The position numbers and the translations under genes were made by a program. A stretch of 39,379 nucleotides of DNA from a virus. Taxonomy: Duplodnaviria; Heunggongvirae; Uroviricota; Caudoviricetes. The DNA is taken from the IMG/VR virus record IMGVR_UViG_2778261458_000007. One strand, given 5' to 3'. This document shows positions 1 to 39,379 of this stretch, one piece after another (positions within the stretch are counted from its first letter, which is position 1; every line of letters starts with the position of its first letter). The notes below the pieces were generated by a model. The model did not search any database and was not told the origin of the DNA. It worked only from the letters and a program-made list of their open reading frames with translations.

Positions 1-1251
1 GTGCTTACCGATACAAAATTAAAAAACCTCAAGCCGCAGGACAAACTGTACAAGGTCTCCGATCGTGACGGGCTGTATGTAGCTGTGCTTACGTCAGGCA
101 CGGTCTCGTTTCGCTATGACTACCGTATCAACGGTCGCCGCGAAACACTGGTAATCGGGCAGTATGGGCGTGACGGTATCAGCCTGGCAGAAGCGCGAGA
201 AGAACTGATTGCTGCAAAGAAGCTGCTTAAAGCAGGCCAGTCACCGGCTGCGGCTAAACGTGACGGTATCAAAAAGATTCGTGGTGCCGAGACGTTTGCT
301 GTACATACCGACAGTTATATGAAACACGTCATCCTGGCTGACAGTACCCGCGCAATGAAACAGGCGGTGATCGACCGTGACATACTTCCGGTTCTTGGCA
401 ATAAAATGATGGCTGAAATTACCACATCGATGGTTCGTGATTTGTGTGACCGGATTGTCGAACGCGGTGGCCGGGCAACAGCAGTGCAGGCCAGGGAGAT
501 CATCAGTAGCGTATACCGTCACGCCAATGACCGTGGTCATGGTTTGTTTAATCCTGCGGCTGACATTAAACCTTCGTCTATCGCCATATTTAAACCAAGA
601 GAGCGAACACTGACACCAGAAGAAATTGGCCTGTTCTTCCGCACGCTGGATGCCATTGGTGCTATGGGCACTATGAAAATGGCTTTAAAGCTGGTGCTTA
701 TCACTATGGTTCGTAAAGGCGAATTCACCAACGCAACGTGGGATGAAATAGATTTTAAAAAATGGACATGGACCATTCCTTCAGACCGCATGAAGGGAAG
801 CCGGGCTCACGTTATTTACCTGCCTAAACAGGCTCAGGATATATTGGTCGGATTGCAGATGTGCGCTGGTGGAAGTGAATATCTGGTTCCTGGTCGTTAC
901 AATTTCCGGAAGCCATTATCTAATGCCGCGCTGAACTCTCTGATCGACAGAACGGTGAAAATAATAAATGAAGATGGTGAGCATATTCAGGGCTTCACCG
1001 TACACGATATGCGCCGTACAGCCAGTACATTGTTGCATGAGGCTAGTTATCCTTCAGACTGGATTGAAAAGGCTCTGGCACATGAGCAGAAAGGTGTGCG
1101 CGCCGTATATAACAAAGCGGAATACGCCAGACAGCGCGCCTACATGTTGCAGCAGTGGGCCGATATGATTGATTCCTGGATTGACGGGGAGCATACGGAT
1201 CTGATTCCGTTCTCCCCGTCGAAGTTTGAGAAGTGGATGGCGGGGGAATAA
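1..1251 (+). CDS. int: Tyrosine-type site-specific integrase (P4-like family)
   Basis: 416-aa ORF with GTG start at window edge; catalytic motifs HDMRRT (H-x-x-R) and VRAVYNKAEY (Tyr); N-terminal arm-binding-like region. Confidence 0.85.
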   Translation: MLTDTKLKNLKPQDKLYKVSDRDGLYVAVLTSGTVSFRYDYRINGRRETLVIGQYGRDGISLAEAREELIAAKKLLKAGQSPAAAKRDGIKKIRGAETFAVHTDSYMKHVILADSTRAMKQAVIDRDILPVLGNKMMAEITTSMVRDLCDRIVERGGRATAVQAREIISSVYRHANDRGHGLFNPAADIKPSSIAIFKPRERTLTPEEIGLFFRTLDAIGAMGTMKMALKLVLITMVRKGEFTNATWDEIDFKKWTWTIPSDRMKGSRAHVIYLPKQAQDILVGLQMCAGGSEYLVPGRYNFRKPLSNAALNSLIDRTVKIINEDGEHIQGFTVHDMRRTASTLLHEASYPSDWIEKALAHEQKGVRAVYNKAEYARQRAYMLQQWADMIDSWIDGEHTDLIPFSPSKFEKWMAGE

Positions 1252-1254
1252 CGT

Positions 1255-1449
1255 TTAATTATTCTGCTGATTTTCTTCCATCTCGGCTTCTGCTGCCAGT
1301 GATTCAATTTTATCTGTGAATATTGCTGACAGTGTTGCAAATTCAGCATCAGTGACAGCGGGAATTGGAACAAACCTGATCCCGCTGTGTGCAAGCATGT
1401 TTGCAGTTTCAAGGCATTTCCTTAAATCTGCTGGTGATGCCCTGTTCAT
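1255..1449 (-). CDS. Small hypothetical protein (64 aa)
   Basis: ATG at 1449-1447 overlaps the TGA stop of the upstream methylase (ATGA coupling); last gene of leftward early operon; convergent with int, 3 bp apart. Confidence 0.4.
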   Translation of the reverse strand: MNRASPADLRKCLETANMLAHSGIRFVPIPAVTDAEFATLSAIFTDKIESLAAEAEMEENQQNN

Positions 1450-2096
1450 GCTGCACGCTCCCGCCCCTGGTTGTCTGTTGGTGACAGCGGAGCATTGCTG
1501 AATGCATTTGTTAATCCGGCAATATACAACGCGTATCCAGGGTGTAGTTGCACTGCTGGGTCTTCGCACTGATTACCCCAAACATCGAAGCCATGAGCCG
1601 TTTGGCGGGCGAACAGTTCAATGCGAGAAACATCGCCTAACAATTGCACAAGTTTTTCACGAACGACATCTGGTTTTCTTGAATGCTCAAGCCGCGGTGC
1701 GGTAAATGACTGAACGATCCCTGCATTAATGCGCGGAGGTAGTTTTCCCTTAACTGCAAACAGGCAATCTTCACTATTGGCGCGAGTCATGTGTCCCATA
1801 CCCATAACCAGTTTATCTGGTTGTCGACTACCACATTTTATCCACGTGAAGCCCTTCATGGTCATCAGACGGAACCCCCAGGCTTCAACAACTTTTAGTG
1901 CTTCGAGTGGTTGTGTTGGCACCCACCACATGGCCAACAGACAGTTTTCATCGGCCAAATCCCACACAGGAAGGCGGCAGATATCCATCACACTCATAAC
2001 CGGATATTTAAAACCGGCACCGCGATTACCATCTGCGGCTTTGTCCCGGTATACCCAGGGTGGATCTGCATAGATTAGTGTGTATTTCTTAGTCAT
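1446..2096 (-). CDS. MT-A70 family DNA N6-adenine methyltransferase
   Basis: 216-aa ORF with DPPW catalytic motif (YADPPWVY) near N-terminus, typical of MT-A70/phage adenine methylases. Confidence 0.75.
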   Translation of the reverse strand: MTKKYTLIYADPPWVYRDKAADGNRGAGFKYPVMSVMDICRLPVWDLADENCLLAMWWVPTQPLEALKVVEAWGFRLMTMKGFTWIKCGSRQPDKLVMGMGHMTRANSEDCLFAVKGKLPPRINAGIVQSFTAPRLEHSRKPDVVREKLVQLLGDVSRIELFARQTAHGFDVWGNQCEDPAVQLHPGYALYIAGLTNAFSNAPLSPTDNQGRERAA

Positions 2097-2388
2097 AAAC
2101 CACCCCGCAACATCCTATACCGCTATAGTCTCCACGGCGAAGGCCGTTACCTTTTGTGATACATTGGTACCTGCGAACCGCGATCCTTGCACGCTCAACA
2201 TCACCAGAAGCAACATCCATACACTGAAGCCAAAGGTGAGCGGCAATGCGGAACTGCCCTTTTTTCTCTCTTTCAATCGCGCGTTTTTCGATCTCTATCG
2301 CCGCAGGAGTAACGGCGACAATCTTTGACGGACTGCGCATTGAAACCTTGTTCATGTGATATTTTTCAAGTCGGCTTAACTTTTTCAC
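2089..2388 (-). CDS. Hypothetical protein (99 aa)
   Basis: ORF with GTG start preceded by GAGGG; stop 2 bp before methylase start; no recognisable motif. Confidence 0.45.
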   Translation of the reverse strand: MKKLSRLEKYHMNKVSMRSPSKIVAVTPAAIEIEKRAIEREKKGQFRIAAHLWLQCMDVASGDVERARIAVRRYQCITKGNGLRRGDYSGIGCCGVVYD

Positions 2389-2497
2389 TTAATCCAACCC
2401 TCTCTGAAAATTAATGCCAGCAGATAAAGCCATGCTGAAACAGAGGCCAGGAATAAGTACCATCCTGACCATTTGCTCCAGTGCCTTAGCAGCACAC

Positions 2498-2746
2498 TCA
2501 TGCAGCGTTGCTCACAGGACGATATACACGTTGCTGAACAGGAGGCTTTTTACCCTGGAACTCTGCCGGGCTTGCTGCCTGACGTTCATCAAGCCAACGC
2601 TCAACTTCATCACGGTTCCATGCGCAGCGTTTGTCAGTGATATACCAGCGTTTAGGAAATTCCCCTGCGCGCTCCATGCGGTCGATAGTGCTCCATGACA
2701 GTGGCACCACCGCCAGGAGTTCCTTCTTACCTAATGCACCTTTCAT
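2498..2746 (-). CDS. AlpA-family helix-turn-helix regulator / excisionase-like protein
   Basis: 82-aa ORF; segment LAVVPLSWSTIDRMERAGEFPKR resembles AlpA/Xis-type HTH; RBS GAGAGGT upstream. Confidence 0.6.
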   Translation of the reverse strand: MKGALGKKELLAVVPLSWSTIDRMERAGEFPKRWYITDKRCAWNRDEVERWLDERQAASPAEFQGKKPPVQQRVYRPVSNAA

Positions 2747-2795
2747 AAATACCTCTCTTGGTTGCAGTGCGGCGCGCGTGGCGCCGCGGTGGTGG

Positions 2796-3737
2796 TTACA
2801 TAGATGTTTCGTTTAATTCTTCCCGACGAACGCTGTAAACGTCGGTGGCTTTTGCCAGCAGTTCGTCATCATCTGAAAGTTTTTGTGCAATGTATTTGTA
2901 AGCCTTATCCAGTTCGGAGACAGTGCTGTAATTCATCGCTGCGCTGGTAAAGGCCATCAGCATTTCTTCTGGATCACGGCTATCCGATTTACGCGTTTGC
3001 TCATCAGGCTTTTTCGCTGGTTTAGCGTTGATCAGACTGTTCATTCCCGCAGCAGTGGTCGTTTGCGGAGTAATGTCTCGCTCAACGCGCGGTGCCGTTT
3101 CCTGTAATTCGTCTGGGGTGTAGACGCCCATGATTACGTCAGGACAGTGCAGGCGAGACCAGCGTTTTGTCGCAAGGTATGCGAGTTGTTGTTTCGGATC
3201 ACTGGCCCAAAGTGTGGAGTTTCTTACCTGTGCTTGAGACAGCATTAACTCAAGCACTCGAGGTTGATCCTCGCCCTTCATGGTTGCCCATACGCGAACA
3301 CCGCAGCCTTCTTCGTCTTTTAGAGTCCAGCCTGGTGCGATATATGGATTGCCGTTTTTGGATGTTTTCTCAACAAACTTACCGATCACGCGTTCCCACG
3401 GCCCGAACCACTCGTAGTTGATGCGATCTTTTGTTGGCGACATCGTTGAGATAACTGCGTTTACTAATTGGGCTTCATAACCTAGCGTGCCGTTCACAAC
3501 ATGGGTTTTCTGAGCCACGGCAAACGGGTTCATTCCCCACTGCGCAGCCTGCATTGCCACGGCCATGCAATCAGCTGGTTTCCCGGCGAGGTGCGCCGGT
3601 ACCGTTACGCGGCTTTGCGCCATTACCTCGGCGAATTTCATCAGTTGGTTCAAGCCGTCTGGGCTGAAAATAGTTGCAGCAGTTCCAGCGATTGCTGTGT
3701 CTACTGGTGCGTTGATGTTTGCGATGTCGTTGCTCAT
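2796..3737 (-). CDS. recT: RecT-family single-strand annealing protein
   Basis: Sequence resembles RecT family; ATG at 3737 overlaps stop of upstream exonuclease gene (ATGA); the longer ORF start at 3764 is less likely. Confidence 0.8.
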   Translation of the reverse strand: MSNDIANINAPVDTAIAGTAATIFSPDGLNQLMKFAEVMAQSRVTVPAHLAGKPADCMAVAMQAAQWGMNPFAVAQKTHVVNGTLGYEAQLVNAVISTMSPTKDRINYEWFGPWERVIGKFVEKTSKNGNPYIAPGWTLKDEEGCGVRVWATMKGEDQPRVLELMLSQAQVRNSTLWASDPKQQLAYLATKRWSRLHCPDVIMGVYTPDELQETAPRVERDITPQTTTAAGMNSLINAKPAKKPDEQTRKSDSRDPEEMLMAFTSAAMNYSTVSELDKAYKYIAQKLSDDDELLAKATDVYSVRREELNETSM

Positions 3738-4555
3738 ATGTACATATCCTGTTTGCGTGCCCACTCAGGGCGTTTAATGATTTCCACACCGCCCCATTCA
3801 TCATTGATGCGGCATTCGTGATAGGTATTCAGATCCCGGCGGAACAGAGCGTGCCCGGCATCGACATCCTGCGCATCCAGCTCGAACACGCGTACCGGAT
3901 ACCGACCACAATCAATGCTTTCGCTCACGGCAAGAAAGAAAAAACCATGCGGCTGACCAGTAACCCTCATTGCGCCTTCGCGGTACATTGCGTCCTGCAC
4001 GTGGTAGCGGAATTCCTCGATGTGGCGTGCAAAACGGTCCATATCTGCAACCTTTTTCACGTCGACGATCACGTTGTGCTCGTTCAGCCATTTGTCTGGA
4101 CGAATTCGGCACAACTCACCCGTCTCTTCATCGTTCCAGTACATTGATGCTTCGCAGTAACCAGGTGCTTCCAACATCCAGCGTGCCGCCGGGTGAGCCA
4201 TTGCGCTATCACGCATCAGCTCCAGTTTCCGCCACTGCTCGGCATCAAGTACCGTAATCCCCATATCCGCCACATCACGAAGAAATGCCTCTTCGTCAGC
4301 TTTACCTTGTTTTGTCCGACGATCGAATTTCGGTGAAACGATGAAGCGTTTGTCAAACTCTCCAGGTTCCAGAAGCAGACAGTGCAGAGCAGTACCCATG
4401 TCCAGTGCAGACTTCTTCTCTTCGTCTTCCGGAGCAGCCTTCACCCATTTCAGAAGGGCAGGGTTCTTAGCCACCATATCTAGCTGCGACTTACTCACGC
4501 CGTCACCGGCGTGGTAGTCCTCGTTGCTGATATCGAAATAAACTCCCGGATTCAT
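3734..4555 (-). CDS. RecE-like PD-(D/E)XK exonuclease
   Basis: 273-aa ORF immediately upstream of and coupled to recT; acidic/Lys pattern (DVKKV, E..D) consistent with PD-(D/E)XK nuclease partner of RecT. Confidence 0.65.
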   Translation of the reverse strand: MNPGVYFDISNEDYHAGDGVSKSQLDMVAKNPALLKWVKAAPEDEEKKSALDMGTALHCLLLEPGEFDKRFIVSPKFDRRTKQGKADEEAFLRDVADMGITVLDAEQWRKLELMRDSAMAHPAARWMLEAPGYCEASMYWNDEETGELCRIRPDKWLNEHNVIVDVKKVADMDRFARHIEEFRYHVQDAMYREGAMRVTGQPHGFFFLAVSESIDCGRYPVRVFELDAQDVDAGHALFRRDLNTYHECRINDEWGGVEIIKRPEWARKQDMYI

Positions 4556-4851
4556 GCCGCGTCCCTCTGCCCATCAAGCTGATCAGCCAGATCCCAGCGG
4601 GCGATAATTGCCATTGCCTCGCGCCGGTAGGCATCCATTAGTTCTTCGAACTCAGGGCTGTCTTTAGCGGCCTCCAGTACTTCCTGGCGAACGCCTTTAA
4701 CTGTTACAACGTCGAAAGTTGATGCCAGTTGATGAAGCCGGATACTCTCAATCAGTTCAACTTGTCGGTCATATAGCTGTTCTGACAGACGGTAGTCCTT
4801 GTCGAATGCCAGCATGATTTTTTGAAGATTTTTCTGCTGATTAACGTTCAT
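4552..4851 (-). CDS. Hypothetical early protein (100 aa)
   Basis: ORF starting at ATG 4851 (MNVNQQ), 2 bp after stop of preceding small gene; overlaps exonuclease start. Confidence 0.45.
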   Translation of the reverse strand: MNVNQQKNLQKIMLAFDKDYRLSEQLYDRQVELIESIRLHQLASTFDVVTVKGVRQEVLEAAKDSPEFEELMDAYRREAMAIIARWDLADQLDGQRDAA

Positions 4852-4853
4852 TA

Positions 4854-5006
4854 TCAGCCCTCCCATATCTCGTTATCGTTGGCCACATCGCGAGCTTCTT
4901 TGCTGACGAAAGCCCACTTAATGCCTTCCTGTAAGGTGCGGAACTTCCAGCTCATGAATCCGCATGCAGTAACGCAGTACCAACCGTTGATGATTTTCCA
5001 CTGCAT
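4854..5006 (-). CDS. Small hypothetical protein (50 aa), first gene of leftward early operon
   Basis: Not in ORF track (below 60 aa); ATG at 5006 with GAGGT 9 nt upstream; translation MQWKIINGWYCVTACGF...; directly downstream of leftward promoter. Confidence 0.35.
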   Translation of the reverse strand: MQWKIINGWYCVTACGFMSWKFRTLQEGIKWAFVSKEARDVANDNEIWEG

Positions 5007-5024
5007 AACTTGTTACCTCGGTCT

Positions 5025-5041
5025 GTTACCGTTGAGGTAAT
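5025..5041. promoter_or_regulatory. Operator site 1 (OL-proximal): GTTACCGTTGAGGTAAT
   Basis: 17-bp palindrome NTTACC-N5-GGTAAN overlapping -10 and +1 of leftward early promoter. Confidence 0.6.
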
Positions 5042-5068
5042 AATTATGCGTATATGGTTTGATGTCAA
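5040..5068 (-). promoter_or_regulatory. Leftward early promoter (PL-like)
   Basis: On minus strand -35 TTGACA (5068-5063), 17-bp spacer, -10 AATTAT (5045-5040); flanked by operator sites 1 and 2. Confidence 0.5.
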
Positions 5069-5086
5069 TAGATATGAGTTAAAAAA

Positions 5087-5103
5087 ATTACCCGTTAGGT
5101 AAT
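5087..5103. promoter_or_regulatory. Operator site 2 (OL-distal): ATTACCCGTTAGGTAAT
   Basis: Perfect half-sites ATTACC/GGTAAT, between repressor terminator and leftward promoter -35. Confidence 0.6.
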
Positions 5104-5114
5104 CGAATAGGCAA

Positions 5115-5137
5115 TAAAAAAGCCGCCATAAGGCGGC
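5115..5137 (-). terminator. Intrinsic terminator after repressor gene
   Basis: Hairpin GCCGCC-ATAA-GGCGGC followed on minus strand by a T-run (plus-strand A-run 5115-5121). Confidence 0.6.
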
Positions 5138-5159
5138 TTACTTACTGAAAAATATGGTT

Positions 5160-5744
5160 TTATTGTTTGTTTTTTTCGTTCTGGTTGATGACAAATTCAA
5201 TGTAACTTTCGATCTTTGCTTTCTCGGTTTCGGGTAACAATGCGTAGCGCGAGCGATCATAGTTGATGGTCGCAGGGTCGTGCGGGTGAATCAGTAATTC
5301 ATAGCCGTGACGCCCGAATGCGGATGCAACATTCTCCAGGGTGGAAATGGAAACGCTGACCTCATTGTTTAACAGGCGGCTGATTGTCACCTGGGCTACG
5401 CCGGATGCGCGGTGAAGTTTTCCCTGTGTTGAAAGGTCGCGGCTTTCGCTCATCCAGCGTTCCAGGTTGTGAGCCGCCAGCTGGCCAATGTCGCTTGGGC
5501 CGACAGGCTGAAAACCTTCCTGAGAAAGCGAGCGATCGATATCAAGCCAGTTACGGGGTTTATTGGCGGCAGCTTCAATTTTTCGTGCAACCTGGTCGCC
5601 GATAACCTTCTTGCCAAGAGCCCAGCGGTTTACCAGATTTGCCTGAGTTCCAAGTTTTTCAGCCATCCGCGTCTGAACACCATTGAATTCACGGTCGATC
5701 AAGTCGTTGAGATTTTGCCTGCGGACGTCCTGGATACTTTTCAT
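5160..5744 (-). CDS. CI-like prophage repressor (tandem HTH, no recognisable S24 peptidase domain)
   Basis: 194-aa ORF divergent from cro-like gene across an operator cluster; two HTH-like segments (QTRMAEKLGTQANLVNRW and GVAQVTISRLLNNE); no Ala-Gly/Ser-Lys cleavage motifs seen. Confidence 0.7.
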   Translation of the reverse strand: MKSIQDVRRQNLNDLIDREFNGVQTRMAEKLGTQANLVNRWALGKKVIGDQVARKIEAAANKPRNWLDIDRSLSQEGFQPVGPSDIGQLAAHNLERWMSESRDLSTQGKLHRASGVAQVTISRLLNNEVSVSISTLENVASAFGRHGYELLIHPHDPATINYDRSRYALLPETEKAKIESYIEFVINQNEKNKQ

Positions 5745-5798
5745 TTTCTGGAAAATCGCCTCATATCTGAATCAGAAGATGATTCAATTTAAAGCAAT

Positions 5799-5815
5799 AT
5801 TACCCAACAGGTAAA
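5799..5815. promoter_or_regulatory. Operator site 3 (OR cluster): ATTACCCAACAGGTAAA
   Basis: In divergent repressor/cro intergenic region. Confidence 0.6.
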
Positions 5816-5832
5816 TGCACCTCATGGGTAAC
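5816..5832. promoter_or_regulatory. Operator site 4 (OR cluster, degenerate): TGCACCTCATGGGTAAC
   Basis: Abuts site 3; right half conserved, left half degenerate; spacer TCATG identical to site 8. Confidence 0.4.
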
Positions 5833-5844
5833 TATCCTTGATTT

Positions 5845-5873
5845 TTGTTACCTTATAGGTGAATATTTATTAT
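5845..5873 (+). promoter_or_regulatory. Rightward early promoter (PR-like)
   Basis: -35 TTGTTA (5845-5850), 17-bp spacer containing operator site 5, -10 TATTAT (5868-5873); cro-like ATG at 5899. Confidence 0.5.
5847..5863. promoter_or_regulatory. Operator site 5 (OR cluster): GTTACCTTATAGGTGAA
   Basis: Lies in the spacer between -35 TTGTTA and -10 TATTAT of the rightward cro promoter. Confidence 0.55.
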
Positions 5874-5898
5874 CTGAAATAAATATCAGGCAATAGCT

Positions 5899-6129
5899 AT
5901 GAGCGATAACGGACATTTCGATTTCAAAAAGCACTGGCTTGCACTTACTCCGGATGAGCGTGAAGCCTTCGCACAGGAAGCCGGAACGACGAGTCACTAT
6001 ATCCAGACTCACTTAACAGGTAAGCGCAAAATGCCAGGTAAGGTATTGATGGATGGGCTTTTTAAAGCCTGTAAATCAAGACAATGGCTGCGCTCAAAAG
6101 CAGAACTGGCATACTTCTTCTACTCATGA
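5899..6129 (+). CDS. Cro-like DNA-binding protein
   Basis: 76-aa ORF divergent from repressor; first gene of rightward early operon; followed by intrinsic terminator. Confidence 0.55.
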   Translation: MSDNGHFDFKKHWLALTPDEREAFAQEAGTTSHYIQTHLTGKRKMPGKVLMDGLFKACKSRQWLRSKAELAYFFYS

Positions 6130-6151
6130 TATCCAGCCACAACCCTCTGTA

Positions 6152-6173
6152 GACCGCCATCCGGCGGTCTTTT
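6152..6173 (+). terminator. Intrinsic terminator after cro-like gene
   Basis: Hairpin GACCGCC-ATCC-GGCGGTC followed by TTTT. Confidence 0.65.
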
Positions 6174-6183
6174 CATATCTATT

Positions 6184-6200
6184 CGTACCTCAAAGGTAAT
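6184..6200. promoter_or_regulatory. Operator site 6: CGTACCTCAAAGGTAAT
   Basis: Immediately after cro terminator, upstream of gene at 6280. Confidence 0.5.
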
Positions 6201-6279
6201 AAAAAACCAAATATGGTTGATCTTTTTTTTGTGTCAGCACAAAATAACCGTAATCCCAATACTAATAACAGGGCTTACC

Positions 6280-6480
6280 ATGGAAATCATTACACGTATT
6301 GATGCCGCAAAGCGCGGACTTAAACGCTACTACACCGGAAAACCATGTAAGCACGGACATGACAGTGAACGCTGGGTTTACAACGGACACTGTGTTGAGT
6401 GCACCATGGAGTCAAACCGTCGCATCAGGGCAGAGATTAAGCAGATCATGATTAATTCCTCCCCACAACACTCAAGCTGA
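6280..6480 (+). CDS. Small Cys/His-rich protein (cII-equivalent position)
   Basis: Start at ATG 6280 (MEIITRIDAAKRG); C-x-H-G-H ... C-V-E-C pattern suggests zinc binding; the ORF-track start at 6217 is a TTG. Confidence 0.45.
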   Translation: MEIITRIDAAKRGLKRYYTGKPCKHGHDSERWVYNGHCVECTMESNRRIRAEIKQIMINSSPQHSS

Positions 6481-6495
6481 TAGCGGAGATTAATC

Positions 6496-7311
6496 ATGAG
6501 CAGACATGCAACAGATTGGGCCTGGGAGACAGATCCAGGTAGCTCATCATTAAAGCTCATACTGCTCTCGATGGCTGACAGAGCCGATGAATATAACCTC
6601 TGCTACCCAAGCATAGAACGCCTCGTTAAAGACACTTGCCTGAATAAAAAAACCGTGCAGGCCGGGCTTATATCGCTCATGAAAATGGGGCTTATTTCAG
6701 ATACCGGAGAGAGAAAGGGAGCGACGAAAAGAGTGCGGGTTTTCTCTCTTAATATAACAAAAAACGGGAACATTAAAGGTAACCGGGAAGGGTGTAATGA
6801 ACCCGAAAACGGTAATGTTACCGAAAACGGGAATATACCCAAAAACGGGATGTTGAATGATCCCAAAAACGGGATGTTGAATGATCCCAAAAACGGGATC
6901 CAGAACCAGTCATATAACCAGTCATTTAACCAAGAGAGGGAGAGCAGGACAAAAAACGGGGATTCTGTGCATCATGACCCCGGCGCAAACAACGCCGTGA
7001 TGAATAACTTTGTTCCTCCTGGTGGGCCAGGGCAATTAGGAAAATTTGTCATGCATGAACAATGGCAGCCATCAGATGACTTTCTTCGGAAAAGCTCATT
7101 GCAGGGGATCTACCTGGACAGTCTGCCAACGGCACAGGAACTTGCAGAGTTCAGAATTTACTGGATGGCTGAGGGTAAGGCATACCATCAGGCACAGTGG
7201 GAGCAGAAGCTGGCAAGGCGGCTGCAGATTAGCAGACAGAAGCAATCAACATTACCTGATAACAACGTTCCGCACTGGAACAGCCCTGAAGCATGGGAGG
7301 ATTTCTTGTGA
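6496..7311 (+). CDS. Replication initiation protein (lambda O-like, iterons embedded)
   Basis: 271-aa ORF with RBS GGAG; N-terminal HTH-like domain; internal AAAACGGGA iteron array coding KNG repeats; followed by coupled P-like gene. Confidence 0.7.
   Translation: MSRHATDWAWETDPGSSSLKLILLSMADRADEYNLCYPSIERLVKDTCLNKKTVQAGLISLMKMGLISDTGERKGATKRVRVFSLNITKNGNIKGNREGCNEPENGNVTENGNIPKNGMLNDPKNGMLNDPKNGIQNQSYNQSFNQERESRTKNGDSVHHDPGANNAVMNNFVPPGGPGQLGKFVMHEQWQPSDDFLRKSSLQGIYLDSLPTAQELAEFRIYWMAEGKAYHQAQWEQKLARRLQISRQKQSTLPDNNVPHWNSPEAWEDFL
6759..6961. repeat. Iteron array (AAAACGG[G/T]A, about 7 copies) within O-like gene, putative replication origin
   Basis: Cores at 6761, 6806, 6824, 6842, 6866, 6890, 6953; three copies are exact 24-bp tandem units CCCAAAAACGGGATGTTGAATGAT (6838-6861, 6862-6885, partial 6886-6903). 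Confidence 0.6.
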
Positions 7312-8093
7312 ACAACGTTTTTACCGCGATACAAAACCGTGACGGAGAAGCCCTTTCTCGCATGTCAGGTTATGAGCATCAGTACACCAACAATGACAAC
7401 GTGGTGAACATGTCAGCAGAGAGGCTTGTTGATGCCCTTTTCAAACAGCTGAAACAACTGTTTCCGGCGGCAGTGGTAACCAACCTGAAGACGCCAGAGC
7501 AGGAAGTTGCTGCAAAACAGCAGTGGATTGCTGCGTTTGCCGAAGGGGGGATCCGAACCCGTGAGCAGGTTTCTGCTGGTATGCGCCACGCCCGCGCCAG
7601 TGAATCTCCGTTCTGGCCGTCGCCTGGGCAATTCATCAAGTGGTGTAAAGACAGCAAGATGGTTCTTGGCGTCACCATTGACGATGTGATGGCGGAGTTT
7701 CACCGGTACAGCAAGGAAAAAAGTTTATATCCTGGTGGTCCCGAAAGATTCCCGTGGCGGCATCCGGTTATGTACTGGGTCGTATGCGATACCCGCCGTG
7801 CAATGTATCAGCGCCAGCTTAGCGAGATTGAGGTTGAGAAACACGCGCGCAGGCTGCTCGATGATTGGGCGAAAAAGGTGGCTTCCGGACAGCAGATACC
7901 CGATCCTGTGATCAGCATACAGGCAAAGCCAGAACCCATGAGTACGCCTCCGGACACAGGGAGAGACGTTTACCACCCGCCAGGGCGAAGTTTCGGGTGC
8001 ATGCCTAACGCCGCCACCCTTGGGGGAATAACACCGGCGCAGTGGCTGATGGAGGAATACAGGCGGGGAAAGGCGGCAGGATTTATCAAGTAA
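7308..8093 (+). CDS. Lambda P-like replication protein (helicase loader)
   Basis: Segment QQWIAAFAEGGIRTREQVSAGMRHARASESPFWPSPGQFIKWCK closely parallels lambda P; GTG start at 7308 with GGGAGGA upstream, overlapping O stop. Confidence 0.8.
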   Translation: MNNVFTAIQNRDGEALSRMSGYEHQYTNNDNVVNMSAERLVDALFKQLKQLFPAAVVTNLKTPEQEVAAKQQWIAAFAEGGIRTREQVSAGMRHARASESPFWPSPGQFIKWCKDSKMVLGVTIDDVMAEFHRYSKEKSLYPGGPERFPWRHPVMYWVVCDTRRAMYQRQLSEIEVEKHARRLLDDWAKKVASGQQIPDPVISIQAKPEPMSTPPDTGRDVYHPPGRSFGCMPNAATLGGITPAQWLMEEYRRGKAAGFIK

Positions 8094-8098
8094 TACCA

Positions 8099-8118
8099 GC
8101 GCGATAGCGCATTTTTTT
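8099..8118 (+). terminator. Weak intrinsic terminator after P-like gene
   Basis: Short GC hairpin GCGC-GATA-GCGC followed by seven T. Confidence 0.4.
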
Positions 8119-8129
8119 ACGTCTAAATG

Positions 8130-8146
8130 GTTACCTGTTAGGTAAT
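8130..8146. promoter_or_regulatory. Operator site 7: GTTACCTGTTAGGTAAT
   Basis: After P-gene terminator, upstream of -35 TTGATT. Confidence 0.55.
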
Positions 8147-8191
8147 AAAATATTCTAAAATCTATTGATTTCGTGTCTTATGTGGTTTTTA

Positions 8192-8208
8192 ATTACCTCA
8201 TGGGTAAA
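8192..8208. promoter_or_regulatory. Operator site 8: ATTACCTCATGGGTAAA
   Basis: Overlaps -10 TTTAAT and ends 2 bp before start codon at 8211. Confidence 0.55.
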
Positions 8209-8210
8209 TC

Positions 8211-8555
8211 ATGAGAAAACAGATACAGGCTCTTGGTCGACTCAAAACAGGCCAGATGAACAAAACAGAATCTGCGTATTGCCAGCACCTTGAGCAGCGT
8301 AAACGTGCAGGGGAAATCGCCTGGTATCGATTCGAGGGTATCAAGCTGCGGTTAGCTGACAACACGTTCTATACGCCAGATTTCGCTGTGATGCTCGCCA
8401 CCGGAGAGATGGAACTGCACGAAGTGAAAGGTTTCTGGACCGACGACGCCAGGGTGAAAACCAAAGTCGCCGCAGATCAGTATCCGTTCCGAATCATCGG
8501 GGTAACGGTTAAGCCAAAGAAAGCAGGTGGTGGCTGGAACATCGAAGAGTTCTGA
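8211..8555 (+). CDS. DUF1064-like protein (putative nuclease)
   Basis: 114-aa ORF; motif pattern resembles DUF1064 phage proteins; start sits immediately after operator site 8. Confidence 0.55.
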   Translation: MRKQIQALGRLKTGQMNKTESAYCQHLEQRKRAGEIAWYRFEGIKLRLADNTFYTPDFAVMLATGEMELHEVKGFWTDDARVKTKVAADQYPFRIIGVTVKPKKAGGGWNIEEF

Positions 8556-8616
8556 ATCGACGATCTTTTTAGTTATCAATGTAATCAATAAGTTATGTGG
8601 ATAAGCGAGGGTAAAG

Positions 8617-9066
8617 ATGGAAAGTAATATCAAAGGGTTAGTTTCCGCCGGGCATGAGATGGTTTCGGAACTGAAAGCAGAATGTGGTGCCGTTGATATG
8701 CGCAGTGTGGCAAAGCTGATCAGCGATTTGGCAACGCAACTGGAAGTGCAACTGGTGCGTGCTAATGCGCTGGCGGCGGAGAATGTGGGGCTAAAGGCGA
8801 TATGTGATGACCGTCGCAGGTTCATCATGAATGGGGTGCAGATGGGTTATATCAAGGTGCCAGCAGCGGAAACAGATCCAGACCTTGAGACAATTCGCAT
8901 TGCTATATCACCACAAAAGCCCATTCCAGCCACTGATGCTTTCCTGTCTGAAGTGCGGGCGCAGGGGGTAGAGATGATGCGCGAACATCCATCAATCAAA
9001 CTTTGCTCTTTGACGCACATATGTGACGAGTTAGCCGCTCAGCTTCGCAAAGGAGGCCACCAGTGA
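8617..9066 (+). CDS. Hypothetical protein (149 aa)
   Basis: ORF with RBS GAGGG 5 nt upstream. Confidence 0.45.
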   Translation: MESNIKGLVSAGHEMVSELKAECGAVDMRSVAKLISDLATQLEVQLVRANALAAENVGLKAICDDRRRFIMNGVQMGYIKVPAAETDPDLETIRIAISPQKPIPATDAFLSEVRAQGVEMMREHPSIKLCSLTHICDELAAQLRKGGHQ

Positions 9067-9362
9067 CTGTATGTCTTATTGATAAACGTCGACGTGAGCA
9101 ACAAATACCATCTGTTGAAATGCCGAATCACACATGGTTTTGCGTACTTGATATCGATGGTATGGATGCGTTGGTTGACACTCGTCATTACTGCGATACC
9201 GCAACAGCTACTCCGGCGAAAGCAAAGAAAATGGCTGCTCTGATAGAAAACTGGACTCCACCTGATGGTTGGTGCAATGGGAATGATCGAGATTGGCATG
9301 AAAAAATGAAGGGCTATATCTGCGATTTCTTACGTAAATGCAACGGCTTCAGGGTGATGTGA
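9063..9362 (+). CDS. Hypothetical protein (99 aa)
   Basis: GTG start with AGGAGG 6 nt upstream; overlaps previous stop. Confidence 0.45.
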   Translation: MTVCLIDKRRREQQIPSVEMPNHTWFCVLDIDGMDALVDTRHYCDTATATPAKAKKMAALIENWTPPDGWCNGNDRDWHEKMKGYICDFLRKCNGFRVM

Positions 9363-9363
9363 T

Positions 9364-9933
9364 ATGACCACTATGAACAGAGAAGAACAAAAGCAAGTTC
9401 TCATAGATACAGCTAATCACGTAATCAACCGTGATAATACTTCACCATATAGCGAAAATCTTAAAGAACTGGCACGAATTGCGCTGGCATCGCTGGAAGC
9501 AGAGCCTGTAACCCAAACTTACAACTTGCCAGAATTAATCGAAGGCATGGAAGTTTCTATTGATGTAAGCACTTGTGATGCTGATTTAGGTAATCGCTAT
9601 TTCGGCACCGTCACCGAGGCGTTAGAACTTGATACAGCCAAGAATGGTTACATCCTCCTGGTTCAGGACGCAGAGCCAAACTTCGATGTAAATGGCAACT
9701 CTCCGGTAACTCCGGATGGTTGGATAAGCTGTAGTGAGCGAATGCCGGAAGACACCAAAATGTTACTGGCATTTAGTCAAGGTCGAATAGTGGCAGCATA
9801 TTGGAACTGGGTAATGAATCCAATTGATTACAAAAAATACAGAGCTTTCACATATTTATCAGGAAATATCTTGGATGACGTAACCCACTGGATGCCTCTA
9901 CCTGAACCGCCTCAGGAGGTTAACCGTGGCTAA
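9364..9933 (+). CDS. DUF551-like protein
   Basis: 189-aa ORF; C-terminal WISCSERMPED...HWMPLPEPP resembles DUF551 proteins of lambdoid nin/ea regions. Confidence 0.5.
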   Translation: MTTMNREEQKQVLIDTANHVINRDNTSPYSENLKELARIALASLEAEPVTQTYNLPELIEGMEVSIDVSTCDADLGNRYFGTVTEALELDTAKNGYILLVQDAEPNFDVNGNSPVTPDGWISCSERMPEDTKMLLAFSQGRIVAAYWNWVMNPIDYKKYRAFTYLSGNILDDVTHWMPLPEPPQEVNRG

Positions 9934-10207
9934 CCTGCAACTTGCCGTCAAAGGTGAATACTTCGATGCCATGATTCGAGGAGAGAAAACGGAAGAGTAT
10001 CGACTGTGTAATGACTACTGGAATAAGCGAATTATGTTCCGGGAGTATGACCGCCTGATTATCACAAAGGGATATCCGAAGCGCGACGATTCCAGCCGAA
10101 GAATTGATGTTCCGTATGACGGATATGAAATCAAGACAATCACACATCCCCACTTCGGCGATAAACCGGTTAAGGTGTTCGCGATAAAGGTGAATATTGA
10201 TGTCTAA
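9926..10207 (+). CDS. ASCH/PUA-like small protein
   Basis: 93-aa ORF; GTG start with AGGAGG upstream; pattern resembles ASCH/DUF3850 proteins. Confidence 0.45.
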   Translation: MANLQLAVKGEYFDAMIRGEKTEEYRLCNDYWNKRIMFREYDRLIITKGYPKRDDSSRRIDVPYDGYEIKTITHPHFGDKPVKVFAIKVNIDV

Positions 10208-10538
10208 ATCAGCAGCAGAGCGCAAAGCCGCTCAGAGAGCCAGACAAGCTGAATCCGGTGTACGTAAGCTGGAGATTGTGCTTGATGCTCAGGAAATTGA
10301 AATGCTGGAGCGTAACTGTGCCACGCGTCGCCCCGGGCGTGCGCCTTACGAATTTGGTGAGTATATAGCGTTACTGATCCGCCAGGATGATGCACGCGTG
10401 CGCGGGCGTATAAAATCGATCAGCAGAAAACGTTGCGGTAAGTGCGGCGAGAGAGTTCCTGTGAATTCATGCCCGTGTAATGGTGACTCGCAATGCTGGG
10501 TGACCAAAGGCTGGCATGAAACGAAATTAATAGTGTGA
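10200..10538 (+). CDS. Hypothetical protein (Cys-rich C-terminus)
   Basis: ATG 10200 with AAGGTG upstream; C-terminal CGKCGERVPVNSCPCNGDSQC; stop lies inside palindrome GTGACATGTCAC. Confidence 0.45.
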   Translation: MSKSAAERKAAQRARQAESGVRKLEIVLDAQEIEMLERNCATRRPGRAPYEFGEYIALLIRQDDARVRGRIKSISRKRCGKCGERVPVNSCPCNGDSQCWVTKGWHETKLIV

Positions 10539-10546
10539 CATGTCAC
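10535..10546. repeat. Palindrome GTGACATGTCAC (copy 1)
   Basis: Perfect 12-bp palindrome overlapping stop of gene ending 10538. Confidence 0.6.
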
Positions 10547-10555
10547 GAAGGTGTT

Positions 10556-10768
10556 ATGCCAAAAATACGCTACGACCTTGAAGATATGAGAGATAACTCA
10601 GCAAATTTTCCGAAAGAGGTTAAATTTCTCATGCATAAGTATGGTTGCGCCAGGAGGGATATAGTTATCGACAGTCAGCACCCTTGCGGCGAGGATGTAA
10701 TTTTCATTCGCGGTAAATGGGAAGGGTATCTTGACGAGAGTTTTTACGATGAATTTGATGGACTTTGA
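10556..10768 (+). CDS. Hypothetical protein (70 aa)
   Basis: ATG 10556 with GAAGG upstream; followed by strong intrinsic terminator. Confidence 0.4.
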   Translation: MPKIRYDLEDMRDNSANFPKEVKFLMHKYGCARRDIVIDSQHPCGEDVIFIRGKWEGYLDESFYDEFDGL

Positions 10769-10773
10769 ATACT

Positions 10774-10799
10774 GCCGCCAACTATGGCGGCTTTATTTT
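10774..10799 (+). terminator. Intrinsic terminator separating early genes from terminase operon
   Basis: Hairpin GCCGCC-AACTAT-GGCGGC followed by TTTATTTT. Confidence 0.65.
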
Positions 10800-10809
10800 G
10801 CATGGTACT

Positions 10810-10826
10810 ATTACCACAACGGTAAC
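10810..10826. promoter_or_regulatory. Operator site 9 (terminase promoter): ATTACCACAACGGTAAC
   Basis: Between strong terminator and terS start; left half overlaps extended -10 TGGTACTAT. Confidence 0.55.
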
Positions 10827-10845
10827 TATTACCACGGTGGTTATG

Positions 10846-11439
10846 ATGCCTGCTGAACCTAAAACCTATAAACGCAAATCAACGCAATTTAAGCCGCTCA
10901 CAGCAATGCAGGAGGCTTATTGCCAGTCATACATCAAAACGCCTGAAAACCAGACTCAGGCAGCGATTAACGCAGGATTCTCCCCAAATACAGCGGCAGT
11001 TAAAGCCAGTGTCATGATGCGCGATGAACGCATTCAAAAACGGATTGCCGAGTTGATGGAGGAGCGCAACAAACGAATGCGCGTCAGTGCTGATTACGTT
11101 CTCATGCGCCTGGTGGAGATCGACCAGATGGACGTGATCGATATCCTCAACGACGATGGGAGCCTTAAACCAATCCGTGAGTGGCCGAAAATCTGGCGCA
11201 CTACGCTTAGTGGCTTTGATCTGTCATCGACCATCATGAACATGAACGAGGATTCGATAGAGACAATCCTCAAAAAAATTAAATGGCCTGACAAGGTGAA
11301 GAACCTTGAGCTGATTGGTAAGCATGTTGATGTCAACGCGTTCAAAGAACGTCTGGATGTTAATGTGAATGTGACAATTGCTGATCGCATAGCAGCAGCC
11401 AGGAAGCGACTCAAAGAACGTCAGGATGGTAATCAGTGA
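10846..11439 (+). CDS. Terminase small subunit
   Basis: Conserved region LTAMQEAYCQSYIKTPENQTQAAINAGFSPNTAAV typical of Terminase_2-type small subunits; immediately upstream of terL; start chosen at second ATG for RBS spacing. Confidence 0.7.
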   Translation: MPAEPKTYKRKSTQFKPLTAMQEAYCQSYIKTPENQTQAAINAGFSPNTAAVKASVMMRDERIQKRIAELMEERNKRMRVSADYVLMRLVEIDQMDVIDILNDDGSLKPIREWPKIWRTTLSGFDLSSTIMNMNEDSIETILKKIKWPDKVKNLELIGKHVDVNAFKERLDVNVNVTIADRIAAARKRLKERQDGNQ

Positions 11440-12911
11440 CAGATACAGCGTTATCTCCTGAAGAGCAGTTGATCGAGGATATTGCAGGGTTCACTCACGA
11501 TCCGCTTGGCTATGCCCTCTATGCGTTCCCGTGGGGGGAAGAGGGGACTGAACTGGCACATGCCACCGGCCCACGTCAGTGGCAGGCTGATGCGTTCCGA
11601 GAGATACGTGATCACCTGCAGAATCCAGAGACGCGCTATCAGCCGCTTATGCTGGCACGCGCTTCTGGTCACGGTATTGGTAAATCCGCATTCATCTCAA
11701 TGCTGATCAACTGGGGCATGTCCACTTGCGAGGATTGTAAGGTCGTGGTGACCGCCAACACCGACAACCAGCTACGAACGAAGACCTGGCCGGAAATTAT
11801 CAAGTGGTCGAACCTTGCTATCACGAAAGACTGGTTTACCTGTACCGCTACCGCGATGTACAGCAATGATCCTGGGCACGACAAGCGGTGGCGAGCTGAC
11901 GCAATCCCCTGGTCTGAGCACAACACTGAGGCATTCGCCGGACTACACAACGAGCGCAAACGCATCATCGTGGTATTCGATGAAGCGTCGAACATTGCCG
12001 ATCTGGTGTGGGAGGTAGCAGAGGGTGCGCTGACGGACGAAGACACCGAAATCATCTGGGTGGCGTTCGGGAACCCGACGCGTAACACCGGGCGTTTCCG
12101 TGAATGTTTCCGCAAGTACAAACACCGCTGGAAGTGTGCGCAGATTGACAGCCGGACGGTGGAAGGCACTAACAAACAGCAGTTGCAGAAATGGGTTGAT
12201 GACTACGGGGAAGACAGCGACTTCGTTAAAATCCGTGTGCGCGGCATATTCCCTGATGCATCTGAATTGCAGTTTATCCCTACCGGTCTTACTGATGAGG
12301 CAATGAAACGGGTGGTAACCGCTGCGCAGGTTGCACATGCTCCGGTGATAATCGGCGTTGACCCGGCATACTCAGGCGTTGATGACGCGGTGATATACCT
12401 GCGGCAGGGGCTGCACAGTAAGGTGCTATGGACTGGTAACAAGACCACCGACGATCTGATTATGGCGAAGCGTATCGCTGACTTTGAAGACCAGTACCAG
12501 GCTGACGCGGTGTTCATCGACTTCGGTTACGGAACCGGTCTGAAGTCAATCGGTGACGGATGGGGTCGTACATGGCAACTTGTTCCGTTCGGTGGCGCGT
12601 CTACTGACCCGCAGATGCTCAACAAGCGTGGGGAGATGTTCAATTCATGCAAGACATGGCTGAGGCTGGGCGGCATGCTGGATGACCAGGAAACAGCAGA
12701 CGACCTGTCGGCGGCTGAGTACAAAGTTCGTGTGGACGGTAAAATCGTTATCGAACCGAAGGAAGATATCAAAGAGCGTCTTGGGCGTTCGCCGGGTAAA
12801 GGCGATGCGCTACTGCTGACGTTTGCGTTCCCTGTGTCGAAGCGTCTGCGAATTCCTGGGCAGCAGAACCAGCAAGGCAAGGCCATCACAGATTATGACC
12901 CGTATGCTTAA
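11436..12911 (+). CDS. Terminase large subunit
   Basis: 491-aa ORF; Walker A-like GHGIGKS; acidic nuclease-type C-terminal region; coupled to terS. Confidence 0.85.
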   Translation: MTDTALSPEEQLIEDIAGFTHDPLGYALYAFPWGEEGTELAHATGPRQWQADAFREIRDHLQNPETRYQPLMLARASGHGIGKSAFISMLINWGMSTCEDCKVVVTANTDNQLRTKTWPEIIKWSNLAITKDWFTCTATAMYSNDPGHDKRWRADAIPWSEHNTEAFAGLHNERKRIIVVFDEASNIADLVWEVAEGALTDEDTEIIWVAFGNPTRNTGRFRECFRKYKHRWKCAQIDSRTVEGTNKQQLQKWVDDYGEDSDFVKIRVRGIFPDASELQFIPTGLTDEAMKRVVTAAQVAHAPVIIGVDPAYSGVDDAVIYLRQGLHSKVLWTGNKTTDDLIMAKRIADFEDQYQADAVFIDFGYGTGLKSIGDGWGRTWQLVPFGGASTDPQMLNKRGEMFNSCKTWLRLGGMLDDQETADDLSAAEYKVRVDGKIVIEPKEDIKERLGRSPGKGDALLLTFAFPVSKRLRIPGQQNQQGKAITDYDPYA

Positions 12912-12962
12912 TCCGCTGGTGGGGATAATGTCGTTGATATCCTCTGATGAGGATAAAACAAA

Positions 12963-12985
12963 GCCAGCTCATCGGCTGGCTGTTT
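12963..12985. terminator. Bidirectional hairpin/terminator between terL and gp49-like gene
   Basis: Hairpin GCCAGC-TCATCG-GCTGGC with T-rich tracts on both strands. Confidence 0.5.
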
Positions 12986-12997
12986 GTGACATGTCAC
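12986..12997. repeat. Palindrome GTGACATGTCAC (copy 2)
   Basis: Perfect 12-bp palindrome next to bidirectional hairpin, 5 bp from stop of gp49-like gene. Confidence 0.6.
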
Positions 12998-13001
12998 GGT
13001 G

Positions 13002-13379
13002 TTATTGCTCGCTTAGCTTCTGCTTCAGCAAGTAACCTTCGAGCATCCAGATTTTGTTTACAGCATTCTGCCGGGCAATCTTCCGACCAATTTCTGCATC
13101 AAAGTTTTCATGGCTTGCACAGGCGCTTTCTCCGGTTACAGTAAATCCGTTGCGCAGCACCAGAACGCAGAAGGTCAGAAGTGACTCAGCAGGGTGCGCT
13201 TCCTGGTAATAGTCAATTGGGCTTTCATGCGGTTTTAAAAGCTCATTAGCGCCATGAACCCCTTCTGCAGCCGTGAAATAGTGCTCACTAATAATCACGT
13301 CTTCGATGTGCTGCGGGGTGATTCGCGGTGCCGTTTTGCCTTTCTCAGTGATTTCTTTTTCGATTTGCTGGTCGTTCAT
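13002..13379 (-). CDS. Phage gp49/gp66-family protein (unknown function)
   Basis: 125-aa ORF on opposite strand between terminase and head genes; RBS AAGGTGAG; family assignment is from memory and tentative. Confidence 0.5.
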   Translation of the reverse strand: MNDQQIEKEITEKGKTAPRITPQHIEDVIISEHYFTAAEGVHGANELLKPHESPIDYYQEAHPAESLLTFCVLVLRNGFTVTGESACASHENFDAEIGRKIARQNAVNKIWMLEGYLLKQKLSEQ

Positions 13380-13390
13380 AATCTCACCTT

Positions 13391-13414
13391 AAAAAAATGC
13401 CCGGCGAACCGGGC
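13391..13414 (-). terminator. Intrinsic terminator upstream of gp49-like gene
   Basis: Hairpin GCCCGG-CGAA-CCGGGC followed on minus strand by seven T. Confidence 0.55.
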
Positions 13415-13492
13415 GAACTGGAAGCAATGAGTTATGCCTTCCGTGGCTGTACTGGTTTACAGCATGAAGTCATCGCAATGGCGTCCTGCTGT

Positions 13493-13534
13493 AAAAAGGG
13501 CGGTGATAGTCCTTCAAGGGAAACCATCACCGCC
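13493..13534 (-). terminator. Terminator of tRNA-Arg transcript
   Basis: 9-bp stem GGCGGTGAT/ATCACCGCC with structured 18-nt loop, followed on minus strand by CTTTTT; about 44 nt downstream of tRNA 3' end. Confidence 0.55.
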
Positions 13535-13577
13535 AAGCCCCTGGAACTTCTGGCATCACGGTCCTTAGGCGTGATTC

Positions 13578-13654
13578 TGGCGTGGCATGCAGGATTCGAA
13601 CCTGCGACCAACCGCTTAGAAGGCGGTTGCTCTGTCCAACTGAGCTAATGCCAC
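13578..13654 (-). tRNA. tRNA-Arg (anticodon UCU)
   Basis: 77-nt cloverleaf on minus strand: acceptor GTGGCAT/ATGCCAC, D-arm GCTC...GAGC, anticodon stem ACCGC/GCGGT with loop CTTCTAA, T-arm GCAGG-TTCGAAT-CCTGC, encoded CCA; own terminator downstream. Confidence 0.85.
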
Positions 13655-13976
13655 AACGCTGAGAGCACTTAGCCTGTTAAGTGCGCCACACTTTGTCGCA
13701 GCTCCATAAATGCTCTCATCGTTGTACCCTCGTCTCTTCCGAGGCGTCACACCGAATCGCCGGGATGGTGAATCCCCGTGCGCGGAATAAAACCGCTCGA
13801 CTTGCACATTCCAGCTACCTGGTTCGTTTGCCCGAGCAAGGGAGGGTGCCCCTTAAACGTATCCAGACCGCTATCGGCGCATGTGCCATACGCCGTACTG
13901 CTCAAAATAAAAGCTCACTCCACCTGTTCAATTTAACGACAAGCCAGTCAGGTTAATAACCGGAATGAACCCTTTA

Positions 13977-13993
13977 CTTACCTGAAAGGTAAT
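13977..13993. promoter_or_regulatory. Operator site 10 (head operon / tRNA divergent region): CTTACCTGAAAGGTAAT
   Basis: In noncoding region upstream of head genes and of minus-strand tRNA. Confidence 0.55.
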
Positions 13994-14082
13994 AATTCGT
14001 GCGTTAAATGTCAACTACCTACGATAAATAAATCATATGTGGTTAAATTGGTAATAATTTAATTGCGTACGGAGTCATTGAT

Positions 14083-14289
14083 ATGTGCATGGGTAGCTCA
14101 CCATCAGTGCCTGCAACACCAGAAGTTCAGGCAGCACCACAGGAGCAGGATGCCGCCGTTGTTGATGCCCGCGACGAAGAAACACGTCGCCGTCGCGCTG
14201 CTGCTGGTCGTAGTTCTACGCTGCTTACCGGTTCTCAGGGCGACACATCAACCGCTAATACCAGCGGTAAAACGCTGCTTGGTCAGTAA
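14083..14289 (+). CDS. Small hypothetical protein preceding portal (68 aa)
   Basis: ATG with GGAG RBS; shares 12-nt initiation region CGGAGTCATTGA with portal gene. Confidence 0.4.
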   Translation: MCMGSSPSVPATPEVQAAPQEQDAAVVDARDEETRRRRAAAGRSSTLLTGSQGDTSTANTSGKTLLGQ

Positions 14290-14303
14290 CCGGAGTCATT
14301 GAA

Positions 14304-15983
14304 ATGGCGGAAACAACTAAAGAGCGATTGAACAAACAGTTCGCACAACTTGAAAGCGAGCGTCAGTCGTTTGAGCCGCACTGGCGCGAGTTGAGTGATT
14401 ACATCAACCCGCGTGGTTCCCGCTTTCTGACTTCTGAGGTCAACCGTAACGATCGACGCAATACACGCATTATTGATTCGACCGGGACTATGGCGGCGCG
14501 CACTCTCGCCAGCGGCATGATGTCAGGCATCACAAGCCCCGCGCGTCCGTGGTTTCGCCTGGCTACGCCAGATCCTGAAATGATGGATTATGGCCCTGTT
14601 AAGTTGTGGCTTGAGGCGGTGCAGAACCGCATGAACGATATGTTCAATAAGTCGAATCTCTACCAGTCTCTTCCGCAGTTATACGGAAGCCTCGGCACAT
14701 ACAGCACTGGTGCAATGGCGGTGCTGGAGGATGACGAGGACATAATTCGCACAATGCCATTCCCGATAGGTAGTTACTACCTGGCTAACTCACCTCGTGG
14801 CAGTGTGGACACATGTTTTCGTAAGTTCTCTATGACTGTTCGTCAGCTTGTTCAGGAGTTCGGGCTAAATAACGTCAGCGAATCCGTAAAAAGCATGTGG
14901 GAAAGCGGTACCTACGAGAAGTGGATTGAAGTGATGCATTCGGTTTACCCGAACATTGACCGCGATACATCGAAGCTGGATAGCAAGAACAAGCCATTCA
15001 AATCGGTTTATTACGAGGTTGGTGGCGATAACGACAAGTTGTTGCGTGAGTCCGGATTCGATGAGTTTCCAATTATGGCTCCGCGCTGGGAAGTTAACGG
15101 CGAAGATGTTTATGGATCATCATGCCCGGGTATGCTGGCGCTTGGACCTGTTAAGGCATTGCAGCTTCTCCAGAAGCGCAAGTCGCAGTTGATTGATAAA
15201 GCCACCAATCCGCCGATGGTTGCTCCGACTTCCCTCAAGAATCAGCGCGCCTCCCTTCTTCCTGGCGACATCACGTATATCGATCAGATTACTGGTCAGG
15301 ATGGCTTCAGGCCTGCTTATCTGGTTAACCCCAGTACAGCAGATTTGGTGGCAGACATTCAGGACACTCGTCAAATCATTAACAGCGCCTACTTTGTCGA
15401 TCTGTTCATGATGTTGCAGAACATCAATACCCGCTCGATGCCTGTTGAAGCGGTGATCGAAATGAAAGAAGAAAAACTTCTGATGTTGGGGCCGGTTCTG
15501 GAGCGTCTGAACGACGAATGTCTTAATCCTCTCATTGACCGCGCTTTCTCGATGATGGTGCGTAAAAACATGCTGCCGCCACCGCCTGACGCGATGGAAG
15601 GTATGCCCCTGAAGGTCGAATACATTTCCGTCATGGCTCAGGCGCAGAAGTCTATCGGCCTGTCCAGTCTGGCGTCTACGGTCAACTTCATTGGTCAACT
15701 TGCGCAAGCGAAACCAGAAGCTCTCGACAAACTCAACGTTGATCAGGCGATCGATGCATTCGCTGATATGTCCGGAGTGTCTCCAACCGTCATTGTTCCG
15801 CAGGAACAGGTTGAGCAGGCTCGCCAGCAACGGGCACAGCAACAACAGCAGCAACAAATGATGGAGATGGGGATGGCGGCGGCACAGGGTGCCAAGACGC
15901 TAAGCGAAGCTAAAACTTCGGATCCGAGTGTTTTGTCAGCTATGGCGAATGCAGTTAGTGGTCAGGGTGGGCAATCACAATGA
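14304..15983 (+). CDS. Portal (head-to-tail connector, T7 gp8-like)
   Basis: 559-aa ORF directly after terminase module; Gln-rich C-terminus (QARQQRAQQQQQQQMMEMGMAAAQG) parallels T7-type connector C-terminus. Confidence 0.7.
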   Translation: MAETTKERLNKQFAQLESERQSFEPHWRELSDYINPRGSRFLTSEVNRNDRRNTRIIDSTGTMAARTLASGMMSGITSPARPWFRLATPDPEMMDYGPVKLWLEAVQNRMNDMFNKSNLYQSLPQLYGSLGTYSTGAMAVLEDDEDIIRTMPFPIGSYYLANSPRGSVDTCFRKFSMTVRQLVQEFGLNNVSESVKSMWESGTYEKWIEVMHSVYPNIDRDTSKLDSKNKPFKSVYYEVGGDNDKLLRESGFDEFPIMAPRWEVNGEDVYGSSCPGMLALGPVKALQLLQKRKSQLIDKATNPPMVAPTSLKNQRASLLPGDITYIDQITGQDGFRPAYLVNPSTADLVADIQDTRQIINSAYFVDLFMMLQNINTRSMPVEAVIEMKEEKLLMLGPVLERLNDECLNPLIDRAFSMMVRKNMLPPPPDAMEGMPLKVEYISVMAQAQKSIGLSSLASTVNFIGQLAQAKPEALDKLNVDQAIDAFADMSGVSPTVIVPQEQVEQARQQRAQQQQQQQMMEMGMAAAQGAKTLSEAKTSDPSVLSAMANAVSGQGGQSQ

Positions 15984-16276
15984 CAGATTACGAAGACGAT
16001 CAACTGAAAGAAGAAAACGCCCGTAAGCAACGTGACATGGCACAGCGTGAAATTGATGACATTCGCTTTGTCATGAGCAGTGAACAGGGGCGTCGCGTTG
16101 TCTGGTCTGTGCTGGAGAAAGGCCGGGTGTTTTCCGCTATCTCTCCGATGGATGCTATGGCAATGGCATTTAATGAGGGGCAACGCAATCTGGCGCTGGA
16201 ACTGTTTCAGCGCGTTATGGCGCATTGCCCTGAACAGTATTTGAAGATGGCCAAAGAGGCCAGTGAACAGGAGTGA
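15980..16276 (+). CDS. Hypothetical head-assembly protein (98 aa)
   Basis: Coupled between portal and scaffold genes. Confidence 0.45.
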   Translation: MTDYEDDQLKEENARKQRDMAQREIDDIRFVMSSEQGRRVVWSVLEKGRVFSAISPMDAMAMAFNEGQRNLALELFQRVMAHCPEQYLKMAKEASEQE

Positions 16277-16278
16277 TC

Positions 16279-16974
16279 ATGAATTTATTTGAGCGTTTGC
16301 TGTATCGCCGTCTTTGCAATGAGCAACCAGTCGATGGTGGAGCAGCTCCGGCTGCGTCAGAACCGTCAGCGCCTGCAGGTGATAACCCTGCTCCAGTTGG
16401 TGATCCATCACAACCGGAAGGTGATAAGCCACAACCTGTTGCTGATGGCGATAAACCTGCTGATGACAAAAAGCCTGAAAACGATAAGCAGGATGAAAAA
16501 AAGGACGGCGATAAACCAGAGGGTGCGCCTGAGAAGTACGAGTTTCAGGCTGCCGAAGGCGTAGAGCTGGATACAGAAGCGTTGAAGGAATTCGAGCCGG
16601 TGGCGCGAGAACTTAACCTGACCAACGAGCAAGCGCAAAAGCTGGTTGATGCTTATCCGAAGATTCTGGCAGGTGTTCAGCAGCGCCAGGCAGAAGCCTG
16701 GCAGAAAACAACCGAGCAGTGGGCTGCGGATGTAAAAGCTGACAAAGAAATCGGTGGCGACAAGTTGATTTCTAACCTTAGCGCCGCACAGCGTGCGCTT
16801 GACCAGTTCGGGACACCTGAACTCAAAGAATATCTGAACACCACCGGGCTGGGTAATCACCCTGATCTGGTCAAAACGTTCGTGAAAATCGGAAAGGCGA
16901 TGTCTGAAGATGGCATGGTCACCGGTGGTAATGAAGGCCAGCGTAGTGCGGCCGAAGTGCTCTATGGCAAATAA
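16279..16974 (+). CDS. Putative scaffolding protein
   Basis: Acidic, Pro/Asp/Lys-rich low-complexity N-terminal half then helical region; located between portal and capsid; AGGAG RBS. Confidence 0.5.
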   Translation: MNLFERLLYRRLCNEQPVDGGAAPAASEPSAPAGDNPAPVGDPSQPEGDKPQPVADGDKPADDKKPENDKQDEKKDGDKPEGAPEKYEFQAAEGVELDTEALKEFEPVARELNLTNEQAQKLVDAYPKILAGVQQRQAEAWQKTTEQWAADVKADKEIGGDKLISNLSAAQRALDQFGTPELKEYLNTTGLGNHPDLVKTFVKIGKAMSEDGMVTGGNEGQRSAAEVLYGK

Positions 16975-16988
16975 GAGAGGAAATGACA

Positions 16989-17975
16989 ATGGCTGTTAAA
17001 GGCTTAACTGCGCTAACGCTGGCTGACTGGGGTAAGCGCGTCGATTCAAACGGGAAAGTCGATAAGATTATCGAGCTTCTCGGTCAAACTAACCCGATCC
17101 TTCAGGATATGCCTTTTGTCGAAGGGAACCTTCCTACCGGACACCGAACCACCATTCGTTCTGGTTTACCTTCAGCTACCTGGCGTTTGCTGAACTATGG
17201 CGTACAGCCAAGCAAATCAACCACAGTGCAGGTAACCGATTCCGTTGGCATGCTGGAAACCTATGCGGAAGTCGATAAGTCACTGGCTGATCTGAACGGC
17301 AATACCGCCGAATTCCGCCTGTCTGAAGACCGCGCATTTATTGAAGCGATGAATCAGCAGATGGCGCAGACGCTGTTTTATGGTGATTCCAGCGTTAACC
17401 CTCAGCAGTTTATGGGACTGTCCTCCCGCTATTCCAGCCTGTCTGCGGGTAATGCTCAGAACATCATTGATGCTGGTGGCACGGGTACAGATAACACCTC
17501 AATCTGGTTAGTGGTGTGGGGCGAAAACACCGTGCATGGCATCTTCCCGAAAGGGCAGAAGGCTGGCATCCAGATGGAAGATAAAGGCCAGGTGACACTG
17601 GAAGATGCTAATGGCGGCAAGTACGAAGGCTATCGCACCCATTACAAATGGGATAACGGACTTGCTCTGCGTGACTGGCGTTATGTTGTTCGCATTGCAA
17701 ACATCGATGTCAGCAATCTTTCAGAACCTTCCTCTGCCGCAAATATTGCGAAGTTGATGGTTAAAGCACTGCATCGCATTCCAAACCGTGGCATGGGCCG
17801 CCCGGTGTTCTACATGAACCGCACTGTAGGCCAGGCTCTTGATCTGCAGTCTCTGGAGAAAACATCTCTGGCGATTAGCGTAAAAGAGACTGAAGGCGAG
17901 TGGTGGACGTCATTCCGTGGTGTACCAATCCGTGAAACTGATGCGCTTCTGGAAACAGAAGCCCGCGTGGTGTAA
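16989..17975 (+). CDS. Major capsid protein
   Basis: About 330-aa ORF after scaffold with strong RBS GAGAGG; followed by hairpin and terminator as usual after capsid genes. Confidence 0.7.
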   Translation: MAVKGLTALTLADWGKRVDSNGKVDKIIELLGQTNPILQDMPFVEGNLPTGHRTTIRSGLPSATWRLLNYGVQPSKSTTVQVTDSVGMLETYAEVDKSLADLNGNTAEFRLSEDRAFIEAMNQQMAQTLFYGDSSVNPQQFMGLSSRYSSLSAGNAQNIIDAGGTGTDNTSIWLVVWGENTVHGIFPKGQKAGIQMEDKGQVTLEDANGGKYEGYRTHYKWDNGLALRDWRYVVRIANIDVSNLSEPSSAANIAKLMVKALHRIPNRGMGRPVFYMNRTVGQALDLQSLEKTSLAISVKETEGEWWTSFRGVPIRETDALLETEARVV

Positions 17976-18026
17976 CGCCTGTTATTAACCTGTGGGTCGT
18001 AACAGACCCACTAATGGAGAAAGAAG

Positions 18027-18464
18027 ATGATCACCGACAAACTGTTGATGTTCTCCGAAGCACAGGCGGTAACTGATACCGCGGCTTCTACTGACGTAAT
18101 CGATCTCGGTCCAATTGATGGGATCCGTCGCGATATCGGCGTGGGTTATCCGCTTGAGTTTTGGGCGCTGGTTAACGAAGCCGCCACGGCAAGTGGTGAG
18201 GCAACTGTAAACATCCAGTTGCAGACGAGTGAGAATAACAGCTCATGGTCCACTATTTATGATAGTGGCGCACTGGCAAAGGCCACCCTGACAGCAGGTA
18301 AGCGAGTTGTTTCTGCAAAGGTGCCAGCCGGTGTTCAGCGATATCTGCGTGTTAACTACTCCGTCGCAACTGGCCCACTAACGGCTGGCAAATTCACTGC
18401 TGGTATCAATCTTGATGTTGATGCCAATACGCCGTATCCGATCCGCTCAAAAGTAACTGGTTAA
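18027..18464 (+). CDS. Putative capsid decoration or virion protein
   Basis: 145-aa ORF directly after capsid gene; RBS GGAGAAAG. Confidence 0.45.
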   Translation: MITDKLLMFSEAQAVTDTAASTDVIDLGPIDGIRRDIGVGYPLEFWALVNEAATASGEATVNIQLQTSENNSSWSTIYDSGALAKATLTAGKRVVSAKVPAGVQRYLRVNYSVATGPLTAGKFTAGINLDVDANTPYPIRSKVTG

Positions 18465-18474
18465 GGTGATATTG

Positions 18475-18810
18475 ATGTCAGGTGAGAAACCAAGATACCG
18501 CGTTCTGCGCCTCTCTCATATCCATAACACTCTGTGGCCGGAGGGGGCAGAAATCGAATACGAAGGTGAGCCTGGTAGCGCACTGGAACCTGTTAACGAT
18601 GCAGCCAGACAGGCAAAAGCAAAAGTTGCAGGAAAGGTGTCAATGGCAGCAACCAGCACCAAAATCATCAACGATGTGTCAGATGATGGTGAACTGGATA
18701 AGCTCCGTGAAGAGTACGAATTGCTCTTTAACGAGAGGCCACACCATAACGCCAAAGCAGAAACGCTCCGCGAGAAGATCGCAGATAAGCGTAAAGAACT
18801 GGGCGTGTAA
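18475..18810 (+). CDS. Hypothetical protein
   Basis: ATG 18475 with AAGGTGA upstream; followed by intrinsic terminator. Confidence 0.4.
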   Translation: MSGEKPRYRVLRLSHIHNTLWPEGAEIEYEGEPGSALEPVNDAARQAKAKVAGKVSMAATSTKIINDVSDDGELDKLREEYELLFNERPHHNAKAETLREKIADKRKELGV

Positions 18811-18826
18811 GCCTCGCGAATCAGAC

Positions 18827-18850
18827 AAGGGGCTTCGGCCCCTTTATTGC
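18827..18850 (+). terminator. Intrinsic terminator within structural region
   Basis: Hairpin AAGGGGC-TTCG-GCCCCTT followed by TATT. Confidence 0.6.
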
Positions 18851-18860
18851 AGGAGTGTAT

Positions 18861-19184
18861 ATGGAACTCGTAAACCTCAAAACCGGCACTGACAGCTACC
18901 AGGATGAGAGCGGAGAAACCAGAACTCGCGATGAATACCCGTGGGGGCTGTGCATCACGCTGAATAACGACACATTGAATAAGCTGAAGGCGCAACCTCA
19001 GGGCGTCGGAACAGAAGTGATGATAACTGCGAAGGCTGTTATTCGAGGCCTGTCTGCCAGAGAAACTGACGATGGTGTTAATCGCAGCGCCGATCTGCAG
19101 ATCACTGATATGGCAATCGCTCCTGTTTCCGGTGATGTAGAAAAATCAGCGGCTGAAACCCTCTACGGTAACGGGGGTGAGTGA
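18861..19184 (+). CDS. Hypothetical virion-associated protein
   Basis: ATG 18861 with AGGAG upstream. Confidence 0.4.
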   Translation: MELVNLKTGTDSYQDESGETRTRDEYPWGLCITLNNDTLNKLKAQPQGVGTEVMITAKAVIRGLSARETDDGVNRSADLQITDMAIAPVSGDVEKSAAETLYGNGGE

Positions 19185-19789
19185 TGGCCTCTGTAGTAGA
19201 GATCTGTAATCGTGCGCTGTCCAATATTGGCAACAGCCGCAGCATTAACAGCCTGACGGAAGCCAGCAAGGAAGCGGGGGAATGTTCGCTGCATTTTGAG
19301 GCCTGTCGTGATGCTGTGCTTTCTGATTTTGACTGGAACTTTGCTACAAAACGCGTGGCGCTTGCAGATACGAGCAATCCACCGCCTGACTGGGAATATG
19401 CGTACCAGTACCCTTCCGATTGTCTGCGCATTACTGAAATTATGCTTCCTGGTGTACGCAATCCAACAGCAGCAATGCGTGTTCAGTACGAAGTTGGTGC
19501 AGACACCAACGGAACAGGAAAATTGATCTACACAGACCAGCCGCAGGCATGGCTTAAGTATGTCTCTCGCGTTACAGATGTGAACATGTTTGATGCCATT
19601 TTTATGGAGGCGCTGGCCTGGCGTCTTGCGGCAGCTATTAACATGGCGCTGACTGGGAATGCAGACCTCGGTACGTTTGCCCTCAATATGTACAATCGCG
19701 TGATTCTTAGTGCTGGCTCGCATAGCCAGAATGAATCACAGGAACCACAGCCACCGGTTGATGAGTTTACCATTGCGAGGTTGTCCTGA
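19184..19789 (+). CDS. Tail tubular protein A-like (adaptor)
   Basis: N-terminal pattern and size resemble T7 gp11-type proteins; directly precedes large nozzle-like gene. Confidence 0.5.
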   Translation: MASVVEICNRALSNIGNSRSINSLTEASKEAGECSLHFEACRDAVLSDFDWNFATKRVALADTSNPPPDWEYAYQYPSDCLRITEIMLPGVRNPTAAMRVQYEVGADTNGTGKLIYTDQPQAWLKYVSRVTDVNMFDAIFMEALAWRLAAAINMALTGNADLGTFALNMYNRVILSAGSHSQNESQEPQPPVDEFTIARLS

Positions 19790-22260
19790 TGGCTATCAGT
19801 TGGATCCAGCCCAGCTTTGCCGGTGGTGAGATTGGACCGTCGTTGTACGGTCGTATCGACATGGCGAAGTACCAGGTGGCATTGCGCAAGTGCGATAACT
19901 TTATCGTGCGGCAGTATGGCGGCGTTGAGAATCGACCTGGTACGCGTTTTGTCGGTGCCGCCAAATACCCAAATCGGAAATGCCGCCTGATCCCGTTCCA
20001 GTTCTCGACGGTTCAGACCTATGCTCTGGAGTTCGGGCACCAGTACATGCGCGTTATCAAAGATGGTGCGTTGGTGCTGAACAGCAGCAATGTTATTTAT
20101 GAAATTGCCACGCCATATACTGAAGCCGATCTGTTCCGAATTAAATTTACGCAAAGCGCCGACGTGCTTACGCTGGTTCACCCGGCATACCCGCCGAAAG
20201 AGTTGCGCCGCTATGCGCATGACAACTGGCAACTGGTTGATGTGGTAACGAAGAACGGGCCATTTGAAGATATCAATATTGACGAGTCAGTGACGGTTTA
20301 TGCCAGCGCCAGCACCGGGACAATTACGTTAACGGCAAGCGCCTCTATTTTTGGCGCGGAGCAGGTAGGCAAATTGTTCTATCTGGAACAGCCTGCAGTG
20401 GATTCAGTGCCGGTATGGGAAACCAGTAAGAGTACGTCGATTGGCGATATTCGCCGTGCAGACAGTAACTACTATCGCGCCGTTACAGCAGGCAAAACAG
20501 GCACTTTGCGCCCTTCGCATACAGAAGGCACATCATGGGATGGCTGGGGCGGATCCGGTGATGATGATACTGGCATTGAGTGGGAGTATCTGCACAGTGG
20601 TTTTGGCATTGCCCGTATCACTGCTGTAAACGGCACTACTGCAACTGCCGAGGTGATTTCCTATATCCCTTCGCAGGTCGTTGGCGAGGATAATGCCAGC
20701 TATAAATGGGCTAAATATGCCTGGAACAGTGTTAATGGTTATCCTGGCACTGTTGTTTATTATCAACAACGTCTTTACTTCGCCGCATCGACTGCGTTCC
20801 CTCAGACTATCTGGGCCAGCCGTACCGGGGATTATAAGGATTTTGGCAAAAGCAATCCTACGCAGGATGACGACAGAATTATCTACACCTATGCCGGGCG
20901 TCAGGTTAATGAGATCCGCCACCTGATTGATGTCGGTTCGCTGGTGGCACTGACTTCCGGAGGTGAGTACGTCATCACCGGCGACCAGAACAAAGTGTTA
21001 ACCCCATCATCATTTGCATTCAGCTCTCAGGGATCAAATGGCTCAAGCAACGTCCCACCAATTGCTGTGGCGAATATTGCTCTGTTTGTCCAGGAGAAAG
21101 GCAGCGTTGTCCGTGATCTGGCCTACTCATTCGATGTTGACGGCTATCAGGGGAACGACCTGACCATCCTTGCCAATCATCTTTTTCAGAAGCACAGCAT
21201 TGTTGACTGGTGCTTCTCGATAGTCCCTTACTCCAGCGCCTTCTGCATCCGTGATGACGGTAAATTACTGGTGATGACCTATTTGCGTGATCAACAGGTT
21301 TTTGCATGGGCACCACAGTCCAGTACCGGAAAATATGAAAGCACATGCAGTATCAGCGAAGGCAATGAAGATGCGGTGTATTTCGTCGTTAACCGAACCG
21401 TTAACGGGCAAACAGTGAGATACATCGAGAGACTGTCTAGCCGTTTATTTACCAGCGATGAAGATGCTTTCTTTGTTGATTCTGGCCTTAGCTATGATGG
21501 AAGAAATACGTCTGACAGAACGATGACCATCACTGGTGGTTCTGGCGAATGGGATTATCGCGCGGAATATACAATCAGTGTTTCTGGTGGTGCGTACTTC
21601 ACCAGTAGTGATGTCGGCGCGCAACTACAGTTCCCTTATGTCGGAACTGATCCTGATACTGGCGATGAAGTGTCAAAAGAATTACGTTGCGACATTATTT
21701 CTGTAACCAGCAATACCGCTGTAGTGGTTCGTGCTAACAGGAACGTCCCGCCATCCCTCAGGAATGTGGCCACCACGAACTGGCAGATGGCGCGCCGGAC
21801 ATTTGGAGGCCTGTCTCATCTTGAAGGCCAGACCGTAAACATTCTCTCTGATGCGAACGTGGAGCCACAGAAAGTGGTTTCCGGAGGTGCCGTCACGCTG
21901 GAATCTCCGGGGGCTGTAGTGCACATCGGCCTGCCAATAACTGCTGAATTCGAAACACTGGATATCAACATTAACGGACAGGAAACGCTGCTGGACAAAA
22001 AACAGGTGATCCCGTCCGTTACTCTGGTTGTGAATGCCAGCCGCGGCATCTGGGCGACTACGCCCGGCGGTAAATGGTACGAATATCCACAGCGTGAATT
22101 CGAGTTCTACGATGATCCTGTTGATGACGCTACCGGAAAAGTAGAAGTGAAACTGGACAGTAACTGGGGCAAAAACGGACGTGTAAGAATCCGTCAGCTT
22201 GACCCGTTGCCGCTGTCTGTTCTTGCCGTTATTCCTCGCCTTACTGTTGGGGGATTCTGA
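19789..22260 (+). CDS. Tail tubular protein B-like (nozzle)
   Basis: 823-aa ORF following gp11-like gene in T7-like order. Confidence 0.5.
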   Translation: MAISWIQPSFAGGEIGPSLYGRIDMAKYQVALRKCDNFIVRQYGGVENRPGTRFVGAAKYPNRKCRLIPFQFSTVQTYALEFGHQYMRVIKDGALVLNSSNVIYEIATPYTEADLFRIKFTQSADVLTLVHPAYPPKELRRYAHDNWQLVDVVTKNGPFEDINIDESVTVYASASTGTITLTASASIFGAEQVGKLFYLEQPAVDSVPVWETSKSTSIGDIRRADSNYYRAVTAGKTGTLRPSHTEGTSWDGWGGSGDDDTGIEWEYLHSGFGIARITAVNGTTATAEVISYIPSQVVGEDNASYKWAKYAWNSVNGYPGTVVYYQQRLYFAASTAFPQTIWASRTGDYKDFGKSNPTQDDDRIIYTYAGRQVNEIRHLIDVGSLVALTSGGEYVITGDQNKVLTPSSFAFSSQGSNGSSNVPPIAVANIALFVQEKGSVVRDLAYSFDVDGYQGNDLTILANHLFQKHSIVDWCFSIVPYSSAFCIRDDGKLLVMTYLRDQQVFAWAPQSSTGKYESTCSISEGNEDAVYFVVNRTVNGQTVRYIERLSSRLFTSDEDAFFVDSGLSYDGRNTSDRTMTITGGSGEWDYRAEYTISVSGGAYFTSSDVGAQLQFPYVGTDPDTGDEVSKELRCDIISVTSNTAVVVRANRNVPPSLRNVATTNWQMARRTFGGLSHLEGQTVNILSDANVEPQKVVSGGAVTLESPGAVVHIGLPITAEFETLDININGQETLLDKKQVIPSVTLVVNASRGIWATTPGGKWYEYPQREFEFYDDPVDDATGKVEVKLDSNWGKNGRVRIRQLDPLPLSVLAVIPRLTVGGF

Positions 22261-22724
22261 TGATAGACGTTCAAATTATTCCCGCTACCGAAGAGCATCT
22301 TCAGATGATTTTGCCGGATGTTCGTCAAGCTGATATTGACGAACTGTATGCGGTATCACTGATGACTACCGAAGATGCGCTGCGTGTTGGTCTTCGCACT
22401 GCGACTATGGCCTGGTCAGGGTTCGCGAACGGAGAACTGGTAACCATGTTTGGTGTATCTCCGGCGTCAATGATCGGTGGCAATGGTACGCCCTGGCTGG
22501 TAGGAACCAGCCGTATTGAAAAATATCAGAAGACATTTCTTCGCCACTGCCGCCCTGTATTGCAGCAGATGCTGGCAGTTTATCCGCGCCTGGAAAACTA
22601 CGTCGACGAGCGAAACCATGTTGCCAAAGCATGGCTGCACTGGCTTGGATTCAGGCTTGAAGAAGCCGCGCCTTATGGTGCTCTTGGTCTTAATTTCCAC
22701 AGATTTCACATGGAGAGAAAATAA
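22260..22724 (+). CDS. Hypothetical internal virion protein
   Basis: 154-aa ORF coupled to nozzle gene stop. Confidence 0.4.
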   Translation: MIDVQIIPATEEHLQMILPDVRQADIDELYAVSLMTTEDALRVGLRTATMAWSGFANGELVTMFGVSPASMIGGNGTPWLVGTSRIEKYQKTFLRHCRPVLQQMLAVYPRLENYVDERNHVAKAWLHWLGFRLEEAAPYGALGLNFHRFHMERK

Positions 22725-23263
22725 TGTGTAACCCAGCCATCGCTTTGGTTGCCGTCACAGTGGCATCCACAGCCGCGTCAATGTACAGCCAGAGCAAGCA
22801 GGCAAAATACCAGTCAGCCATAGCTGATCGGAATGCTGAAATTGCTGAAGCTCAGGCACAGGATTCAATCAATCGTGGGAATATTGAAGCGGATCAGCGT
22901 CGTCGTGAAATGCGTCAACGCTCAGGTACTGCGGCGGCCACTATGGGTGCTACCGGTGCGGAATTAAGTAGCGGAACAGCTCTTGACGTTTTTGCGGATA
23001 ATGCTCAGTTCGGCACTCTTGATGCGTTAACGACAGTGAATAATGCTCAGCGTGAGGCATATGGGTATCAGGTTCAGGGAATGAATGCTCAGGCACAGGG
23101 GGCTGCTGCTCAGTCGGCTGCTAAATCATCGATGACCAGCACTTTGTTAACGGCACCACTAAAAGCATACGGTGCATACCAGATGGGCGGCGGAACGTGG
23201 AGCCCGTTCTCTCAGAAGGCTGCGCCGATTTCTGCTGCTGTTGGCACTCCAACCGGTCGATAA
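22724..23263 (+). CDS. Internal virion protein with N-terminal hydrophobic segment
   Basis: 179-aa ORF, Ala/Gln-rich, N-terminal hydrophobic stretch; position equivalent to T7 gp14. Confidence 0.4.
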   Translation: MCNPAIALVAVTVASTAASMYSQSKQAKYQSAIADRNAEIAEAQAQDSINRGNIEADQRRREMRQRSGTAAATMGATGAELSSGTALDVFADNAQFGTLDALTTVNNAQREAYGYQVQGMNAQAQGAAAQSAAKSSMTSTLLTAPLKAYGAYQMGGGTWSPFSQKAAPISAAVGTPTGR

Positions 23264-23275
23264 GGGGATAATAAG

Positions 23276-25789
23276 ATGCCAGTTGTACCAACAACATCGG
23301 GCCGTCAGGTTCAGAGCAGAGGGATTTCGACGCAGGGATTCTCATCGTTTCAGACTCCAAATGTCGGTGATGTACTTGGCGATGTTGCAGAGCAATATGC
23401 AGGTATTATTGCGCAGGCAAAACAGCGTGCGAATGTTGCTATGGCTCAGGATGCTTCTCTTAGCTTAAGCCAGATAAGCAGCGATCTGCTGAATAACCCT
23501 GAAACAGGTTTGCTTAACCTGAAAGGGAAAAATGCTATTGGAAAAGGTCAGGAGTATACGCAGCAGTTTGATGCTCAGGTCGAACAACTGGCTATGTCGC
23601 TGCCTGATGAACAGGCTCGTAATGCTTTCATGCAGCAGGCGCAGCAGCAGCGCATTCAGTTCACTACGCAGGCCGGGCGGCACGAGATAGGGCAAATTAA
23701 TGCCTACGAAGAAGGTCAGTTTCAGGCGACGCTGCTGAACAATGGTAAAAATGCCGCAGCATTGTATGGCGACAACACCGCATACGTATTGGCTAATAAG
23801 CAAACTTTCCAGCAAATTGAGGAGTACGGTGTTGCACATGGCTGGAGCGACGAGCAAATACAGGCCAAGAAAATCGAGTTTAAAGAGAAGGTTGCTGATG
23901 CCGCATTGTCCCAGTGGTCGGCAAACAATGCGACCGCATTCATCCAAAGTAATGGCGAGTTAAGTGATACTGCTGCTGGAGCTCGCCGTGCTGTAGCAGA
24001 TAGTGACTCTTCCGAGCATGCCCGTGGCATACGCAACAATAACCCAGGAAATCTCGAATACAGCAAAACTAATCCGTGGGTAGGCCAGACCGGTGATGAT
24101 GGTCGATTTGCTAAATTCGAAACACCTGAACACGGGATTCGTGCATTAGGGCGGAACCTGATGTCGTATCAGAGGCAGGGTATTGATACCGTCAGTGAGA
24201 TAATTAATCGCTGGGCACCGCCTACTGATAAAAATGACACTATGTCGTATATCAAAGCAGTGTGCGAACAACTTGGCGTTTCTGCTGATGAGCCTCTCGA
24301 TGCATCAAATCCTGATACCCTGAAGGCGCTTTGTGCAGCCATTATCCATCATGAGAACGGTAGCCAGCCATACAGTGATCAGCAGTTAACTGCTGGTGTC
24401 AGTGCAGCACTTGGTTTATCAACAATTCCAACCAACACCAAACGCTATACCGGTAATGCAGCATTCGATGCGGCATCTCCTGAGGCTCAGGCAAGTTTTA
24501 TGCGACAGGCGGATCAACTGCGTCGGCAGCAGCAGGCTGAATATAAAACGATGCTCGACAGCCGGGTTCGCGATGCGACGGCTGCGTATATGCGTGGCGT
24601 TGAATTTCCTAACCCACCAGGTGAGGATGATTTTATTGCAGCTTATGGCGTCAGAGAAGGAAACCTGCGATATACCGAGTTCAGAAATACGCAGATCGCC
24701 GGACAGTATATAGGCTCTTTCCGCAACATGCCGACAAGCAGCATTACAGCATATGTTGAGCAATTGCGCCCAGATACTGGTGAGACAGGGGAGGGTTATG
24801 CGGCACGAGTCGCTCTTTATGACAACGTTGTGTCGGCTGCAAATCAGGTGATAAAGCAGCGGCAGTCGGATCCTGTGCAGTTCTCTCTTGCCTCCGGACA
24901 GGCAAAGCCTATCGACATGAGCAATAAGGATAACTTTGGACAGAGCGTTGCCTTGCGTGCCGCTCAGGTCAGTGACCTTGCTAAGTCATATGGCACTCCA
25001 CTGACGTTCTTTTCCAAAGACGAGGCCAATCAGATCGGTGTTTTCTTTCGTGATGCGCCCGTTTCCCAACAGGCAGCATATCTCGATACCATCAGGCAGA
25101 GCACTGGTGGTGGGAAGGTGTATATGTCAGCACTACAGCAGATTAGTGCCAACGCGCCATCTGCTGCCGTTGCCGGGATACTGATGGATAAGCCTGGTGG
25201 TATTTTGGCAGAAAAAAACTGGTTTAATCCGGATGTTTCCGTGTCTCCTGAAACCGCTGCGCAGACAATTCTTGCTGGCGCGGCGGCTCGTAAAGGTACT
25301 GATGATGCGAAAGGTATTCCGATGCCTAAAGATGCTGATCTTCGCCTTGAGTTTTCTGACATGGTGAAGGATGCATTTGCTGGTGACGCTCAGGGGGCAT
25401 CAATGGCATACGAGATCGCAAAGGACTATTACGCTGGTGTGATGGCGAAAAAAGGCGTGGTATCAGGCGAAATTGACAATGATGTCTGGAAACAGGCTGT
25501 TAACGTAGCTACAGGTGGCGTGCATGACTATAACGGAATGGGGAATGTCCTTTTGCCGTGGGGAATGTCTGCAGAGCAATTCGATAAGCAGGTTAATCAG
25601 GCTTGGAATGAACAAGTTGTCGGCACCGGGATAAAAACACCGCCTGGTCAGTATGGTTTGCAAAGTTACGGCGATAGTCAGTACCTGGTGAAACTTGGTA
25701 CTGGTTATCTGCTGAAAGATGATGGTTCTCCTGTTGTTCTTGATCTGACACAGAAGCGTCAGAGATTCTCCGGAGATATTCCGCAATGA
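23276..25789 (+). CDS. Internal virion / DNA-ejection protein (837 aa)
   Basis: Large ORF in core-protein position with RBS AAGGGG; contains a conserved-looking segment IRNNNPGNLEY...RWAPP. Confidence 0.45.
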   Translation: MPVVPTTSGRQVQSRGISTQGFSSFQTPNVGDVLGDVAEQYAGIIAQAKQRANVAMAQDASLSLSQISSDLLNNPETGLLNLKGKNAIGKGQEYTQQFDAQVEQLAMSLPDEQARNAFMQQAQQQRIQFTTQAGRHEIGQINAYEEGQFQATLLNNGKNAAALYGDNTAYVLANKQTFQQIEEYGVAHGWSDEQIQAKKIEFKEKVADAALSQWSANNATAFIQSNGELSDTAAGARRAVADSDSSEHARGIRNNNPGNLEYSKTNPWVGQTGDDGRFAKFETPEHGIRALGRNLMSYQRQGIDTVSEIINRWAPPTDKNDTMSYIKAVCEQLGVSADEPLDASNPDTLKALCAAIIHHENGSQPYSDQQLTAGVSAALGLSTIPTNTKRYTGNAAFDAASPEAQASFMRQADQLRRQQQAEYKTMLDSRVRDATAAYMRGVEFPNPPGEDDFIAAYGVREGNLRYTEFRNTQIAGQYIGSFRNMPTSSITAYVEQLRPDTGETGEGYAARVALYDNVVSAANQVIKQRQSDPVQFSLASGQAKPIDMSNKDNFGQSVALRAAQVSDLAKSYGTPLTFFSKDEANQIGVFFRDAPVSQQAAYLDTIRQSTGGGKVYMSALQQISANAPSAAVAGILMDKPGGILAEKNWFNPDVSVSPETAAQTILAGAAARKGTDDAKGIPMPKDADLRLEFSDMVKDAFAGDAQGASMAYEIAKDYYAGVMAKKGVVSGEIDNDVWKQAVNVATGGVHDYNGMGNVLLPWGMSAEQFDKQVNQAWNEQVVGTGIKTPPGQYGLQSYGDSQYLVKLGTGYLLKDDGSPVVLDLTQKRQRFSGDIPQ

Positions 25790-27588
25790 GTTACTTTGGC
25801 CTTAATCCAGTAAACCAGAATCAGCAACTTGACGAAGCAGCATCAAATCCAGCGGGCTTTAACAGCGATGTTGGTTTTTTCGACAATGCTGTAGGAGCGG
25901 CATTGTCTGGTTTGTACTCCGGGCTGGTGGCAAAGCCAGATCAGTTGCTATGGGCAGGGATGGATAAAATCGTATCCCCGATTGCTCAGTTTATTAACGA
26001 AAACACCTCGCTCAATGATACTTCAGTTTCATACATTGCCGAGCAGAGAAAACTAGCAGAGCAGCAGGTTAAGCGGCTGACGCCTGATGCCGCGACAACC
26101 GGAACCGCCGGGCAGGTTCTTTATGGGTTGTTCGATATGGGCGGGCAGGCTGTTGTCGGTACAACGCTCGGTGGTCCTGTCGGAGGTGCAGCGGCGGTAA
26201 CTTCGCTACAGGGTTTTTCTGAGTTTGAACGGCTGACAGCACAGGGTGTTGATTTCAGGACGGCGCAGGAAGCGGGATTAGTGCAGGGCATTACTGCTGG
26301 TGCCGGAACACTGATCCCTATGAGCCTCGGGTTACGTGCTGGTGGTGCGCTGGCGGAAGGTGTGGCGGCTCAGCTTGCGCGGACGGGTGAGAGTTCAGTG
26401 CGACGCGCCGCAGCAACAGCAGTACGTGCAACGCCAGATATTGCCTATGCCGCAGGTACAAATATTGCGTTCGGTATGGCACAGCGTGGGCTTACTGCAA
26501 AAACGCTTCGTGATGGTGGCTATAGCGAAATGGCTAACCAGTATGATGTGTTGGATCGACAGGCAATTGCTATTGATGCTGTTCTTGGGGTGGCGTTTGG
26601 TGGTGTCGGCAGATTTATTAACTCTCGCGGCGAGTCTACAAACGCACCAAATTTTTCACCAGTTGATATCGATGCTGCACTGGCGGCGAATGCCGCTCAT
26701 CATGCTGAAATTGATATTGCGCCCGGCGTGCCGATCAACGTGCTTTCGCGCAATTCTCACATTCAGGCTCTGCGAAAAGCTATGTCTGATGTTAGCCAGG
26801 GGAGACCTGTAGACGTTACCAGCATTGTTGAGTCTGCATCTTTCAGTGAAATTCCTGGGCGCAAGAGTCTGCTGTCTCAGGCAGTTAATGAGGCTCTGTC
26901 ATCTGTAGATGATGGAGTAACGGCGCGCGCTATAGAAAATCGGTTGCTTGAAGAACAGGCCGCACAGCTTTTGCCGCGTGGAGATAGACAGGTTTACCAG
27001 TCTGAAATCGCTAATAGCCAACGAATTATTGAAAATCTCACTGAACAGCGTGCACAAATTCTTGCAGAAGAGCCAACCGGTAGCGGTAAAGCTTTGTCTC
27101 GTGCTCGATCAGATAAACAGGCCAGACTTCGCGATATTGATCAACGAATCCGGCAGGCACAAGAACGCCTGGAATTTTCCCGTAACGCGTTGGCACCGCA
27201 CGAGCCTGGCGGTCAGTTTTTTGAAGCTCGAGCAGAACTGGCTCGGAGACTGCAGGCAGAAAGTGAACTTAATGCTCAGGCTGTTTCATTCTATAAAACA
27301 GCAGAGGTCAGAACGCCAGACGAAGTAGCTCCTTTTGAGCCTGATAAAATATTGCAACAGGCAGAACAAAAAATGATGTCAGATCAGGCAGGAGATATTG
27401 ATCTGCGCATAGCTGCAGACTCGCTGCTTGAATCACCTGACATGATAATCACCGTGCTGGATGATGATGGTAATCCACAATCGCGCAGTGCGCGTGAAGT
27501 ACTGGATGAAGCGAACAGGGAAAGTGAGCAGGCAATACAGGATTCCAGCCTGTTTGATGTCGCTGTGGCGTGTTTCTTGAGAGGTTAA
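25786..27588 (+). CDS. Internal virion / DNA-ejection protein (600 aa)
   Basis: Gly/Ala-rich N-terminal half, coiled-coil-like C-terminal half; coupled to neighbours. Confidence 0.45.
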   Translation: MSYFGLNPVNQNQQLDEAASNPAGFNSDVGFFDNAVGAALSGLYSGLVAKPDQLLWAGMDKIVSPIAQFINENTSLNDTSVSYIAEQRKLAEQQVKRLTPDAATTGTAGQVLYGLFDMGGQAVVGTTLGGPVGGAAAVTSLQGFSEFERLTAQGVDFRTAQEAGLVQGITAGAGTLIPMSLGLRAGGALAEGVAAQLARTGESSVRRAAATAVRATPDIAYAAGTNIAFGMAQRGLTAKTLRDGGYSEMANQYDVLDRQAIAIDAVLGVAFGGVGRFINSRGESTNAPNFSPVDIDAALAANAAHHAEIDIAPGVPINVLSRNSHIQALRKAMSDVSQGRPVDVTSIVESASFSEIPGRKSLLSQAVNEALSSVDDGVTARAIENRLLEEQAAQLLPRGDRQVYQSEIANSQRIIENLTEQRAQILAEEPTGSGKALSRARSDKQARLRDIDQRIRQAQERLEFSRNALAPHEPGGQFFEARAELARRLQAESELNAQAVSFYKTAEVRTPDEVAPFEPDKILQQAEQKMMSDQAGDIDLRIAADSLLESPDMIITVLDDDGNPQSRSAREVLDEANRESEQAIQDSSLFDVAVACFLRG

Positions 27589-27593
27589 ATTAA

Positions 27594-30068
27594 ATGAGAC
27601 AGGAATGTATACAAGCGGTTCAGCAGGCGGCGCAGCGCATGTTAACGGCGCGAGAAATACAGAACATTGAAGACCGCATTTATCGAAATATGCGCTCCAT
27701 TGCTCGTGATGACCCGATGTCGTGGCGACAACTTTCCGAATCAGAGCGGCTATATCGAGCAGCACAATTGGCATCTGAAGAATTACAGCGAGAAGCGGCA
27801 TTAAAGAAACGTCGTGTGGCTCTCACTATAGCCGCGCGTCAGAGATTGGATAAATTTATCAATAGCTATCAAGGGGCTGATGGGAAACTTGGCGCTCTTA
27901 ACCGTACTATAGCTTTTAATGCAGACGGTAAATCTAATTTCCTCTCTGTTGAATCCAGAACAAAAGCCACTCGTGATTATGCATTGAGTCAATTGCAGGA
28001 GGCATTCGAAGCAGTTGATCCTCGCTTTTTTGGCCTGTTTGAAGATGAAGCGGGCGTGCGTGACCTGGTATATGAAATGCGAGGGCAAAATACTGGCAAT
28101 GCTAAAGCAAGAAAAGGTGCTAAGGCGTGGAGAGAAGTGACAGAGCTACTGCGCCGCCGGTTTAATGATGCTGGTGGGGACATTGGCTATCTCGAAAACT
28201 GGGGGATCCCTCAACATCATTCTATGGAAAAGGTTGGGGCGGTATCAAAAGATAAATGGGTTAGCGATGTTATAGGTAAGCTGGATCGCAAATATTATAC
28301 CCGAGCCGATGGACAACTGATGAACGATGTCGAGTTGTCTGCATTTCTTGGAGAGGCTTATAACACGATCGCTACTGGTGGGCTGAATAAGCTTACTGAT
28401 ACCGGAATGCGAATTTCCGGCGCACGTGCTAACCGTGGTAATGCATCACGACAGATACATTTCAAAGATGCAGATTCCTATCTGCAATATCAGCAACTTT
28501 ATGGCGATCGCTCTCTATGGGAAATCATGGTCGGTCACCTGGAAGGGATCAGTAAAGATATTGCTTTGGTGGAAACATATGGTCCAAACCCCGATCATGT
28601 TTTCCGTTCCCTTCTTGATCAGGTGAAGGCAGAAACGGCAACAGCTAACCCGAGTAAAACCGGTAGCGTCGAGCGGCTGGCGAACAAAACAGAGAACCTG
28701 TACAACTTTATTTCCGGAAAGACACAGCCTGTTGCGAATCCTCACATCGCGCGCTGGTCTGACAATATCAGAAACTGGCTGGTTGCCAGCAGGCTCGGAT
28801 CCGCGTTGCTGTCATCGTTCTCTGATCTTGGAACCATGTATCTGTCTGCGAAGGTTACCAACCTTCCAATGAACCAGTTATTCCGCAACCAGCTTGAAGC
28901 TATGGACCCAACGAACCGTACTGAGCTTGCGCGGGCGCGCCGCGCTGGTCTGGCGATGGAATCTCTACTTGGCAGCGTTAACCGCTGGGCGATGGATAAT
29001 ATGGGGCCGTCTGTGTCTCGTTGGGCTGCAACGGCGGTAATGCGTGCCAGTGGGCTTACAGCATGGTCAGATGCGCACAAGCGCGCTTATGGCGTAACCA
29101 TGATGGGAAGCCTGGGTGAAGTAGTGTCACGGACACCAGACCTTCGTAGCCTCGATGACTCTGATTTTCGTATCCTGAAAAGCAAAGGGATTACTGACAC
29201 AGACTGGAGCGTATGGAAGCTGGCGCAACAGGAGGACTGGGGGAACGGTAATAATACGATGCTGACACCGGAAAGCATTATGCGTATCCCTGATTCAGCA
29301 GTTAAACATCTTGGTGAGCCTGAACGTGTGAAATTTGAGGCAATGCGTAAACTGCTCGGTGCCGTAACTGAAGAAGTTGATATGGCTGTTATTACACCGG
29401 GCGCACGTGAACAGATGTTCGTAGGGTCTGGTCTTCAGCGTGGAACATGGAAAGGTGAATTAACGAGAAGTGTTTTCCTGTTTAAATCGTTCCCTATCTC
29501 GGTAGTTATGCGTCACTGGCATAGAGCTATGGGGATGCCGTCTGCTGGTGGGCGTGCGGCATATATAGCAACGTTTTTAGCAAGCACAACCATGCTTGGT
29601 GCTCTTTCCATGCAGATTACTGATCTTATTAATGGGAGAAATCCAAAAGAAATGACCGGTGACAACATGGTTAAATTCTGGATAAATGCATTTTTAAAAG
29701 GTGGTGGGGCAGGGTTGTATGGTGATTTTCTTTTCTCTGACCACACCAGGTACGGGAGCGGCGCACTAGCGTCGATGCTTGGCCCGGTAGCTGGTCTGGT
29801 TGATGACGTAGTGAAGATTGCTCAGGGCATACCATTAAATGCTGTGGAAGGGAAGAATGAGCAGACTGGTGGTGATCTGGTTAAGCTTGGGAAAGGTTTG
29901 ATGCCTGGTGCGAATCTCTGGTACTTGAAGGCGGCTCTCGATCACATGATCTTTAACCAGATGCAGGAGTATTTTTCACCAGGTTATTTGCGTAAAATGG
30001 AGCAACGTTCGAAGAAAGAGTTTAACCAGACATACTGGTGGCGACCTCAGGATGTCACTCCGCAATAA
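27594..30068 (+). CDS. Internal virion / DNA-ejection protein (824 aa)
   Basis: Large ORF with hydrophobic segments near C-terminus; T7 gp16-equivalent position. Confidence 0.45.
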   Translation: MRQECIQAVQQAAQRMLTAREIQNIEDRIYRNMRSIARDDPMSWRQLSESERLYRAAQLASEELQREAALKKRRVALTIAARQRLDKFINSYQGADGKLGALNRTIAFNADGKSNFLSVESRTKATRDYALSQLQEAFEAVDPRFFGLFEDEAGVRDLVYEMRGQNTGNAKARKGAKAWREVTELLRRRFNDAGGDIGYLENWGIPQHHSMEKVGAVSKDKWVSDVIGKLDRKYYTRADGQLMNDVELSAFLGEAYNTIATGGLNKLTDTGMRISGARANRGNASRQIHFKDADSYLQYQQLYGDRSLWEIMVGHLEGISKDIALVETYGPNPDHVFRSLLDQVKAETATANPSKTGSVERLANKTENLYNFISGKTQPVANPHIARWSDNIRNWLVASRLGSALLSSFSDLGTMYLSAKVTNLPMNQLFRNQLEAMDPTNRTELARARRAGLAMESLLGSVNRWAMDNMGPSVSRWAATAVMRASGLTAWSDAHKRAYGVTMMGSLGEVVSRTPDLRSLDDSDFRILKSKGITDTDWSVWKLAQQEDWGNGNNTMLTPESIMRIPDSAVKHLGEPERVKFEAMRKLLGAVTEEVDMAVITPGAREQMFVGSGLQRGTWKGELTRSVFLFKSFPISVVMRHWHRAMGMPSAGGRAAYIATFLASTTMLGALSMQITDLINGRNPKEMTGDNMVKFWINAFLKGGGAGLYGDFLFSDHTRYGSGALASMLGPVAGLVDDVVKIAQGIPLNAVEGKNEQTGGDLVKLGKGLMPGANLWYLKAALDHMIFNQMQEYFSPGYLRKMEQRSKKEFNQTYWWRPQDVTPQ

Positions 30069-30077
30069 GGAACAACA

Positions 30078-30491
30078 ATGAAGGAATTATTGCTGTTATC
30101 GGTATTTTTGATATCCGCTTGCTCGACATCCTATGATGTTTATGACGGTGTTGATAAGGCATATTGCGACAAAGTTAAAATGGATTTTTCTCTTGCCAAG
30201 ACGGCGAAGGATAGTTGTATTGATCACTACGTCAAGACTTATACCAAGCCAGCCTCATCGGCATCTGATATTGCTGAAGGTGCTGTGTTTGAGTGTAACA
30301 AGGTGATATCCATCGCAGCGAGTTCTTCATACGATGCTGCTGTATGTGCAATGGCTGAAAGAAACGGCATGTCAGTGCAAAAAATTAATAGCATGATAAG
30401 CAGTAATGACGAAGCCAAAATAAGAACTGATATCAGCTCGGTGAAAAAAGATGCCATGAACAGAGTTGTAAAATATCAGTCATCTTTATAA
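30078..30491 (+). CDS. Lipoprotein (137 aa), last gene of late operon
   Basis: Signal peptide with lipobox LISAC; RBS AAGGAA; GC visibly lower than structural genes; followed by palindrome and terminator. Confidence 0.55.
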   Translation: MKELLLLSVFLISACSTSYDVYDGVDKAYCDKVKMDFSLAKTAKDSCIDHYVKTYTKPASSASDIAEGAVFECNKVISIAASSSYDAAVCAMAERNGMSVQKINSMISSNDEAKIRTDISSVKKDAMNRVVKYQSSL

Positions 30492-30494
30492 GTC

Positions 30495-30506
30495 GTGACA
30501 TGTCAC
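30495..30506. repeat. Palindrome GTGACATGTCAC (copy 3)
   Basis: Perfect 12-bp palindrome between lipoprotein stop and late-operon terminator. Confidence 0.6.
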
Positions 30507-30507
30507 A

Positions 30508-30531
30508 GGCCGCTTTCGCGGCCTTGTTTTT
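30508..30531 (+). terminator. Intrinsic terminator ending the late structural operon
   Basis: Hairpin GGCCGC-TTTC-GCGGCC followed by TTGTTTTT. Confidence 0.65.
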
Positions 30532-30608
30532 AACGAATGCCACCGCCACCCGGGCGGGAATCCGCAGAACGCCCACCGCTGCGGGAGCCGTCAGCAGCAG
30601 TATCGCTG

Positions 30609-31112
30609 TTATACTATTGAGTTTAATGATATCTTGTCCTTAATATCATTAAGTTTGCCATATATCTTTTTTGCATAAAAATCAGCATCCTCAATAAACC
30701 TCGACTTCTCATTATCAGGCATATTTTTGAAGGTATGTGCACATGTATATTGAGAGTAGTATTTGTGAAATTCTTGATACGCATTATTGAGTTCTTGTAA
30801 GTCTTTTTTATACTCAGGAAGGTATATGTTTATTAGCATTTCCATCGTTTGCAACGGATTCGCTCTTGATACGTCAAATTTACTATCAGAGTGGTATCTG
30901 GCATTTTTTACGAAATTGAGAATGGTAATTGTGCTTGAATCTATGACTTTTTTAGTAAGTATACAATTTATAAATAATTGCTCGCATTTATCCCTTAATA
31001 TTTTTTGTCGCTCTAATCTTATGCTGTTTTTGTATCCTTGTCTTGCATTTATATAAGTGGAAACTATAGCAATAACTGCACCTATCAATGCGCCTAAGAT
31101 AGTATTATCCAT
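30609..31112 (-). CDS. Membrane-anchored protein of unknown function
   Basis: Start ATG 31112 with AGGTGG upstream; one N-terminal TM segment (ILGALIGAVIAIVSTYI); AT-rich coding sequence. Confidence 0.5.
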   Translation of the reverse strand: MDNTILGALIGAVIAIVSTYINARQGYKNSIRLERQKILRDKCEQLFINCILTKKVIDSSTITILNFVKNARYHSDSKFDVSRANPLQTMEMLINIYLPEYKKDLQELNNAYQEFHKYYSQYTCAHTFKNMPDNEKSRFIEDADFYAKKIYGKLNDIKDKISLNSIV

Positions 31113-31137
31113 ATAAGCCACCTAAACTGCGTAAAAT

Positions 31138-32001
31138 TTATTTCCTGCCACTTCTGTAGTATATGTTGCGACCATTTTTGGTCACATTAACAACATGACC
31201 CTTTGTTTCTACTTTGTTATTTGTTGCCTTATATACTTCAAAGTCAAACCATGATATATGACTTATTTCGTCTATAGATACCATAATTTCTAGACCTTGA
31301 ACTTTCTTTTTGCTTATCCCTTTTATCGCAGCACTGCGCTTAATTTGGATTTCACCTGGGTAAGCGTTTGTAAATGTAACAGATAAATTTTCTTTGTTTC
31401 TGTACCCTGACATTAAAGGAACAAAAGATATGTGTTGGTGTGGCCCTTGATTTTCCGTTGGCTCACCAGAACCATTTATTATTCCAACGTATACTTTATT
31501 TGATGATAAAGTAATTAACATTGGTTTCTTAGGATCTGATTCGATTGCATCAAGCAATAGCAAATCTAAAGAACCCTGGGAGTACGTTTTTCGCAATACC
31601 CTAGCTTTCATTGCCTCTGATATTTTGTCATAAATATCACGTTTATAAAAACAACCTAAAAGAAGATCTTTTAGCCAAACAAAAGATACATAACACAAAG
31701 AGAAGCAAATTGATGTGACTGACAGAAGAAGTAGCCACATGTAAATTCTATCTGTTTCTGGTTTTGACGTTACATTAAAAGTTTCCACCATATCGTGAAC
31801 TAGGTGAAAATCAGGATATTTATATTTTATAAATGAGGCAATTATTACCGAAGCAACAAGGCAATATGTACCTAATGCAGCTACTTTCATATAAAGAAGC
31901 TGGCCTTCATGTCGGTATAAACGGAAATAATGATACTGGTTAGCGGTTATCATAATATAACCACTAACCAGAATGGGGATAATTAGAAGAGCTAACAACA
32001 C
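31138..32001 (-). CDS. Membrane protein of unknown function (three N-terminal TM segments plus soluble domain)
   Basis: 287-aa ORF; GTG start overlapping stop of upstream 69-aa gene, RBS AAGGA; hydrophobic stretches at roughly residues 1-20, 40-60, 85-105; AT-rich. Confidence 0.5.
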   Translation of the reverse strand: MLLALLIIPILVSGYIMITANQYHYFRLYRHEGQLLYMKVAALGTYCLVASVIIASFIKYKYPDFHLVHDMVETFNVTSKPETDRIYMWLLLLSVTSICFSLCYVSFVWLKDLLLGCFYKRDIYDKISEAMKARVLRKTYSQGSLDLLLLDAIESDPKKPMLITLSSNKVYVGIINGSGEPTENQGPHQHISFVPLMSGYRNKENLSVTFTNAYPGEIQIKRSAAIKGISKKKVQGLEIMVSIDEISHISWFDFEVYKATNNKVETKGHVVNVTKNGRNIYYRSGRK

Positions 32002-32210
32002 TATTTCCTTACAGTGGCAAGATCCTGTTTAACGATTGCAGCAGCGAGACGACGCATCTCCTTAACCTCAGGAAGCTCAGAAATTTGCTGTGATGAGATA
32101 TACACTCCACCACGCTTGTTAACCTGCGCTGACGCCGGAACTTCTGCATTTTTTGCCTGAGGGCTGGGTGCATTATCCCTCGTTTTTGTACGAGCGAACC
32201 AAAATCCCAT
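32001..32210 (-). CDS. Small basic protein (69 aa), first gene of accessory operon
   Basis: Strong RBS AGGAGGAGAT; directly downstream of operator-overlapped promoter. Confidence 0.45.
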   Translation of the reverse strand: MGFWFARTKTRDNAPSPQAKNAEVPASAQVNKRGGVYISSQQISELPEVKEMRRLAAAIVKQDLATVRK

Positions 32211-32235
32211 ATCTCCTCCTCATGTAAACACATGG

Positions 32236-32252
32236 TTTACCTTTAAGGTAAT
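32236..32252. promoter_or_regulatory. Operator site 11 (accessory operon promoter): TTTACCTTTAAGGTAAT
   Basis: Overlaps -10 and +1 of leftward promoter TTGCAG-17-TACTAT. Confidence 0.55.
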
Positions 32253-32279
32253 AGTACGCTATTCACCCCCGGTCTGCAA
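32251..32279 (-). promoter_or_regulatory. Promoter of accessory membrane-protein operon
   Basis: On minus strand -35 TTGCAG (32279-32274), 17-bp spacer, -10 TACTAT (32256-32251) overlapping operator site 11. Confidence 0.45.
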
Positions 32280-32290
32280 TCTGTACAGAA

Positions 32291-32315
32291 TTATTTAAAG
32301 GCACATCCCTGTGCC
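32291..32315 (-). terminator. Hairpin terminator after Bro-N gene
   Basis: Hairpin GGCACA-GGGA-TGTGCC followed on minus strand by TTTAAATAA. Confidence 0.45.
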
Positions 32316-32323
32316 GCCGCCCG

Positions 32324-33034
32324 TCAGAAGAACCCTGCCTTGTCGTTGATGTACTCCGCGTGTGTCTGGATATCACGCAGGCATTTGCTCACACCGACGA
32401 TGTAGCAGAACATGGTGGTCAGCTCCGCCGCTGCGCCCGATACGTCGTGCCCGTCGTCCTGTAACTGGTTCAGCAGATTCATCAGCAGTGAGTTCTCTGT
32501 CAGGCCGAGAACACCAGACGGCGAATGAATCAGGCTGCGGTAGCCGGGCTTCAGTGGGGCGCTGTAGGTTTTGTTCTCTACCTTCATTGCCTGCATCACT
32601 GCTGACGCCGTGGCGTTGGCTACCTGGTCGGCAACCATCTTTATGCGTTCTTCCTGCGGGAGCGAGTTTTTAATGTAGCGTCCGGTGCGGCGGATCTGAG
32701 GAAGAACCTCACCTGTAACCCATTTACGAAAGCGGTAGGGTATAGTGCCTGGTGTCACTGCGTCGCGGCAGCGTAGGATCAGTGTGTAGAGGCCTGACTC
32801 GGAGATGATGTTGATCTCTTTTACTCGGCTGTCAAAAATTGCACGATGTTCATGCCCTATGTTGAACATAGACCTTTCATCATCATCCAGTTTTTCAAGT
32901 GCTTGGGTGACGTTTTGGATACGCAGCGCACTACAAACGTCTTGGGCTACAAACCATGGTTGGCCATCGATAATGATGGAACGGATAGGGTTAACAGATT
33001 CAAATTTGAAGATGGCAGTTTGAGCATTAGCCAT
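32324..33034 (-). CDS. Bro-N domain antirepressor-like protein
   Basis: N-terminal region FVAQDVCSALRIQN...ISESGLYTLILRCRD...FRKWVTGEVLPQIRRTG matches Bro-N-type antirepressors; start ATG 33034 with GGAG upstream. Confidence 0.65.
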   Translation of the reverse strand: MANAQTAIFKFESVNPIRSIIIDGQPWFVAQDVCSALRIQNVTQALEKLDDDERSMFNIGHEHRAIFDSRVKEINIISESGLYTLILRCRDAVTPGTIPYRFRKWVTGEVLPQIRRTGRYIKNSLPQEERIKMVADQVANATASAVMQAMKVENKTYSAPLKPGYRSLIHSPSGVLGLTENSLLMNLLNQLQDDGHDVSGAAAELTTMFCYIVGVSKCLRDIQTHAEYINDKAGFF

Positions 33035-33190
33035 GGTGGTTATCTCCACTTAGTGATTTTAATCACCACCGCAACGCCAATTACTGGTGGTGAACTGGAC
33101 AAGGTTGGCGTACCGGCCTAAGTGGTACCGGCGTCCTTTCGGACCCCTGCCCAGCCCACCATAATTCGGATATAGCTGTGCTTAACGCAT

Positions 33191-33213
33191 AAAAAAACCA
33201 CGTCTGGCGTGGT
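33191..33213 (-). terminator. Intrinsic terminator inside leader upstream of Bro-N gene
   Basis: Hairpin ACCACG-CCAGA-CGTGGT followed on minus strand by T-run. Confidence 0.55.
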
Positions 33214-33302
33214 ATGCGCCACTTAGTAACCCGGGACGCCAATCCCGGCACTGGATTTTGCCAGTGCCTGATTACTATGGCACAAGAGGAGTGCGATGTA
33301 AA

Positions 33303-33319
33303 TTTACCTCAAAGGTAAA
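33303..33319. promoter_or_regulatory. Operator site 12 (antirepressor leader promoter): TTTACCTCAAAGGTAAA
   Basis: Overlaps -10 of leftward promoter TTGCAA-17-TATATT. Confidence 0.55.
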
Positions 33320-33346
33320 TATAAGCACTCCACTTGGTAATTGCAA
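33318..33346 (-). promoter_or_regulatory. Promoter of structured leader/sRNA upstream of Bro-N gene
   Basis: On minus strand -35 TTGCAA (33346-33341), 17-bp spacer, -10 TATATT (33323-33318) overlapping operator site 12. Confidence 0.45.
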
Positions 33347-33349
33347 ACC

Positions 33350-33607
33350 TTATCTGGTTTGTTTTCGTAATTGTTCGGCACAATAGTCGAGATGTGTTTG
33401 CAGCTCCTGCATAGACATCTGTGAGCTGGTGACGTAGTTAATCAGTGCAGTCAGTTCGGCAAGTGGGCCATCGACATTAAATCCATCCTTATCGAGATCC
33501 CGGAGTAATTTCATCAAGTGCGATCCCTCCACCAGTGATCTGACGCCTCCCGGCGTGTGAATCCTTTCGGTAAATCCGTCTTCCAGTGGATAGTGATACT
33601 GCTGCAT
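33350..33607 (-). CDS. Small antirepressor-like protein (homolog of Bro-N protein C-terminal domain), LexA-box associated
   Basis: About 45 percent identity by eye to residues about 150-215 of the Bro-N protein (shared LAELT, QTH..Y); start at second ATG 33607 with GGAG RBS; LexA box 23 bp upstream. Confidence 0.5.
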   Translation of the reverse strand: MQQYHYPLEDGFTERIHTPGGVRSLVEGSHLMKLLRDLDKDGFNVDGPLAELTALINYVTSSQMSMQELQTHLDYCAEQLRKQTR

Positions 33608-33629
33608 CTTAATCTTCTCCATGCAATAA

Positions 33630-33645
33630 CTGTATATTTATACAG
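33630..33645. promoter_or_regulatory. LexA (SOS) box CTGTATATTTATACAG
   Basis: CTGT-N8-ACAG with AT-rich centre; extended match AACTGTATATTTATACAGTA to consensus TACTGTATATATATACAGTA; 23 bp upstream of small antirepressor-like gene. Confidence 0.75.
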
Positions 33646-33683
33646 TAGCAAATAATTTGTTTGCTATCCAGCACGTTTTGCAA

Positions 33684-33700
33684 ATTACCTGAAAGGTAAT
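33684..33700. promoter_or_regulatory. Operator site 13: ATTACCTGAAAGGTAAT (perfect palindrome)
   Basis: In divergent region between LexA-boxed small gene and tailspike gene; preceded by TTGCAA. Confidence 0.6.
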
Positions 33701-33803
33701 ATCTATTCATATTCACAGTCTTTCTATCCATATGTGGTTTTTCAGGTAATAGAATAACCAGATATGCGGCGCAACGGGTGCTGCGACTATCTGGAGATTT
33801 AAC

Positions 33804-36077
33804 ATGACGGTCTCAACCGAAGTTGACCACAACGAATACACCGGTAACGGCGCTACGACATCATTTCCGTATACCTTCCGTATTTTCAAAAAATCCGACC
33901 TGGTTGTTCAGGTGTCTGACCTGAACGGGAACGTAACAGAATTGGTTCTGGATACCGGTTATGCGGTAACTGGGGCGGGCACTTATAGTGGCGGTTCTGT
34001 TGTTCTGCCGTCTCCGCTTGCTGCTGGCTGGCGAATTACGATAGATCGTGTGCTTGATGTAGTGCAGGAGACAGATCTTCGCAATCAGGGAAAATTTTTC
34101 CCCGAAGTGCATGAAGATGCTTTTGACTACCTGACGATGCTGATCCAGCAATGTTTTGGGTGGTTCAGACGTGCATTGATGAAACCATCTTTGCTTGCAA
34201 AATATTACGATGCAAAGCAAAACAGAATTTCTAACCTTGCAGATCCATCACTTGAGCAGGACGCTGTAAATAATCGCTCAATGCGTAATTATGTCGATGC
34301 TGCAATCGCCGGGGTTGTTGGTGGTTTTGGTTGGTTTATTCAGTATGGTTCTGGGGCAGTATACAGAACGTTCCAGGATAAAATGCGTGACATATACAGT
34401 GTCAAGGATTTTGGTGCTATAGGTGACGGTGTGATCAATGATACTGCTGCGATCGCATATGCGTCTGTGAATCAGATGATAGATCTTGGGCGCGGGATTT
34501 ACAAAGTGGACTCCTTGTCACTTGCCCTTGGGGCAATATCGTCTGGAGCTACAATAACCCTTAGCGGACGTCACGAAAATATTATCTCTCCTCTTTTTGC
34601 TGGTGAGTTAATAGGTAATCTTACCATACAGGGGGACTCGCCTGTGACATTAAGTGTCATATCCGCCAGTATTTCATTCTCTAGCACCTTCCAGGTAGAA
34701 TATTATGCAGATGATTTTCGCTCAGCTAAGTACCAGCTTGTAGACGTTCTGTTAAGTGGGGCAGTACAGGTCGGCAATATGCTGCTAATAAGGGCTGACC
34801 AACCAGAGTTGTCAGGCTGTTTCGAAGTGGTTGGTGTTCCTGCTGAAAATACTGCTCGGGTATTGATGCTTGCGCAAGGTTCGCTAGATATAAGTAGTTT
34901 TACCGGAACTGCTAAGGTTCTTACAACAGTTCTTCAGTTTTCCAATATTACCCCGATTGATGTGTCTGGTGGTAATCTGAAACTGGTTAATATCGGCATT
35001 CTTGGTGCTTGTTATCCAGTCAAAAATGGTTCACGTTCAAATGTGTACGATCCTCGTGGAAGCAATGGTGTATCGGGTATTGTTGCGAGAAATGGCGGTA
35101 TTGTGCTCGGCGTAGATTCTGGAATATCAGGAGTTTCAGGGACTCAGCTTGTCGGCGTCGATAGTGGGGAAATTGACTGGACAGGGTGTTTCGTATCTTG
35201 CGGTGGTCGAAATGGAATATCCGCATCATTAGGTAAACTAACCTTCGCAAGTGGCGTAGCCACGCAAAACTTGCTGGACAATGTGATAACGCAGGATCAG
35301 AGTTTCGGTTTTGCAACATCATCAATTTCTGCACATGCAGGCAGGAACGGTTATATCTCTTCAACTAACTCCACCTGCAATTTGTCAGGCAGCAACTCTC
35401 AACAAAACGGATTTATGGATCCTACCAATGGTAATGGTGCCAGTGCTTCCAGTGGAAATCTAACAGTCATTGGATGTCAAATAAAAAACAATGCTAATGC
35501 TGGCATAATAGGGATTGGAAGTTCTGACATTCGTGGGACAGGAATAAATGTCCAATGGAATTCATATGGAGTATTAATGGACACTGCTTCTCATGCATTG
35601 GTTACAGGGATAGTTAATAACAATTCTGTCACCGATTTACTGGCACGTAACCGGGGTAAAATAGAAGCTATTAATGTAACGCACACGACGTCAAAACCAC
35701 AAGTTAACCTTACAGACGGAACTGGAGCATTGGTTCAGAATACATCCGGAATTGATGATTTTCGTACCTCTGGCGGGCTGGAAGTTGCCGGAGGTGGAGT
35801 TATAAAAAAGGTTATCCGAATGCGAGTTACAGGTGTCGATTTTCCAACTGTTCCTGCTGGTAGCCAGCAATCGGTATCGGTATCAGTGCCTGGCGTCATA
35901 TCGTCTTATGAAAACGTAGTAATAGTGCAGAGAGACTCTACTAATAACAGGTCTGGATTGATGTATGAAGCAATTGTATCTTCAGATAATACTGTGCTTA
36001 TAACTTGTAATAACTTCTCTACATCAGAGATAGACCCTCCTGCTGAAAACTTCAATCTGGTTGTTTTTTCTTTCTAA
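33804..36077 (+). CDS. Tailspike protein (N-terminal particle-binding domain plus beta-helix receptor-binding domain)
   Basis: 757-aa ORF; N-terminus MTVSTEVDHNEYTGNGATTSFPYTF typical of podovirus tailspikes; VKDFGAIGDGVINDTAAI motif typical of pectate-lyase-like beta-helix. Confidence 0.8.
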   Translation: MTVSTEVDHNEYTGNGATTSFPYTFRIFKKSDLVVQVSDLNGNVTELVLDTGYAVTGAGTYSGGSVVLPSPLAAGWRITIDRVLDVVQETDLRNQGKFFPEVHEDAFDYLTMLIQQCFGWFRRALMKPSLLAKYYDAKQNRISNLADPSLEQDAVNNRSMRNYVDAAIAGVVGGFGWFIQYGSGAVYRTFQDKMRDIYSVKDFGAIGDGVINDTAAIAYASVNQMIDLGRGIYKVDSLSLALGAISSGATITLSGRHENIISPLFAGELIGNLTIQGDSPVTLSVISASISFSSTFQVEYYADDFRSAKYQLVDVLLSGAVQVGNMLLIRADQPELSGCFEVVGVPAENTARVLMLAQGSLDISSFTGTAKVLTTVLQFSNITPIDVSGGNLKLVNIGILGACYPVKNGSRSNVYDPRGSNGVSGIVARNGGIVLGVDSGISGVSGTQLVGVDSGEIDWTGCFVSCGGRNGISASLGKLTFASGVATQNLLDNVITQDQSFGFATSSISAHAGRNGYISSTNSTCNLSGSNSQQNGFMDPTNGNGASASSGNLTVIGCQIKNNANAGIIGIGSSDIRGTGINVQWNSYGVLMDTASHALVTGIVNNNSVTDLLARNRGKIEAINVTHTTSKPQVNLTDGTGALVQNTSGIDDFRTSGGLEVAGGGVIKKVIRMRVTGVDFPTVPAGSQQSVSVSVPGVISSYENVVIVQRDSTNNRSGLMYEAIVSSDNTVLITCNNFSTSEIDPPAENFNLVVFSF

Positions 36078-36289
36078 TGGTATCGCTGAAATTCGTTTCC
36101 AGTCATGTAAAGTTGAATGCTAAGAAATGTTGGTTTCATGAACAATCATCCGCTGAGTATCTATTATGCGATTTATTAATCGCAATGATACGCAATCACA
36201 ATAAATGGTAACGATTATTCATAAATGGTTTGTTGTGTATAATGACTCTCATCTTTCAGCCGAGGCATCATGCACAACAAACGGTGTTT

Positions 36290-36697
36290 ATGATGAATAC
36301 AACGTTTACGACAGATTCTATAAATCAAGGTTTAAGCCTTAGTGCACTGGCGTCAGTATTGGTTGGTGTTCCGACAGAGGTGGCGCTCGGTGCTTTGTCA
36401 GGAGCGGTAATTTTTGTTACCTCTGCTGTTGAGTATCCCATTCATCGCCGGATTCTCCTATCTATGCTCAGCTTCCTCTGCGGCCTTCTCTTTTACAAAC
36501 CTACAGCATCCATCCTTATCGGTGTAGCCAGCCTGATCCCTACCATCACGCAGGACTCTTTCGAGAAAGGGATCGTCTTCTCTGCTGGCGCATTTGTGTC
36601 ATCAATTGTCGCCGTGCGAATTGGTATATGGCTTTATCACCGTTCCGATAATCCACGAGAGTTAATTCCGGGGAGAAAAGACGATGGCAACGCATGA
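36290..36697 (+). CDS. Holin-like membrane protein
   Basis: Adjacent Met codons (MMNTTF) then three to four hydrophobic segments; first gene of lysis cassette; the ORF-track start at 36230 is TTG and unlikely. Confidence 0.5.
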   Translation: MMNTTFTTDSINQGLSLSALASVLVGVPTEVALGALSGAVIFVTSAVEYPIHRRILLSMLSFLCGLLFYKPTASILIGVASLIPTITQDSFEKGIVFSAGAFVSSIVAVRIGIWLYHRSDNPRELIPGRKDDGNA

Positions 36698-36992
36698 GCT
36701 TTTTTTGCTTATCACCAATGCAGTTATTTGTACTGGCATAGCAATTCGTGTTGTCACATTCCGGCGTAACGGATCTCAACACCGAAGATGGGGAGGTTGG
36801 CTTGCTTATTTTCTGATTGTTGCTGCGGCCAGTATTCCAGTTCGTGCTGTCTATGCAATCTGGCTACGCACGCCAATGGCTGTGGATTTATCTGAGATCA
36901 TTATCAACGCTGTCATGCTTGCTGCGGTTCTTAAAACTCGCGGTAACGTCGTTCAGATTTTCAAAATAACGAGGTCTAAACATGGAGATTAA
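36684..36992 (+). CDS. Second holin-like membrane protein
   Basis: 102-aa ORF with three hydrophobic segments, overlapping neighbours in lysis cassette. Confidence 0.5.
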
Positions 36993-37611
36993 ACAATTCC
37001 AGCGAGCTGCTGGTATTAGCGAGGCGCTGGCCGCTCGCTGGTTCTCGCATATAACTTCTGCGATGAAAGAGTTTGGTATCAGCAAAGCAGAAGATCAGGC
37101 AATGTTTATTGCTCAAGTCGGGCATGAGTCTGTGGGCTTCACCAGGTTGCAGGAGAATTTCAACTACAGTGTCAGCGGACTGGCTAACTTCGTTCGGGCT
37201 GGGCGTCTCACTCAGTGGCAGGCTAATGCACTTGGTCGCCGTGCTGGTGAACCACCATTGCCACTCGAGCGCCAGCGCGCGATCGCAAATCTGGTGTACA
37301 GCAAACGCATGGGGAACAATGCCCCTGGTGATGGCTGGAATTACCGAGGGCGCGGACTTATCCAGATTACCGGTTTGAATAACTATCGTGATTGCGGAAA
37401 CGGTCTGAAGGTTGACCTGCTGGAGAGTCCTGAACTGCTGGCGCAGGACGAATATGCGGCCCGTAGCGCGGCGTGGTTCTTCGTTAGCAAAGGATGCATG
37501 AAGTATACCGGCGATATTGCACGTGTAACTCTGATTATCAATGGTGGCCGGAACGGCATCGACGACCGGCGCGCGCGGTACATCACTGCCAGTAAGGTGC
37601 TGGCGGTATGA
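36982..37611 (+). CDS. Endolysin, glycoside hydrolase family 19-like
   Basis: Motifs FIAQVGHES and GRGLIQITG typical of GH19 phage endolysins; RBS GAGGT. Confidence 0.75.
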
Positions 37612-38090
37612 TCTGGGCATTCGTAAAAGCATACTGGAAACAGTTGCTTATCGTGGCGGTGCCTGCTGTTCTGGTCATATCAGGAGTTGTTGCCTGGAAT
37701 GTACACGGTAGCCGTCAGTACGACGCCGGGTATGCGCAGGCGAAAGAAGACCGCAAAGCCGAAGAAGAAAAAGTTCGTCAGTACTACGAACAGGAGAAAG
37801 CGACCAATGAACGTGAAGCTCAGCAGAGGATCGACCAGGCGCGCAATGATGCTCTTGATGCTGCCGCTCGCGCTGGCCGGTTGCAGCAACAACTCTTTGC
37901 CATCCGTGAGCAGCTCAGGCAGTATAACGCCATTGTCGGCGCTGGGACGTCAGCCGCAGACACCGGAGTTTTGCTTGCCGACGTGCTCAGCAAATCTCTC
38001 GAGAGAAACAGACAACTGGCAGAGTATGCTGACCGGGCAGCCGAAGCCGGAAGAGTCTGCGAAAAACAGTACGACACACTGACCAGATAG
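37608..38090 (+). CDS. i-spanin (Rz-like)
   Basis: N-terminal TM segment then charged coiled-coil region; start overlaps endolysin stop (ATGA). Confidence 0.6.
37807..38082 (+). CDS. o-spanin (Rz1-like lipoprotein) embedded in +1 frame of i-spanin gene
   Basis: ATG 37807 with AGGAGAAAG RBS; signal peptide with lipobox LAGC; Pro/Ser-rich mature part; entirely within Rz-like gene. Confidence 0.55.
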   Translation: MNVKLSRGSTRRAMMLLMLPLALAGCSNNSLPSVSSSGSITPLSALGRQPQTPEFCLPTCSANLSRETDNWQSMLTGQPKPEESAKNSTTH

Positions 38091-38171
38091 CATGGCATTT
38101 TTCATGGTACTGATTTCCGGTGACGGTATATAAAACGGTACAGTGAAAATCACGTTTCGGAAAGTTGTTAT

Positions 38172-38208
38172 CACTCAATTATTTATGCATGCCGTAAATA
38201 ATTGAGTG
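38172..38208. other. 37-bp near-perfect palindrome (14-bp arms CACTCAATTATTTA / TAAATAATTGAGTG)
   Basis: Inverted repeat with 9-nt loop TGCATGCCG between spanin stop and bidirectional terminator, near expected prophage-host junction. Confidence 0.5.
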
Positions 38209-38240
38209 GAATGATTTTGATCCCTGCACTATGAATGAAC

Positions 38241-38270
38241 AAAACCCTCTGTTACTACAGAGGGTTTTTT
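38241..38270. terminator. Bidirectional intrinsic terminator at prophage right end
   Basis: Hairpin CCCTCTGT-TACT-ACAGAGGG flanked by AAAA upstream and TTTTTT downstream. Confidence 0.7.
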
Positions 38271-38308
38271 ATACTCACGAATCATAGGCTTGAAGTTACT
38301 GACATCGC

Positions 38309-38848
38309 TTAGTTAAACCAGCTGTCCGATTTGTTCTCTTCTGCTTTGCCCACGCTTTTCATCAGATCTCGACCGCCCTCAGTCATATTCCTGTTTGCGT
38401 CAGCTTCAGATTGCACCACATCGGTTTGCGCAGCTTTGTGCTTCAGTTCCTGATCGATAGATTCGTTTTCTCGCTTAACGCGGGCTTCTTCTTTCGCCAG
38501 CGCCAGTTTTTGTTTCTGAATCTCTAAGCTGCGTAGCTCATCTTCATAACTTTGATCGCGTTTTTTGTCCGCAGAGGCTTCGGCGTCCAGTTTATCCTGA
38601 CGAGCTTTCTTATTTGCCGCTGCCGTTGCCGCTCTTTTGTTAGCGGCGGCCTGGGCGTTTGCGCGACGTTGCTTCTCTTGCTGGATTTCCCTGTTGCGCT
38701 CCGCGACCCATTCGTCATGCTGCCTTTGCTCTTCATTTTTACCTTGCTGTTCCGCTTCTGCGACAGCAGAGAGTTGATCCTGCAATGATGAGGCGATAGC
38801 CGGATAGCTTAAGGAGGCTAAGATGGCGCAAAGAAAAACTTTCTTCAT
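38309..38848 (-). CDS. Secreted coiled-coil protein (host-like)
   Basis: Signal peptide MKKVFLCAILASLSYPAIA then Gln/Lys/Glu-rich sequence; lies beyond phage lysis cassette and bidirectional terminator. Confidence 0.45.
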   Translation of the reverse strand: MKKVFLCAILASLSYPAIASSLQDQLSAVAEAEQQGKNEEQRQHDEWVAERNREIQQEKQRRANAQAAANKRAATAAANKKARQDKLDAEASADKKRDQSYEDELRSLEIQKQKLALAKEEARVKRENESIDQELKHKAAQTDVVQSEADANRNMTEGGRDLMKSVGKAEENKSDSWFN

Positions 38849-38863
38849 GACTCCTCCTGATCA

Positions 38864-39379
38864 TTAGCTCTTTTCAGGACATTTGGTATTTGGCTGAATA
38901 CGCGTTTCGTTATACGTCGTGGTAATAACAACGGCTAAACCTGTCGTAAACTGGCACTCTTTACCCACCTGGGTGGAGGTATACACTTTGGTGCCTTCCT
39001 TATACGTTAGAGAAACACCTTCCACTAAGGTTTTATCATTCACCATAGAACCCGCTGCCGCGCCAACAGCTCCGCCGCCAACTGCACCTGCCGTCGTTCC
39101 GGAATTGCTGCCAGACCCGACGTTGTGGCCAATAACACCGCCAGCGACTGCACCAATAAGCGCGCCGAAGGCTTGTGCGTTTCGTTTATTTTGGGAGTTG
39201 TCTACGGCAACTTTTGCGGGAAGAATGGAAATAATATTAACGGTTTTAGTTTCTTGTTTGGTATTCAGTTGATCGGTTTGATAAACATCGGCGGCATGAT
39301 CATCAGCATTTGACTGGCATCCTGCCAGAGTGAATGACGCTAACATTGCCACAGGCAGAAGACATTTTTTAAATTTCAT
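38864..39379 (-). CDS. Glycine-zipper outer-membrane lipoprotein (YcfJ-like)
   Basis: Lipobox LAGC; Gly-zipper GALIGAVAGGVIGHNVGSGS...GAVGGGAVGAAAG; start at window edge. Confidence 0.55.
   Translation of the reverse strand: MKFKKCLLPVAMLASFTLAGCQSNADDHAADVYQTDQLNTKQETKTVNIISILPAKVAVDNSQNKRNAQAFGALIGAVAGGVIGHNVGSGSNSGTTAGAVGGGAVGAAAGSMVNDKTLVEGVSLTYKEGTKVYTSTQVGKECQFTTGLAVVITTTYNETRIQPNTKCPEKS

What the first reader, a model, noticed from the sequence alone, without database searches (positions are those of the whole stretch)
6759..6961. Iteron array embedded in the O-like replication gene (candidate origin), including exact 24-bp tandem repeats
Seven copies of AAAACGG(G/T)A occur inside the initiator coding sequence, three of them as perfect 24-bp tandem units that encode the repeated peptide NDPKNGML. 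They are followed by short direct repeats AACCAGTCAT (6914-6933). This mirrors lambda, where ori iterons lie within gene O and are bound by the O protein, so the site, its binding protein and the helicase loader form one compact replicon module.
Basis: partly seen in the sequence, partly recalled or inferred. Interest (0 to 1): 0.5.

Follow-up and report, generated by a model that had tools for sequence, protein, structure and literature searches.

The report
Replication-origin iterons inside phage initiator gene
A cluster of short repeats inside the replication-initiator gene of this phiV10-like E. coli phage is very probably the phage's replication origin, built like the classic lambda origin but paired with a different initiator protein, so it is a real feature of a known kind.

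Summary
The repeats are real and far above chance. The window is a phiV10-like (Uetakevirus) temperate E. coli phage. Gene 6496-7311 encodes a winged-helix HTH_36 domain, a disordered linker and a DnaT-like C-terminal domain. A lambda-P-family helicase-loader gene follows it.

Six same-strand boxes with the core (A/T)(T/A)CCC(A/G)AAAACGGGAT lie in the linker-coding part. They are dyad-symmetric and spaced 45, 18, 18, 24 and 24 bp. Two 12-bp AACCAGTCAT(A/T)T repeats and a purine-rich tract follow.

Comparison shows a DNA element, not a peptide repeat:
- In 76 diverse relatives that share only the N-terminal domain, the same 10-mer is about 340 times enriched right after that domain.
- It lies almost always on the coding strand and occurs in all three reading frames.
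- Its outer arms co-vary so that dyad symmetry is kept.
- The box type follows the N-terminal domain even when the C-terminal domain is swapped. Edwardsiella phage GF-2 carries a lambda-O C-terminus.
- Copy number varies in frame among E. coli prophages.

The lambda-like origin reading is well supported but has no experimental test. Corrections to the finding: six exact copies, not seven; 2.6 perfect 24-bp units, not three; the 12-bp repeats start at 6904. It is a new member of a known kind, of modest interest.

The parts
6496..7311 (+). Replication-initiator ('O-like') gene, 271 aa: winged-helix HTH_36 N-domain, disordered linker, DnaT-like C-domain.
   Evidence: ORF. Pfam HTH_36 at aa 18-67 (E 1.8e-10) and DnaT at aa 184-252 (E 1.1e-15). 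RefSeq calls the phiV10 orthologue 'replication initiation protein'. The AlphaFold2 model has aa 1-88 at pLDDT >90 and aa 94-211 at <50.
6496..6759 (+). Coding region of the N-terminal winged-helix DNA-binding domain (aa 1-88), the presumed iteron reader.
   Evidence: Model shows four helices plus a beta-hairpin wing at high confidence. Fold matches are MarR/Fur/BlaI-type winged helices, all weak (E >= 3e-3). 567 clusters at 50% identity match it at E<=1e-10, and among the 150 best-scoring clusters it lies at or near the N-terminus.
6740..6769 (.). Left-flank low-stability stretch (TTTTCTCTCTTAATATAACAAAAAAC) overlapping iteron 1. An alternative unwinding site.
   Evidence: Nearest-neighbour stability z = 2.1 to 2.7, near the top 1% of the window.
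6755..6770 (+). Iteron 1 (TAACAAAAAACGGGAA), the distal box, 45 bp before iteron 2.
   Evidence: Present in nearly all close relatives.
6800..6815 (+). Iteron 2 (AACCCGAAAACGGTAA), part of the 18-bp unit.
   Evidence: The 18-bp unit occurs in 1 to 5 copies among E. coli prophages.
6818..6833 (+). Iteron 3 (TTACCGAAAACGGGAA), part of the 18-bp unit.
6836..6851 (+). Iteron 4 (TACCCAAAAACGGGAT), first 24-bp unit.
6860..6875 (+). Iteron 5 (ATCCCAAAAACGGGAT), with 5-bp inverted arms ATCCC/GGGAT.
6883..6900 (+). Iteron 6 (GATCCCAAAAACGGGATC), with 6-bp inverted arms. It is the last box before the 12-mers.
6904..6932 (+). Two and a half 12-bp direct repeats AACCAGTCAT(A/T)T, the local version of the family-wide 'CAGAAYCnnnCA' repeats that follow the last iteron. 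Candidate unwinding region.
   Evidence: Tandem Repeats Finder. Exact copies at 6904 and 6916. phiV10 has three copies. The equivalent repeats follow the last iteron in 48 of 76 relatives, in some at 13-nt spacing and therefore in two reading frames. The helix-stability minimum falls 1-32 nt after the last iteron in 33 of 44 relatives. In the window z = 1.45.
6932..6956 (+). Purine-rich tract AAGAGAGGGAGAGCAGGACAAAAAA, the positional counterpart of lambda's A-rich tract.
   Evidence: Sequence. The stretch 6926-6960 is 80% purine. Relatives have A/T-rich tracts here.
6949..6962 (+). Degenerate 'seventh box' ACAAAAAACGGGGA, probably not a working iteron.
   Evidence: It does not match the pattern and varies among close relatives.
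7045..7251 (+). Coding region of the DnaT-like C-terminal domain (aa 184-252).
   Evidence: Pfam PF17948. Matches solved DnaT C-domain chains 9zbt, 6aep, 4ou6 and 4ou7 at E 7e-21 to 2e-19.
7308..8093 (+). Lambda-P-family helicase-loader gene. The GTG start overlaps the initiator stop (GTGA). The longest ORF starts at 7293.
   Evidence: PF06992, E 1.5e-56. ORF. Start placed as in the phiV10 and E. coli RefSeq annotations.

Best explanation
Positions 6755-6900 hold the initiator-binding iterons of the phage's origin for early (theta) replication, embedded in the gene of the protein that binds them. The proposed mechanism has four steps.

(1) Dimers of the winged-helix N-domain bind the six dyad-symmetric boxes, which all lie on one strand. 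This is inferred.

(2) The A5 tracts and the 18/24-bp spacing (about two helical turns on average) let the array wrap into an O-some-like complex. This is inferred by analogy with lambda.

(3) DNA opens in the adjacent 12-mer and purine-rich segment at 6904-6956. The side is inferred from relatives and is ambiguous in this window.

(4) The DnaT-like C-domain, tethered by the flexible linker that the iterons themselves encode, contacts single-stranded DNA and/or the lambda-P-like loader. The loader then delivers host DnaB. This is inferred.

What is shown directly: the repeats are real, they are constrained at the DNA level, they are tied to the N-domain family, and they tolerate in-frame changes of copy number.
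For: Repeats and chance:
- 6 hits against 0.55 expected.
- Densest repeat cluster in the window.

DNA-level rather than peptide-level constraint:
- In 76 diverse loci CC[AG]AAAACGG occurs 121 times in the 360-nt zone after the N-domain and 6 times elsewhere, about 340-fold denser.
- Strand ratio in that zone is 121:1.
- Reading frames are 86/10/25, encoding PKNG, PKTE or QKR. 23 of the 35 loci with the motif use two or more frames.
- CCC is 9% of Pro codons in the window's ORFs but 4 of 4 in the boxes. GGG is 18% of Gly codons but 5 of 6 in the boxes.
- Third-position diversity among 77 distinct E. coli copies is 0.019 in box cores, 0.075 in spacers and 0.048 in the C-terminal part.

Dyad symmetry with co-varying arms across relatives: GATCCC..GGGATC, GTACCG..CGGTAC, GTCCCA..TGGGAC, ACCCCC..GGGGGT.

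Box type follows the N-domain:
- GF-2 has this N-domain and these boxes fused to a lambda-O C-terminus (62% identity, E 2e-67).
- LZ35 pairs them with a DnaB-like helicase gene.
- SPN1S shares only the DnaT-like C-domain and lacks the boxes.
- In 68 of 76 loci the densest repeat cluster lies right after the N-domain.
- 100 of 120 cluster representatives show three or more box-footprint peptides in the linker.

Linker and copy number:
- The linker is predicted disordered.
- Copy number varies in frame, with 4-9 exact-pattern boxes and gene lengths of 792-888 nt.

Context and paradigm:
- A P-family loader gene follows directly.
- There is no DnaA box within 1.7 kb.
- Lambda paradigm: PMC3349717, PMC7466680.
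Against: - There is no experimental evidence for this initiator family. None was found in the searched literature, and the records inspected carry no origin feature.
- The window has no pronounced AT-rich tract next to the last iteron. 6900-6939 is about 42% GC with z = 1.45, and the least stable stretch lies on the other side at 6740-6769.
- The protein is not a Pfam lambda-O family member.
- Binding sites inside a gene could serve control functions rather than initiation.
- The diversity contrast is modest and depends on aligning repeats.
Confidence: 0.8

Rival explanations
1. The repeats are only a coding feature: a slippage-prone, low-complexity Asn/Gly/Pro/Lys linker whose peptide repeats (PKNG...) are what selection sees. 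The DNA has no cis function.
For: All six boxes in this window are in one reading frame and encode xKNG. The region is a disordered linker. Copy number changes by whole codons.
Against: In relatives the same DNA word occurs in all three frames and encodes unrelated peptides (PKNG, PKTE, QKR). Rare CCC and GGG codons are used almost exclusively. Dyad symmetry is kept by co-varying arms. In GF-2 the change of Asn to Ile (AAC to ATT) makes the site more palindromic. The strand ratio is 121:1 and enrichment is about 340-fold.
Confidence: 0.04
2. The boxes are genuine binding sites for the initiator, but their main role is control (autoregulation, titration, handcuffing or exclusion of related phages). 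Strand opening and helicase loading happen elsewhere in the genome.
For: In lambda, cloned iterons without the AT-rich tract are enough to silence replication of incoming phage (PMC3349717). This window lacks a strong AT-rich tract next to the array.
Against: No other repeat cluster of comparable density exists in the 39-kb window. Across relatives the helix-stability minimum lies 1-32 nt after the last box in 33 of 44 loci, as expected for an origin. The array is fixed in place between the initiator's two domains and next to the loader gene.
Confidence: 0.1
3. The repeats act through nucleic-acid structure: hairpins formed between neighbouring box arms (GGGAT..ATCCC), which on the minus strand look like terminators followed by a T-run. 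They would stop antisense transcription or form cruciforms.
For: Two terminator-like sites on the minus strand at 6889-6870 and 6865-6846.
Against: The number of terminator-like sites in the region (4) is within the shuffle expectation (2.5, sd 1.6). The stems are 6 pairs with 3 G-C pairs. The hairpins follow automatically from placing palindromic boxes in tandem. No Rfam family matches. Relatives with 16-18-nt spacing do not keep them.
Confidence: 0.03

Closest known systems
Bacteriophage lambda origin (ori-lambda) within gene O, with the O and P proteins
   Same: - Direct repeats with internal dyad symmetry lie inside the initiator gene, right after the coding region of the winged-helix domain.
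- The box sequences look alike: lambda ATCCCTCAAAACGAGGGA against ATCCCAAAAACGGGAT here.
- All boxes are on one strand, with a purine/A-rich segment to their right.
- The encoded peptide is a linker.
- A P-family loader gene overlaps the initiator's stop codon.
- There are no nearby DnaA boxes.
   Different: - The initiator is not in Pfam Phage_rep_O and BLASTP finds nothing. The profile comparison gives only 73% probability over the HTH and wing.
- The C-domain is DnaT-like, not lambda-O-like.
- There are six boxes at 18/24-bp spacing, against four 18-bp boxes at 20-24 bp.
- A pair of 12-bp repeats replaces lambda's 38-bp AT-rich tract, and the local AT content is only moderate.
Origins of Shiga-toxin phages (933W, P27) with six iterons
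   Same: Extra iterons lengthen the initiator in frame (13 more residues) without destroying it, and they are needed for plasmid replication (PMC7466680). In-frame copy-number variation is seen here too.
   Different: Those are true lambda O proteins with lambda-type boxes. Here the protein family is different, and copy number varies much more within one species (4-9 exact-pattern boxes).
E. coli DnaT (primosomal protein I, replication restart)
   Same: The C-terminal domain (aa 180-265) matches solved DnaT C-domains, some solved with single-stranded DNA according to my own knowledge of entries 4ou6 and 4ou7 (E about 1e-20).
   Different: DnaT has no sequence-specific winged-helix domain and no iterons, and it works with PriA and PriB at stalled forks. 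Here the domain is fused to an origin-binding module and paired with a lambda-P-type loader. Only 18 of 109 family representatives carry it.
Iteron-containing plasmid replicons (Rep proteins of F, R6K, pPS10)
   Same: A winged-helix initiator binds tandem same-strand repeats next to an unwinding region. The repeats could also serve copy control.
   Different: Plasmid iterons lie outside the rep gene. No Rep_3-type Pfam match is reported for the protein at E<=0.01 or for its N-domain at E<=10. The boxes here are dyad-symmetric, which suggests dimer binding, whereas plasmid iterons are classically bound by Rep monomers (own knowledge).

Membership tests
Lambdoid origin embedded in the initiator gene (ori-lambda type) | Three or more same-strand iterons with internal dyad symmetry inside the initiator gene, between the DNA-binding and C-terminal domains. 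| tested here: met
   Six boxes at 6755-6900 in the part of the gene encoding aa 88-135. Arms ATCCC/GGGAT and GATCCC/GGGATC. Domains mapped.
Lambdoid origin embedded in the initiator gene (ori-lambda type) | An AT-rich, easily melted tract directly next to the last iteron. | tested here: inconclusive
   In the window 6900-6939 is about 42% GC with z = 1.45, while the least stable stretch lies left of the array. In relatives the stability minimum is 1-32 nt after the last box in 33 of 44 loci, with AT 0.60-0.72.
Lambdoid origin embedded in the initiator gene (ori-lambda type) | A helicase-loader gene (lambda P family) immediately downstream. | tested here: met
   PF06992, E 1.5e-56, gene 7308/7293-8093.
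Lambdoid origin embedded in the initiator gene (ori-lambda type) | Iteron type goes with the initiator's N-terminal domain, not with its C-terminal domain. | tested here: met
   GF-2 chimera, LZ35, Her and PPompW, SPN1S as the negative case, and the 76-locus survey.
Lambdoid origin embedded in the initiator gene (ori-lambda type) | The fragment supports replication that depends on the initiator and loader, and the protein footprints the boxes. | not testable with these tools
   Needs cloning, EMSA or footprinting.
Lambda O protein family (Pfam PF04492, Phage_rep_O) | The N-terminal domain matches the family profile. | tested here: not met
   No PF04492 hit even at E<=10, while lambda O itself scores E 5.7e-36. 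BLASTP finds nothing. hhalign gives 73% probability, E 3e-5, over the HTH and wing only. Remote common ancestry is possible, but membership is not shown.
HTH_36 (PF13730) winged-helix initiators | Profile match above the gathering score, located at the N-terminus. | tested here: met
   40.9 bits against a cut-off of 25. All 109 representatives scanned match. Winged-helix model with pLDDT >90.
DnaT C-terminal DNA-binding domain (PF17948) | Profile match above the gathering score and similarity to solved DnaT C-domains. | tested here: met
   57.5 bits against a cut-off of 25. PDB chains 9zbt, 6aep and 4ou6 at E about 1e-20. Binding of single-stranded DNA by this protein was not tested.
DnaA-dependent origins (oriC type) | A cluster of DnaA boxes at the origin. 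| tested here: not met
   TTWTNCACA occurs only at 8596 and 36234, with none near the array.

The most novel reading that the evidence does not exclude
The window exemplifies a large, apparently uncharacterised origin-and-initiator family spread across phages and prophages of many bacterial groups. A portable cassette, made of an HTH_36 winged helix, CCCAAAAACGGG-type dyad iterons and conserved 'GAAYC' 11-13-mers, is recombined with different helicase-recruiting C-domains: DnaT-like, lambda-O-like and several unknown ones. In the phiV10 version, a domain borrowed from the replication-restart protein DnaT would link origin recognition to a lambda-P-type loader. That would be a route of helicase loading not described for lambda. 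The GAAYC repeats would be a new kind of unwinding or single-strand recognition element.
Probability: 0.35. Interest if true: 0.5.

Novelty: new member of a known kind. Interest (0 to 1): 0.3.

Why it matters
- It gives a concrete, testable origin for phiV10-like phages. They are used as O157 reporter and delivery phages, and the gene is present in 424 of 5426 complete E. coli genomes.
- It shows that repeats inside initiator genes can be told apart from mere peptide repeats by frame-independence, codon choice and arm co-variation.
- It defines a box consensus that could annotate origins in hundreds of related prophages.
- It explains why this gene is often truncated or frameshifted in assemblies.
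- The principle itself, an origin inside the initiator gene, has been known since lambda, so the conceptual gain is small.

Tried and rejected
- Inverted-repeat search with a 10-nt minimum found nothing, because the arms are only 5-6 nt. A custom scan replaced it.
- Rfam scan of 5700-8300 gave only a chance-level isrG hit at 7443-7518. An RNA element is rejected.
- Promoter and terminator scans gave counts within the shuffle expectation.
- A DnaA-box search found none near the array.
- BLASTP against lambda O found no similarity.
- The Foldseek PDB search gave only generic winged-helix regulators at E >= 3e-3. It has no value for assigning a family.
- Literature searches for phiV10 or epsilon15 origins and for the box sequence found no description of this origin. 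The phiV10 and epsilon15 genome papers are not in the searchable library, so prior mention cannot be excluded.
- The search for homologous proteins with the N-domain profile returned mostly short, truncated database entries. These were of little use for C-terminal architecture. The search of protein representatives was used instead.
- The exact AACCAGTCA word occurs in the linker zone of only 6 of 76 relatives (9 hits there, 9 elsewhere in the loci). Only the degenerate CAGAAYCnnnCA form is general.
- The AlphaFold2 confidence for the C-domain is low because the alignment is shallow there. That domain is assigned from sequence matches only.

Full report
**What the window is.** The O-like gene is 96-99% identical in DNA to Escherichia phages EC.W1-9, phiv142-3, PAS61 and phiV10 (genus Uetakevirus). 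The same gene sits in prophages of 424 of 5426 complete E. coli genomes. The local gene order is:
- repressor, 5160-5744, minus strand;
- small cro-like ORF, 5899-6129;
- terminator-like site, 6151-6170;
- small ORF;
- ORF 6496-7311;
- lambda-P-family gene up to 8093;
- DUF1064 gene.

**Checking the observation.** AAAACGG(G/T)A occurs at 6761, 6806, 6824, 6842, 6866 and 6890, against 0.55 expected in the whole window. Tandem Repeats Finder reports three arrays:
- an 18-bp array at 6794-6848;
- a 24-bp array at 6838-6899, with 2.6 copies at 100% identity;
- a 12-bp array at 6904-6932.

In an unbiased count of near-identical 12-mers, the top-ranked positions of the 39-kb window all lie in 6757-6960. 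The observation therefore stands, with small corrections.

**Anatomy.** Read as 16-mers, the boxes are:

| Box | Start | Sequence |
|---|---|---|
| 1 | 6755 | TAACAAAAAACGGGAA |
| 2 | 6800 | AACCCGAAAACGGTAA |
| 3 | 6818 | TTACCGAAAACGGGAA |
| 4 | 6836 | TACCCAAAAACGGGAT |
| 5 | 6860 | ATCCCAAAAACGGGAT |
| 6 | 6883 | GATCCCAAAAACGGGATC (18 nt) |

- All boxes are on the coding strand, spaced 45, 18, 18, 24 and 24 bp.
- The last three have inverted arms of up to 5-6 bp around an A5 tract.
- After them come two 12-mers and a purine-rich tract at 6932-6956.
- The boxes encode residues 88-135.
- An AlphaFold2 model gives a confident winged helix for residues 1-88 (pLDDT >90) and no structure for 94-211 (pLDDT <50).
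- Residues 184-252 match the DnaT C-terminal domain in Pfam, and residues 180-265 match solved DnaT structures.

**Is the constraint on DNA or on peptide?** This is the key question, because in this window all boxes share one frame (xKNG). I collected 80 near-identical E. coli copies and 80 diverse genomic loci that encode the N-terminal domain.
- In 68 of 76 usable diverse loci (Vibrio, Acinetobacter, Pseudoalteromonas, Marinomonas, Providencia, Edwardsiella, Enterobacter, Yersinia, Desulfovibrio, Sphingomonadales and others), the densest repeat cluster of the 3.2-kb locus lies directly after the N-domain. The repeated word is a variant of CC(C/A/G)AAAAxxGG.
- The strict 10-mer CC[AG]AAAACGG occurs 121 times in those 360-nt zones and 6 times everywhere else on both strands. 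It lies 121:1 on the coding strand.
- It occurs in all three reading frames (86/10/25), encoding PKNG, PKTE or QKR, often within one gene.
- In the window, CCC is 9% of Pro codons but 4 of 4 in the boxes. GGG is 18% of Gly codons but 5 of 6 in the boxes.
- Across relatives the outer arms change together so that dyad symmetry is kept: GATCCC..GGGATC, GTACCG..CGGTAC, GTCCCA..TGGGAC, ACCCCC..GGGGGT, GTACCAATATTGGTAC.
- Among 77 distinct E. coli copies, third-codon-position diversity is 0.019 in box cores, 0.075 in spacers and 0.048 in the C-terminal part. The 'seventh box' is the most variable site of the region.

Together these results show a DNA element read by a dimeric protein, not a peptide repeat.

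**What the boxes travel with.**
- Edwardsiella phage GF-2 has this N-domain and five such boxes (ATCCCAAAATTGGGAT). Its C-terminal half is 62% identical to lambda O residues 156-299 (E 2e-67), and a P gene follows.
- Acinetobacter phage LZ35 has the N-domain and boxes next to a DnaB-like helicase gene.
- Vibrio phage Her has five perfect 24-bp units.
- Salmonella phage SPN1S, an epsilon15 relative, shares only the DnaT-like C-domain and has no such boxes.
- In a survey of 1.84 billion cluster representatives, 567 clusters match the N-domain at E<=1e-10, and among the 150 best-scoring clusters it lies at or near the N-terminus.
- 100 of 120 full-length representatives show three or more box-footprint peptides in residues 83-210, averaging 4.3 per protein there against 0.16 elsewhere.
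- Only 18 of 109 representatives have the DnaT domain.

This modularity (N-domain with its boxes, C-domain with the loader) is, from my own knowledge, what classical lambdoid hybrid phages showed for O.

**Copy-number variation.** Among close relatives the 18-bp unit occurs 1-5 times, the 24-bp unit 2-5 times and the 12-mer 1-3 times. Gene length runs from 792 to 888 nt, in steps of whole codons (multiples of 6 nt) among apparently intact genes. The protein therefore tolerates changes in the linker. This parallels Stx phages, whose six iterons add 13 residues to O (PMC7466680).

**The unwinding region.**
- In 48 of 76 relatives the last box is followed at once by two or three 'CAGAAYCnnnCA' repeats of 11-13 nt, then an A/T-rich tract.
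- Where the spacing is 13 nt, the two copies fall in different reading frames, again pointing to a DNA element.
- The helix-stability minimum lies 1-32 nt after the last box in 33 of 44 anchored loci.
- In the window itself this segment is only moderately unstable (z = 1.45). The least stable stretch is left of the array at 6740-6769. The side of opening here is therefore inferred from relatives.

**Comparison with lambda.**
- Ori-lambda is four 18-bp iterons plus a 38-bp AT-rich tract inside O (PMC3349717).
- The boxes resemble each other: ATCCCTCAAAACGAGGGA against ATCCCAAAAACGGGAT.
- The proteins do not match by BLASTP or Pfam. A profile-profile comparison aligns the HTH and wing with 73% probability.
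- I therefore treat the window's system as working like ori-lambda with O and P, while not filing the protein in the lambda O family.
- No DnaA box is nearby, no Rfam family matches, and I found no paper describing this origin.

**Verdict.** It is a new, uncharacterised member of a well-known kind of origin. Initiator binding and origin firing remain to be shown experimentally.

Noticed in passing
window 6859, 6883, 6897: Three GATC (Dam) sites fall within 42 bp because they form the arms of iterons 5 and 6. This ties with two other places for the densest GATC cluster in the window. Methylation or SeqA binding could modulate origin use. This is only a hypothesis.
   Followed up: partly
window 6889-6870 and 6865-6846, minus strand: Terminator-like hairpins followed by a T-run, formed by the arms of neighbouring iterons. 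They probably follow automatically from tandem palindromic boxes.
   Followed up: partly
window 6603-6890, minus strand: A 95-aa antisense ORF with the repeated peptide GSFNIPFL. It is a by-product of the repeats. One phage record (YDC107_2) annotates a 'putative membrane protein' on that strand there.
   Followed up: partly
L004 (phage YDC107_2, CP025713.1) 735-996: This copy has several one-base indels in the A-runs of the boxes (A6 instead of A5) and elsewhere. They break the reading frame after 31 codons. This is either a decayed gene or homopolymer sequencing errors.
   Followed up: partly
Proteins P0121-P0240 and P0241-P0360: Many database entries for this initiator, and likewise for lambda O, are fragments of 90-200 aa that end in or just after the iteron-encoded region. 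Some are frameshifted inside it, for example P0131 and P0132. The repeats seem to break short-read assemblies and gene calls.
   Followed up: partly
L002 (Escherichia phage BP9, PP488543.1) 133437-137228: A 138-kb record classified as Vequintavirus, a virulent rV5-like group, carries a phiV10-like repressor, initiator and P module near its end. PH444 (115 kb, unannotated) also carries the gene. These are possibly chimeric assemblies or prophage contamination.
   Followed up: no
window 7308-7311: The P-like gene's annotated GTG start overlaps the initiator's stop codon (GTGA), which suggests translational coupling. The longest ORF instead starts at ATG 7293.
   Followed up: partly
L095-L174, just after the last iteron; window 6899-6932: The conserved 'CAGAAYCnnnCA' repeats of 11-13 nt have no counterpart that I know of in ori-lambda. 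What binds them is unknown. They could play the role of the 13-mers of oriC.
   Followed up: partly
window 8596-8604, minus strand: A perfect DnaA box (TTATCCACA) lies between the DUF1064 gene and the next ORF, 1.7 kb from the array. A single box is within the chance expectation.
   Followed up: no

What the first reader, a model, noticed from the sequence alone, without database searches (positions are those of the whole stretch)
10535..30506. Perfect 12-bp palindrome GTGACATGTCAC occurs three times, each at the 3' end of a transcription unit
Identical copies at 10535-10546, 12986-12997 and 30495-30506. A given 12-mer is expected about 0.005 times in 39 kb, so three copies are not chance. Each lies within a few bp of a stop codon and, for copies 2 and 3, directly beside an intrinsic terminator hairpin. 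Flanks extend the similarity ((T/C)GTGACATGTCAC(G/A)). Candidate roles are a binding site for an unidentified regulator, a processing or termination-enhancing element, or a site tied to packaging or recombination. The spacing does not fit CRP (TGTGA-N6-TCACA).
Basis: seen in the sequence. Interest (0 to 1): 0.65.

Follow-up and report, generated by a model that had tools for sequence, protein, structure and literature searches.

The report
Operator palindrome of a phage regulator
The thrice-repeated 12-base palindrome is most likely the DNA docking site of a small, uncharacterised phage DNA-binding protein whose own gene ends inside the first copy, a gene-plus-site pair that recurs in unrelated temperate phages of enteric bacteria, Vibrio and Aeromonas.

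Summary
GTGACATGTCAC occurs exactly three times (10535, 12986, 30495), against 0 in 100 shuffles. The window is an epsilon15/phiV10-like temperate podophage (Uetakevirus).

The same three syntenic copies are intact in Salmonella phage epsilon15, although the flanks are only about 80% identical. Copy 1 contains the TGA stop codon of ORF 10200-10538. This ORF encodes a 112-aa protein (epsilon15 gp49 / N15 gp46 family, phrog_536, no Pfam family). Its AlphaFold model (pLDDT 92) has a ribbon-helix-helix DNA-binding fold followed by a Cys-rich zinc domain.

Every complete phage genome examined that carries a homologue has 2-4 copies of GTGAC-NN-GTCAC, where about 0.04 are expected. These are ZF40, N15, a Vibrio siphophage and Klebsiella BUCT711. 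In several deep branches one copy overlaps or abuts the gene's stop codon. Lambda, P2 and Sf6 have neither gene nor site.

The half-sites never vary while the centre does, and the RNA hairpin is negligible. This points to a dimeric protein reading duplex DNA, not an RNA element.

Adjacency to terminators holds only in Uetakeviruses. What the bound protein does is inferred only; my best guess is a boundary or roadblock at operon junctions. The site is one base shorter than E. coli matS. Two phages carry the palindrome without the gene.

The parts
10535..10546 (.). Palindrome copy 1 (GTGACATGTCAC). It contains the TGA stop codon of the regulator gene and ends 9 nt before the ATG of the next small ORF.
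   Evidence: The same arrangement (site overlapping the family gene's own TGA) is seen in epsilon15, BUCT711, N15, L093 and L096. In a site-first scan of viral contigs, 17 stretches have the site starting 1 nt before the stop.
12986..12997 (.). Palindrome copy 2, between the convergent terL (+) and the moron gene 13002-13379 (-). It lies 4 bp from the terminator hairpin.
   Evidence: The syntenic copy in epsilon15 is at 2142 and in phiV10 at 2262.
30495..30506 (.). Palindrome copy 3, 3 bp after the last gene of the virion operon and directly abutting its terminator hairpin. It faces the 3' end of the minus-strand antirepressor (C4/isrK/Bro-N) operon.
   Evidence: The syntenic copy in epsilon15 is at 19517, in phiV10 at 19493 and in BUCT711 at 18526.
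10200..10538 (+). Gene for the candidate binding protein (112 aa; epsilon15 gp49 / phiV10 p55 / N15 gp46 family, phrog_536). It has an N-terminal Arg-rich helix, a ribbon-helix-helix core and a C-terminal Cys-rich zinc domain.
10774..10799 (+). Intrinsic terminator at the end of the early-right operon, downstream of copy 1. It is homologous to epsilon15 39646-39672.
12962..12981 (.). Terminator hairpin next to copy 2. It scores on both strands; the better T-run is on the minus strand, so it chiefly ends the moron gene 13002-13379.
30507..30531 (+). Intrinsic terminator of the virion structural operon, starting at the base after copy 3.
16032..16043 (.). One-mismatch copy GTGACATGGCAC inside a CDS. 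Membership is uncertain: it is present in phiV10 but not in epsilon15. The same variant is the tandem partner of the exact site in the Yersinia phage.
10556..10768 (+). Small ORF (70 aa, phrog_1541) inserted between copy 1 and the terminator. It is a variable module: close relatives carry a different sequence starting right after the palindrome.
13002..13379 (-). Moron gene (PF13876, N4 gp49 / Sf6 gp66 family) whose stop codon is 4 bp from copy 2. In relatives other genes occupy this place.

Best explanation
GTGACATGTCAC is the DNA operator of the phage's own small DNA-binding protein, the product of ORF 10200-10538 (epsilon15 gp49 / N15 gp46 family).

Proposed binding mode (inferred). The protein is a ribbon-helix-helix dimer with a C-terminal zinc domain. 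I infer that it binds duplex DNA at GTGAC-NN-GTCAC. The two invariant GTGAC half-sites would be read by invariant parts of the protein, the Arg-rich N-terminal helix and/or the zinc domain. The variable two-base centre would be read by the variable beta-ribbon.

The module. Gene and site travel together as a two-part unit; one site is built into the gene's stop codon. The further copies lie at junctions between transcription units.

Proposed action in this phage (inferred). The protein is made from the delayed-early rightward operon. It would then occupy three junctions: early operon / terminase genes, terminase / moron, and virion operon / antirepressor operon. Each lies next to a terminator. 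My preferred reading is that the bound dimer acts as a two-way boundary (roadblock) that reinforces these terminators and stops read-through or convergent transcription from crossing between units.

What is shown and what is not. Shown: the conservation of the sites, the gene-site co-occurrence, and the predicted fold. Inferred: the binding itself, and the sign of the effect. Blocking RNA polymerase is preferred, but helping it through via the TraR-like zinc domain is not excluded.
For: (1) Three exact copies are present against 0 in 100 shuffles.

(2) The same three syntenic copies are perfectly conserved in epsilon15, whose flanks are diverged. Two are conserved in phiV10, plus a third that is cut by the record ends.

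(3) Co-occurrence with the gene in unrelated phages, each with 2-4 sites against about 0.04 expected: ZF40 myovirus, N15 linear plasmid-prophage, Vibrio K233 siphovirus and Klebsiella BUCT711. A partial Yersinia P2-like genome has one exact and one 1-mismatch site 33 bp apart. Metagenomic relatives L089, L093, L094 and L096 also carry sites.

(4) The site overlaps or abuts the gene's own stop codon in branches whose proteins are only 30-35% identical.

(5) Unselected controls lambda, P2 and Sf6 have no gene and no site.

(6) A site-first scan of viral contigs found the gene inside 32 of 120 short stretches that hold the 14-mer. In 17 of them the site starts 1 nt before the stop.

(8) The half-sites are invariant while the centre varies (AT, TG/CA, AC, GC, CC, AG). 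The beta-strand varies in parallel. The RNA hairpin is worth -1.2 kcal/mol with z about 0.

(9) Sites are mostly intergenic in densely coding genomes and sometimes tandem, 23 or 33 bp apart, as is usual for cooperative RHH operators.

(10) In 80 close relatives the palindrome is invariant, while the sequence immediately after it switches between alternative modules.
Against: No binding experiment exists, and none was found in the literature library.

Two phages carry exact copies but no detectable family gene. Phage BUCT708 has 2 copies, both inside genes. Klebsiella ST16-OXA48phi5.3 has 1 copy at a stop/start junction. The association is therefore not absolute. The palindrome contains both TGA and ATG, so it can arise at coupled gene junctions.

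In the site-first scan, 59 of about 123 sites were in contexts I could not assign.

Against the roadblock reading specifically: BUCT711 has two sites inside late structural genes, ZF40 has two inside early genes and N15 has one inside repA. A tight roadblock at those places would be harmful. Terminator adjacency is found only in Uetakeviruses. A site at the 3' end of its own gene is unusual for a classical repressor.
Confidence: 0.6

Rival explanations
1. The sites are bound by a host nucleoid protein that reads GTGAC/GTCAC-type palindromes, such as MatP (matS = GTGAC-RNY-GTCAC) or SlmA (GTGAGTACTCAC). The phage would use them to tie its DNA into host chromosome organisation or the cell-cycle machinery.
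For: The half-sites are identical to matS and the outer four bases are identical to the SlmA site. All phages with the system infect Enterobacterales, Vibrio or Aeromonas, the clade known to have MatP (the MatP distribution is from general knowledge). BUCT708 keeps two sites without the phage gene.
Against: The spacing is 2, not 3, in every one of about 30 sites. Only one spacing-3 match was seen in all the genomes scanned. The central four bases differ from the SlmA site at all four positions. A host factor does not explain why one site is built into the stop codon of the phage RHH gene in deeply diverged lineages. True matS sites are reported to be absent from prophages.
Confidence: 0.1
2. 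The element works in RNA. It would be a short hairpin in the 3' untranslated region, just ahead of the terminator, that enhances termination, is cut by an RNase or stabilises the transcript.
For: In this window and in epsilon15 the order stop codon - palindrome - terminator hairpin holds for three different transcription units. In several other phages the site lies 9-20 nt upstream of a start codon.
Against: The hairpin is 4 bp and -1.2 kcal/mol, no better than shuffles. The 'stem' bases never covary across lineages with 30% protein identity, whereas the 'loop' varies freely. No terminator is nearby outside the Uetakeviruses. No Rfam family matches. The Aeromonas variant GTGACCGGACAC would break the stem.
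Confidence: 0.05
3. The palindrome is not a working site. It would be a conserved 'boundary sequence' or recombination joint between mosaic modules, helped by containing a stop codon (TGA) and a start codon (ATG). Its copies would spread by module exchange.
For: Among 80 close relatives the sequence switches between alternative modules exactly at the palindrome's 3' edge, at copies 1 and 2. In gene-less phages the copies sit at stop/start junctions or include a probable ATG start.
Against: A passive joint does not explain invariant half-sites with a freely varying centre across very different phage types. It also does not explain tandem pairs at 23 and 33 bp, or the strict linkage to one particular gene's stop codon. 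A protein-bound site can equally become a mosaic junction simply because it is the only conserved stretch.
Confidence: 0.08
4. The protein bound at the palindrome helps RNA polymerase through the adjacent terminators. It would act as a site-specific antiterminator or late-gene switch in a phage that lacks a Q homologue, using its TraR/DksA-like zinc domain to touch RNA polymerase.
For: The gene sits where Q sits in lambdoid phages: it is the last early-right gene, followed by a terminator and then the terminase genes. Copies 1 and 3 lie upstream of plus-strand terminators on the path of late transcription. In the Vibrio phages a site lies 19-20 nt before terS. The C-terminal half aligns with TraR (profile against PDB E 0.03; hhalign probability 47%).
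Against: ZF40 and N15 carry their own Q-like proteins as well. Copy 2 lies downstream of the plus-strand hairpin. Other plus-strand terminators annotated in epsilon15 have no palindrome. Foldseek finds no TraR match, and the second CxxC of the TraR finger is missing.
Confidence: 0.12

Closest known systems
Ribbon-helix-helix regulators and their palindromic operators (Arc and Mnt of P22, CopG, type II antitoxins such as TacA, ParD, MazE)
   Different: There is no sequence membership in any Pfam RHH family. The protein has an extra conserved Arg-rich N-terminal helix and a C-terminal zinc domain. The conserved site lies at the 3' end of the gene, in its stop codon, not in its promoter. No partner toxin or other conserved neighbour exists.
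MatP / matS of E. coli (Ter macrodomain organiser)
   Different: The spacer is 2 bp, not 3. There is no detectable sequence homology (hhalign probability 0.5%). There is no four-helix bundle and no coiled coil; a zinc domain takes their place. The system is carried by a phage.
SlmA binding site (GTGAGTACTCAC)
   Same: A 12-bp palindrome with the same outer four bases, GTGA...TCAC.
   Different: The four central bases differ. SlmA is a TetR-family protein unrelated to the phage protein. SlmA sites lie mainly in coding regions.
TraR / DksA-type zinc-finger proteins of plasmids and phages (F TraR, P2 Orf82)
   Same: A helix - CxxCG..P zinc finger - helix arrangement aligns over 58 columns. Such proteins are common in phage early operons; P2 Orf82 is annotated as one.
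   Different: The similarity is marginal. The second CxxC is replaced by two separated Cys. There is no acidic tip. Foldseek gives no support. TraR proteins have no DNA-binding domain and no cognate DNA site.
Lambda Q / qut late antitermination module
   Same: The gene occupies the same place, as the last early-right gene, and is followed by a DNA site, a terminator and the late genes.
   Different: There is no homology to any Q family. The sites number three and are dispersed. ZF40 and N15 have the family gene in addition to a Q-like gene.

Membership tests
Ribbon-helix-helix (CopG/Arc/MetJ) DNA-binding superfamily | beta-strand - helix - helix fold | tested here: met
Ribbon-helix-helix (CopG/Arc/MetJ) DNA-binding superfamily | Sequence match to a curated RHH family | tested here: not met
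   No Pfam or NCBIfam hit for the window protein. Only 1-2 of 58 family members give sub-threshold hits to RHH_5, RHH_1 or RepB-RCR_reg.
Ribbon-helix-helix (CopG/Arc/MetJ) DNA-binding superfamily | Dimer inserts a two-stranded beta-sheet into the major groove of a (pseudo)palindromic operator | not testable with these tools
   Only a monomer could be modelled, and no DNA complex. The palindromic target and the co-variation of beta-strand and site centre are consistent with it.
MatP / matS | 13-bp site GTGAC-R-N-Y-GTCAC | tested here: not met
   All sites are 12 bp with a 2-bp spacer. Spacing-3 matches are absent from the window.
MatP / matS | Protein homologous to MatP (four-helix bundle + RHH + coiled coil) | tested here: not met
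SlmA binding site | GTGAGTACTCAC consensus | tested here: not met
   Four central positions differ (GTGA-CATG-TCAC against GTGA-GTAC-TCAC).
CRP site | TGTGA-N6-TCACA | tested here: not met
   Here the arrangement is TGTGA-N4-TCAC(G/A).
Epsilon15-type prophage repressor operator | ATTACC-N5-GGTAAT, as annotated in the epsilon15 record | tested here: not met
   The motif is different. Operator-like copies lie at 10810-10844, not at the palindromes.
TraR/DksA C4 zinc-finger family | CxxC ... CxxC zinc finger flanked by helices, with a match to PF01258 | tested here: inconclusive
   Profile against PDB: TraR and YbiI at E 0.03. hhalign against TraR: probability 47%. There is no Pfam hit, no Foldseek hit, and the second CxxC is not conserved.
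Intrinsic terminator | G+C-rich hairpin followed by a T-run | tested here: not met
   The palindrome itself folds at -1.2 kcal/mol and has no T-run. The terminators are separate neighbouring hairpins.
Any Rfam RNA family | Covariance-model match at gathering score | tested here: not met
   The only hits in the window are tRNA, isrK and C4, none at a palindrome.
Lambda-type Q antiterminator | Q-family protein | tested here: not met
   No Pfam, NCBIfam or PDB sequence match. Relatives ZF40 and N15 encode separate Q-like proteins.

The most novel reading that the evidence does not exclude
The gene-site pair is a phage counterpart of MatP/matS. In this reading an RHH protein reads matS-like half-sites set one base closer together, which keeps the system orthogonal to the host. 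Bound at a few sites dispersed on the phage genome, it would organise or bridge phage DNA, or keep host SMC machines (MukBEF, or SMC-type defence complexes) off it, rather than regulate promoters. A second unconventional reading is also not excluded: the zinc domain could be a TraR-like module that touches RNA polymerase, making the protein a DNA-tethered factor acting on polymerase at terminators.
Probability: 0.12. Interest if true: 0.85.

Novelty: new variant of a known kind. Interest (0 to 1): 0.55.

Why it matters
It assigns a candidate DNA target to a protein family that databases list only as 'hypothetical' or 'transcriptional regulator' without evidence. The family is phrog_536: about 150 clusters at 50% identity, with no Pfam family. 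It also defines a compact gene-plus-site module shared by podo-, myo- and siphophages and by linear plasmid-prophages of enteric bacteria, Vibrio and Aeromonas.

The claim is cheap to test, with a gel shift on a 12-mer. Epsilon15 and phiV10 relatives are used as Salmonella and E. coli O157 reporter and typing phages, yet the control of their late and accessory genes is unmapped, so the result would be useful there.

The near-identity to matS, one base shorter, raises a concrete question: has a phage copied the recognition code of the host's terminus organiser?

Tried and rejected
Literature. No paper holds the 12-mer, and none describes a phage MatP-like system. The epsilon15 genome paper (PMC2698709) is not held. 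The ZX5 paper deals only with the repressor, antirepressor and integrase.

Promoter reading. GTGACA resembles a -35 hexamer, but no -10 element lies at the right distance at any window copy on either strand (by eye). I rejected this as a general explanation.

Packaging site. Three copies occur, two of them far from terS, and the element is present in cos phages such as N15. I rejected this.

Conserved partner gene. The genes downstream of the family gene in five lineages are unrelated.

Defence-system link. PADLOC gives nothing for the window's moron genes. Only the Yersinia neighbour is a Ppl defence gene.

Wider locus collection. The distant-member alignment A3 was too diverse for the search for related loci. 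A single distant query gave only 2 loci.

Structure searches. Foldseek against PDB and BFVD was uninformative. The afdb50 library was unavailable.

Not possible with the tools. A scan of the host chromosome for the 12-mer could not be run, because patterns need 14 fixed bases and BLAST needs 30.


Full report
**What the window is.** The window is a temperate podophage of the epsilon15/phiV10 type (genus Uetakevirus). It is 95-98% identical over the terminase region to E. coli phages phiV10, PAS61, ZX5 and the O157 typing phages, and about 82% identical to Salmonella phage epsilon15. It is written starting at the integrase gene.

The gene order is:
- integrase, then the early-left genes on the minus strand;
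- repressor at 5160-5744 (-);
- replication and accessory early-right genes (+);
- ORF 10200-10538;
- terS and terL, ending at 12911;
- a minus-strand moron at 13002-13379;
- portal through to the last virion gene at 30078-30491;
- a minus-strand accessory operon at 33267-30609;
- tail fibre, then the lysis genes.

GTGACATGTCAC occurs exactly three times, at 10535, 12986 and 30495. None of 100 dinucleotide-preserving shuffles contained a single copy. The only near-copy, GTGACATGGCAC at 16032, lies inside a gene.

- Copy 1 contains the TGA stop of ORF 10200-10538.
- Copy 2 lies 4 bp from the stop of the minus-strand gene 13002-13379 and 4 bp from hairpin 12962-12981.
- Copy 3 lies 3 bp after the stop of 30078-30491 and directly abuts terminator hairpin 30507-30524.
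- With one flanking base on each side, all three are the same 14-mer, TGTGACATGTCACG; copy 3 is inverted.

**The element is under selection.** Epsilon15 has exact copies at the same three places (39612, 2142, 19517), although the surrounding DNA has diverged. PhiV10 has two exact copies; its third is cut in two by the arbitrary ends of the record and carries one mismatch. In 79 of 80 close relatives from viral contigs the copy at the ORF's stop codon is intact. The sequence that follows it switches between alternative modules exactly at the palindrome's edge, and the same happens at copy 2.

**The neighbouring gene is the key.** ORF 10200-10538 encodes a 112-aa protein of the epsilon15 gp49 / phiV10 p55 / N15 gp46 family (phrog_536, named 'transcriptional regulator' there without evidence). 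It has no Pfam, NCBIfam or PDB sequence match. The family is small: 148 cluster representatives among 1.84 billion. By tblastn it is found only in phages of Escherichia, Salmonella, Klebsiella, Enterobacter, Citrobacter, Yersinia, Pectobacterium, Vibrio and Aeromonas.

**The motif generalises and co-occurs with the gene.** I fetched unrelated phages that carry a homologue. In all of them the motif generalises to GTGAC-NN-GTCAC, and 2-4 copies occur where about 0.04 are expected.

| Phage | Sites |
|---|---|
| Pectobacterium myovirus ZF40 | three GTGACATGTCAC, one 3 bp after the gene's stop |
| N15 | three GTGAC(TG/CA)GTCAC, one containing the gene's TGA and followed by the next gene's ribosome-binding site |
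| Vibrio siphophage K233 and relatives L088, L089 | three syntenic sites with centres GC, AC or CC, one 19-20 nt before terS |
| Klebsiella Uetakevirus BUCT711 | four sites |
| Yersinia P2-like phage | an exact and a one-mismatch site 33 bp apart |
| Metagenomic relatives L093, L096 (30-35% protein identity) | GTGACAGGTCAC overlapping the gene's own TGA |
| L094 | two tandem sites 23 bp apart |
| An Aeromonas phage | three identical copies of a diverged motif, GTGACCGGACAC, each 13-15 nt before a start codon, including the family gene's own |

**Controls.** The unselected controls lambda, P2 and Sf6 have neither gene nor site. In the reverse direction, I scanned viral contigs for TGTGACATGTCACA. 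Of 120 short stretches that hold it, 32 contained the family gene. In 17 of those the site starts one base before the stop codon. About 32 more stretches were syntenic with other sites of gene-carrying phages.

**The protein looks like a DNA-binding dimer.** An AlphaFold model built on 58 diverse homologues has mean pLDDT 92. Its elements are:
- an Arg-rich helix (residues 5-19);
- a strand-helix-helix unit (about 23-75);
- a Cys-rich knuckle (78-99; C79, C82 and C99 are invariant);
- a short C-terminal helix.

**DNA rather than RNA.** The half-sites GTGAC/GTCAC never change across lineages, while the two central bases vary freely. That is the reverse of what an RNA stem-loop would show. The RNA hairpin is worth -1.2 kcal/mol, no better than shuffles. 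No Rfam family matches at the palindromes.

The beta-strand of the protein varies between lineages, and the group with an 'AT' centre shares a K(L/I)E(L/I)xL-type strand. This suggests that the beta-ribbon reads the centre and an invariant part reads GTGAC. Reviews describe MatP similarly, as contacting DNA through both its RHH and a second domain. This step is inference.

**What the bound protein does is not shown.** In this window and in epsilon15, the order stop codon - palindrome - terminator holds for three units: the early-right operon, the minus-strand moron and the virion operon. All three sites are junctions between transcription units. Copy 3 faces the end of an antirepressor operon that begins with isrK and C4 RNAs and a Bro-N gene.

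My preferred reading is a two-way boundary that reinforces the terminators. It has real problems:
- terminator adjacency is absent outside the Uetakeviruses;
- BUCT711, ZF40 and N15 have sites inside genes;
- in N15 one site lies about 66 bp upstream of the start of the antirepressor-operon RNAs, a position that would suit an activator.

An antitermination role, and a MatP-like role in DNA organisation, remain open.

**Limits of the association.** A phage deposited as Stenotrophomonas BUCT708 has two exact copies, both inside genes, and no family gene. Klebsiella phage ST16-OXA48phi5.3 has one copy at the cro stop / next-gene start junction and no family gene. Both were found because they contain the site, so they do not measure the background rate. 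They do show that the palindrome can persist without the gene. Possible reasons are that it holds a TGA and an ATG, that it travels with mosaic modules, or that it is read in trans by a co-resident prophage. In the site-first scan, 59 sites stayed unassigned.

**Comparison with known systems.**
- The element is not a CRP site (wrong spacing).
- It is not the epsilon15-type repressor operator (ATTACC-N5-GGTAAT).
- It is not matS (13 bp).
- It is not a SlmA site (central four bases differ).
- It works most like an RHH operator. It differs in the protein's extra domains and in the site being built into the 3' end of the gene.
- Prophages are reported to avoid true matS. A matS shortened by one base is therefore a notable choice of target.

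**Verdict.** The element is real and conserved, and it is very probably a protein-binding DNA site. Its partner is most likely the adjacent RHH/zinc protein (about 0.6-0.7). The mechanism is open: boundary or roadblock about 0.3, antitermination about 0.12, host factor about 0.1, passive joint about 0.08, RNA element about 0.05. It is a new variant of a known kind of system and can be tested directly with a gel shift.

Noticed in passing
window 33083-33267 (-), with Bro-N gene 32324-33049 (-): Rfam finds isrK (33191-33267) and C4 antisense RNA (33083-33166) directly upstream of a Bro-N antirepressor-like gene. This is a P1 immI / N15 immA-type antirepressor control module on the minus strand. 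Its operon runs down to 30609 and ends facing palindrome copy 3. N15 has the same isrK+C4 pair, with one of its GTGAC-NN-GTCAC sites about 66 bp upstream of it.
   Followed up: partly
window 13581-13654 (-): A tRNA gene (Rfam 73 bits) lies between the moron gene and the portal region. Relatives annotate a tRNA-Arg there.
   Followed up: no
window 10800-10850: Between terminator 10774-10791 and terS lie two sequences resembling the repressor operators annotated in epsilon15: ATTACCACAACGGTAAC at 10810-10826 and ATTACC... at 10828. By comparison with epsilon15, terS probably starts at ATG 10846. The TTG at 10765 used in the phiV10 annotation would overlap the terminator.
   Followed up: partly
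window 10547-10560 and 12998-13010; loci L003-L082: Copies 1 and 2 are both followed by GGTGTTAT within a few bases. Among 80 close relatives the sequence after each palindrome switches between unrelated alternatives exactly at the palindrome's edge. The palindromes therefore mark mosaic recombination joints.
   Followed up: partly
L001 (phiV10 NC_007804) 39101-39104 and 1-8: The RefSeq record of phiV10 is opened in the middle of the palindrome (…GTGA | CATGTTAC…). The third copy is therefore invisible in the linear record, and it carries one mismatch.
   Followed up: yes
L220 (phage BUCT708, OM816834) 2142 and 32255; L219 (Klebsiella phage ST16-OXA48phi5.3) 7537: Exact GTGACATGTCAC copies occur in phages with no detectable family gene. 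In several such contexts the central ATG looks like a start codon, or the TGA like the stop of the preceding gene (…GAGGTGTGACATGTCACA…). BUCT708 is labelled a Stenotrophomonas phage, but about 14 of the 120 contig stretches returned by the palindrome scan (about 50% G+C) share its context.
   Followed up: partly
L092 (Klebsiella phage BUCT711) about 380-430, minus strand: Right after the palindrome at the family gene's stop there is a promoter-like sequence with a perfect LexA box (TACTGTTTAAATATACAGTA) in front of a 109-aa gene. It is probably an SOS-controlled antirepressor inserted at the same junction.
   Followed up: no
L084 (Yersinia phage vB_YenM_42.18) 8073-12561: In this P2-like phage the family gene sits in the known defence hotspot after gene A, next to an 872-aa PHP+ABC-ATPase protein that matches the Ppl defence family. 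The two sites lie downstream of Ppl and upstream of an unknown 240-aa gene.
   Followed up: partly
L090 230 and 2882; L091 19904 (Aeromonas phage 85AhydR10PP): The most distant homologue examined goes with a diverged, asymmetric motif, GTGACCGGACAC. It is present three times, always in the same orientation and 13-15 nt upstream of a start codon, including that of the family gene itself.
   Followed up: partly
window 38309-38848 (-): A DUF5384 gene lies at the far end of the window after the lysis genes. Its role is unknown.
   Followed up: no

What the first reader, a model, noticed from the sequence alone, without database searches (positions are those of the whole stretch)
13002..13993. Phage-encoded tRNA-Arg(UCU) with its own terminators, inserted with a gp49-like gene between terminase and portal on the opposite strand
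A complete 77-nt tRNA with anticodon UCU (reads the rare AGA codon) and encoded CCA lies at 13578-13654 on the minus strand, 13 kb from the integrase. It is therefore cargo, not the attachment site. It is followed by a long-stem terminator (13493-13534) and a second terminator before the gp49-like gene. Operator site 10 sits in the shared upstream region, so the tRNA may be repressor-controlled. A rare-codon tRNA inserted against the direction of the structural module suggests a moron that aids late-gene or accessory-gene translation.
Basis: partly seen in the sequence, partly recalled or inferred. Interest (0 to 1): 0.5.

Follow-up and report, generated by a model that had tools for sequence, protein, structure and literature searches.

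The report
Phage tRNA-Arg inside repressor-controlled RNA operon
The tRNA-Arg(UCU) gene is real but already annotated in related phages; the new part is that it is joined to a widespread, undescribed, highly structured RNA, and both appear to be transcribed from a promoter that the prophage repressor shuts off.

Summary
A 77-nt tRNA-Arg(UCU) with encoded CCA lies at 13578-13654 (-). It is followed by two strong terminator hairpins and a PF13876 (gp49-like) gene, and a repressor operator lies upstream. The window is a phiV10/epsilon15-type (Uetakevirus) prophage that integrates beside guaA, so the tRNA is internal cargo. The same tRNA is already annotated in sister phages and in RefSeq E. coli genomes.

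The "inserted moron" reading does not hold. The leftward unit is ancestral to the genus. A conserved TTGACA-17 nt-TACCYT promoter is overlapped by the operator. epsilon15 lacks the tRNA because of a deletion between two short direct repeats. AGA codon use does not track tRNA presence.

The unexpected result is the sequence directly 5' of the tRNA (13727-13897, with a closing hairpin reaching 13654). It is a conserved pseudoknotted RNA of about 170 nt with strong covariation and no Rfam match. It also occurs in the pL leaders of N-less lambdoid phages and beside tRNA-Ile in the P1 ban operon. It is present in about a third of complete E. coli genomes and was unannotated in every record inspected. 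Its function is unresolved: it may be a cis antiterminator or a processed early RNA.

The parts
14009..14014 (-). -35 hexamer TTGACA of the leftward early promoter
   Evidence: Read from the sequence. The hexamer (TTGACA in most loci, TTGACC or TTGGCA in three) keeps the same 17-nt spacing to the operator half-site in the window and in 11 of 12 other Uetakevirus-type loci printed; PAT1's printed stretch does not reach it. The tool's strict promoter scan missed it because the -10 matches only 3 of 6.
13986..13991 (-). -10-like hexamer TACCTT (keeps T1, A2, T6), lying inside the operator
   Evidence: Conserved as TACCYT exactly 17 nt after the -35 hexamer in 12 of 13 loci; PAT1's printed stretch does not reach the hexamer. 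The predicted start, about 13977-13979, is an inference.
13977..13993 (.). Repressor (Rep) operator CTTACCTGAAAGGTAAT
   Evidence: One of 13 matches to the motif against 1.03 expected. Same motif as the annotated epsilon15 repressor sites.
13898..13976 (-). 5' leader. Its 3' half (GGTGGAGTGAGCTTTTATTTTGAG) is a degenerate copy of a hairpin module that is intact in relatives.
   Evidence: Comparison with L012, L110, Klebsiella, PAT1 and Tyrion.
13727..13897 (-). Conserved pseudoknotted core RNA. P1 13875-13895. P2 13864-13870 with 13812-13821. Unpaired GGAAUGUGCAAGUC at 13798-13811. P4 13773-13776 with 13762-13765. Pseudoknot CACC 13767-13770 with GGUG 13750-13753. P5 13740-13744 with 13728-13732.
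   Evidence: Alignments A3 and A4. 96.8% of cells are paired against 30-47% for slid controls. 13 of 29 pairs show compensatory changes, and 0 of 500 shuffles reach the observed values. No Rfam match at E <= 10. Coordinates.
13654..13724 (-). P6, a long closing hairpin (CAACGAUGAGAGCAU...GUGCUCUCAGCGUUG). Its last base is G1 of the tRNA.
   Evidence: -29.2 kcal/mol, z = -4.3. The stem covaries among relatives, e.g. CAAUCAAAGAGCG/CGCUCUUUUUGAUUG in L020.
13578..13654 (-). tRNA-Arg, anticodon UCU, encoded CCA
   Evidence: ARAGORN. Rfam tRNA 73.3 bits. 64/77 identical to host argU, with identical anticodon loop and T arm and a D arm differing at one loop base; most other differences are paired changes in stems.
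13555..13575 (-). Trailer hairpin AUCACGCCUAAGGACCGUGAU
   Evidence: Weak on its own (-5.9 kcal/mol). But it is conserved after either the tRNA or the tRNA-like modules in SPN1S, the Klebsiella phage, L043, L049, L073 and L109.
13499..13534 (-). T1 terminator hairpin followed by CUUUUU
   Evidence: Homologous, with covarying stems, to the GGCGGU...ACCGCC-CUUUUUACA terminator that follows the leader in lambdoid carriers and in SPN1S and the Klebsiella phage. Its loop motif UUCCCUUGA is the repeat used in the epsilon15 deletion.
13399..13414 (-). T2 terminator (GC stem, UUCG loop, A+U7) directly abutting the Shine-Dalgarno AAGGUGA (13383-13390) of the gp49-like gene
   Evidence: Present at the same place in every Uetakevirus-type locus examined, epsilon15 included.
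13002..13379 (-). gp49-like protein gene (PF13876; phrog_322, function unknown)
   Evidence: In relatives this slot holds other small genes: DUF2829 in the Klebsiella phage, a 143-aa ORF in PAT1, a 64-aa ORF in SPN1S.
12962..12981 (.). Terminator-like hairpin (AGCCAGC-N6-GCUGGCU) between the convergent terminase and gp49-like genes, probably bidirectional
   Evidence: Called on the minus strand and folded. phiV10 annotates the same hairpin as a terminator on the plus strand. Bidirectional use is an inference from these two results.

Best explanation
The tRNA-Arg(UCU) is a functional phage tRNA. It is not a free-standing moron. It is the 3' module of a composite early RNA transcribed leftward from a sigma70-type promoter (TTGACA-17 nt-TACCTT) whose -10/+1 is covered by the prophage repressor operator.

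The order of the transcript is:
1. an 80-nt leader;
2. a conserved pseudoknotted RNA of about 170 nt;
3. a long closing hairpin (P6);
4. the tRNA;
5. a trailer hairpin;
6. terminator T1;
7. terminator T2;
8. the gp49-like gene.

In the lysogen the repressor should keep this unit off. On induction or infection it is made early. RNase P cutting at tRNA G1 (13654) would free the tRNA and, in the same cut, define the 3' end of the upstream structured RNA. In relatives, tRNA-like hairpin modules in the same slot would serve the same purpose. The tRNA then adds AGA-decoding capacity for a genome that uses AGA about three times more than its host. The gp49-like gene can be expressed only by polymerases that pass T1 and T2.

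Shown: the tRNA, the hairpins, the operator, the conserved promoter geometry, the conserved fold of the leader RNA, the zero-nucleotide junction, and the variable occupancy of the slot.

Inferred: the transcription start, co-transcription, repression in the lysogen, RNase P processing, and the benefit to translation.
For: - tRNA.
- Internal position in a guaA-integrated prophage.
- Annotated tRNA-Arg in O157 typing phages 9 and 10, phiv142-3, SPN9TCW, SPC32H, and in RefSeq E. coli.
- Operator enrichment, 13 sites against 1.03 expected.
- Promoter-operator geometry seen in the window and 11 of 12 other loci spanning four host genera.
- No gap between P6 and the tRNA (GCGUU|GUGG).
- The same junction is followed by a tRNA-Arg (phiV10, SPN1S and Klebsiella types), by a tRNA-His-like gene with a roughly 55-nt insert (Rfam tRNA 39.9 bits), or by hairpin modules closed by GUGGU/ACCAC.
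- In P1 the same RNA starts 14 nt after tRNA-Ile inside the C1-controlled ban operon.
- Structure of the leader RNA.
- T1 and T2 strength and conservation.
- AGA 6.8 per 1000 codons, concentrated in tail and injection genes (32 AGA in 19789-30491), none in head genes 14304-18464.
Against: - No expression data exist here. The -10 hexamer matches only 3 of 6, and the tool's promoter scan called nothing.
- AGA use does not follow tRNA presence across four genomes. With the tRNA: 6.5 and 5.7 per 1000. Without: 4.3 and 7.2.
- epsilon15 is a viable phage without the tRNA or the core RNA, so neither is essential.
- Most tRNA-like slot modules are not recognised by the Rfam tRNA model. RNase P "punctuation" therefore rests on helix geometry and on the known RNase P processing of P1 C4 RNA, which I cite from memory.
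Confidence: 0.6

Rival explanations
1. The conserved pseudoknotted RNA is a cis-acting processive antiterminator, functionally like HK022 put but unrelated in sequence. Polymerase that has transcribed it reads through T1 and T2 (and through the T1-like terminator in lambdoid phages), which switches on the gp49-like gene or the early-left operon. On this view the tRNA is a passenger or a processing handle. This is compatible with the best explanation for the tRNA. It competes only over what the leader does.
For: - In lambdoid carriers the order is cI stop, terminator, strong pL (TTGACA-16-CATAAT) overlapped by operators, about 45 nt, the element, a strong terminator (GCGGTACCAG...CTGGTACCGC-UCUUUUU), then the first gene.
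- The first genes there are yfdP/Q/R-like, not an N-type antiterminator.
- A 2025 paper notes that lambdoid phages with this kind of early-left operon lack N and may use put-like RNA (PMC12315714).
- In every Uetakevirus locus, T2 abuts the ribosome-binding site of the downstream gene, so that gene can be reached only by read-through.
- The epsilon15 deletion removed the core RNA and half of T1 together.
Against: - No sequence similarity to HK022 putL: nhmmer finds nothing at E <= 10.
- The RNA is more than twice the size of put.
- There is one copy per genome, with none after pR.
- In P1 it lies 2.3 kb from the promoter, with no terminator before ban.
- epsilon15 keeps T2 and the gene without the element.
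- T1 is conserved in sequence along with the element, which looks more like the 3' end of an RNA gene.
Confidence: 0.3
2. The tRNA plus the gp49-like gene is an autonomous moron, with its own promoter and terminators, inserted between terminase and portal. It is expressed independently of the lytic programme to help translate rare AGA codons.
For: - The unit is transcribed against the structural genes and is bounded by terminators.
- The tRNA is absent from epsilon15.
- AGA use is above the host average.
Against: - The unit is present across the genus and is not an insertion.
- epsilon15's state is a repeat-mediated deletion.
- No promoter lies between the upstream RNA and the tRNA, because there is no gap.
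- The only conserved promoter is operator-overlapped.
- The gp49-like gene has no AGA or AGG codons.
- AGA use is not linked to tRNA presence.
Confidence: 0.07
3. The tRNA is a counter-defence spare. It replaces host tRNA-Arg(UCU) when an anticodon nuclease or toxin cleaves it, as shown for T5 tRNAs according to my own knowledge of the literature.
For: Acceptor and anticodon stems differ from argU by changes that mostly keep the pairs, while identity elements are kept. Such a pattern could alter recognition by a stem-reading nuclease.
Against: The anticodon loop CUUCUAA is identical to that of argU, so a loop-reading nuclease would cut both. No tRNA-Arg(UCU)-specific defence was identified here. 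The slot holds non-tRNA hairpin modules in many relatives.
Confidence: 0.05

Closest known systems
Phage-encoded tRNA genes, e.g. the tRNA-Arg annotated in O157 typing phages 9 and 10, SPN9TCW and SPC32H; the P1 ban-operon tRNAs (Asn, Thr, Ile); the ileZ-argN-argO tRNAs of Stx phages (the last from my own knowledge)
   Same: A canonical tRNA carried as internal phage cargo that reads a codon rare in the host. The very same gene is already annotated in sister phages and by PGAP in E. coli genomes. In P1 the tRNAs also sit in a repressor-controlled early operon.
   Different: Here the tRNA is fused with no gap to a conserved structured RNA. It occupies a slot that holds tRNA-like hairpins in relatives. 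Its presence does not follow codon use.
Phage T4 tRNA cluster with co-transcribed stable RNAs of unknown function (species 1 and 2, RNA C and D), matured by RNase P (own knowledge)
   Same: tRNA genes and non-tRNA stable RNAs share one early transcript, with tRNA processing enzymes defining the ends.
   Different: No sequence relationship was tested or is expected. The RNA here is a pseudoknotted fold of about 170 nt that also occurs without any tRNA in lambdoid pL leaders.
HK022 put RNA (cis-acting processive antiterminator)
   Same: It lies just downstream of a repressor-controlled early promoter and upstream of intrinsic terminators, in lambdoid phages that lack N (PMC9378689 for put).
   Different: No detectable sequence similarity. 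About 170 nt with a pseudoknot and five helices, against about 70 nt with two stem-loops. One copy per genome. Function untested.
P1/P7 C4 antisense RNA, released from its precursor by RNase P (own knowledge; Rfam RF01695)
   Same: A phage regulatory RNA matured by tRNA-processing machinery. C4 and isrK co-occur with the new RNA in the window, mEp460, Ayreon and, for C4, P1 (C4 in P1 is from my own knowledge).
   Different: A different RNA at a different locus (33083-33267 in the window). It shares no similarity with the core RNA.
Morons (autonomous promoter-gene-terminator cassettes in prophages)
   Same: Opposite orientation to the flanking structural genes, terminators at the end, and variable gene cargo in the last position.
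   Different: The promoter is overlapped by the repressor operator. The unit is conserved across the genus and is not an insertion.

Membership tests
tRNA (Rfam RF00005), isoacceptor Arg-UCU | Cloverleaf scoring above the curated threshold, with a 7-nt anticodon loop carrying UCU | tested here: met
   ARAGORN tRNA-Arg(tct). Infernal 73.3 bits against a gathering score of 29, covering the full model 1-71.
tRNA (Rfam RF00005), isoacceptor Arg-UCU | Arginine identity elements (A20, C35, U36) and a 3' CCA | tested here: met
   The anticodon loop and T arm are identical to host argU, and the D arm differs at one loop base next to A20. GCCA is encoded. Most other differences are paired stem changes. 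That these positions are the identity set is my own knowledge. Charging was not tested.
tRNA gene serving as the prophage attachment site | tRNA at the prophage-host junction, with an identical host copy at the other end | tested here: not met
   A prophage of this type lies beside guaA, with the integrase at the junction and the tRNA about 16 kb inside. The best host tRNA is only 85.9% identical over 71 nt.
Moron | An insertion relative to close relatives | tested here: not met
   The unit is present in all Uetakevirus-type loci examined. The tRNA-less epsilon15 is a deletion between CCCTTGATGCT repeats.
Moron | Own promoter that is independent of phage repression | tested here: inconclusive
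   The only conserved promoter is overlapped by the Rep operator. There is no gap between the upstream RNA and the tRNA. Expression was not measured.
HK022-type put antiterminator RNA | Sequence or structure homology to putL/putR (two stem-loops, about 70 nt) | tested here: not met
   nhmmer of the core profile against the HK022 pL-nun region gives no hit at E <= 10. Inspection of the HK022 leader shows no match.
HK022-type put antiterminator RNA | Lies in an early transcript between the promoter and terminators, in phages without N | tested here: met
   Lambdoid carriers. Uetakevirus. The P1 copy does not fit this pattern.
HK022-type put antiterminator RNA | Makes RNA polymerase terminator-resistant in cis, and is blocked by mutations in the beta-prime zinc-binding domain | not testable with these tools
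   Needs reporter or in vitro transcription assays.
Any curated RNA family (Rfam 15) for the 13655-13897 RNA | A match to a covariance model | tested here: not met
   No hit in 13655-13897 at the gathering threshold or at E <= 10. Homologous loci give none either.
Phage_gp49_66 (PF13876) | A Pfam match above the gathering score | tested here: met
   121.7 bits against 27, E = 1.9e-35, covering the full profile 1-82.

The most novel reading that the evidence does not exclude
The pseudoknotted RNA of about 170 nt fused to the tRNA may be a new class of phage early regulatory RNA shared by three unrelated temperate lineages (Uetakevirus, N-less lambdoids, P1-like phage-plasmids). It would be either a put-independent cis-acting processive antiterminator or a stable RNA released by tRNA-processing enzymes that targets a conserved host machine. 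On this reading tRNAs and tRNA-like hairpins serve as its processing punctuation. It is present in about a third of complete E. coli genomes and was unannotated in every record inspected.
Probability: 0.4. Interest if true: 0.8.

Novelty: new variant of a known kind. Interest (0 to 1): 0.6.

Why it matters
On its own, the tRNA is an ordinary, already annotated phage tRNA, and the rare-codon explanation is at best partial. Its context matters more.

- It shows a repressor-controlled "RNA operon" at the terminase-portal junction of a whole phage genus.
- It exposes a strongly covarying, pseudoknotted RNA family with 105 distinct sequences recovered here. The family is in 1833 of 5426 complete E. 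coli genomes. It is absent from Rfam, and I found no description of it in the literature I could search.
- The same RNA sits where N-less lambdoid phages would need an early antitermination device. That long-standing gap becomes directly testable with simple reporter constructs.
- It also corrects existing annotation. phiV10 ORF p04 is antisense to the tRNA. The epsilon15 "RNase III site" overlaps the remnant of the deleted RNA.

Tried and rejected
- Rfam on the window, at the gathering threshold and at E <= 10 on 13380-14100, gave only the tRNA for this region.
- Rfam on 18 homologous loci, and on the mEp460 leader, gave no family for the core RNA or for the tRNA-like modules.
- HK022 put homology was rejected by sequence. 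The paper on HK639 antiterminator RNAs (PMC3187212) and the P1 genome paper (PMC523184) are not held in the library.
- Full-text searches found no description of the RNA. I searched for motif strings from the RNA and for phiV10 or SPC32H together with tRNA or operator terms.
- Protein-coding readings of 13655-13897 were rejected. mEp460_037, Ayreon 0037, phiV10 p04 and the 91-aa and 63-aa window ORFs fall here. The substitutions preserve base pairs, including G-U pairs valid only on the minus strand, and indels sit in loops.
- The attachment-site reading was rejected.
- The anticodon-nuclease-escape reading was weakened by the identical anticodon loop.
- A link between codon use and tRNA presence was tested and not found.
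It yielded only two true hits, one in Kosakonia sacchari and one in a locus (L236) whose organism I did not read. The taxonomic range therefore rests on phage and E. coli collections.
- My strict terminator finder missed the lambdoid terminator because of its 17-nt loop. That terminator was read by eye.
- The 64 Synechococcus phage hits are generic tRNA-Arg(UCU) similarity only. They appear when the tRNA is in the query and vanish when only the upstream RNA is searched.
Full report
**1. The observation**

ARAGORN finds exactly one tRNA in the 39,379-bp window: tRNA-Arg with anticodon tct at 13578-13654 on the minus strand. Infernal scores it 73.3 bits against Rfam's tRNA model, whose gathering score is 29. 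The CCA end is encoded.

Downstream on the same strand lie two terminator-like hairpins.
- T1 (13534..13499) has a 14-bp stem followed by CUUUUU. It folds at -22.8 kcal/mol with z = -5.4.
- T2 (13414..13399) has a GC stem, a UUCG loop and A+U7. It folds at -12.7 kcal/mol with z = -3.3.

The region holds five terminator-like sites against 1.4 expected. The ORF at 13002-13379 (-) is a PF13876 "gp49/gene 66" protein (E = 1.9e-35). It lies between the terminase large subunit and the portal. The operator motif ATTACC-N5-GGTAAT, as annotated in epsilon15, occurs 13 times in the window against 1.03 by chance. One copy is at 13977-13993.

**2. What the window is, and whether the tRNA is new**

The window is 97-98% identical to phiV10, to O157 typing phages 9 and 10, and to their relatives in the genus Uetakevirus, which includes epsilon15.

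The same tRNA is already annotated in typing phages 9 and 10, phiv142-3, SPN9TCW and SPC32H. PGAP annotates it in E. coli chromosomes. The phiV10 record misses it and instead calls an ORF (p04) antisense to it.

About 505 of 5426 complete E. coli genomes carry the tRNA with its flanks. In the one I inspected, the prophage lies beside guaA with the integrase at the junction and the tRNA about 16 kb inside. The nearest host gene is argU, which lies between fimZ and intD. It is only 64/77 identical. The anticodon loop and T arm are the same, the D arm differs at one loop base, and most other differences are paired changes in the acceptor and anticodon stems.

So the tRNA is genuine internal cargo, not a junction artefact. 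As an object it is already known.

**3. The tRNA is not an inserted, self-contained cassette**

Three results argue against the "moron" reading.

(a) Every Uetakevirus-type locus I examined has the same leftward unit. These come from E. coli, Salmonella, Klebsiella and Enterobacter phages. The unit consists of a promoter region, a structured leader, the T2 terminator fused to a ribosome-binding site, and a small gene. The last gene varies: PF13876 here, DUF2829 in a Klebsiella phage, and other small ORFs in PAT1 and SPN1S.

(b) In the window and 11 of 12 other such loci, a -35 hexamer (TTGACA in most, TTGACC or TTGGCA in three) lies exactly 17 nt upstream of TACCYT. TACCYT is the first half of the operator, so the operator covers the -10 and the start site. 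In PAT1 the printed stretch ends before the expected hexamer. In the window the -35 hexamer is at 14009-14014 and the -10-like hexamer at 13986-13991. The tool's strict scan did not call this promoter because the -10 matches only 3 of 6, although it keeps the T1, A2 and T6 positions. This conserved geometry is the basis for saying the unit is repressor-controlled. It is an inference, not an expression measurement.

(c) epsilon15 has no tRNA. A pairwise alignment shows why. Its sequence jumps from GGGTT|CCCTTGATGCT inside the upstream RNA to the same CCCTTGATGCT in the loop of T1. This deletes the rest of that RNA, the tRNA and half of T1, while keeping the promoter, operator, T2 and the gene. 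SPN1S-like relatives carry both repeat copies. The tRNA-less state is therefore a secondary loss.

**4. The rare-codon idea**

The phage uses AGA at 6.8 per 1000 codons (11.3% of Arg codons) and AGG at 4.1 per 1000. From my own knowledge, the E. coli averages are about 2 and 1-1.5 per 1000.

AGA is absent from the head genes (14304-18464) and from the gp49-like gene. It is concentrated in the tail and injection genes, with 32 AGA codons in 19789-30491.

Across four genomes analysed the same way, AGA use does not follow tRNA presence:

| Genome | tRNA | AGA per 1000 codons |
|---|---|---|
| window | present | 6.5 |
| SPN1S | present | 5.7 |
| epsilon15 | absent | 4.3 |
| Tyrion | absent | 7.2 |

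. A translational benefit is plausible, but it is not what decides whether the tRNA is present.

**5. The unexpected part: a conserved structured RNA fused to the tRNA**

A sensitive search with the intergenic region found matches to the roughly 245 nt directly 5' of the tRNA (13651-13896). They match many lambdoid phages at 81-82%: cdtI, mEp460, Ayreon, 2H10 and Stx2c phages. They match P1, P7, D6 and SJ46 at about 79%. Almost none of these places has any annotation.

Two independent pattern scans of viral contigs, followed by profile searches, gave 105 distinct full-length cores in 160 hits. The second scan used only the 5' hairpin as its pattern. Among the 47 new variants it recovered, 41 keep GGAAUGUGCAAGC(C/U). 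The conservation of that unpaired stretch is therefore not an artefact of how I searched.

I aligned 36 representatives sharing less than 93% identity (A4) and counted pairs for the following structure:
- P1, a hairpin;
- P2, which encloses a variable arm;
- P4, with the loop yUCACCA;
- a pseudoknot between the loop CACC and a downstream GGUG;
- P5, with the loop GAAGAGA.

The counts are:
- 96.8% of cells are paired, against 30-47% when partners are slid.
- 13 of 29 pairs show changes on both sides, in 91 cells.
- None of 500 shuffles reaches the observed values (A3 gave the same picture).
- The pseudoknot is 100% paired. Three sequences carry AACC with GGUU in place of CACC with GGUG.

Invariant U-G and G-U pairs fit only the minus strand, so the RNA runs in the same direction as the tRNA.

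Most members add a long closing hairpin, P6. In the window it spans 13654-13724 and folds at -29.2 kcal/mol with z = -4.3. Its stem also covaries.

No Rfam 15 family matches, even at E <= 10. Full-text searches for the motif strings found nothing. The family is present in 1833 of 5426 complete E. coli genomes, including 554 places on plasmids (P1-like elements). All but four of the 30 records listed show no feature under the match, and none shows a feature for this RNA.

**6. Contexts of the RNA**

(i) Uetakevirus. The RNA lies 20-230 nt downstream of the operator-overlapped promoter.

(ii) Lambdoid phages. The order is: end of cI, terminator, a strong pL (TTGACA-16-CATAAT) overlapped by operators, about 45 nt, the RNA, further hairpins, a strong terminator (GCGGTACCAG...CTGGTACCGC-UCUUUUU), and then the first early-left gene. 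A second immunity type shows the same arrangement. The first genes are yfdP/Q/R-like, not an N antiterminator.

(iii) P1. The RNA starts 14 nt after tRNA-Ile and about 100 nt before ban. It lies inside the C1-controlled ban operon, which also holds tRNA-Asn, tRNA-Thr and a dicF-like region. The P1 type lacks P6.

In all three settings the RNA belongs to a transcript that the prophage repressor controls.

**7. The tRNA slot**

P6 always ends ...GCGUU|GUGG. What follows varies:
- the tRNA-Arg, in the phiV10, SPN1S and Klebsiella types and in L072;
- a tRNA-His-like gene with an insert of about 55 nt (L087; Rfam tRNA 39.9 bits);
- a module with canonical D- and T-arm-like hairpins (L073);
- longer hairpin modules that begin GUGGUGA and end (U/C)CACCAC-A (mEp460, Tyrion, L043, L020 and others).

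After any of these comes the same trailer hairpin, AUCACGCCUUAGGACCGUGAU, and in many loci T1. The true tRNA differs from the modules by a compensatory U5-A to C5-G change in this closing helix.

Most of the modules are not recognised as tRNA by Rfam. "tRNA-like" is therefore my reading of their geometry.

The simplest interpretation is that this position provides a processing site. RNase P would cut at the 5' side of G1. In phiV10-type phages a real, useful tRNA fills that role. RNase P maturation of a phage regulatory RNA has a precedent in P1 C4 RNA (my own knowledge). C4 and isrK co-occur with the new RNA in the window (33083-33267), in mEp460 and in Ayreon; C4 is also part of P1 immunity by my own knowledge.

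**8. How it most likely works**

Best-supported model (confidence about 0.6 for the tRNA part):
- In the lysogen, Rep sits on 13977-13993 and blocks the leftward promoter.
- On induction or infection an early transcript is made. It contains the leader, the pseudoknotted RNA, P6, the tRNA and the trailer, and it mostly ends at T1 or T2.
- RNase P releases the tRNA and the upstream RNA together.
- The tRNA supplements AGA decoding for the later tail genes.
- The gp49-like gene is reached only by read-through.

What the core RNA does is open. I see two main readings.

The first is a cis-acting processive antiterminator, at about 0.3. In its favour:
- its place between early promoters and terminators;
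- the absence of N in the lambdoid carriers;
- the fusion of T2 to the ribosome-binding site.

Against it:
- the P1 context;
- a single copy per genome;
- the lack of any similarity to HK022 put;
- the co-conservation of T1.

The second is a stable early RNA, cut out by RNase P and perhaps RNase III, which acts on a conserved host partner. In its favour are the processing signals on both sides and the invariant unpaired segments. No partner is known.

I noted two short resemblances as leads only. The 3' strand of P6 (GCUCUY..) resembles boxA, and UGCAAGUC resembles a 16S 5' segment. Neither was tested.

**9. Verdict**

The finding as written is a correct observation of an already known phage tRNA. 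Its "moron for rare codons" interpretation is only partly right. What makes the locus interesting is the fused, widespread, undescribed structured RNA and the tRNA's apparent role as its punctuation.

Noticed in passing
window 33083-33267 (-): Rfam finds C4 antisense RNA (66 bits) and isrK (67.7 bits) side by side, a P1-type antirepressor control module. The same pair is in the lambdoid carriers of the new RNA, mEp460 and Ayreon. All these phages therefore share both RNA systems.
   Followed up: partly
L001 (phiV10 DQ126339.2) 2672-2923; L002/L004 (epsilon15) 2720-2819: phiV10 ORF p04 is antisense to the tRNA and is probably spurious. The epsilon15 "RNase III site" overlaps the remnant P1 hairpin of the deleted structured RNA. 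ORFs mEp460_037, Ayreon 0037 and Tyrion gp54 also overlie the RNA or its P6 hairpin.
   Followed up: partly
L087 1116-1241 (+): A tRNA-His(GUG)-like gene with an insertion of about 55 nt after the anticodon arm (Rfam tRNA 39.9 bits; ARAGORN did not call it). It occupies the slot after P6 and is followed by a second P6-like hairpin.
   Followed up: no
L134 (SPN1S) about 1566-1655; also L114, L115, L087: In these loci the interior of P6 carries an insert of about 90 nt with two T-arm-like hairpins: UCUGG-UUCGAUU-CCAGA and GUCCG-UUCGAUU-CGGAC. This may be a further tRNA-derived module.
   Followed up: no
L131 (PAT1) about 1663-1900; L137 (Kosakonia sacchari) downstream of 3332: PAT1 and a Kosakonia prophage share a different conserved sequence after the core RNA (AUCAGCCAUUCAC..GCUUAGCGGGACUGGAAGAGUUACCACUUGGAGACGGUCC...). 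It replaces P6 and the tRNA. It has no Rfam match and may be another structured module.
   Followed up: no
L006/L007/L008 downstream of the T1-like terminator (e.g. L008 about 2745-2835, minus strand): In lambdoid carriers the terminator is followed by a long conserved hairpin, ACAAAACAGAGAAGAGCA...UGUUCUUCUCUGUUUUGU, enclosing GCUCAUAACCCAAUCC. L020 and L114 have it too. Its 5' strand could pair with the terminator's U-tract.
   Followed up: no
window 14020-14070: A block of about 45 nt (on the plus strand, ...ATCATATGTGGTTAAATTGGTAATAATTTAATTGCG) between the leftward promoter and gp3 is nearly invariant across E. coli, Salmonella, Klebsiella and Enterobacter relatives. It contains a lone operator half-site. 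No sigma70-type rightward promoter is evident, so it may be an activator-dependent late promoter for the portal and head operon.
   Followed up: no
L021 3999-4155 and 4806-4960 (-): One viral contig carries two copies of the core RNA about 650 nt apart on the same strand. The first lies about 55 nt after a TTGACC-17-TACATT promoter-like site.
   Followed up: no
window 13499-13534 versus 13822-13863: The loop of T1 (UUUCCCUUGAAGG) repeats the conserved UUCCYUUG motif of the variable arm inside P2 of the core RNA. In SPN1S-like phages the two copies share 13-14 nt and are the end-points of the epsilon15 deletion. I could not tell whether the shared motif has a function, such as a common binding partner.
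   Followed up: partly
L133 (Stenotrophomonas phage BUCT709) 1441-1590: A phage recorded on Stenotrophomonas carries a core RNA almost identical to the Klebsiella type, downstream of a helix-turn-helix gene. This is either a wider host range for the RNA or a doubtful host assignment.
   Followed up: no

What the first reader, a model, noticed from the sequence alone, without database searches (positions are those of the whole stretch)
14034..33751. Shared bipartite element CATATGTGGTT-N5-GGTAAT upstream of the head operon and the tailspike gene
Two late genes are preceded by the same 22-bp arrangement: CATATGTGGTT AAATT GGTAATAA (14034-14057, before head genes) and CATATGTGGTT TTTCA GGTAATAG (33729-33751, before tailspike). 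It pairs the operator right half-site GGTAAT with a different left element GTGGTT at identical 5-bp spacing. A related TTATGTGGTT occurs at 8178-8187 next to operator site 8, and GTGGTT again at 10837-10842 just before terS. Neither late promoter has a good -35 hexamer. This could be a site for a late-gene activator, or a hybrid site letting repressor and activator compete.
Basis: seen in the sequence. Interest (0 to 1): 0.55.

Follow-up and report, generated by a model that had tools for sequence, protein, structure and literature searches.

The report
Shared late-promoter core of a phiV10-like prophage

Summary
CATATGTGGTT-N5-GGTAAT occurs exactly twice (14034-14055, 33729-33750), with none expected by chance. 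The window is a phiV10-like Uetakevirus prophage.

In 16-17 divergent relatives (Salmonella, Klebsiella, Enterobacter, Citrobacter, Kluyvera, Buttiauxella and others) the same element sits at the same place upstream of the gp3/portal operon and of the tailspike gene. A third copy lies upstream of the lysis cassette: 36217-36243, ATTCATAAATGGTT-N7-TATAAT. A box-only matrix trained on relatives' head and tailspike sites ranks this lysis site first in the whole window.

All three share a box, (A/T)(T/C)CATAT(R)(W)GGTT. Its C lies 18 bp upstream of a -10-like hexamer: TAATAA, TAATAG or TATAAT. No usable -35 is present. The GGTAAT is therefore mainly "G + -10". The lysis copies lack it.

My best reading is an activator-dependent late-promoter class. 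The activator is unidentified; candidates are a PerC-family protein and a 113-aa Cys-rich protein.

The "hybrid repressor site" idea stays possible for the head and tailspike copies. A full operator lies at a conserved distance upstream: 62 bp at the head, the same spacing as the early operator pairs.

The motifs at 8178 and 10837 are different arrangements. This is a new member of a known kind, of moderate interest.

The parts
14031..14057 (+). Head-operon late promoter core. Box AATCATATGTGGTT is at 14031-14044, spacer AAATTGG at 14045-14051, and the -10-like TAATAA at 14052-14057. TGG at 14049-14051 gives an extended -10. The predicted start is near 14064.
   Evidence: The element is nearly invariant in 11 distinct orthologous sequences from several genera and in 80 E. 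coli-type loci.
33726..33755 (+). Tailspike late promoter core. Box ATCCATATGTGGTT is at 33726-33739, spacer at 33740-33746, and the -10-like TAATAG at 33747-33752. An alternative -10, TAGAAT, is at 33750-33755. The predicted start is near 33759.
   Evidence: The consensus in relatives is aTtCATAta.GgtTT..tgGGTAATAgAAT.
36217..36243 (+). Third copy, the lysis-cassette late promoter. Box ATTCATAAATGGTT is at 36217-36230, spacer at 36231-36237, and a perfect -10 TATAAT at 36238-36243. The lysis gene ATG is at 36290.
   Evidence: This site is the top genome-wide hit of a box matrix trained only on relatives' head and tailspike sites. Orthologous copies occur in epsilon15, Citrobacter, Enterobacter, Kluyvera, Buttiauxella and Klebsiella loci.
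13977..13993 (.). Full repressor operator CTTACCTGAAAGGTAAT. It starts 62 bp upstream of the pseudo-operator GTGGTT-N5-GGTAAT (14039-14055). It also overlaps the -10 (TACCTT, 13986-13991, minus strand) of a conserved leftward promoter whose -35 TTGACA is at 14009-14014 (minus strand).
   Evidence: The epsilon15 record annotates the orthologous site as a repressor binding site.
33684..33700 (.). Full repressor operator ATTACCTGAAAGGTAAT. It starts 50 bp upstream of GTGGTT-N5-GGTAAT (33734-33750), and 28 nt separate it from CATAT in all relatives. It lies between the ant promoter region and the tailspike promoter.
8165..8208 (+). Middle promoter carrying the 'related' TTATGTGGTT (8178-8187) in its spacer. 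The -35 TTGATT is at 8165-8170, the -10 TTTAAT at 8188-8193 and the operator at 8192-8208. This is a different register from the late promoters.
   Evidence: The same layout is seen in epsilon15, Kp4865-1, BUCT711 and BUCT554.
10803..10844 (+). terS promoter region. An extended -10, TGG-TACTAT, is at 10803-10811. Tandem operators are at 10810-10826 and 10828-10844, and the second contains the GTGGTT at 10837-10842. There is no box here.
   Evidence: TGnTA[CGT]TAT is conserved in five relatives.
2089..2388 (-). Candidate activator 1, a 99-aa PerC-family protein in the leftward early operon.
   Evidence: Pfam PerC, E = 7e-7. It is conserved in all complete relatives. Homologues occur in 36 phage records, of which all 30 listed carry names seen among the Uetakevirus-type records that also hold the promoter region. 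This evidence is correlative only.
10197..10538 (+). Candidate activator 2, a 113-aa basic protein with a C-terminal Cys cluster. It is the second-to-last gene of the rightward early operon, upstream of terS.
   Evidence: It hits PHROG 536, 'transcriptional regulator', with E = 3e-54. Against this candidate, a 67%-identical homologue in Pectobacterium phage ZF40 coexists with a Q-like gene, and ZF40 has no box above background. The structure model was low confidence.

Best explanation
The element is the core of a phage-specific class of late promoters.

Three rightward late transcription units start with the same architecture: gp3-portal-head-tail (about 14.06-30.5 kb), the tailspike gene, and the lysis cassette. 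The architecture is a 14-bp box (A/T)(T/C)CATAT(R)(W)GGTT at about -33 to -20, then 7 bp ending in G(-13), then a -10-like hexamer TAATAA / TAATAG / TATAAT. No -35 hexamer sits at a usable distance.

Inference: host sigma70 RNA polymerase recognises the -10, helped in the head copy by TGn. A phage-encoded factor bound to the box substitutes for the missing -35 contact, so these operons stay silent until that factor is made. The factor is not identified. The candidates are the PerC-family protein (2089-2388, minus strand) and the 113-aa Cys-rich protein (10197-10538).

In this reading the GGTAAT of the head and tailspike copies is primarily G(-14)G(-13) plus the first four bases of the -10. Its identity with the operator half-site, together with a full operator at a fixed distance upstream, may additionally let the tetrameric repressor clamp these two promoters in the lysogen.

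What is shown: existence, position, conservation, the third copy, and the lack of a -35. What is inferred: transcription start points, the need for an activator, the activator's identity, and repressor contact.
For: - Exact repeat, none expected by chance.
- The same element occurs at the same place upstream of the orthologous genes in relatives that are only about 66-80% identical in the flanks.
- Across 80 + 81 close relatives (52 and 38 haplotypes among those alignable), polymorphism piles up in the operator centre and the operator-promoter spacer. It spares the box and the -10, apart from the R position and the 3 nt before GGTAAT.
- Third copy upstream of the lysis cassette in the window and in 6 relatives, with an identical 18-nt offset from the box C to the -10 T.
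- The box matrix was trained without window or lysis sites. It scores the window lysis site 20.9, the best of about 78,700 positions. The best hit in 200 Markov-simulated genomes had mean 13.1, 99th percentile 19.2, and none reached the observed score.
- A loose regular expression finds exactly these three sites in the window and three in epsilon15.
- The sigma70 consensus scan finds no + strand promoter at the head and tailspike sites. At the lysis locus its only + strand hit (36139-36167) lies about 50 bp upstream of the box. The same scan does find the early promoters: leftward TTGACA-17-AATTAT and rightward TTGTTA-17-TATTAT.
- The predicted starts leave sensible leaders with Shine-Dalgarno sequences.
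Against: - There are no transcription start or expression data for any member of this phage group in the records or papers I could reach.
- The tailspike copy can also be read as an ordinary sigma70 promoter: TTCATA in relatives (TCCATA in the window), 17 bp, TAGAAT.
- The head copy has an extended -10 (TGG-TAATAA) that might work alone.
- The lysis copy in the window has a perfect TATAAT.
- The terS operon uses a different, box-less extended -10 promoter under direct operator control, so late genes here do not all need the box.
- The right half of the box is degenerate in the most distant relatives (Kluyvera and Buttiauxella tailspike and lysis copies).
- No activator is identified. The positional candidate has a close homologue in a phage without the box.
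Confidence: 0.6

Rival explanations
1. Hybrid or auxiliary repressor operator. GTGGTT-N5-GGTAAT is a weak second operator holding one good half-site. One repressor tetramer bridges it to the strong operator upstream, which shuts the late promoter whose -10 it covers. This could hold in addition to the promoter reading.
For: - GGTAAT is invariant in the head and tailspike copies of all relatives, which is more than a -10 alone requires.
- A full operator lies at a strictly conserved distance upstream in each class: 40 nt (head), 28 nt (tailspike) and 31 nt (lysis) between the operator end and CATAT.
- At the head locus the operator start and the pseudo-operator start are 62 bp apart. This matches the true operator pairs 5025/5087 and 8130/8192, and epsilon15 32554/32616.
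- The SPC32H repressor binds DNA as a tetramer, as summarised in PMC9638917.
Against: - The left half matches ATTACC at only 1 of 6 positions.
- The lysis copies keep the box and the -10 but have no GGTAAT.
- In the window, the lysis promoter lacks a full upstream operator.
- The spacings of 62, 50 and 53 bp are not all in helical phase.
- The upstream operators have other obvious jobs. One overlaps a conserved leftward promoter TTGACA-17-TACCTT that faces the tRNA-Arg gene. Another lies next to the ant promoter with its LexA box.
Confidence: 0.35
2. These are ordinary host sigma70 promoters, similar because they share ancestry or a preferred promoter context. No dedicated factor exists. Timing is set only by the repressor and by gene dosage.
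For: - The tailspike copy in relatives reads TTCATA-17-TAGAAT, which is 4/6 + 5/6.
- The head copy has TGn + TAATAA.
- The lysis copy has TATAAT or TATGAT.
- terS shows that direct repressor control of a late operon exists in this phage.
Against: - No single sigma70 reading fits all three copies. With the -10 that fits the lysis copy, TTCATA is only 14 bp away. With the 17-bp reading, the lysis copy has no -10.
- The GGTT block in the spacer is conserved, although sigma70 makes no base-specific spacer contacts there.
- The consensus scan finds none of the three sites.
- An unrepressed, factor-independent lysis promoter would be hazardous in the window's lysogen, which has no full operator there.
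Confidence: 0.25
3. Loading site for a Q- or AlpA-type processive antiterminator. The element would be a binding site between -35 and -10, combined with a sigma-dependent pause and downstream terminators.
For: - The box lies between the -35 and -10 positions, as QBE and ABE elements do (PMC9371919).
- -10-like hexamers follow the -10 in the head copy (TTTAAT) and the tailspike copy (TAGAAT).
Against: - There is no functional -35/-10 pair for constitutive initiation.
- No terminator lies between the promoters and the first genes. The only convincing + strand terminator is at the end of the operon, at 30507-30524.
- No Q-like gene was found.
- The -10-like repeats lie upstream of the predicted start, not in the transcribed region.
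Confidence: 0.05

Closest known systems
Phage P1 late promoters with Lpa (gp10) and host SspA. This rests on my own knowledge of Lehnherr et al. 1991-92 and Hansen et al. 2003; I did not check it here.
   Same: Several dispersed late operons each carry a sigma70 -10 hexamer and no -35. A conserved short sequence in the spacer region, around -22, is required together with a small phage activator.
   Different: The box sequence and its position differ: here it spans about -33 to -20, and it is at most weakly palindromic. No Lpa homologue was detected. An upstream repressor operator accompanies each promoter here.
T4 middle promoters (MotA box at -30 plus a sigma70 -10; MotA/AsiA sigma appropriation). 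My own knowledge.
   Same: A box centred near -30 replaces the -35 element, while the -10 is host-like.
   Different: No MotA or AsiA homologues were found. This is a temperate phage, and the box sequence is unrelated.
Mu C-dependent and P2/186 Ogr/B-dependent late promoters. My own knowledge; the Mu C context is covered by PMC12867686, listed.
   Same: The late promoters have poor -35 elements and are activated by one small phage protein at several operons.
   Different: Those sites are dyads located further upstream (-30 to -55, or -55). The candidate proteins here are unrelated.
Repressor operators annotated in epsilon15 (AY150271.2), ATTACC-N5-GGTAAT.
   Same: The right six bases of the element equal the operator right half-site. 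Annotated operators lie just upstream of the same two genes.
   Different: The left half is not an operator half-site. The element itself is not annotated in epsilon15 or in any other record I examined.
Lambda PR' qut, and the PalpB ABE of Pseudomonas AlpA (PMC9371919).
   Same: A factor-binding element is embedded between the -35 and -10 positions of a late or lysis promoter.
   Different: Those promoters have a working -35/-10 pair, a sigma-dependent pause element in the transcribed region and a terminator downstream. None of these was seen here.

Membership tests
Canonical sigma70 promoter | A -35 hexamer (at least 4/6 to TTGACA) lies 16-18 bp upstream of a -10 hexamer that has A2 and T6. 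| tested here: not met
   The consensus scan found no + strand site at the head and tailspike loci. At the lysis locus its only + strand hit (36139-36167) lies about 50 bp upstream of the box. By hand, the window tailspike copy is TCCATA-17-TAGAAT (3/6 + 5/6). The head copy is ATCATA-17-TAATTT (3/6 + 3/6). The lysis copy has no -35 at 16-18 bp from TATAAT.
Canonical sigma70 promoter | A -10 hexamer of the form TAnnnT or close to it. | tested here: met
   TAATAA is at 14052-14057, TAATAG at 33747-33752 (or TAGAAT at 33750-33755), and TATAAT at 36238-36243. All are conserved in relatives.
Extended -10 promoter | TGn lies immediately upstream of the -10 hexamer. | tested here: inconclusive
   The head copy meets it (TGG-TAATAA, invariant in relatives). 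The tailspike copy does not (AGG in the window, GGG in relatives). The lysis copy does not (GTG). For contrast, the terS promoter meets it in all relatives.
Uetakevirus repressor operator (ATTACC-N5-GGTAAT) | Two inverted half-sites are separated by 5 bp. | tested here: not met
   The right half is a perfect GGTAAT in the head and tailspike copies. The left half, GTGGTT, matches ATTACC at 1 of 6 positions. The lysis copies have neither half.
Uetakevirus repressor operator (ATTACC-N5-GGTAAT) | Bound by the phage repressor. | not testable with these tools
   This needs EMSA, footprinting or ChIP. The primary SPC32H papers were not available.
Activator-dependent phage late promoter (P1 Lpa, T4 MotA or Mu C type) | The same non-sigma70 box sits at a fixed distance from a -10, in front of several late operons, and a -35 is absent. 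| tested here: met
   Three operons carry it, with an 18-nt offset from the box C to the -10 T. It is conserved across genera, and the third site was detected out of sample.
Activator-dependent phage late promoter (P1 Lpa, T4 MotA or Mu C type) | A cognate phage activator binds the box, and transcription occurs late and depends on it. | not testable with these tools
   Only candidates can be named: the PerC-family protein and the PHROG 536 protein.
Q/AlpA-type antitermination site | A constitutive promoter, a sigma-dependent pause element in the initial transcribed region, and a downstream terminator. | tested here: not met
   There is no -35. No terminator lies between promoter and gene. No Q-like protein was found.

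The most novel reading that the evidence does not exclude
Uetakeviruses (epsilon15, phiV10, SPN1S/SPC32H and relatives) use a so far undescribed late-transcription switch. A small phage protein, with the PerC-family protein as the best phyletic match, binds the box (A/T)(T/C)CATATRWGGTT at -33 to -20 of three -35-less promoters. At the head and tailspike promoters the lysogenic repressor tetramer, anchored on a full operator 50-62 bp upstream, reaches the GGTAAT that doubles as the -10. Repressor and activator would then compete directly at late promoters.
Probability: 0.3. Interest if true: 0.6.

Novelty: new member of a known kind. Interest (0 to 1): 0.42.

Why it matters
Late-gene control is uncharacterised for the epsilon15/phiV10 group. 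These phages are used as O157 and Salmonella reporter phages and are common prophages of E. coli, Salmonella and Klebsiella.

A defined three-site late-promoter consensus gives concrete targets for promoter-reporter tests and for placing reporter genes. It also gives a handle for finding the late activator. If the PerC-family protein turns out to be that activator, the finding would assign a native phage function to a family known mainly from virulence regulation in EPEC and EHEC.

The operator-plus-promoter layout also suggests that in this group the lysogenic repressor polices every transcription unit directly, and not only the early promoters.

Tried and rejected
- Chance repeat: rejected.
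- ATGTGGTT or ATRTGGTT as a stand-alone genome-wide motif. In the window all 6 copies are intergenic. In epsilon15 and the Klebsiella phages most copies are in coding sequence, and the count is not clearly above chance. I dropped it.
- Palindrome reading AACCA-N4-TGGTT. Matches at up to 2 mismatches are enriched (40 against 18.6 expected), and the palindrome is perfect in some lysis copies and at 6205-6218. But the left half is the variable part in the head copies and reads ATTCA in the tailspike copies. I keep it only as a weak idea.
- Box in the spacer of the leftward early promoter (5046-5059). It is present in the window and in BUCT554 but absent in epsilon15, so it is not a conserved feature.
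- By-eye comparison with sigma54, CRP, DnaA, IHF, ArgR and OmpR consensus sequences found no convincing match. This rests on my own knowledge of those consensus sequences.
- The 113-aa protein as activator. Pfam, NCBIfam and PDB sequence searches were empty. All homologues are named hypothetical. The AlphaFold model had pLDDT 58, so I ran no fold search. A ZF40 homologue exists without the box.
- Known RNA family at the sites: none.
- Literature on late transcription in this phage group: nothing found. The epsilon15 genome paper and both SPC32H papers are not held.
- The genome-contig scan with the 837-aa protein gave only 6 loci. The viral-contig scans returned only near-identical relatives. 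Those were useful for the polymorphism profile but not for diversity.


Full report
**Identity of the window**

The head-locus region is 99.2% identical to Escherichia phage phiV10, and the window is related to epsilon15, SPN1S/SPC32H, Tyrion, BUCT554 and several Klebsiella phages. The window is therefore a phiV10-like Uetakevirus prophage.

The gene order is:
- integrase
- leftward early operon
- repressor (5160-5744, minus strand)
- cro-like gene and rightward early operon
- terS/terL
- a short leftward insert with tRNA-Arg
- gp3, portal, head, tail and ejection genes (14083 to about 30500)
- a leftward accessory block that includes ant
- tailspike (33804-36077)
- lysis cassette (36290-38090)

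**The observation**

Both 22-bp strings are present exactly as described. The pattern with up to two mismatches occurs only there, and none of 100 dinucleotide-preserving shuffles produced any match. The operator family ATTACC-N5-GGTAAT is also real: 13 matches against 1.0 expected. The epsilon15 GenBank record annotates the orthologous operators as repressor sites in the same two intergenic regions, but it does not annotate the element itself and lists no promoter features.

**Conservation**

I extracted the regions upstream of the gp3 and tailspike orthologues from several sources:
- GenBank phages: epsilon15, SPN1S, PAT1, Tyrion, BUCT554, BUCT711, Kp4865-1 and two Klebsiella prophage-derived phages.
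- Prophages found in Citrobacter (two species), Kluyvera, Scandinavium, Buttiauxella and Superficieibacter.
- 160 near-identical IMG/VR loci.

The head copy is almost invariant across genera. Its consensus is AAATAA.tCaTATgTGGTTAAATTGGTAATAATTTAAt. The tailspike consensus is aTtCATAta.GgtTT..tgGGTAATAgAAT.

Within the E. coli-type population the alignable loci give 52 head and 38 tailspike haplotypes. Substitutions cluster in the centre of the operator and in the stretch between operator and element. The element varies only at the G/A after CATAT and in the three bases before GGTAAT. This is a clear footprint of selection.

**A third copy**

Upstream of the lysis cassette the window has ATTCATAAATGGTT TGTTGTG TATAAT at 36217-36243. 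Relatives carry the following:

| Locus | Sequence |
|---|---|
| epsilon15 | TTCCATATGTGGTT TATTGTG TATGAT |
| Citrobacter locus | AACCATATATGGTT TATTGTG TATGAT |
| BUCT554 | ATCCACATATGGTT TATTGTG TATGAT |

In all three promoter classes the C of CATA is 18 nt upstream of the first T of a -10-like hexamer.

I built a 14-column matrix only from relatives' head and tailspike boxes, with no window and no lysis sequences. It scores the window lysis site 20.9, the best position in the window on either strand. The head site scores 20.3 and the tailspike site 19.5. In 200 first-order Markov genomes the best score had mean 13.1 and 99th percentile 19.2, and none reached the observed value. A loose regular expression for box + N6 + GTA finds exactly these three sites in the window and three in epsilon15.

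**What the parts are**

Aligning the three classes shows the common features: CATA, TGGTT, a G at -13, and TA..A of the hexamer. The lysis copies do not have GGTAAT.

No -35 hexamer lies 16-18 bp from these -10s. The consensus scanner reports no + strand promoter at the head and tailspike sites. At the lysis locus its only + strand hit (36139-36167) lies about 50 bp upstream of the box. The same scanner does find the leftward early promoter (TTGACA-17-AATTAT, 5068-5040) and the rightward one (TTGTTA-17-TATTAT, 5845-5873).

An alternative reading of the tailspike copy is possible: TTCATA in relatives (TCCATA in the window), 17 bp, TAGAAT. It cannot be extended to the lysis copies.

The simplest single model for all three is a -35-less promoter in which the box is contacted by something other than sigma region 4, that is, an activator-dependent late promoter. 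That last step is inference.

**Relation to the repressor**

Each late promoter is preceded by a full operator at a distance that is constant within each class: 40 nt (head), 28 nt (tailspike) and 31 nt (lysis) from the operator end to CATAT. The window's own lysis promoter is the exception, with only a GGTAAC half-site.

At the head locus the operator and the pseudo-operator GTGGTT-N5-GGTAAT start 62 bp apart. This is the same spacing as the true operator pairs 5025/5087 and 8130/8192, and as epsilon15 32554/32616. The related SPC32H repressor is reported to bind DNA as a tetramer (PMC9638917). So a tetramer bridging a strong site and a half-site that covers the late -10 is plausible for the head copy and possibly for the tailspike copy.

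Several points weigh against making this the main explanation:
- The lysis copies lack GGTAAT.
- The left half is not operator-like.
- The 50- and 53-bp spacings are not in phase with 62 bp.
- The upstream operators have other plausible targets. One overlaps a conserved leftward promoter whose -35 TTGACA is at 14014-14009 and whose -10 TACCTT lies inside the operator; this promoter faces tRNA-Arg at 13578-13654. The other sits beside the ant promoter region, with a LexA box at 33630-33645.

TTATGTGGTT at 8178-8187 is the 3' end of the spacer of a canonical promoter: TTGATT-17-TTTAAT, with operator 8192-8208 over the start. This layout, including TRTGGTT, is conserved in four relatives, but the motif sits 7 nt closer to the -10 than in the late promoters.

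GTGGTT at 10837-10842 is the degenerate right half of the second of two tandem operators in front of terS. The terS promoter is a conserved extended -10 (TGG-TACTAT in the window, TGnTA[CGT]TAT in relatives) without the box.

Neither motif is the same arrangement as the late element.

**Who binds the box?**

The non-structural proteins conserved in all four complete genomes I compared are:
- integrase
- adenine methylase
- a PerC-family protein (99 aa, Pfam E = 7e-7)
- an AlpA-family protein (82 aa, probably Xis-like)
- a 104-aa protein
- repressor
- cro-like protein
- a gp40-like protein
- a 113-aa basic protein with a C-terminal Cys cluster (PHROG 536, "transcriptional regulator")
- Ant

The 113-aa protein occupies the position of a late regulator, at the end of the rightward early operon. 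However, homologues occur in 154 phage records, including N15, phiKO2, Vibrio and Yersinia phages and Pectobacterium phage ZF40 at 67% identity. ZF40 also has a Q-like gene, and its best box score (14.4) is within the null range.

The PerC-family protein is found in 36 phage records. All 30 listed carry names seen among the Uetakevirus-type records that also hold the promoter region. It is therefore the better phyletic match, but many other genus-specific genes share that pattern.

The structure model of the 113-aa protein was too poor to use (pLDDT 58). No assignment is justified; both proteins are leads only.

**Rivals and verdict**

The Q/AlpA-type reading is unlikely. There is no constitutive promoter, no early terminator and no Q-like gene. 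Plain sigma70 promoters without a dedicated factor remain a serious rival at about 0.25. The hybrid-operator idea is a possible add-on at about 0.35. The activator-dependent late-promoter reading is my best explanation at about 0.6 for "late-promoter core with a functional box". Confidence in the specific activators is lower.

Compared with known systems it works most like P1 Lpa-dependent late promoters or T4 MotA-dependent middle promoters. This comparison rests on my own knowledge. The element shares neither sequence nor proteins with those systems. Nothing in the annotated records or the searchable literature describes it. The epsilon15 genome paper and the two SPC32H papers could not be read, so prior description there cannot be excluded.

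I rate it a new member of a known kind, of moderate interest.

Noticed in passing
window 33083-33267 (- strand), with 32324-33049 (-) and 33303-33319: Rfam gathering-level hits to IsrK (33191-33267) and C4 antisense RNA (33083-33166) lie directly upstream of a Bro-N antirepressor-like gene. Leftward sigma70-like promoters overlapped by operator 33303-33319 precede them. This looks like a P1 immI-like c4/ant module sitting next to the SPC32H-type ant gene.
   Followed up: partly
window 33630-33645: A perfect LexA box, CTGTATATTTATACAG, lies 8 nt upstream of the ant-like gene (33350-33622, minus strand). This fits SOS control of the antirepressor as known for SPC32H (the SPC32H background is my own knowledge).
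   Followed up: no
window 10775-10844: The terS promoter is a conserved extended -10 (TGG-TACTAT, 10803-10811). It sits immediately after an intrinsic terminator and is overlapped by two tandem operators. So the packaging genes appear to be under direct repressor control.
   Followed up: partly
window 13986-14014 (- strand) and 13578-13654 (-): A conserved leftward promoter, TTGACA-17-TACCTT, has its -10 inside operator 13977-13993. It points at tRNA-Arg(TCT) and at a gene of the N4 gp49 / Sf6 gp66 family (13002-13379).
   Followed up: partly
window 33758-33794: The tailspike 5' leader folds into a stable hairpin (-20.9 kcal/mol, z = -4.1) whose outer stem pairs with the Shine-Dalgarno region. 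In relatives RNAalifold recovered only the inner GCGC/GCGC stem.
   Followed up: partly
window 6205-6218: A perfect palindrome AACCAAATATGGTT, followed by a T-run, lies just after the cro-like gene, its terminator and operator 6184-6200. It is conserved in epsilon15 (33749), Kp4865-1 (7657) and BUCT554 (L174:11501). Its function is unknown, and it resembles the late-promoter box.
   Followed up: partly
window 6750-6902: Four to five 24-bp iteron-like direct repeats (GAATGATCCCAAAAACGGGATGTT) lie inside the replication gene 6496-7311. This is probably the origin.
   Followed up: no
window 5160-5744 (-): The repressor is only 42-44% identical to those of epsilon15 and the Klebsiella phages, although the operator consensus is the same in all of them. 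Pfam finds its clear HTH_3 match in the C-terminal half, at residues 106-147.
   Followed up: no
window 36270-36293: A mini-ORF, MHNKRCL*, has its own Shine-Dalgarno sequence in the lysis leader, and its stop overlaps the start of the first lysis gene (ATGA). The leader is highly conserved in relatives, and epsilon15 annotates an RNase III site there.
   Followed up: no

What the first reader, a model, noticed from the sequence alone, without database searches (positions are those of the whole stretch)
30078..30491. Lipoprotein as the last gene of the late structural operon, possible superinfection-exclusion factor
The 137-aa ORF has a lipoprotein signal peptide (lipobox LISAC) and a Cys-containing mature domain, with lower GC than the upstream ejection-protein genes. 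It sits after the last ejection protein and before the operon terminator. Phage lipoproteins in this kind of position (Llp of T5, Cor of phi80/N15) block receptors to prevent superinfection. It is too large and misplaced to be an o-spanin; the real spanin pair is at 37608-38090.
Basis: inference. Interest (0 to 1): 0.5.

Follow-up and report, generated by a model that had tools for sequence, protein, structure and literature searches.

The report
Uncharacterised prophage outer-membrane lipoprotein cassette
A real but uncharacterised 137-residue lipoprotein gene sits in a swappable slot for small envelope proteins at the end of the DNA-ejection gene operon of an epsilon15/phiV10-like E. coli prophage; it may block infection by other phages, but that is untested.

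Summary
ORF 30078-30491 (+) is a real gene under purifying selection. It encodes a lipoprotein precursor (lipobox ISAC, lipid Cys15, Ser at +2, so outer-membrane sorting is expected). Four further cysteines are invariant. The gene follows the last internal-virion protein gene by 9 nt and precedes a strong terminator. Its GC is 39.4% against 48.6% for the upstream gene. The true spanin pair lies elsewhere.

It belongs to a tiny unannotated family (phrog_8691; six 50%-identity representatives among 1.84 billion proteins). It has no sequence or fold relative among known proteins. T5 Llp and N15 Cor align with it only over the signal peptide.

The key new result is the slot. In 79 of 79 evaluable related prophages, this position holds one of at least five unrelated small envelope-protein cassettes, between conserved borders. 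The slot lies where P22-like phages carry sieA, between the last ejection gene and the tailspike gene. A 27%-identical Providencia relative sits in integrative islands next to defence systems.

Superinfection exclusion is therefore the best guess (about 0.4), but the support is only circumstantial. No dedicated promoter was found, so expression is probably late. Receptor blocking in particular has no support.

The parts
30067..30072 (+). Shine-Dalgarno-like AAGGAA. It overlaps the stop codon of the upstream 824-aa gene and lies 5 nt before the ATG. There is no room for a promoter in the 9-nt gap.
   Evidence: Read directly from the sequence. Every alternative cassette in related prophages also starts 8-11 nt after this stop.
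30078..30491 (+). Coding sequence of the 137-aa lipoprotein precursor (family phrog_8691, function unknown).
   Evidence: ORF; phrog_8691 at E = 1.6e-91; homologues at 55-99% identity; dN/dS about 0.06; AlphaFold2 model with mean pLDDT 86.4, all helical.
30078..30119 (+). Signal peptide, residues 1-14: n-region MK, h-region LLLLSVFLI. The lipobox I-S-A-C occupies 30111-30122.
   Evidence: Matches the PS51257-type pattern in all six family representatives. The model has low pLDDT here, as expected for a cleaved peptide.
30120..30122 (+). Codon of Cys15, the predicted lipid-modified first residue of the mature protein. It is followed by Ser-Thr, with no Asp at +2, so Lol sorting to the outer membrane is expected.
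   Evidence: Invariant column in alignment A2. The +2 rule is established E. coli lipoprotein-sorting knowledge; its application here is inference.
30123..30488 (+). Mature periplasmic domain after the lipidated Cys15 (122 residues; the mature protein is 123 residues and 13.3 kDa). The model has helices at 24-55, 62-72, 74-96, 100-106, 109-115 and 119-136. Invariant Cys30, Cys47, Cys73 and Cys90 form a twin C-x16-C pattern. Their positions (30+90 = 47+73 = 120) fit two disulfides stapling an antiparallel helical hairpin.
   Evidence: Helices; invariant cysteines; constant spacing. The disulfide pairing is inferred, because the model coordinates could not be inspected.
30495..30506 (.). 12-bp palindrome GTGACATGTCAC. 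It is the conserved right-hand border shared by all cassette types in this slot.
   Evidence: Comparison of the slot in the window, phiV10, ZX5 and IMG/VR loci.
30507..30531 (+). Intrinsic terminator of the late structural/ejection operon: stem AGGCCGC, loop TTTC, stem GCGGCCT, then TGTTTTT.
   Evidence: Terminator scans. It is conserved in related phages and annotated as a terminator in phiV10.
27594..30068 (+). Context: the upstream 824-aa internal-virion (ejection-type) protein. It is the last large gene of the operon and forms the left-hand border of the slot.
   Evidence: phrog_684 'virion structural protein'. Homologues are annotated as internal virion or virion structural proteins in many podoviruses.

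Best explanation
The gene encodes an accessory outer-membrane lipoprotein of an epsilon15/phiV10-like (Uetakevirus) prophage.

Shown or strongly indicated:
- The precursor carries a signal peptide with a lipobox.
- The mature 13-kDa domain is a helical bundle with four invariant cysteines.
- The gene is co-transcribed with the internal-virion (ejection) protein genes. The gap is 9 nt, it has its own ribosome-binding site, and no promoter was found.
- It occupies a cassette slot that holds unrelated small envelope proteins in sister prophages.

Inferred mechanism:
- The cysteines are oxidised in the periplasm to two disulfides that staple a helical hairpin.
- From that position the protein interferes with the envelope-crossing step of incoming phages. 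It would bind either an outer-membrane component that the phage needs after O-antigen binding, or the incoming channel proteins (T7-gp14-like and larger ejection proteins).
- This would be an outer-membrane-side functional analogue of the inner-membrane protein SieA of P22, or of the 'lytic conversion' lipoprotein Llp of T5.
- Because expression appears tied to the late operon, the protection would act mainly during lytic growth or after induction, unless an undetected promoter exists.
For: Lipoprotein features:
- The lipoprotein signal and four cysteines are conserved across the family down to 26% identity.
- The gene is under purifying selection.
- The AlphaFold2 model is confident and all helical.

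Accessory status:
- 22 of 5,426 E. coli genomes carry the gene, against 551 with the flanking prophage DNA.
- Two viral contigs carry nonsense variants.
- GC is 39.4% against 48.6% upstream.
- More distant relatives (YeP4, MPK9, BcepC6B) have nothing in this slot.

The slot:
- 79 of 79 evaluable IMG/VR loci carry one of at least five unrelated cassettes there: this 137-aa lipoprotein; a 57-aa two-helix membrane protein plus a 98-aa multi-helix protein; a 46-aa two-helix membrane protein; a 41-aa membrane protein plus a 126-aa lipoprotein; or the 126-aa lipoprotein alone.
- SPN1S, Tyrion, BUCT711 and an epsilon15-type phage also carry small membrane proteins there.

Positional analogy:
- sieA of P22-like prophages lies between the last ejection gene (16) and the tailspike gene (9), and it acts on ejection proteins gp16 and gp20 (PMC10883804).
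- Here the same interval also holds a C4/isrK-controlled Bro-N antirepressor-like module.

Family distribution:
- Three further family members with readable context are in the same slot of podovirus prophages, alongside the window's copy: P0016, P0018 and P0022.
- P0020, from Providencia, sits in integrase-AlpA-DUF3987 islands beside restriction-modification, GmrSD, SIR2, OLD/UvrD and DEAD-helicase defence genes.

Precedent:
- Llp is an outer-membrane inner-leaflet lipoprotein that excludes T5 (abstract of 10.64898/2026.03.26.714494, listed).
Against: - No functional data exist for any family member.
- There is no homology to any known exclusion or defence protein and no informative fold match.
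- No sigma-70-like promoter was found on the + strand within 2.6 kb upstream. Expression in lysogens is therefore doubtful, whereas sieA has its own promoter.
- The slot is never empty within the genus. That could instead mean these envelope proteins serve the phage's own lytic cycle.
- One genome (GPEC1258) shows two places matching the gene. If these are two such prophages, that argues against strong self-exclusion.
- No protein receptor is known for these O-antigen-specific phages.
Confidence: 0.42

Rival explanations
1. It is a late-cycle helper for the phage itself. The slot genes would be functionally equivalent, non-homologous envelope proteins needed or useful late in infection. Possible roles are tuning lysis timing or outer-membrane integrity, or preventing progeny from ejecting DNA on contact with envelope debris. 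They would not exclude other phages.
For: - The gene is operonic with late structural genes and no promoter was found.
- In the Cedecea relative the gap to the upstream gene is only 2 nt.
- The slot is occupied in 79 of 79 evaluable loci and in every Uetakevirus inspected.
- Lysis proteins set a precedent for non-homologous but equivalent small membrane proteins.
Against: - A complete lysis cassette (two holin-like genes, endolysin, i-spanin and o-spanin) lies elsewhere at 36230-38090.
- More distant phages with the same ejection-gene layout have nothing in this slot.
- Truncated alleles exist.
- The cassettes range from a 41-aa single-helix peptide to a 123-aa periplasmic lipoprotein, which is hard to reconcile with one shared molecular task.
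- The Providencia homologue lies outside any phage late operon.
Confidence: 0.2
2. It is a host-fitness moron. The lipoprotein would benefit the lysogen in ways unrelated to phage, for example serum or complement resistance like lambda Bor or TraT, tolerance to envelope stress, or resistance to a bacteriocin or antibiotic uptake route.
For: - It is accessory, low in GC, and spread at 95% identity or more across E. coli, Salmonella, Citrobacter and Enterobacter.
- Prophage lipoproteins such as Bor are a precedent (established knowledge).
Against: - No own promoter was found, so it is unlikely to be expressed in the lysogen.
- No similarity to Bor, TraT or any Pfam family.
- The family is almost confined to one slot of one podovirus lineage, even where the flanking proteins are only 24-27% identical. 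That points to a phage-linked role.
Confidence: 0.13
3. It is an inhibitor or immunity protein against a periplasm-acting enzyme. The target could be the virion-borne peptidoglycan hydrolase of incoming phages, or a bacterial toxin. The precedent is the small helical, disulfide-bonded periplasmic immunity proteins of type VI secretion effectors.
For: - It is a small, disulfide-stapled helical periplasmic domain.
- The ejection protein of the Cedecea relative carries an SLT lytic-transglycosylase domain in the same operon.
Against: - No fold or sequence match to any known immunity protein or lysozyme inhibitor.
- The window's own 837-aa protein gave no SLT hit in Pfam.
- If the target is a phage enzyme, this is a sub-case of superinfection exclusion rather than a separate function.
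Confidence: 0.1
4. It has no current function and is a hitch-hiking remnant gene.
For: Nonsense alleles occur in two viral contigs, and the family is very small.
Against: - dN/dS is about 0.06.
- The lipobox and four cysteines are invariant down to 26% identity.
- The predicted fold is confident.
Confidence: 0.05

Closest known systems
SieA of phage P22 (superinfection exclusion; PMC10883804)
   Same: - Its genomic position is the same: between the last ejection-protein gene and the tailspike gene of a temperate O-antigen-specific podovirus, next to an antirepressor (immI-like) module.
- It is an envelope-located accessory protein present in only some relatives.
- Non-homologous or very divergent types occupy the same place.
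   Different: [quoted passage not shown] This protein is a lipoprotein predicted to reach the outer membrane, and no promoter was found.
- There is no sequence similarity.
- Any action on ejection proteins is only hypothesised here.
Llp, lytic conversion lipoprotein of phage T5
   Same: - It is a phage-encoded lipoprotein of the outer-membrane inner leaflet with cysteines in the mature part.
- It acts during lytic growth, which matches the late-operon expression inferred here.
   Different: - Mature Llp is about 61 residues; this mature protein is 123 residues and all helical.
- The hhalign match covers only the signal peptide (17 columns).
- Llp binds FhuA, the protein receptor of T5. The present phage type adsorbs to O-antigen, and no protein receptor is known.
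- The llp gene is annotated with its own promoter in T5 records.
Cor of N15, phi80 and HK022
   Same: It is a small lipoprotein gene near the end of a late tail-gene block, with a rho-independent terminator 166 nt downstream (N15 gene 24). It is an accessory exclusion function.
   Different: - Cor is 78 aa, and its similarity to the family is confined to the signal peptide (27 columns).
- Cor acts on FhuA-dependent phages (established knowledge).
Ltp-type exclusion lipoproteins of Streptococcus thermophilus phages (PMC3952083)
   Same: The precursor is of similar size (about 140 aa). It is a lipid-anchored, helical exclusion protein thought to block DNA entry rather than adsorption (established knowledge plus the abstract listed).
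   Different: - The host is Gram-positive, so the protein is surface exposed.
- The gene lies in the lysogeny module.
- Searches of solved structures by sequence and by fold found no match.
Rz1-type o-spanins
   Same: They are phage-encoded outer-membrane lipoproteins.
   Different: - o-Spanins are short and proline-rich, and their genes are embedded in or adjacent to the i-spanin gene of the lysis cassette.
- This phage has such a pair at 37608-38090.
- The present protein is larger, helical and 7 kb away from the lysis cassette.

Membership tests
Bacterial lipoproteins (Lgt/LspA/Lnt substrates) | N-terminal signal peptide with a basic n-region, a hydrophobic h-region and a lipobox [LVI][ASTVI][GAS]C, with the Cys within the first 15-35 residues. 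| tested here: met
   MKELLLLSVFLISAC has K2, lipobox ISAC and Cys15. A PS51257-type regular expression matches this protein and all five distant representatives. The Cys column is invariant.
Bacterial lipoproteins (Lgt/LspA/Lnt substrates) | Actual diacylglyceryl modification and cleavage by signal peptidase II; outer-membrane sorting when residue +2 is not Asp. | not testable with these tools
   Residue +2 is Ser, so outer-membrane sorting is predicted by the E. coli +2 rule. Confirmation needs globomycin or palmitate labelling and cell fractionation.
T5 Llp family | Homology of the mature domain to Llp. | tested here: not met
   hhalign of family alignment A2 against Llp aligns only residues 2-18, the signal peptide. 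The Llp sequence used was verified as 100% identical to T5 llp.
T5 Llp family | Binds and inactivates the phage's outer-membrane protein receptor (FhuA). | not testable with these tools
   No receptor protein is known for this phage type. This needs binding and adsorption assays.
Cor family (N15, phi80, HK022) | Homology of the mature domain to Cor. | tested here: not met
   hhalign of A2 against N15 Cor aligns only residues 1-27, the signal peptide and a few residues beyond.
P22 SieA family | Gene located between the last ejection-protein gene and the tailspike gene of a podovirus prophage. | tested here: met
   The gene at 30078-30491 lies between the 824-aa internal virion protein gene (ends at 30068) and the tailspike-position gene at 33804-36077. 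The sieA position is given in PMC10883804.
P22 SieA family | Inner-membrane protein with three or four transmembrane helices, the conserved FxRYPxEAxxFNK motif and its own promoter. | tested here: not met
   The only hydrophobic segment is the cleavable signal peptide. The motif is absent from the sequence. No promoter-like site lies upstream.
o-Spanin (Rz1-like) | Short lipoprotein gene embedded in, overlapping or adjacent to an i-spanin gene in the lysis cassette. | tested here: not met
   The gene lies 7 kb from the lysis cassette. The genuine embedded o-spanin (LAGC lipobox) is inside the DUF2514 gene at 37608-38090. phiV10 and epsilon15 are placed in the Bcep176 spanin family in PMC6139136.
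Moron (Hendrix definition) | Extra gene absent from close relatives, with deviant base composition. | tested here: met
   22 of 5,426 genomes carry it against 551 with the flanking prophage DNA. GC is 39.4% against 48.6%. Alternative cassettes occupy the same site.
Moron (Hendrix definition) | Independent transcription unit with its own promoter and terminator. | tested here: inconclusive
   A terminator is present at 30507-30531. No sigma-70-like promoter was found by a simple consensus scan, and the intergenic gap is 9 nt. Weak or non-canonical promoters are not excluded.
Known anti-phage defence proteins (PADLOC-DB) | Match to a defence-system protein model. | tested here: not met
   The window protein, P0018 and P0020 match no family at E <= 0.1; P0022 gives only a chance-level match (E = 0.015).

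The most novel reading that the evidence does not exclude
The slot after the last ejection-protein gene of Uetakevirus-type podoviruses may be a dedicated, rapidly exchanging locus of 'anti-ejectosome' envelope proteins. On this reading the lipoprotein is the first outer-membrane-anchored member. It would be a twin-C-x16-C, disulfide-stapled helical bundle that captures or mis-assembles the incoming T7-gp14/15/16-like trans-envelope channel from the periplasmic face of the outer membrane, mirroring what SieA does from the inner membrane.
Probability: 0.2. Interest if true: 0.65.

Novelty: new variant of a known kind. Interest (0 to 1): 0.42.

Why it matters
Exclusion proteins that act on DNA delivery by short-tailed phages are known from essentially one case, P22 SieA. 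If this lipoprotein and the unrelated cassettes that replace it block the envelope-crossing step, the slot would offer a ready-made natural panel of inhibitors for studying how podovirus ejection proteins cross the Gram-negative envelope.

That would also help predict cross-resistance among prophage-bearing E. coli, Salmonella and Enterobacter strains when O-antigen-specific phages are used for typing, detection or therapy. If the gene serves the phage's own late cycle instead, it would point to an unrecognised late envelope function. At present it is a well-defined but uncharacterised accessory gene.

Tried and rejected
Searches that gave nothing informative:
- Pfam, NCBIfam and PADLOC scans gave only chance-level hits. 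These included linker histone, CC_3452, and EexN at E = 0.028 for P0020, which is well below the family cut-off.
- tblastn against 50,697 GenBank phage records found no match. The gene is so far seen only in prophages and viral contigs.
- The PDB sequence profile search hit only designed helical proteins at E >= 0.1.
- Foldseek against the PDB and BFVD gave nothing at E <= 0.001.
- The afdb50 library was unavailable.
- The genome-contig scan confirmed no locus.
- The wide alignment A2 was too divergent for the search for related loci.
- Literature searches found no study of this protein or of the slot genes. The accession WP_000661385 appears in no paper. The ZX5, Hf4s and phiV10-NanoLuc papers say nothing about it.

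Ideas rejected:
- o-Spanin: rejected, because the genuine pair is present elsewhere.
- Virion component: an exported lipoprotein is unlikely to be packaged, and the cassettes are non-homologous.
- Strict co-evolution with the upstream ejection-protein allele: rejected, because five loci with the same allele at 98% identity or more carry other cassettes, and the lipoprotein is far more conserved than its neighbour across genera (55% against 24%).

Unresolved:
- I could not locate the second match to the gene in E. coli GPEC1258.

Full report
**What the window is**

The region around the finding matches Uetakevirus (epsilon15/phiV10-like) temperate podoviruses of E. coli, Salmonella, Enterobacter and Klebsiella. 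The same arrangement occurs as a prophage next to yfgI/yfgH in many complete E. coli genomes. The window starts with an integrase and ends in yfgI/yfgH.

The genes upstream of the finding are:
- a T7-gp14-family core protein at 22724-23263;
- three large proteins of 837, 600 and 824 aa.

The last of these matches phrog_684 'virion structural protein'. Its homologues are annotated as internal virion or structural proteins in many podoviruses. Calling them ejection proteins is therefore reasonable, by analogy with T7 gp14-16 and P22 gp7/20/16.

**Checking the observation**

The ORF is exactly at 30078-30491 on the + strand. Its ATG lies 9 nt after the upstream stop codon, and an AAGGAA ribosome-binding site overlaps that stop.

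- **Signal peptide.** The N-terminus MKELLLLSVFLISAC meets the standard lipoprotein rule, with Cys15 as the lipidated residue and Ser at +2.
- **Terminator.** A strong intrinsic terminator follows at 30507-30531. phiV10 has the same terminator annotated.
- **GC content.** The gene is 39.4% GC, against 48.6% for the upstream gene and 48.7% for the window.
- **Spanins.** The DUF2514 i-spanin gene at 37608-38090 contains a +1-frame ORF with a LAGC lipobox. This phage group is listed in the Bcep176 two-component spanin family (PMC6139136).

The gene is real. It is 100% identical in 17 complete E. coli genomes. The most diverged close copy shows 18 synonymous and 5 non-synonymous changes, a dN/dS of about 0.06.

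**The family**

The protein matches phrog_8691 (function unknown) over its full length at E = 1.6e-91. It has no Pfam, NCBIfam or PADLOC family.

- The 5.8-billion-protein search returned only 17 cluster representatives. They come from E. coli, Enterobacter, Citrobacter and Cedecea, and all are 'hypothetical'. Cluster members also include Salmonella.
- An exhaustive HMMER profile search of 1.84 billion representatives found only six, four of them at 26-44% identity.
- Across all of these, the lipobox Cys, four further cysteines (30, 47, 73, 90) and Asp26 are invariant.
- The two C-x16-C spacings are constant.

AlphaFold2 gives a confident all-helical model (mean pLDDT 86.4). Its long helices are at 24-55 and 62-96, followed by shorter C-terminal helices. 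Because 30+90 = 47+73 = 120, the cysteines sit opposite each other in an antiparallel hairpin. I infer two stapling disulfides, which fits a periplasmic location. The model coordinates could not be inspected, so this pairing remains an inference.

**No relative of known function**

- T5 Llp. The sequence used was verified against T5 records. It aligns with the family only over the signal peptide.
- N15 Cor. The sequence was taken from the annotated record. It also aligns only over the signal peptide.

The resemblance to Llp and Cor is therefore one of kind (a small phage lipoprotein) and, for Cor, of position. N15 cor is also followed by a terminator after a late tail-gene block. It is not family membership.

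**The slot**

This is the most informative result. I fetched 80 IMG/VR loci that encode the C-terminus of the 824-aa protein and read the first ORF after its stop codon.

These 80 were the best of 210 matches, so the sample is biased towards the allele linked to the lipoprotein. Every evaluable locus (79 of 79) has an ORF starting 8-11 nt after that stop, and it belongs to one of at least five unrelated types:

| Cassette | Loci |
|---|---|
| This 137-aa lipoprotein | 23 (two with a stop at codon 121) |
| 57-aa two-helix membrane protein, followed in the locus read (L058) by a 98-aa multi-helix membrane protein | 30 |
| 46-aa two-helix membrane protein (phiV10 p21) | 18 |
| 41-aa membrane peptide, followed in the locus read (L090) by a different 126-aa lipoprotein (as in phage ZX5) | 6 |
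| The 126-aa lipoprotein alone | 2 |

- The left border is the conserved end of the 824-aa gene. The right border is the palindrome GTGACATGTCAC followed by the terminator.
- Salmonella SPN1S, Enterobacter Tyrion, Klebsiella BUCT711 and an epsilon15-type phage also carry small membrane proteins in the slot.
- More distant phages with the same ejection-gene layout (YeP4, MPK9, BcepC6B) have nothing there.
- None of the alternative cassettes has a known function.
- Five loci share the lipoprotein-linked allele of the 824-aa gene (98% identity or more) yet carry other cassettes. The cassette therefore exchanges independently of its neighbour.

**Contexts of distant relatives**

- The Cedecea protein (55% identity) directly follows the last large internal protein gene of a related prophage, with a 2-nt gap.
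- P0022 (26%) lies at the end of the same operon, after a 191-aa secreted protein.
- P0018 (44%) follows a gene whose C-terminus resembles that of the 824-aa protein.
- The neighbouring large proteins are only 24-27% identical where the lipoproteins are 27-55% identical. The lipoprotein gene has therefore moved between quite different phages while keeping the same position.
- The exception is P0020 (27%), which NCBI names 'lipoprotein' in Providencia and other Morganellaceae. In four different genomes it sits in an integrase-AlpA-DUF3987-YagK island. It is flanked by changing defence cargo: restriction-modification, GmrSD, SIR2, OLD/UvrD and a large DEAD/MZB helicase.

**Comparison with the known case that fits best**

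In P22-like prophages, sieA always lies between the last ejection gene (16) and the tailspike gene (9). It is present in only some relatives and occurs in types that are about 25% identical. [quoted passage not shown] Escape mutations map to ejection proteins gp16 and gp20 (PMC10883804).

The present gene occupies the equivalent interval. That interval also contains a Bro-N antirepressor-like gene preceded by C4 antisense and isrK RNAs. This recalls the immI region that lies in the same interval of P22.

The differences are substantial:
- This protein is a lipoprotein predicted to reach the outer membrane.
- It is unrelated in sequence to SieA.
- It has no detectable promoter of its own, whereas sieA has one.

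**Mechanism and its uncertainty**

Shown or strongly indicated:
- It is a lipoprotein precursor.
- It has a conserved disulfide-type cysteine pattern and a helical fold.
- It is accessory.
- It is co-oriented and tightly spaced with the late ejection genes.
- It is interchangeable with other small envelope proteins.

Inferred:
- Outer-membrane inner-leaflet location.
- Two disulfides.
- Interference with the envelope-crossing step of incoming phages.

I put superinfection exclusion, including a T5-Llp-like 'lytic conversion' mode acting during lytic growth, at about 0.4.

The main rival, at about 0.2, is that the slot genes serve the phage's own late cycle. This rests on the fact that the slot is never empty within the genus and lacks a promoter. 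A host-fitness role is less likely (about 0.13), given the missing promoter and the tight link with one phage lineage. A periplasmic enzyme-inhibitor role (about 0.1) overlaps with exclusion. A non-functional remnant is unlikely, given the selection signal.

One observation may count against strong self-exclusion. E. coli GPEC1258 shows two matches to the gene, but I could locate only the copy next to yfgI.

**Novelty and verdict**

No paper in the searchable library mentions this protein or the slot. The general kind, a phage-borne accessory envelope lipoprotein that probably excludes other phages, is well known. This family is unrelated to every characterised example. Its setting, a genus-wide cassette slot positionally equivalent to sieA, has not been described in the literature I searched. 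I rate it a new variant of a known kind, of moderate interest. The function is still a hypothesis that simple plating, fractionation and transcript experiments would settle.

Noticed in passing
window 30609-32001 (- strand): Two convergent ORFs of very low GC (31% and 34%), 170 aa and 287 aa, with hydrophobic N-terminal segments. They match only PHROGs of unknown function (phrog_36918, phrog_3630). They are absent from this position in UMNK88, phiV10 and most relatives, so they are a second, independent cargo insertion and possibly a two-gene defence or exclusion module.
   Followed up: partly
window about 30530-30609 (- strand): Remnant of a small secreted-protein gene. In related prophages the full gene is 53 aa (WP_000708858 in UMNK88; MKKAFAALFVLLSLVASTQA...). 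In the window its start and signal peptide appear to have been removed by the low-GC insertion.
   Followed up: partly
window 33083-33267 (- strand), upstream of the Bro-N gene at 32324-33049: Rfam matches above the gathering threshold to C4 antisense RNA (66 bits) and isrK Hfq-binding RNA (67.7 bits). This suggests a P1/P7-type antisense-controlled antirepressor module between the ejection genes and the tailspike gene, analogous to immI of P22.
   Followed up: no
window 30495-30506: A perfect 12-bp palindrome, GTGACATGTCAC, lies immediately before the terminator. It is the conserved right-hand junction of every cassette type, and in some relatives it supplies the cassette's TGA stop codon. 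It could be a recombination junction or a protein-binding site.
   Followed up: partly
IMG/VR loci L042-L121; phiV10 (L001), ZX5 (L002), SPN1S (L123), Tyrion (L124), BUCT711 (L125), E15-type phage (L122): At least five unrelated small envelope-protein cassettes occupy the same slot across the genus. They include a second, unrelated 126-aa lipoprotein (lipobox LAGC; phrog_3716, function unknown). None is characterised.
   Followed up: yes
L065/L066 (= L027/L028), codon 121 of the lipoprotein gene: Two viral contigs from isolate genomes carry a premature stop that removes the C-terminal helix. This fits a gene that is dispensable for the phage.
   Followed up: no
E. coli GPEC1258, NZ_CM142782.1: This genome has two places matching the lipoprotein gene. 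One is in the prophage next to yfgI (810909-811322). The other was not located. Two such prophages in one cell would bear on self-exclusion.
   Followed up: partly
L030 (Cedecea) compared with the window: The lipoproteins are 55% identical, but the adjacent last ejection proteins are only 24% identical. The cassette has been exchanged between distant podovirus prophages and yet sits in the same position.
   Followed up: yes
L035-L038 (Providencia and other Morganellaceae): A 27%-identical family member lies in integrase-AlpA-DUF3987-YagK/YfjJ islands. Their variable cargo is made of defence systems: type I and III restriction-modification, GmrSD, SIR2, OLD plus UvrD, and a large DEAD/MZB helicase. 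In L035 an IS5-like transposase fragment lies just upstream.
   Followed up: partly
window 13581-13654 (- strand): A tRNA gene inside the prophage, between the terminase and portal genes. The equivalent feature is annotated tRNA-Arg in GPEC1258.
   Followed up: no
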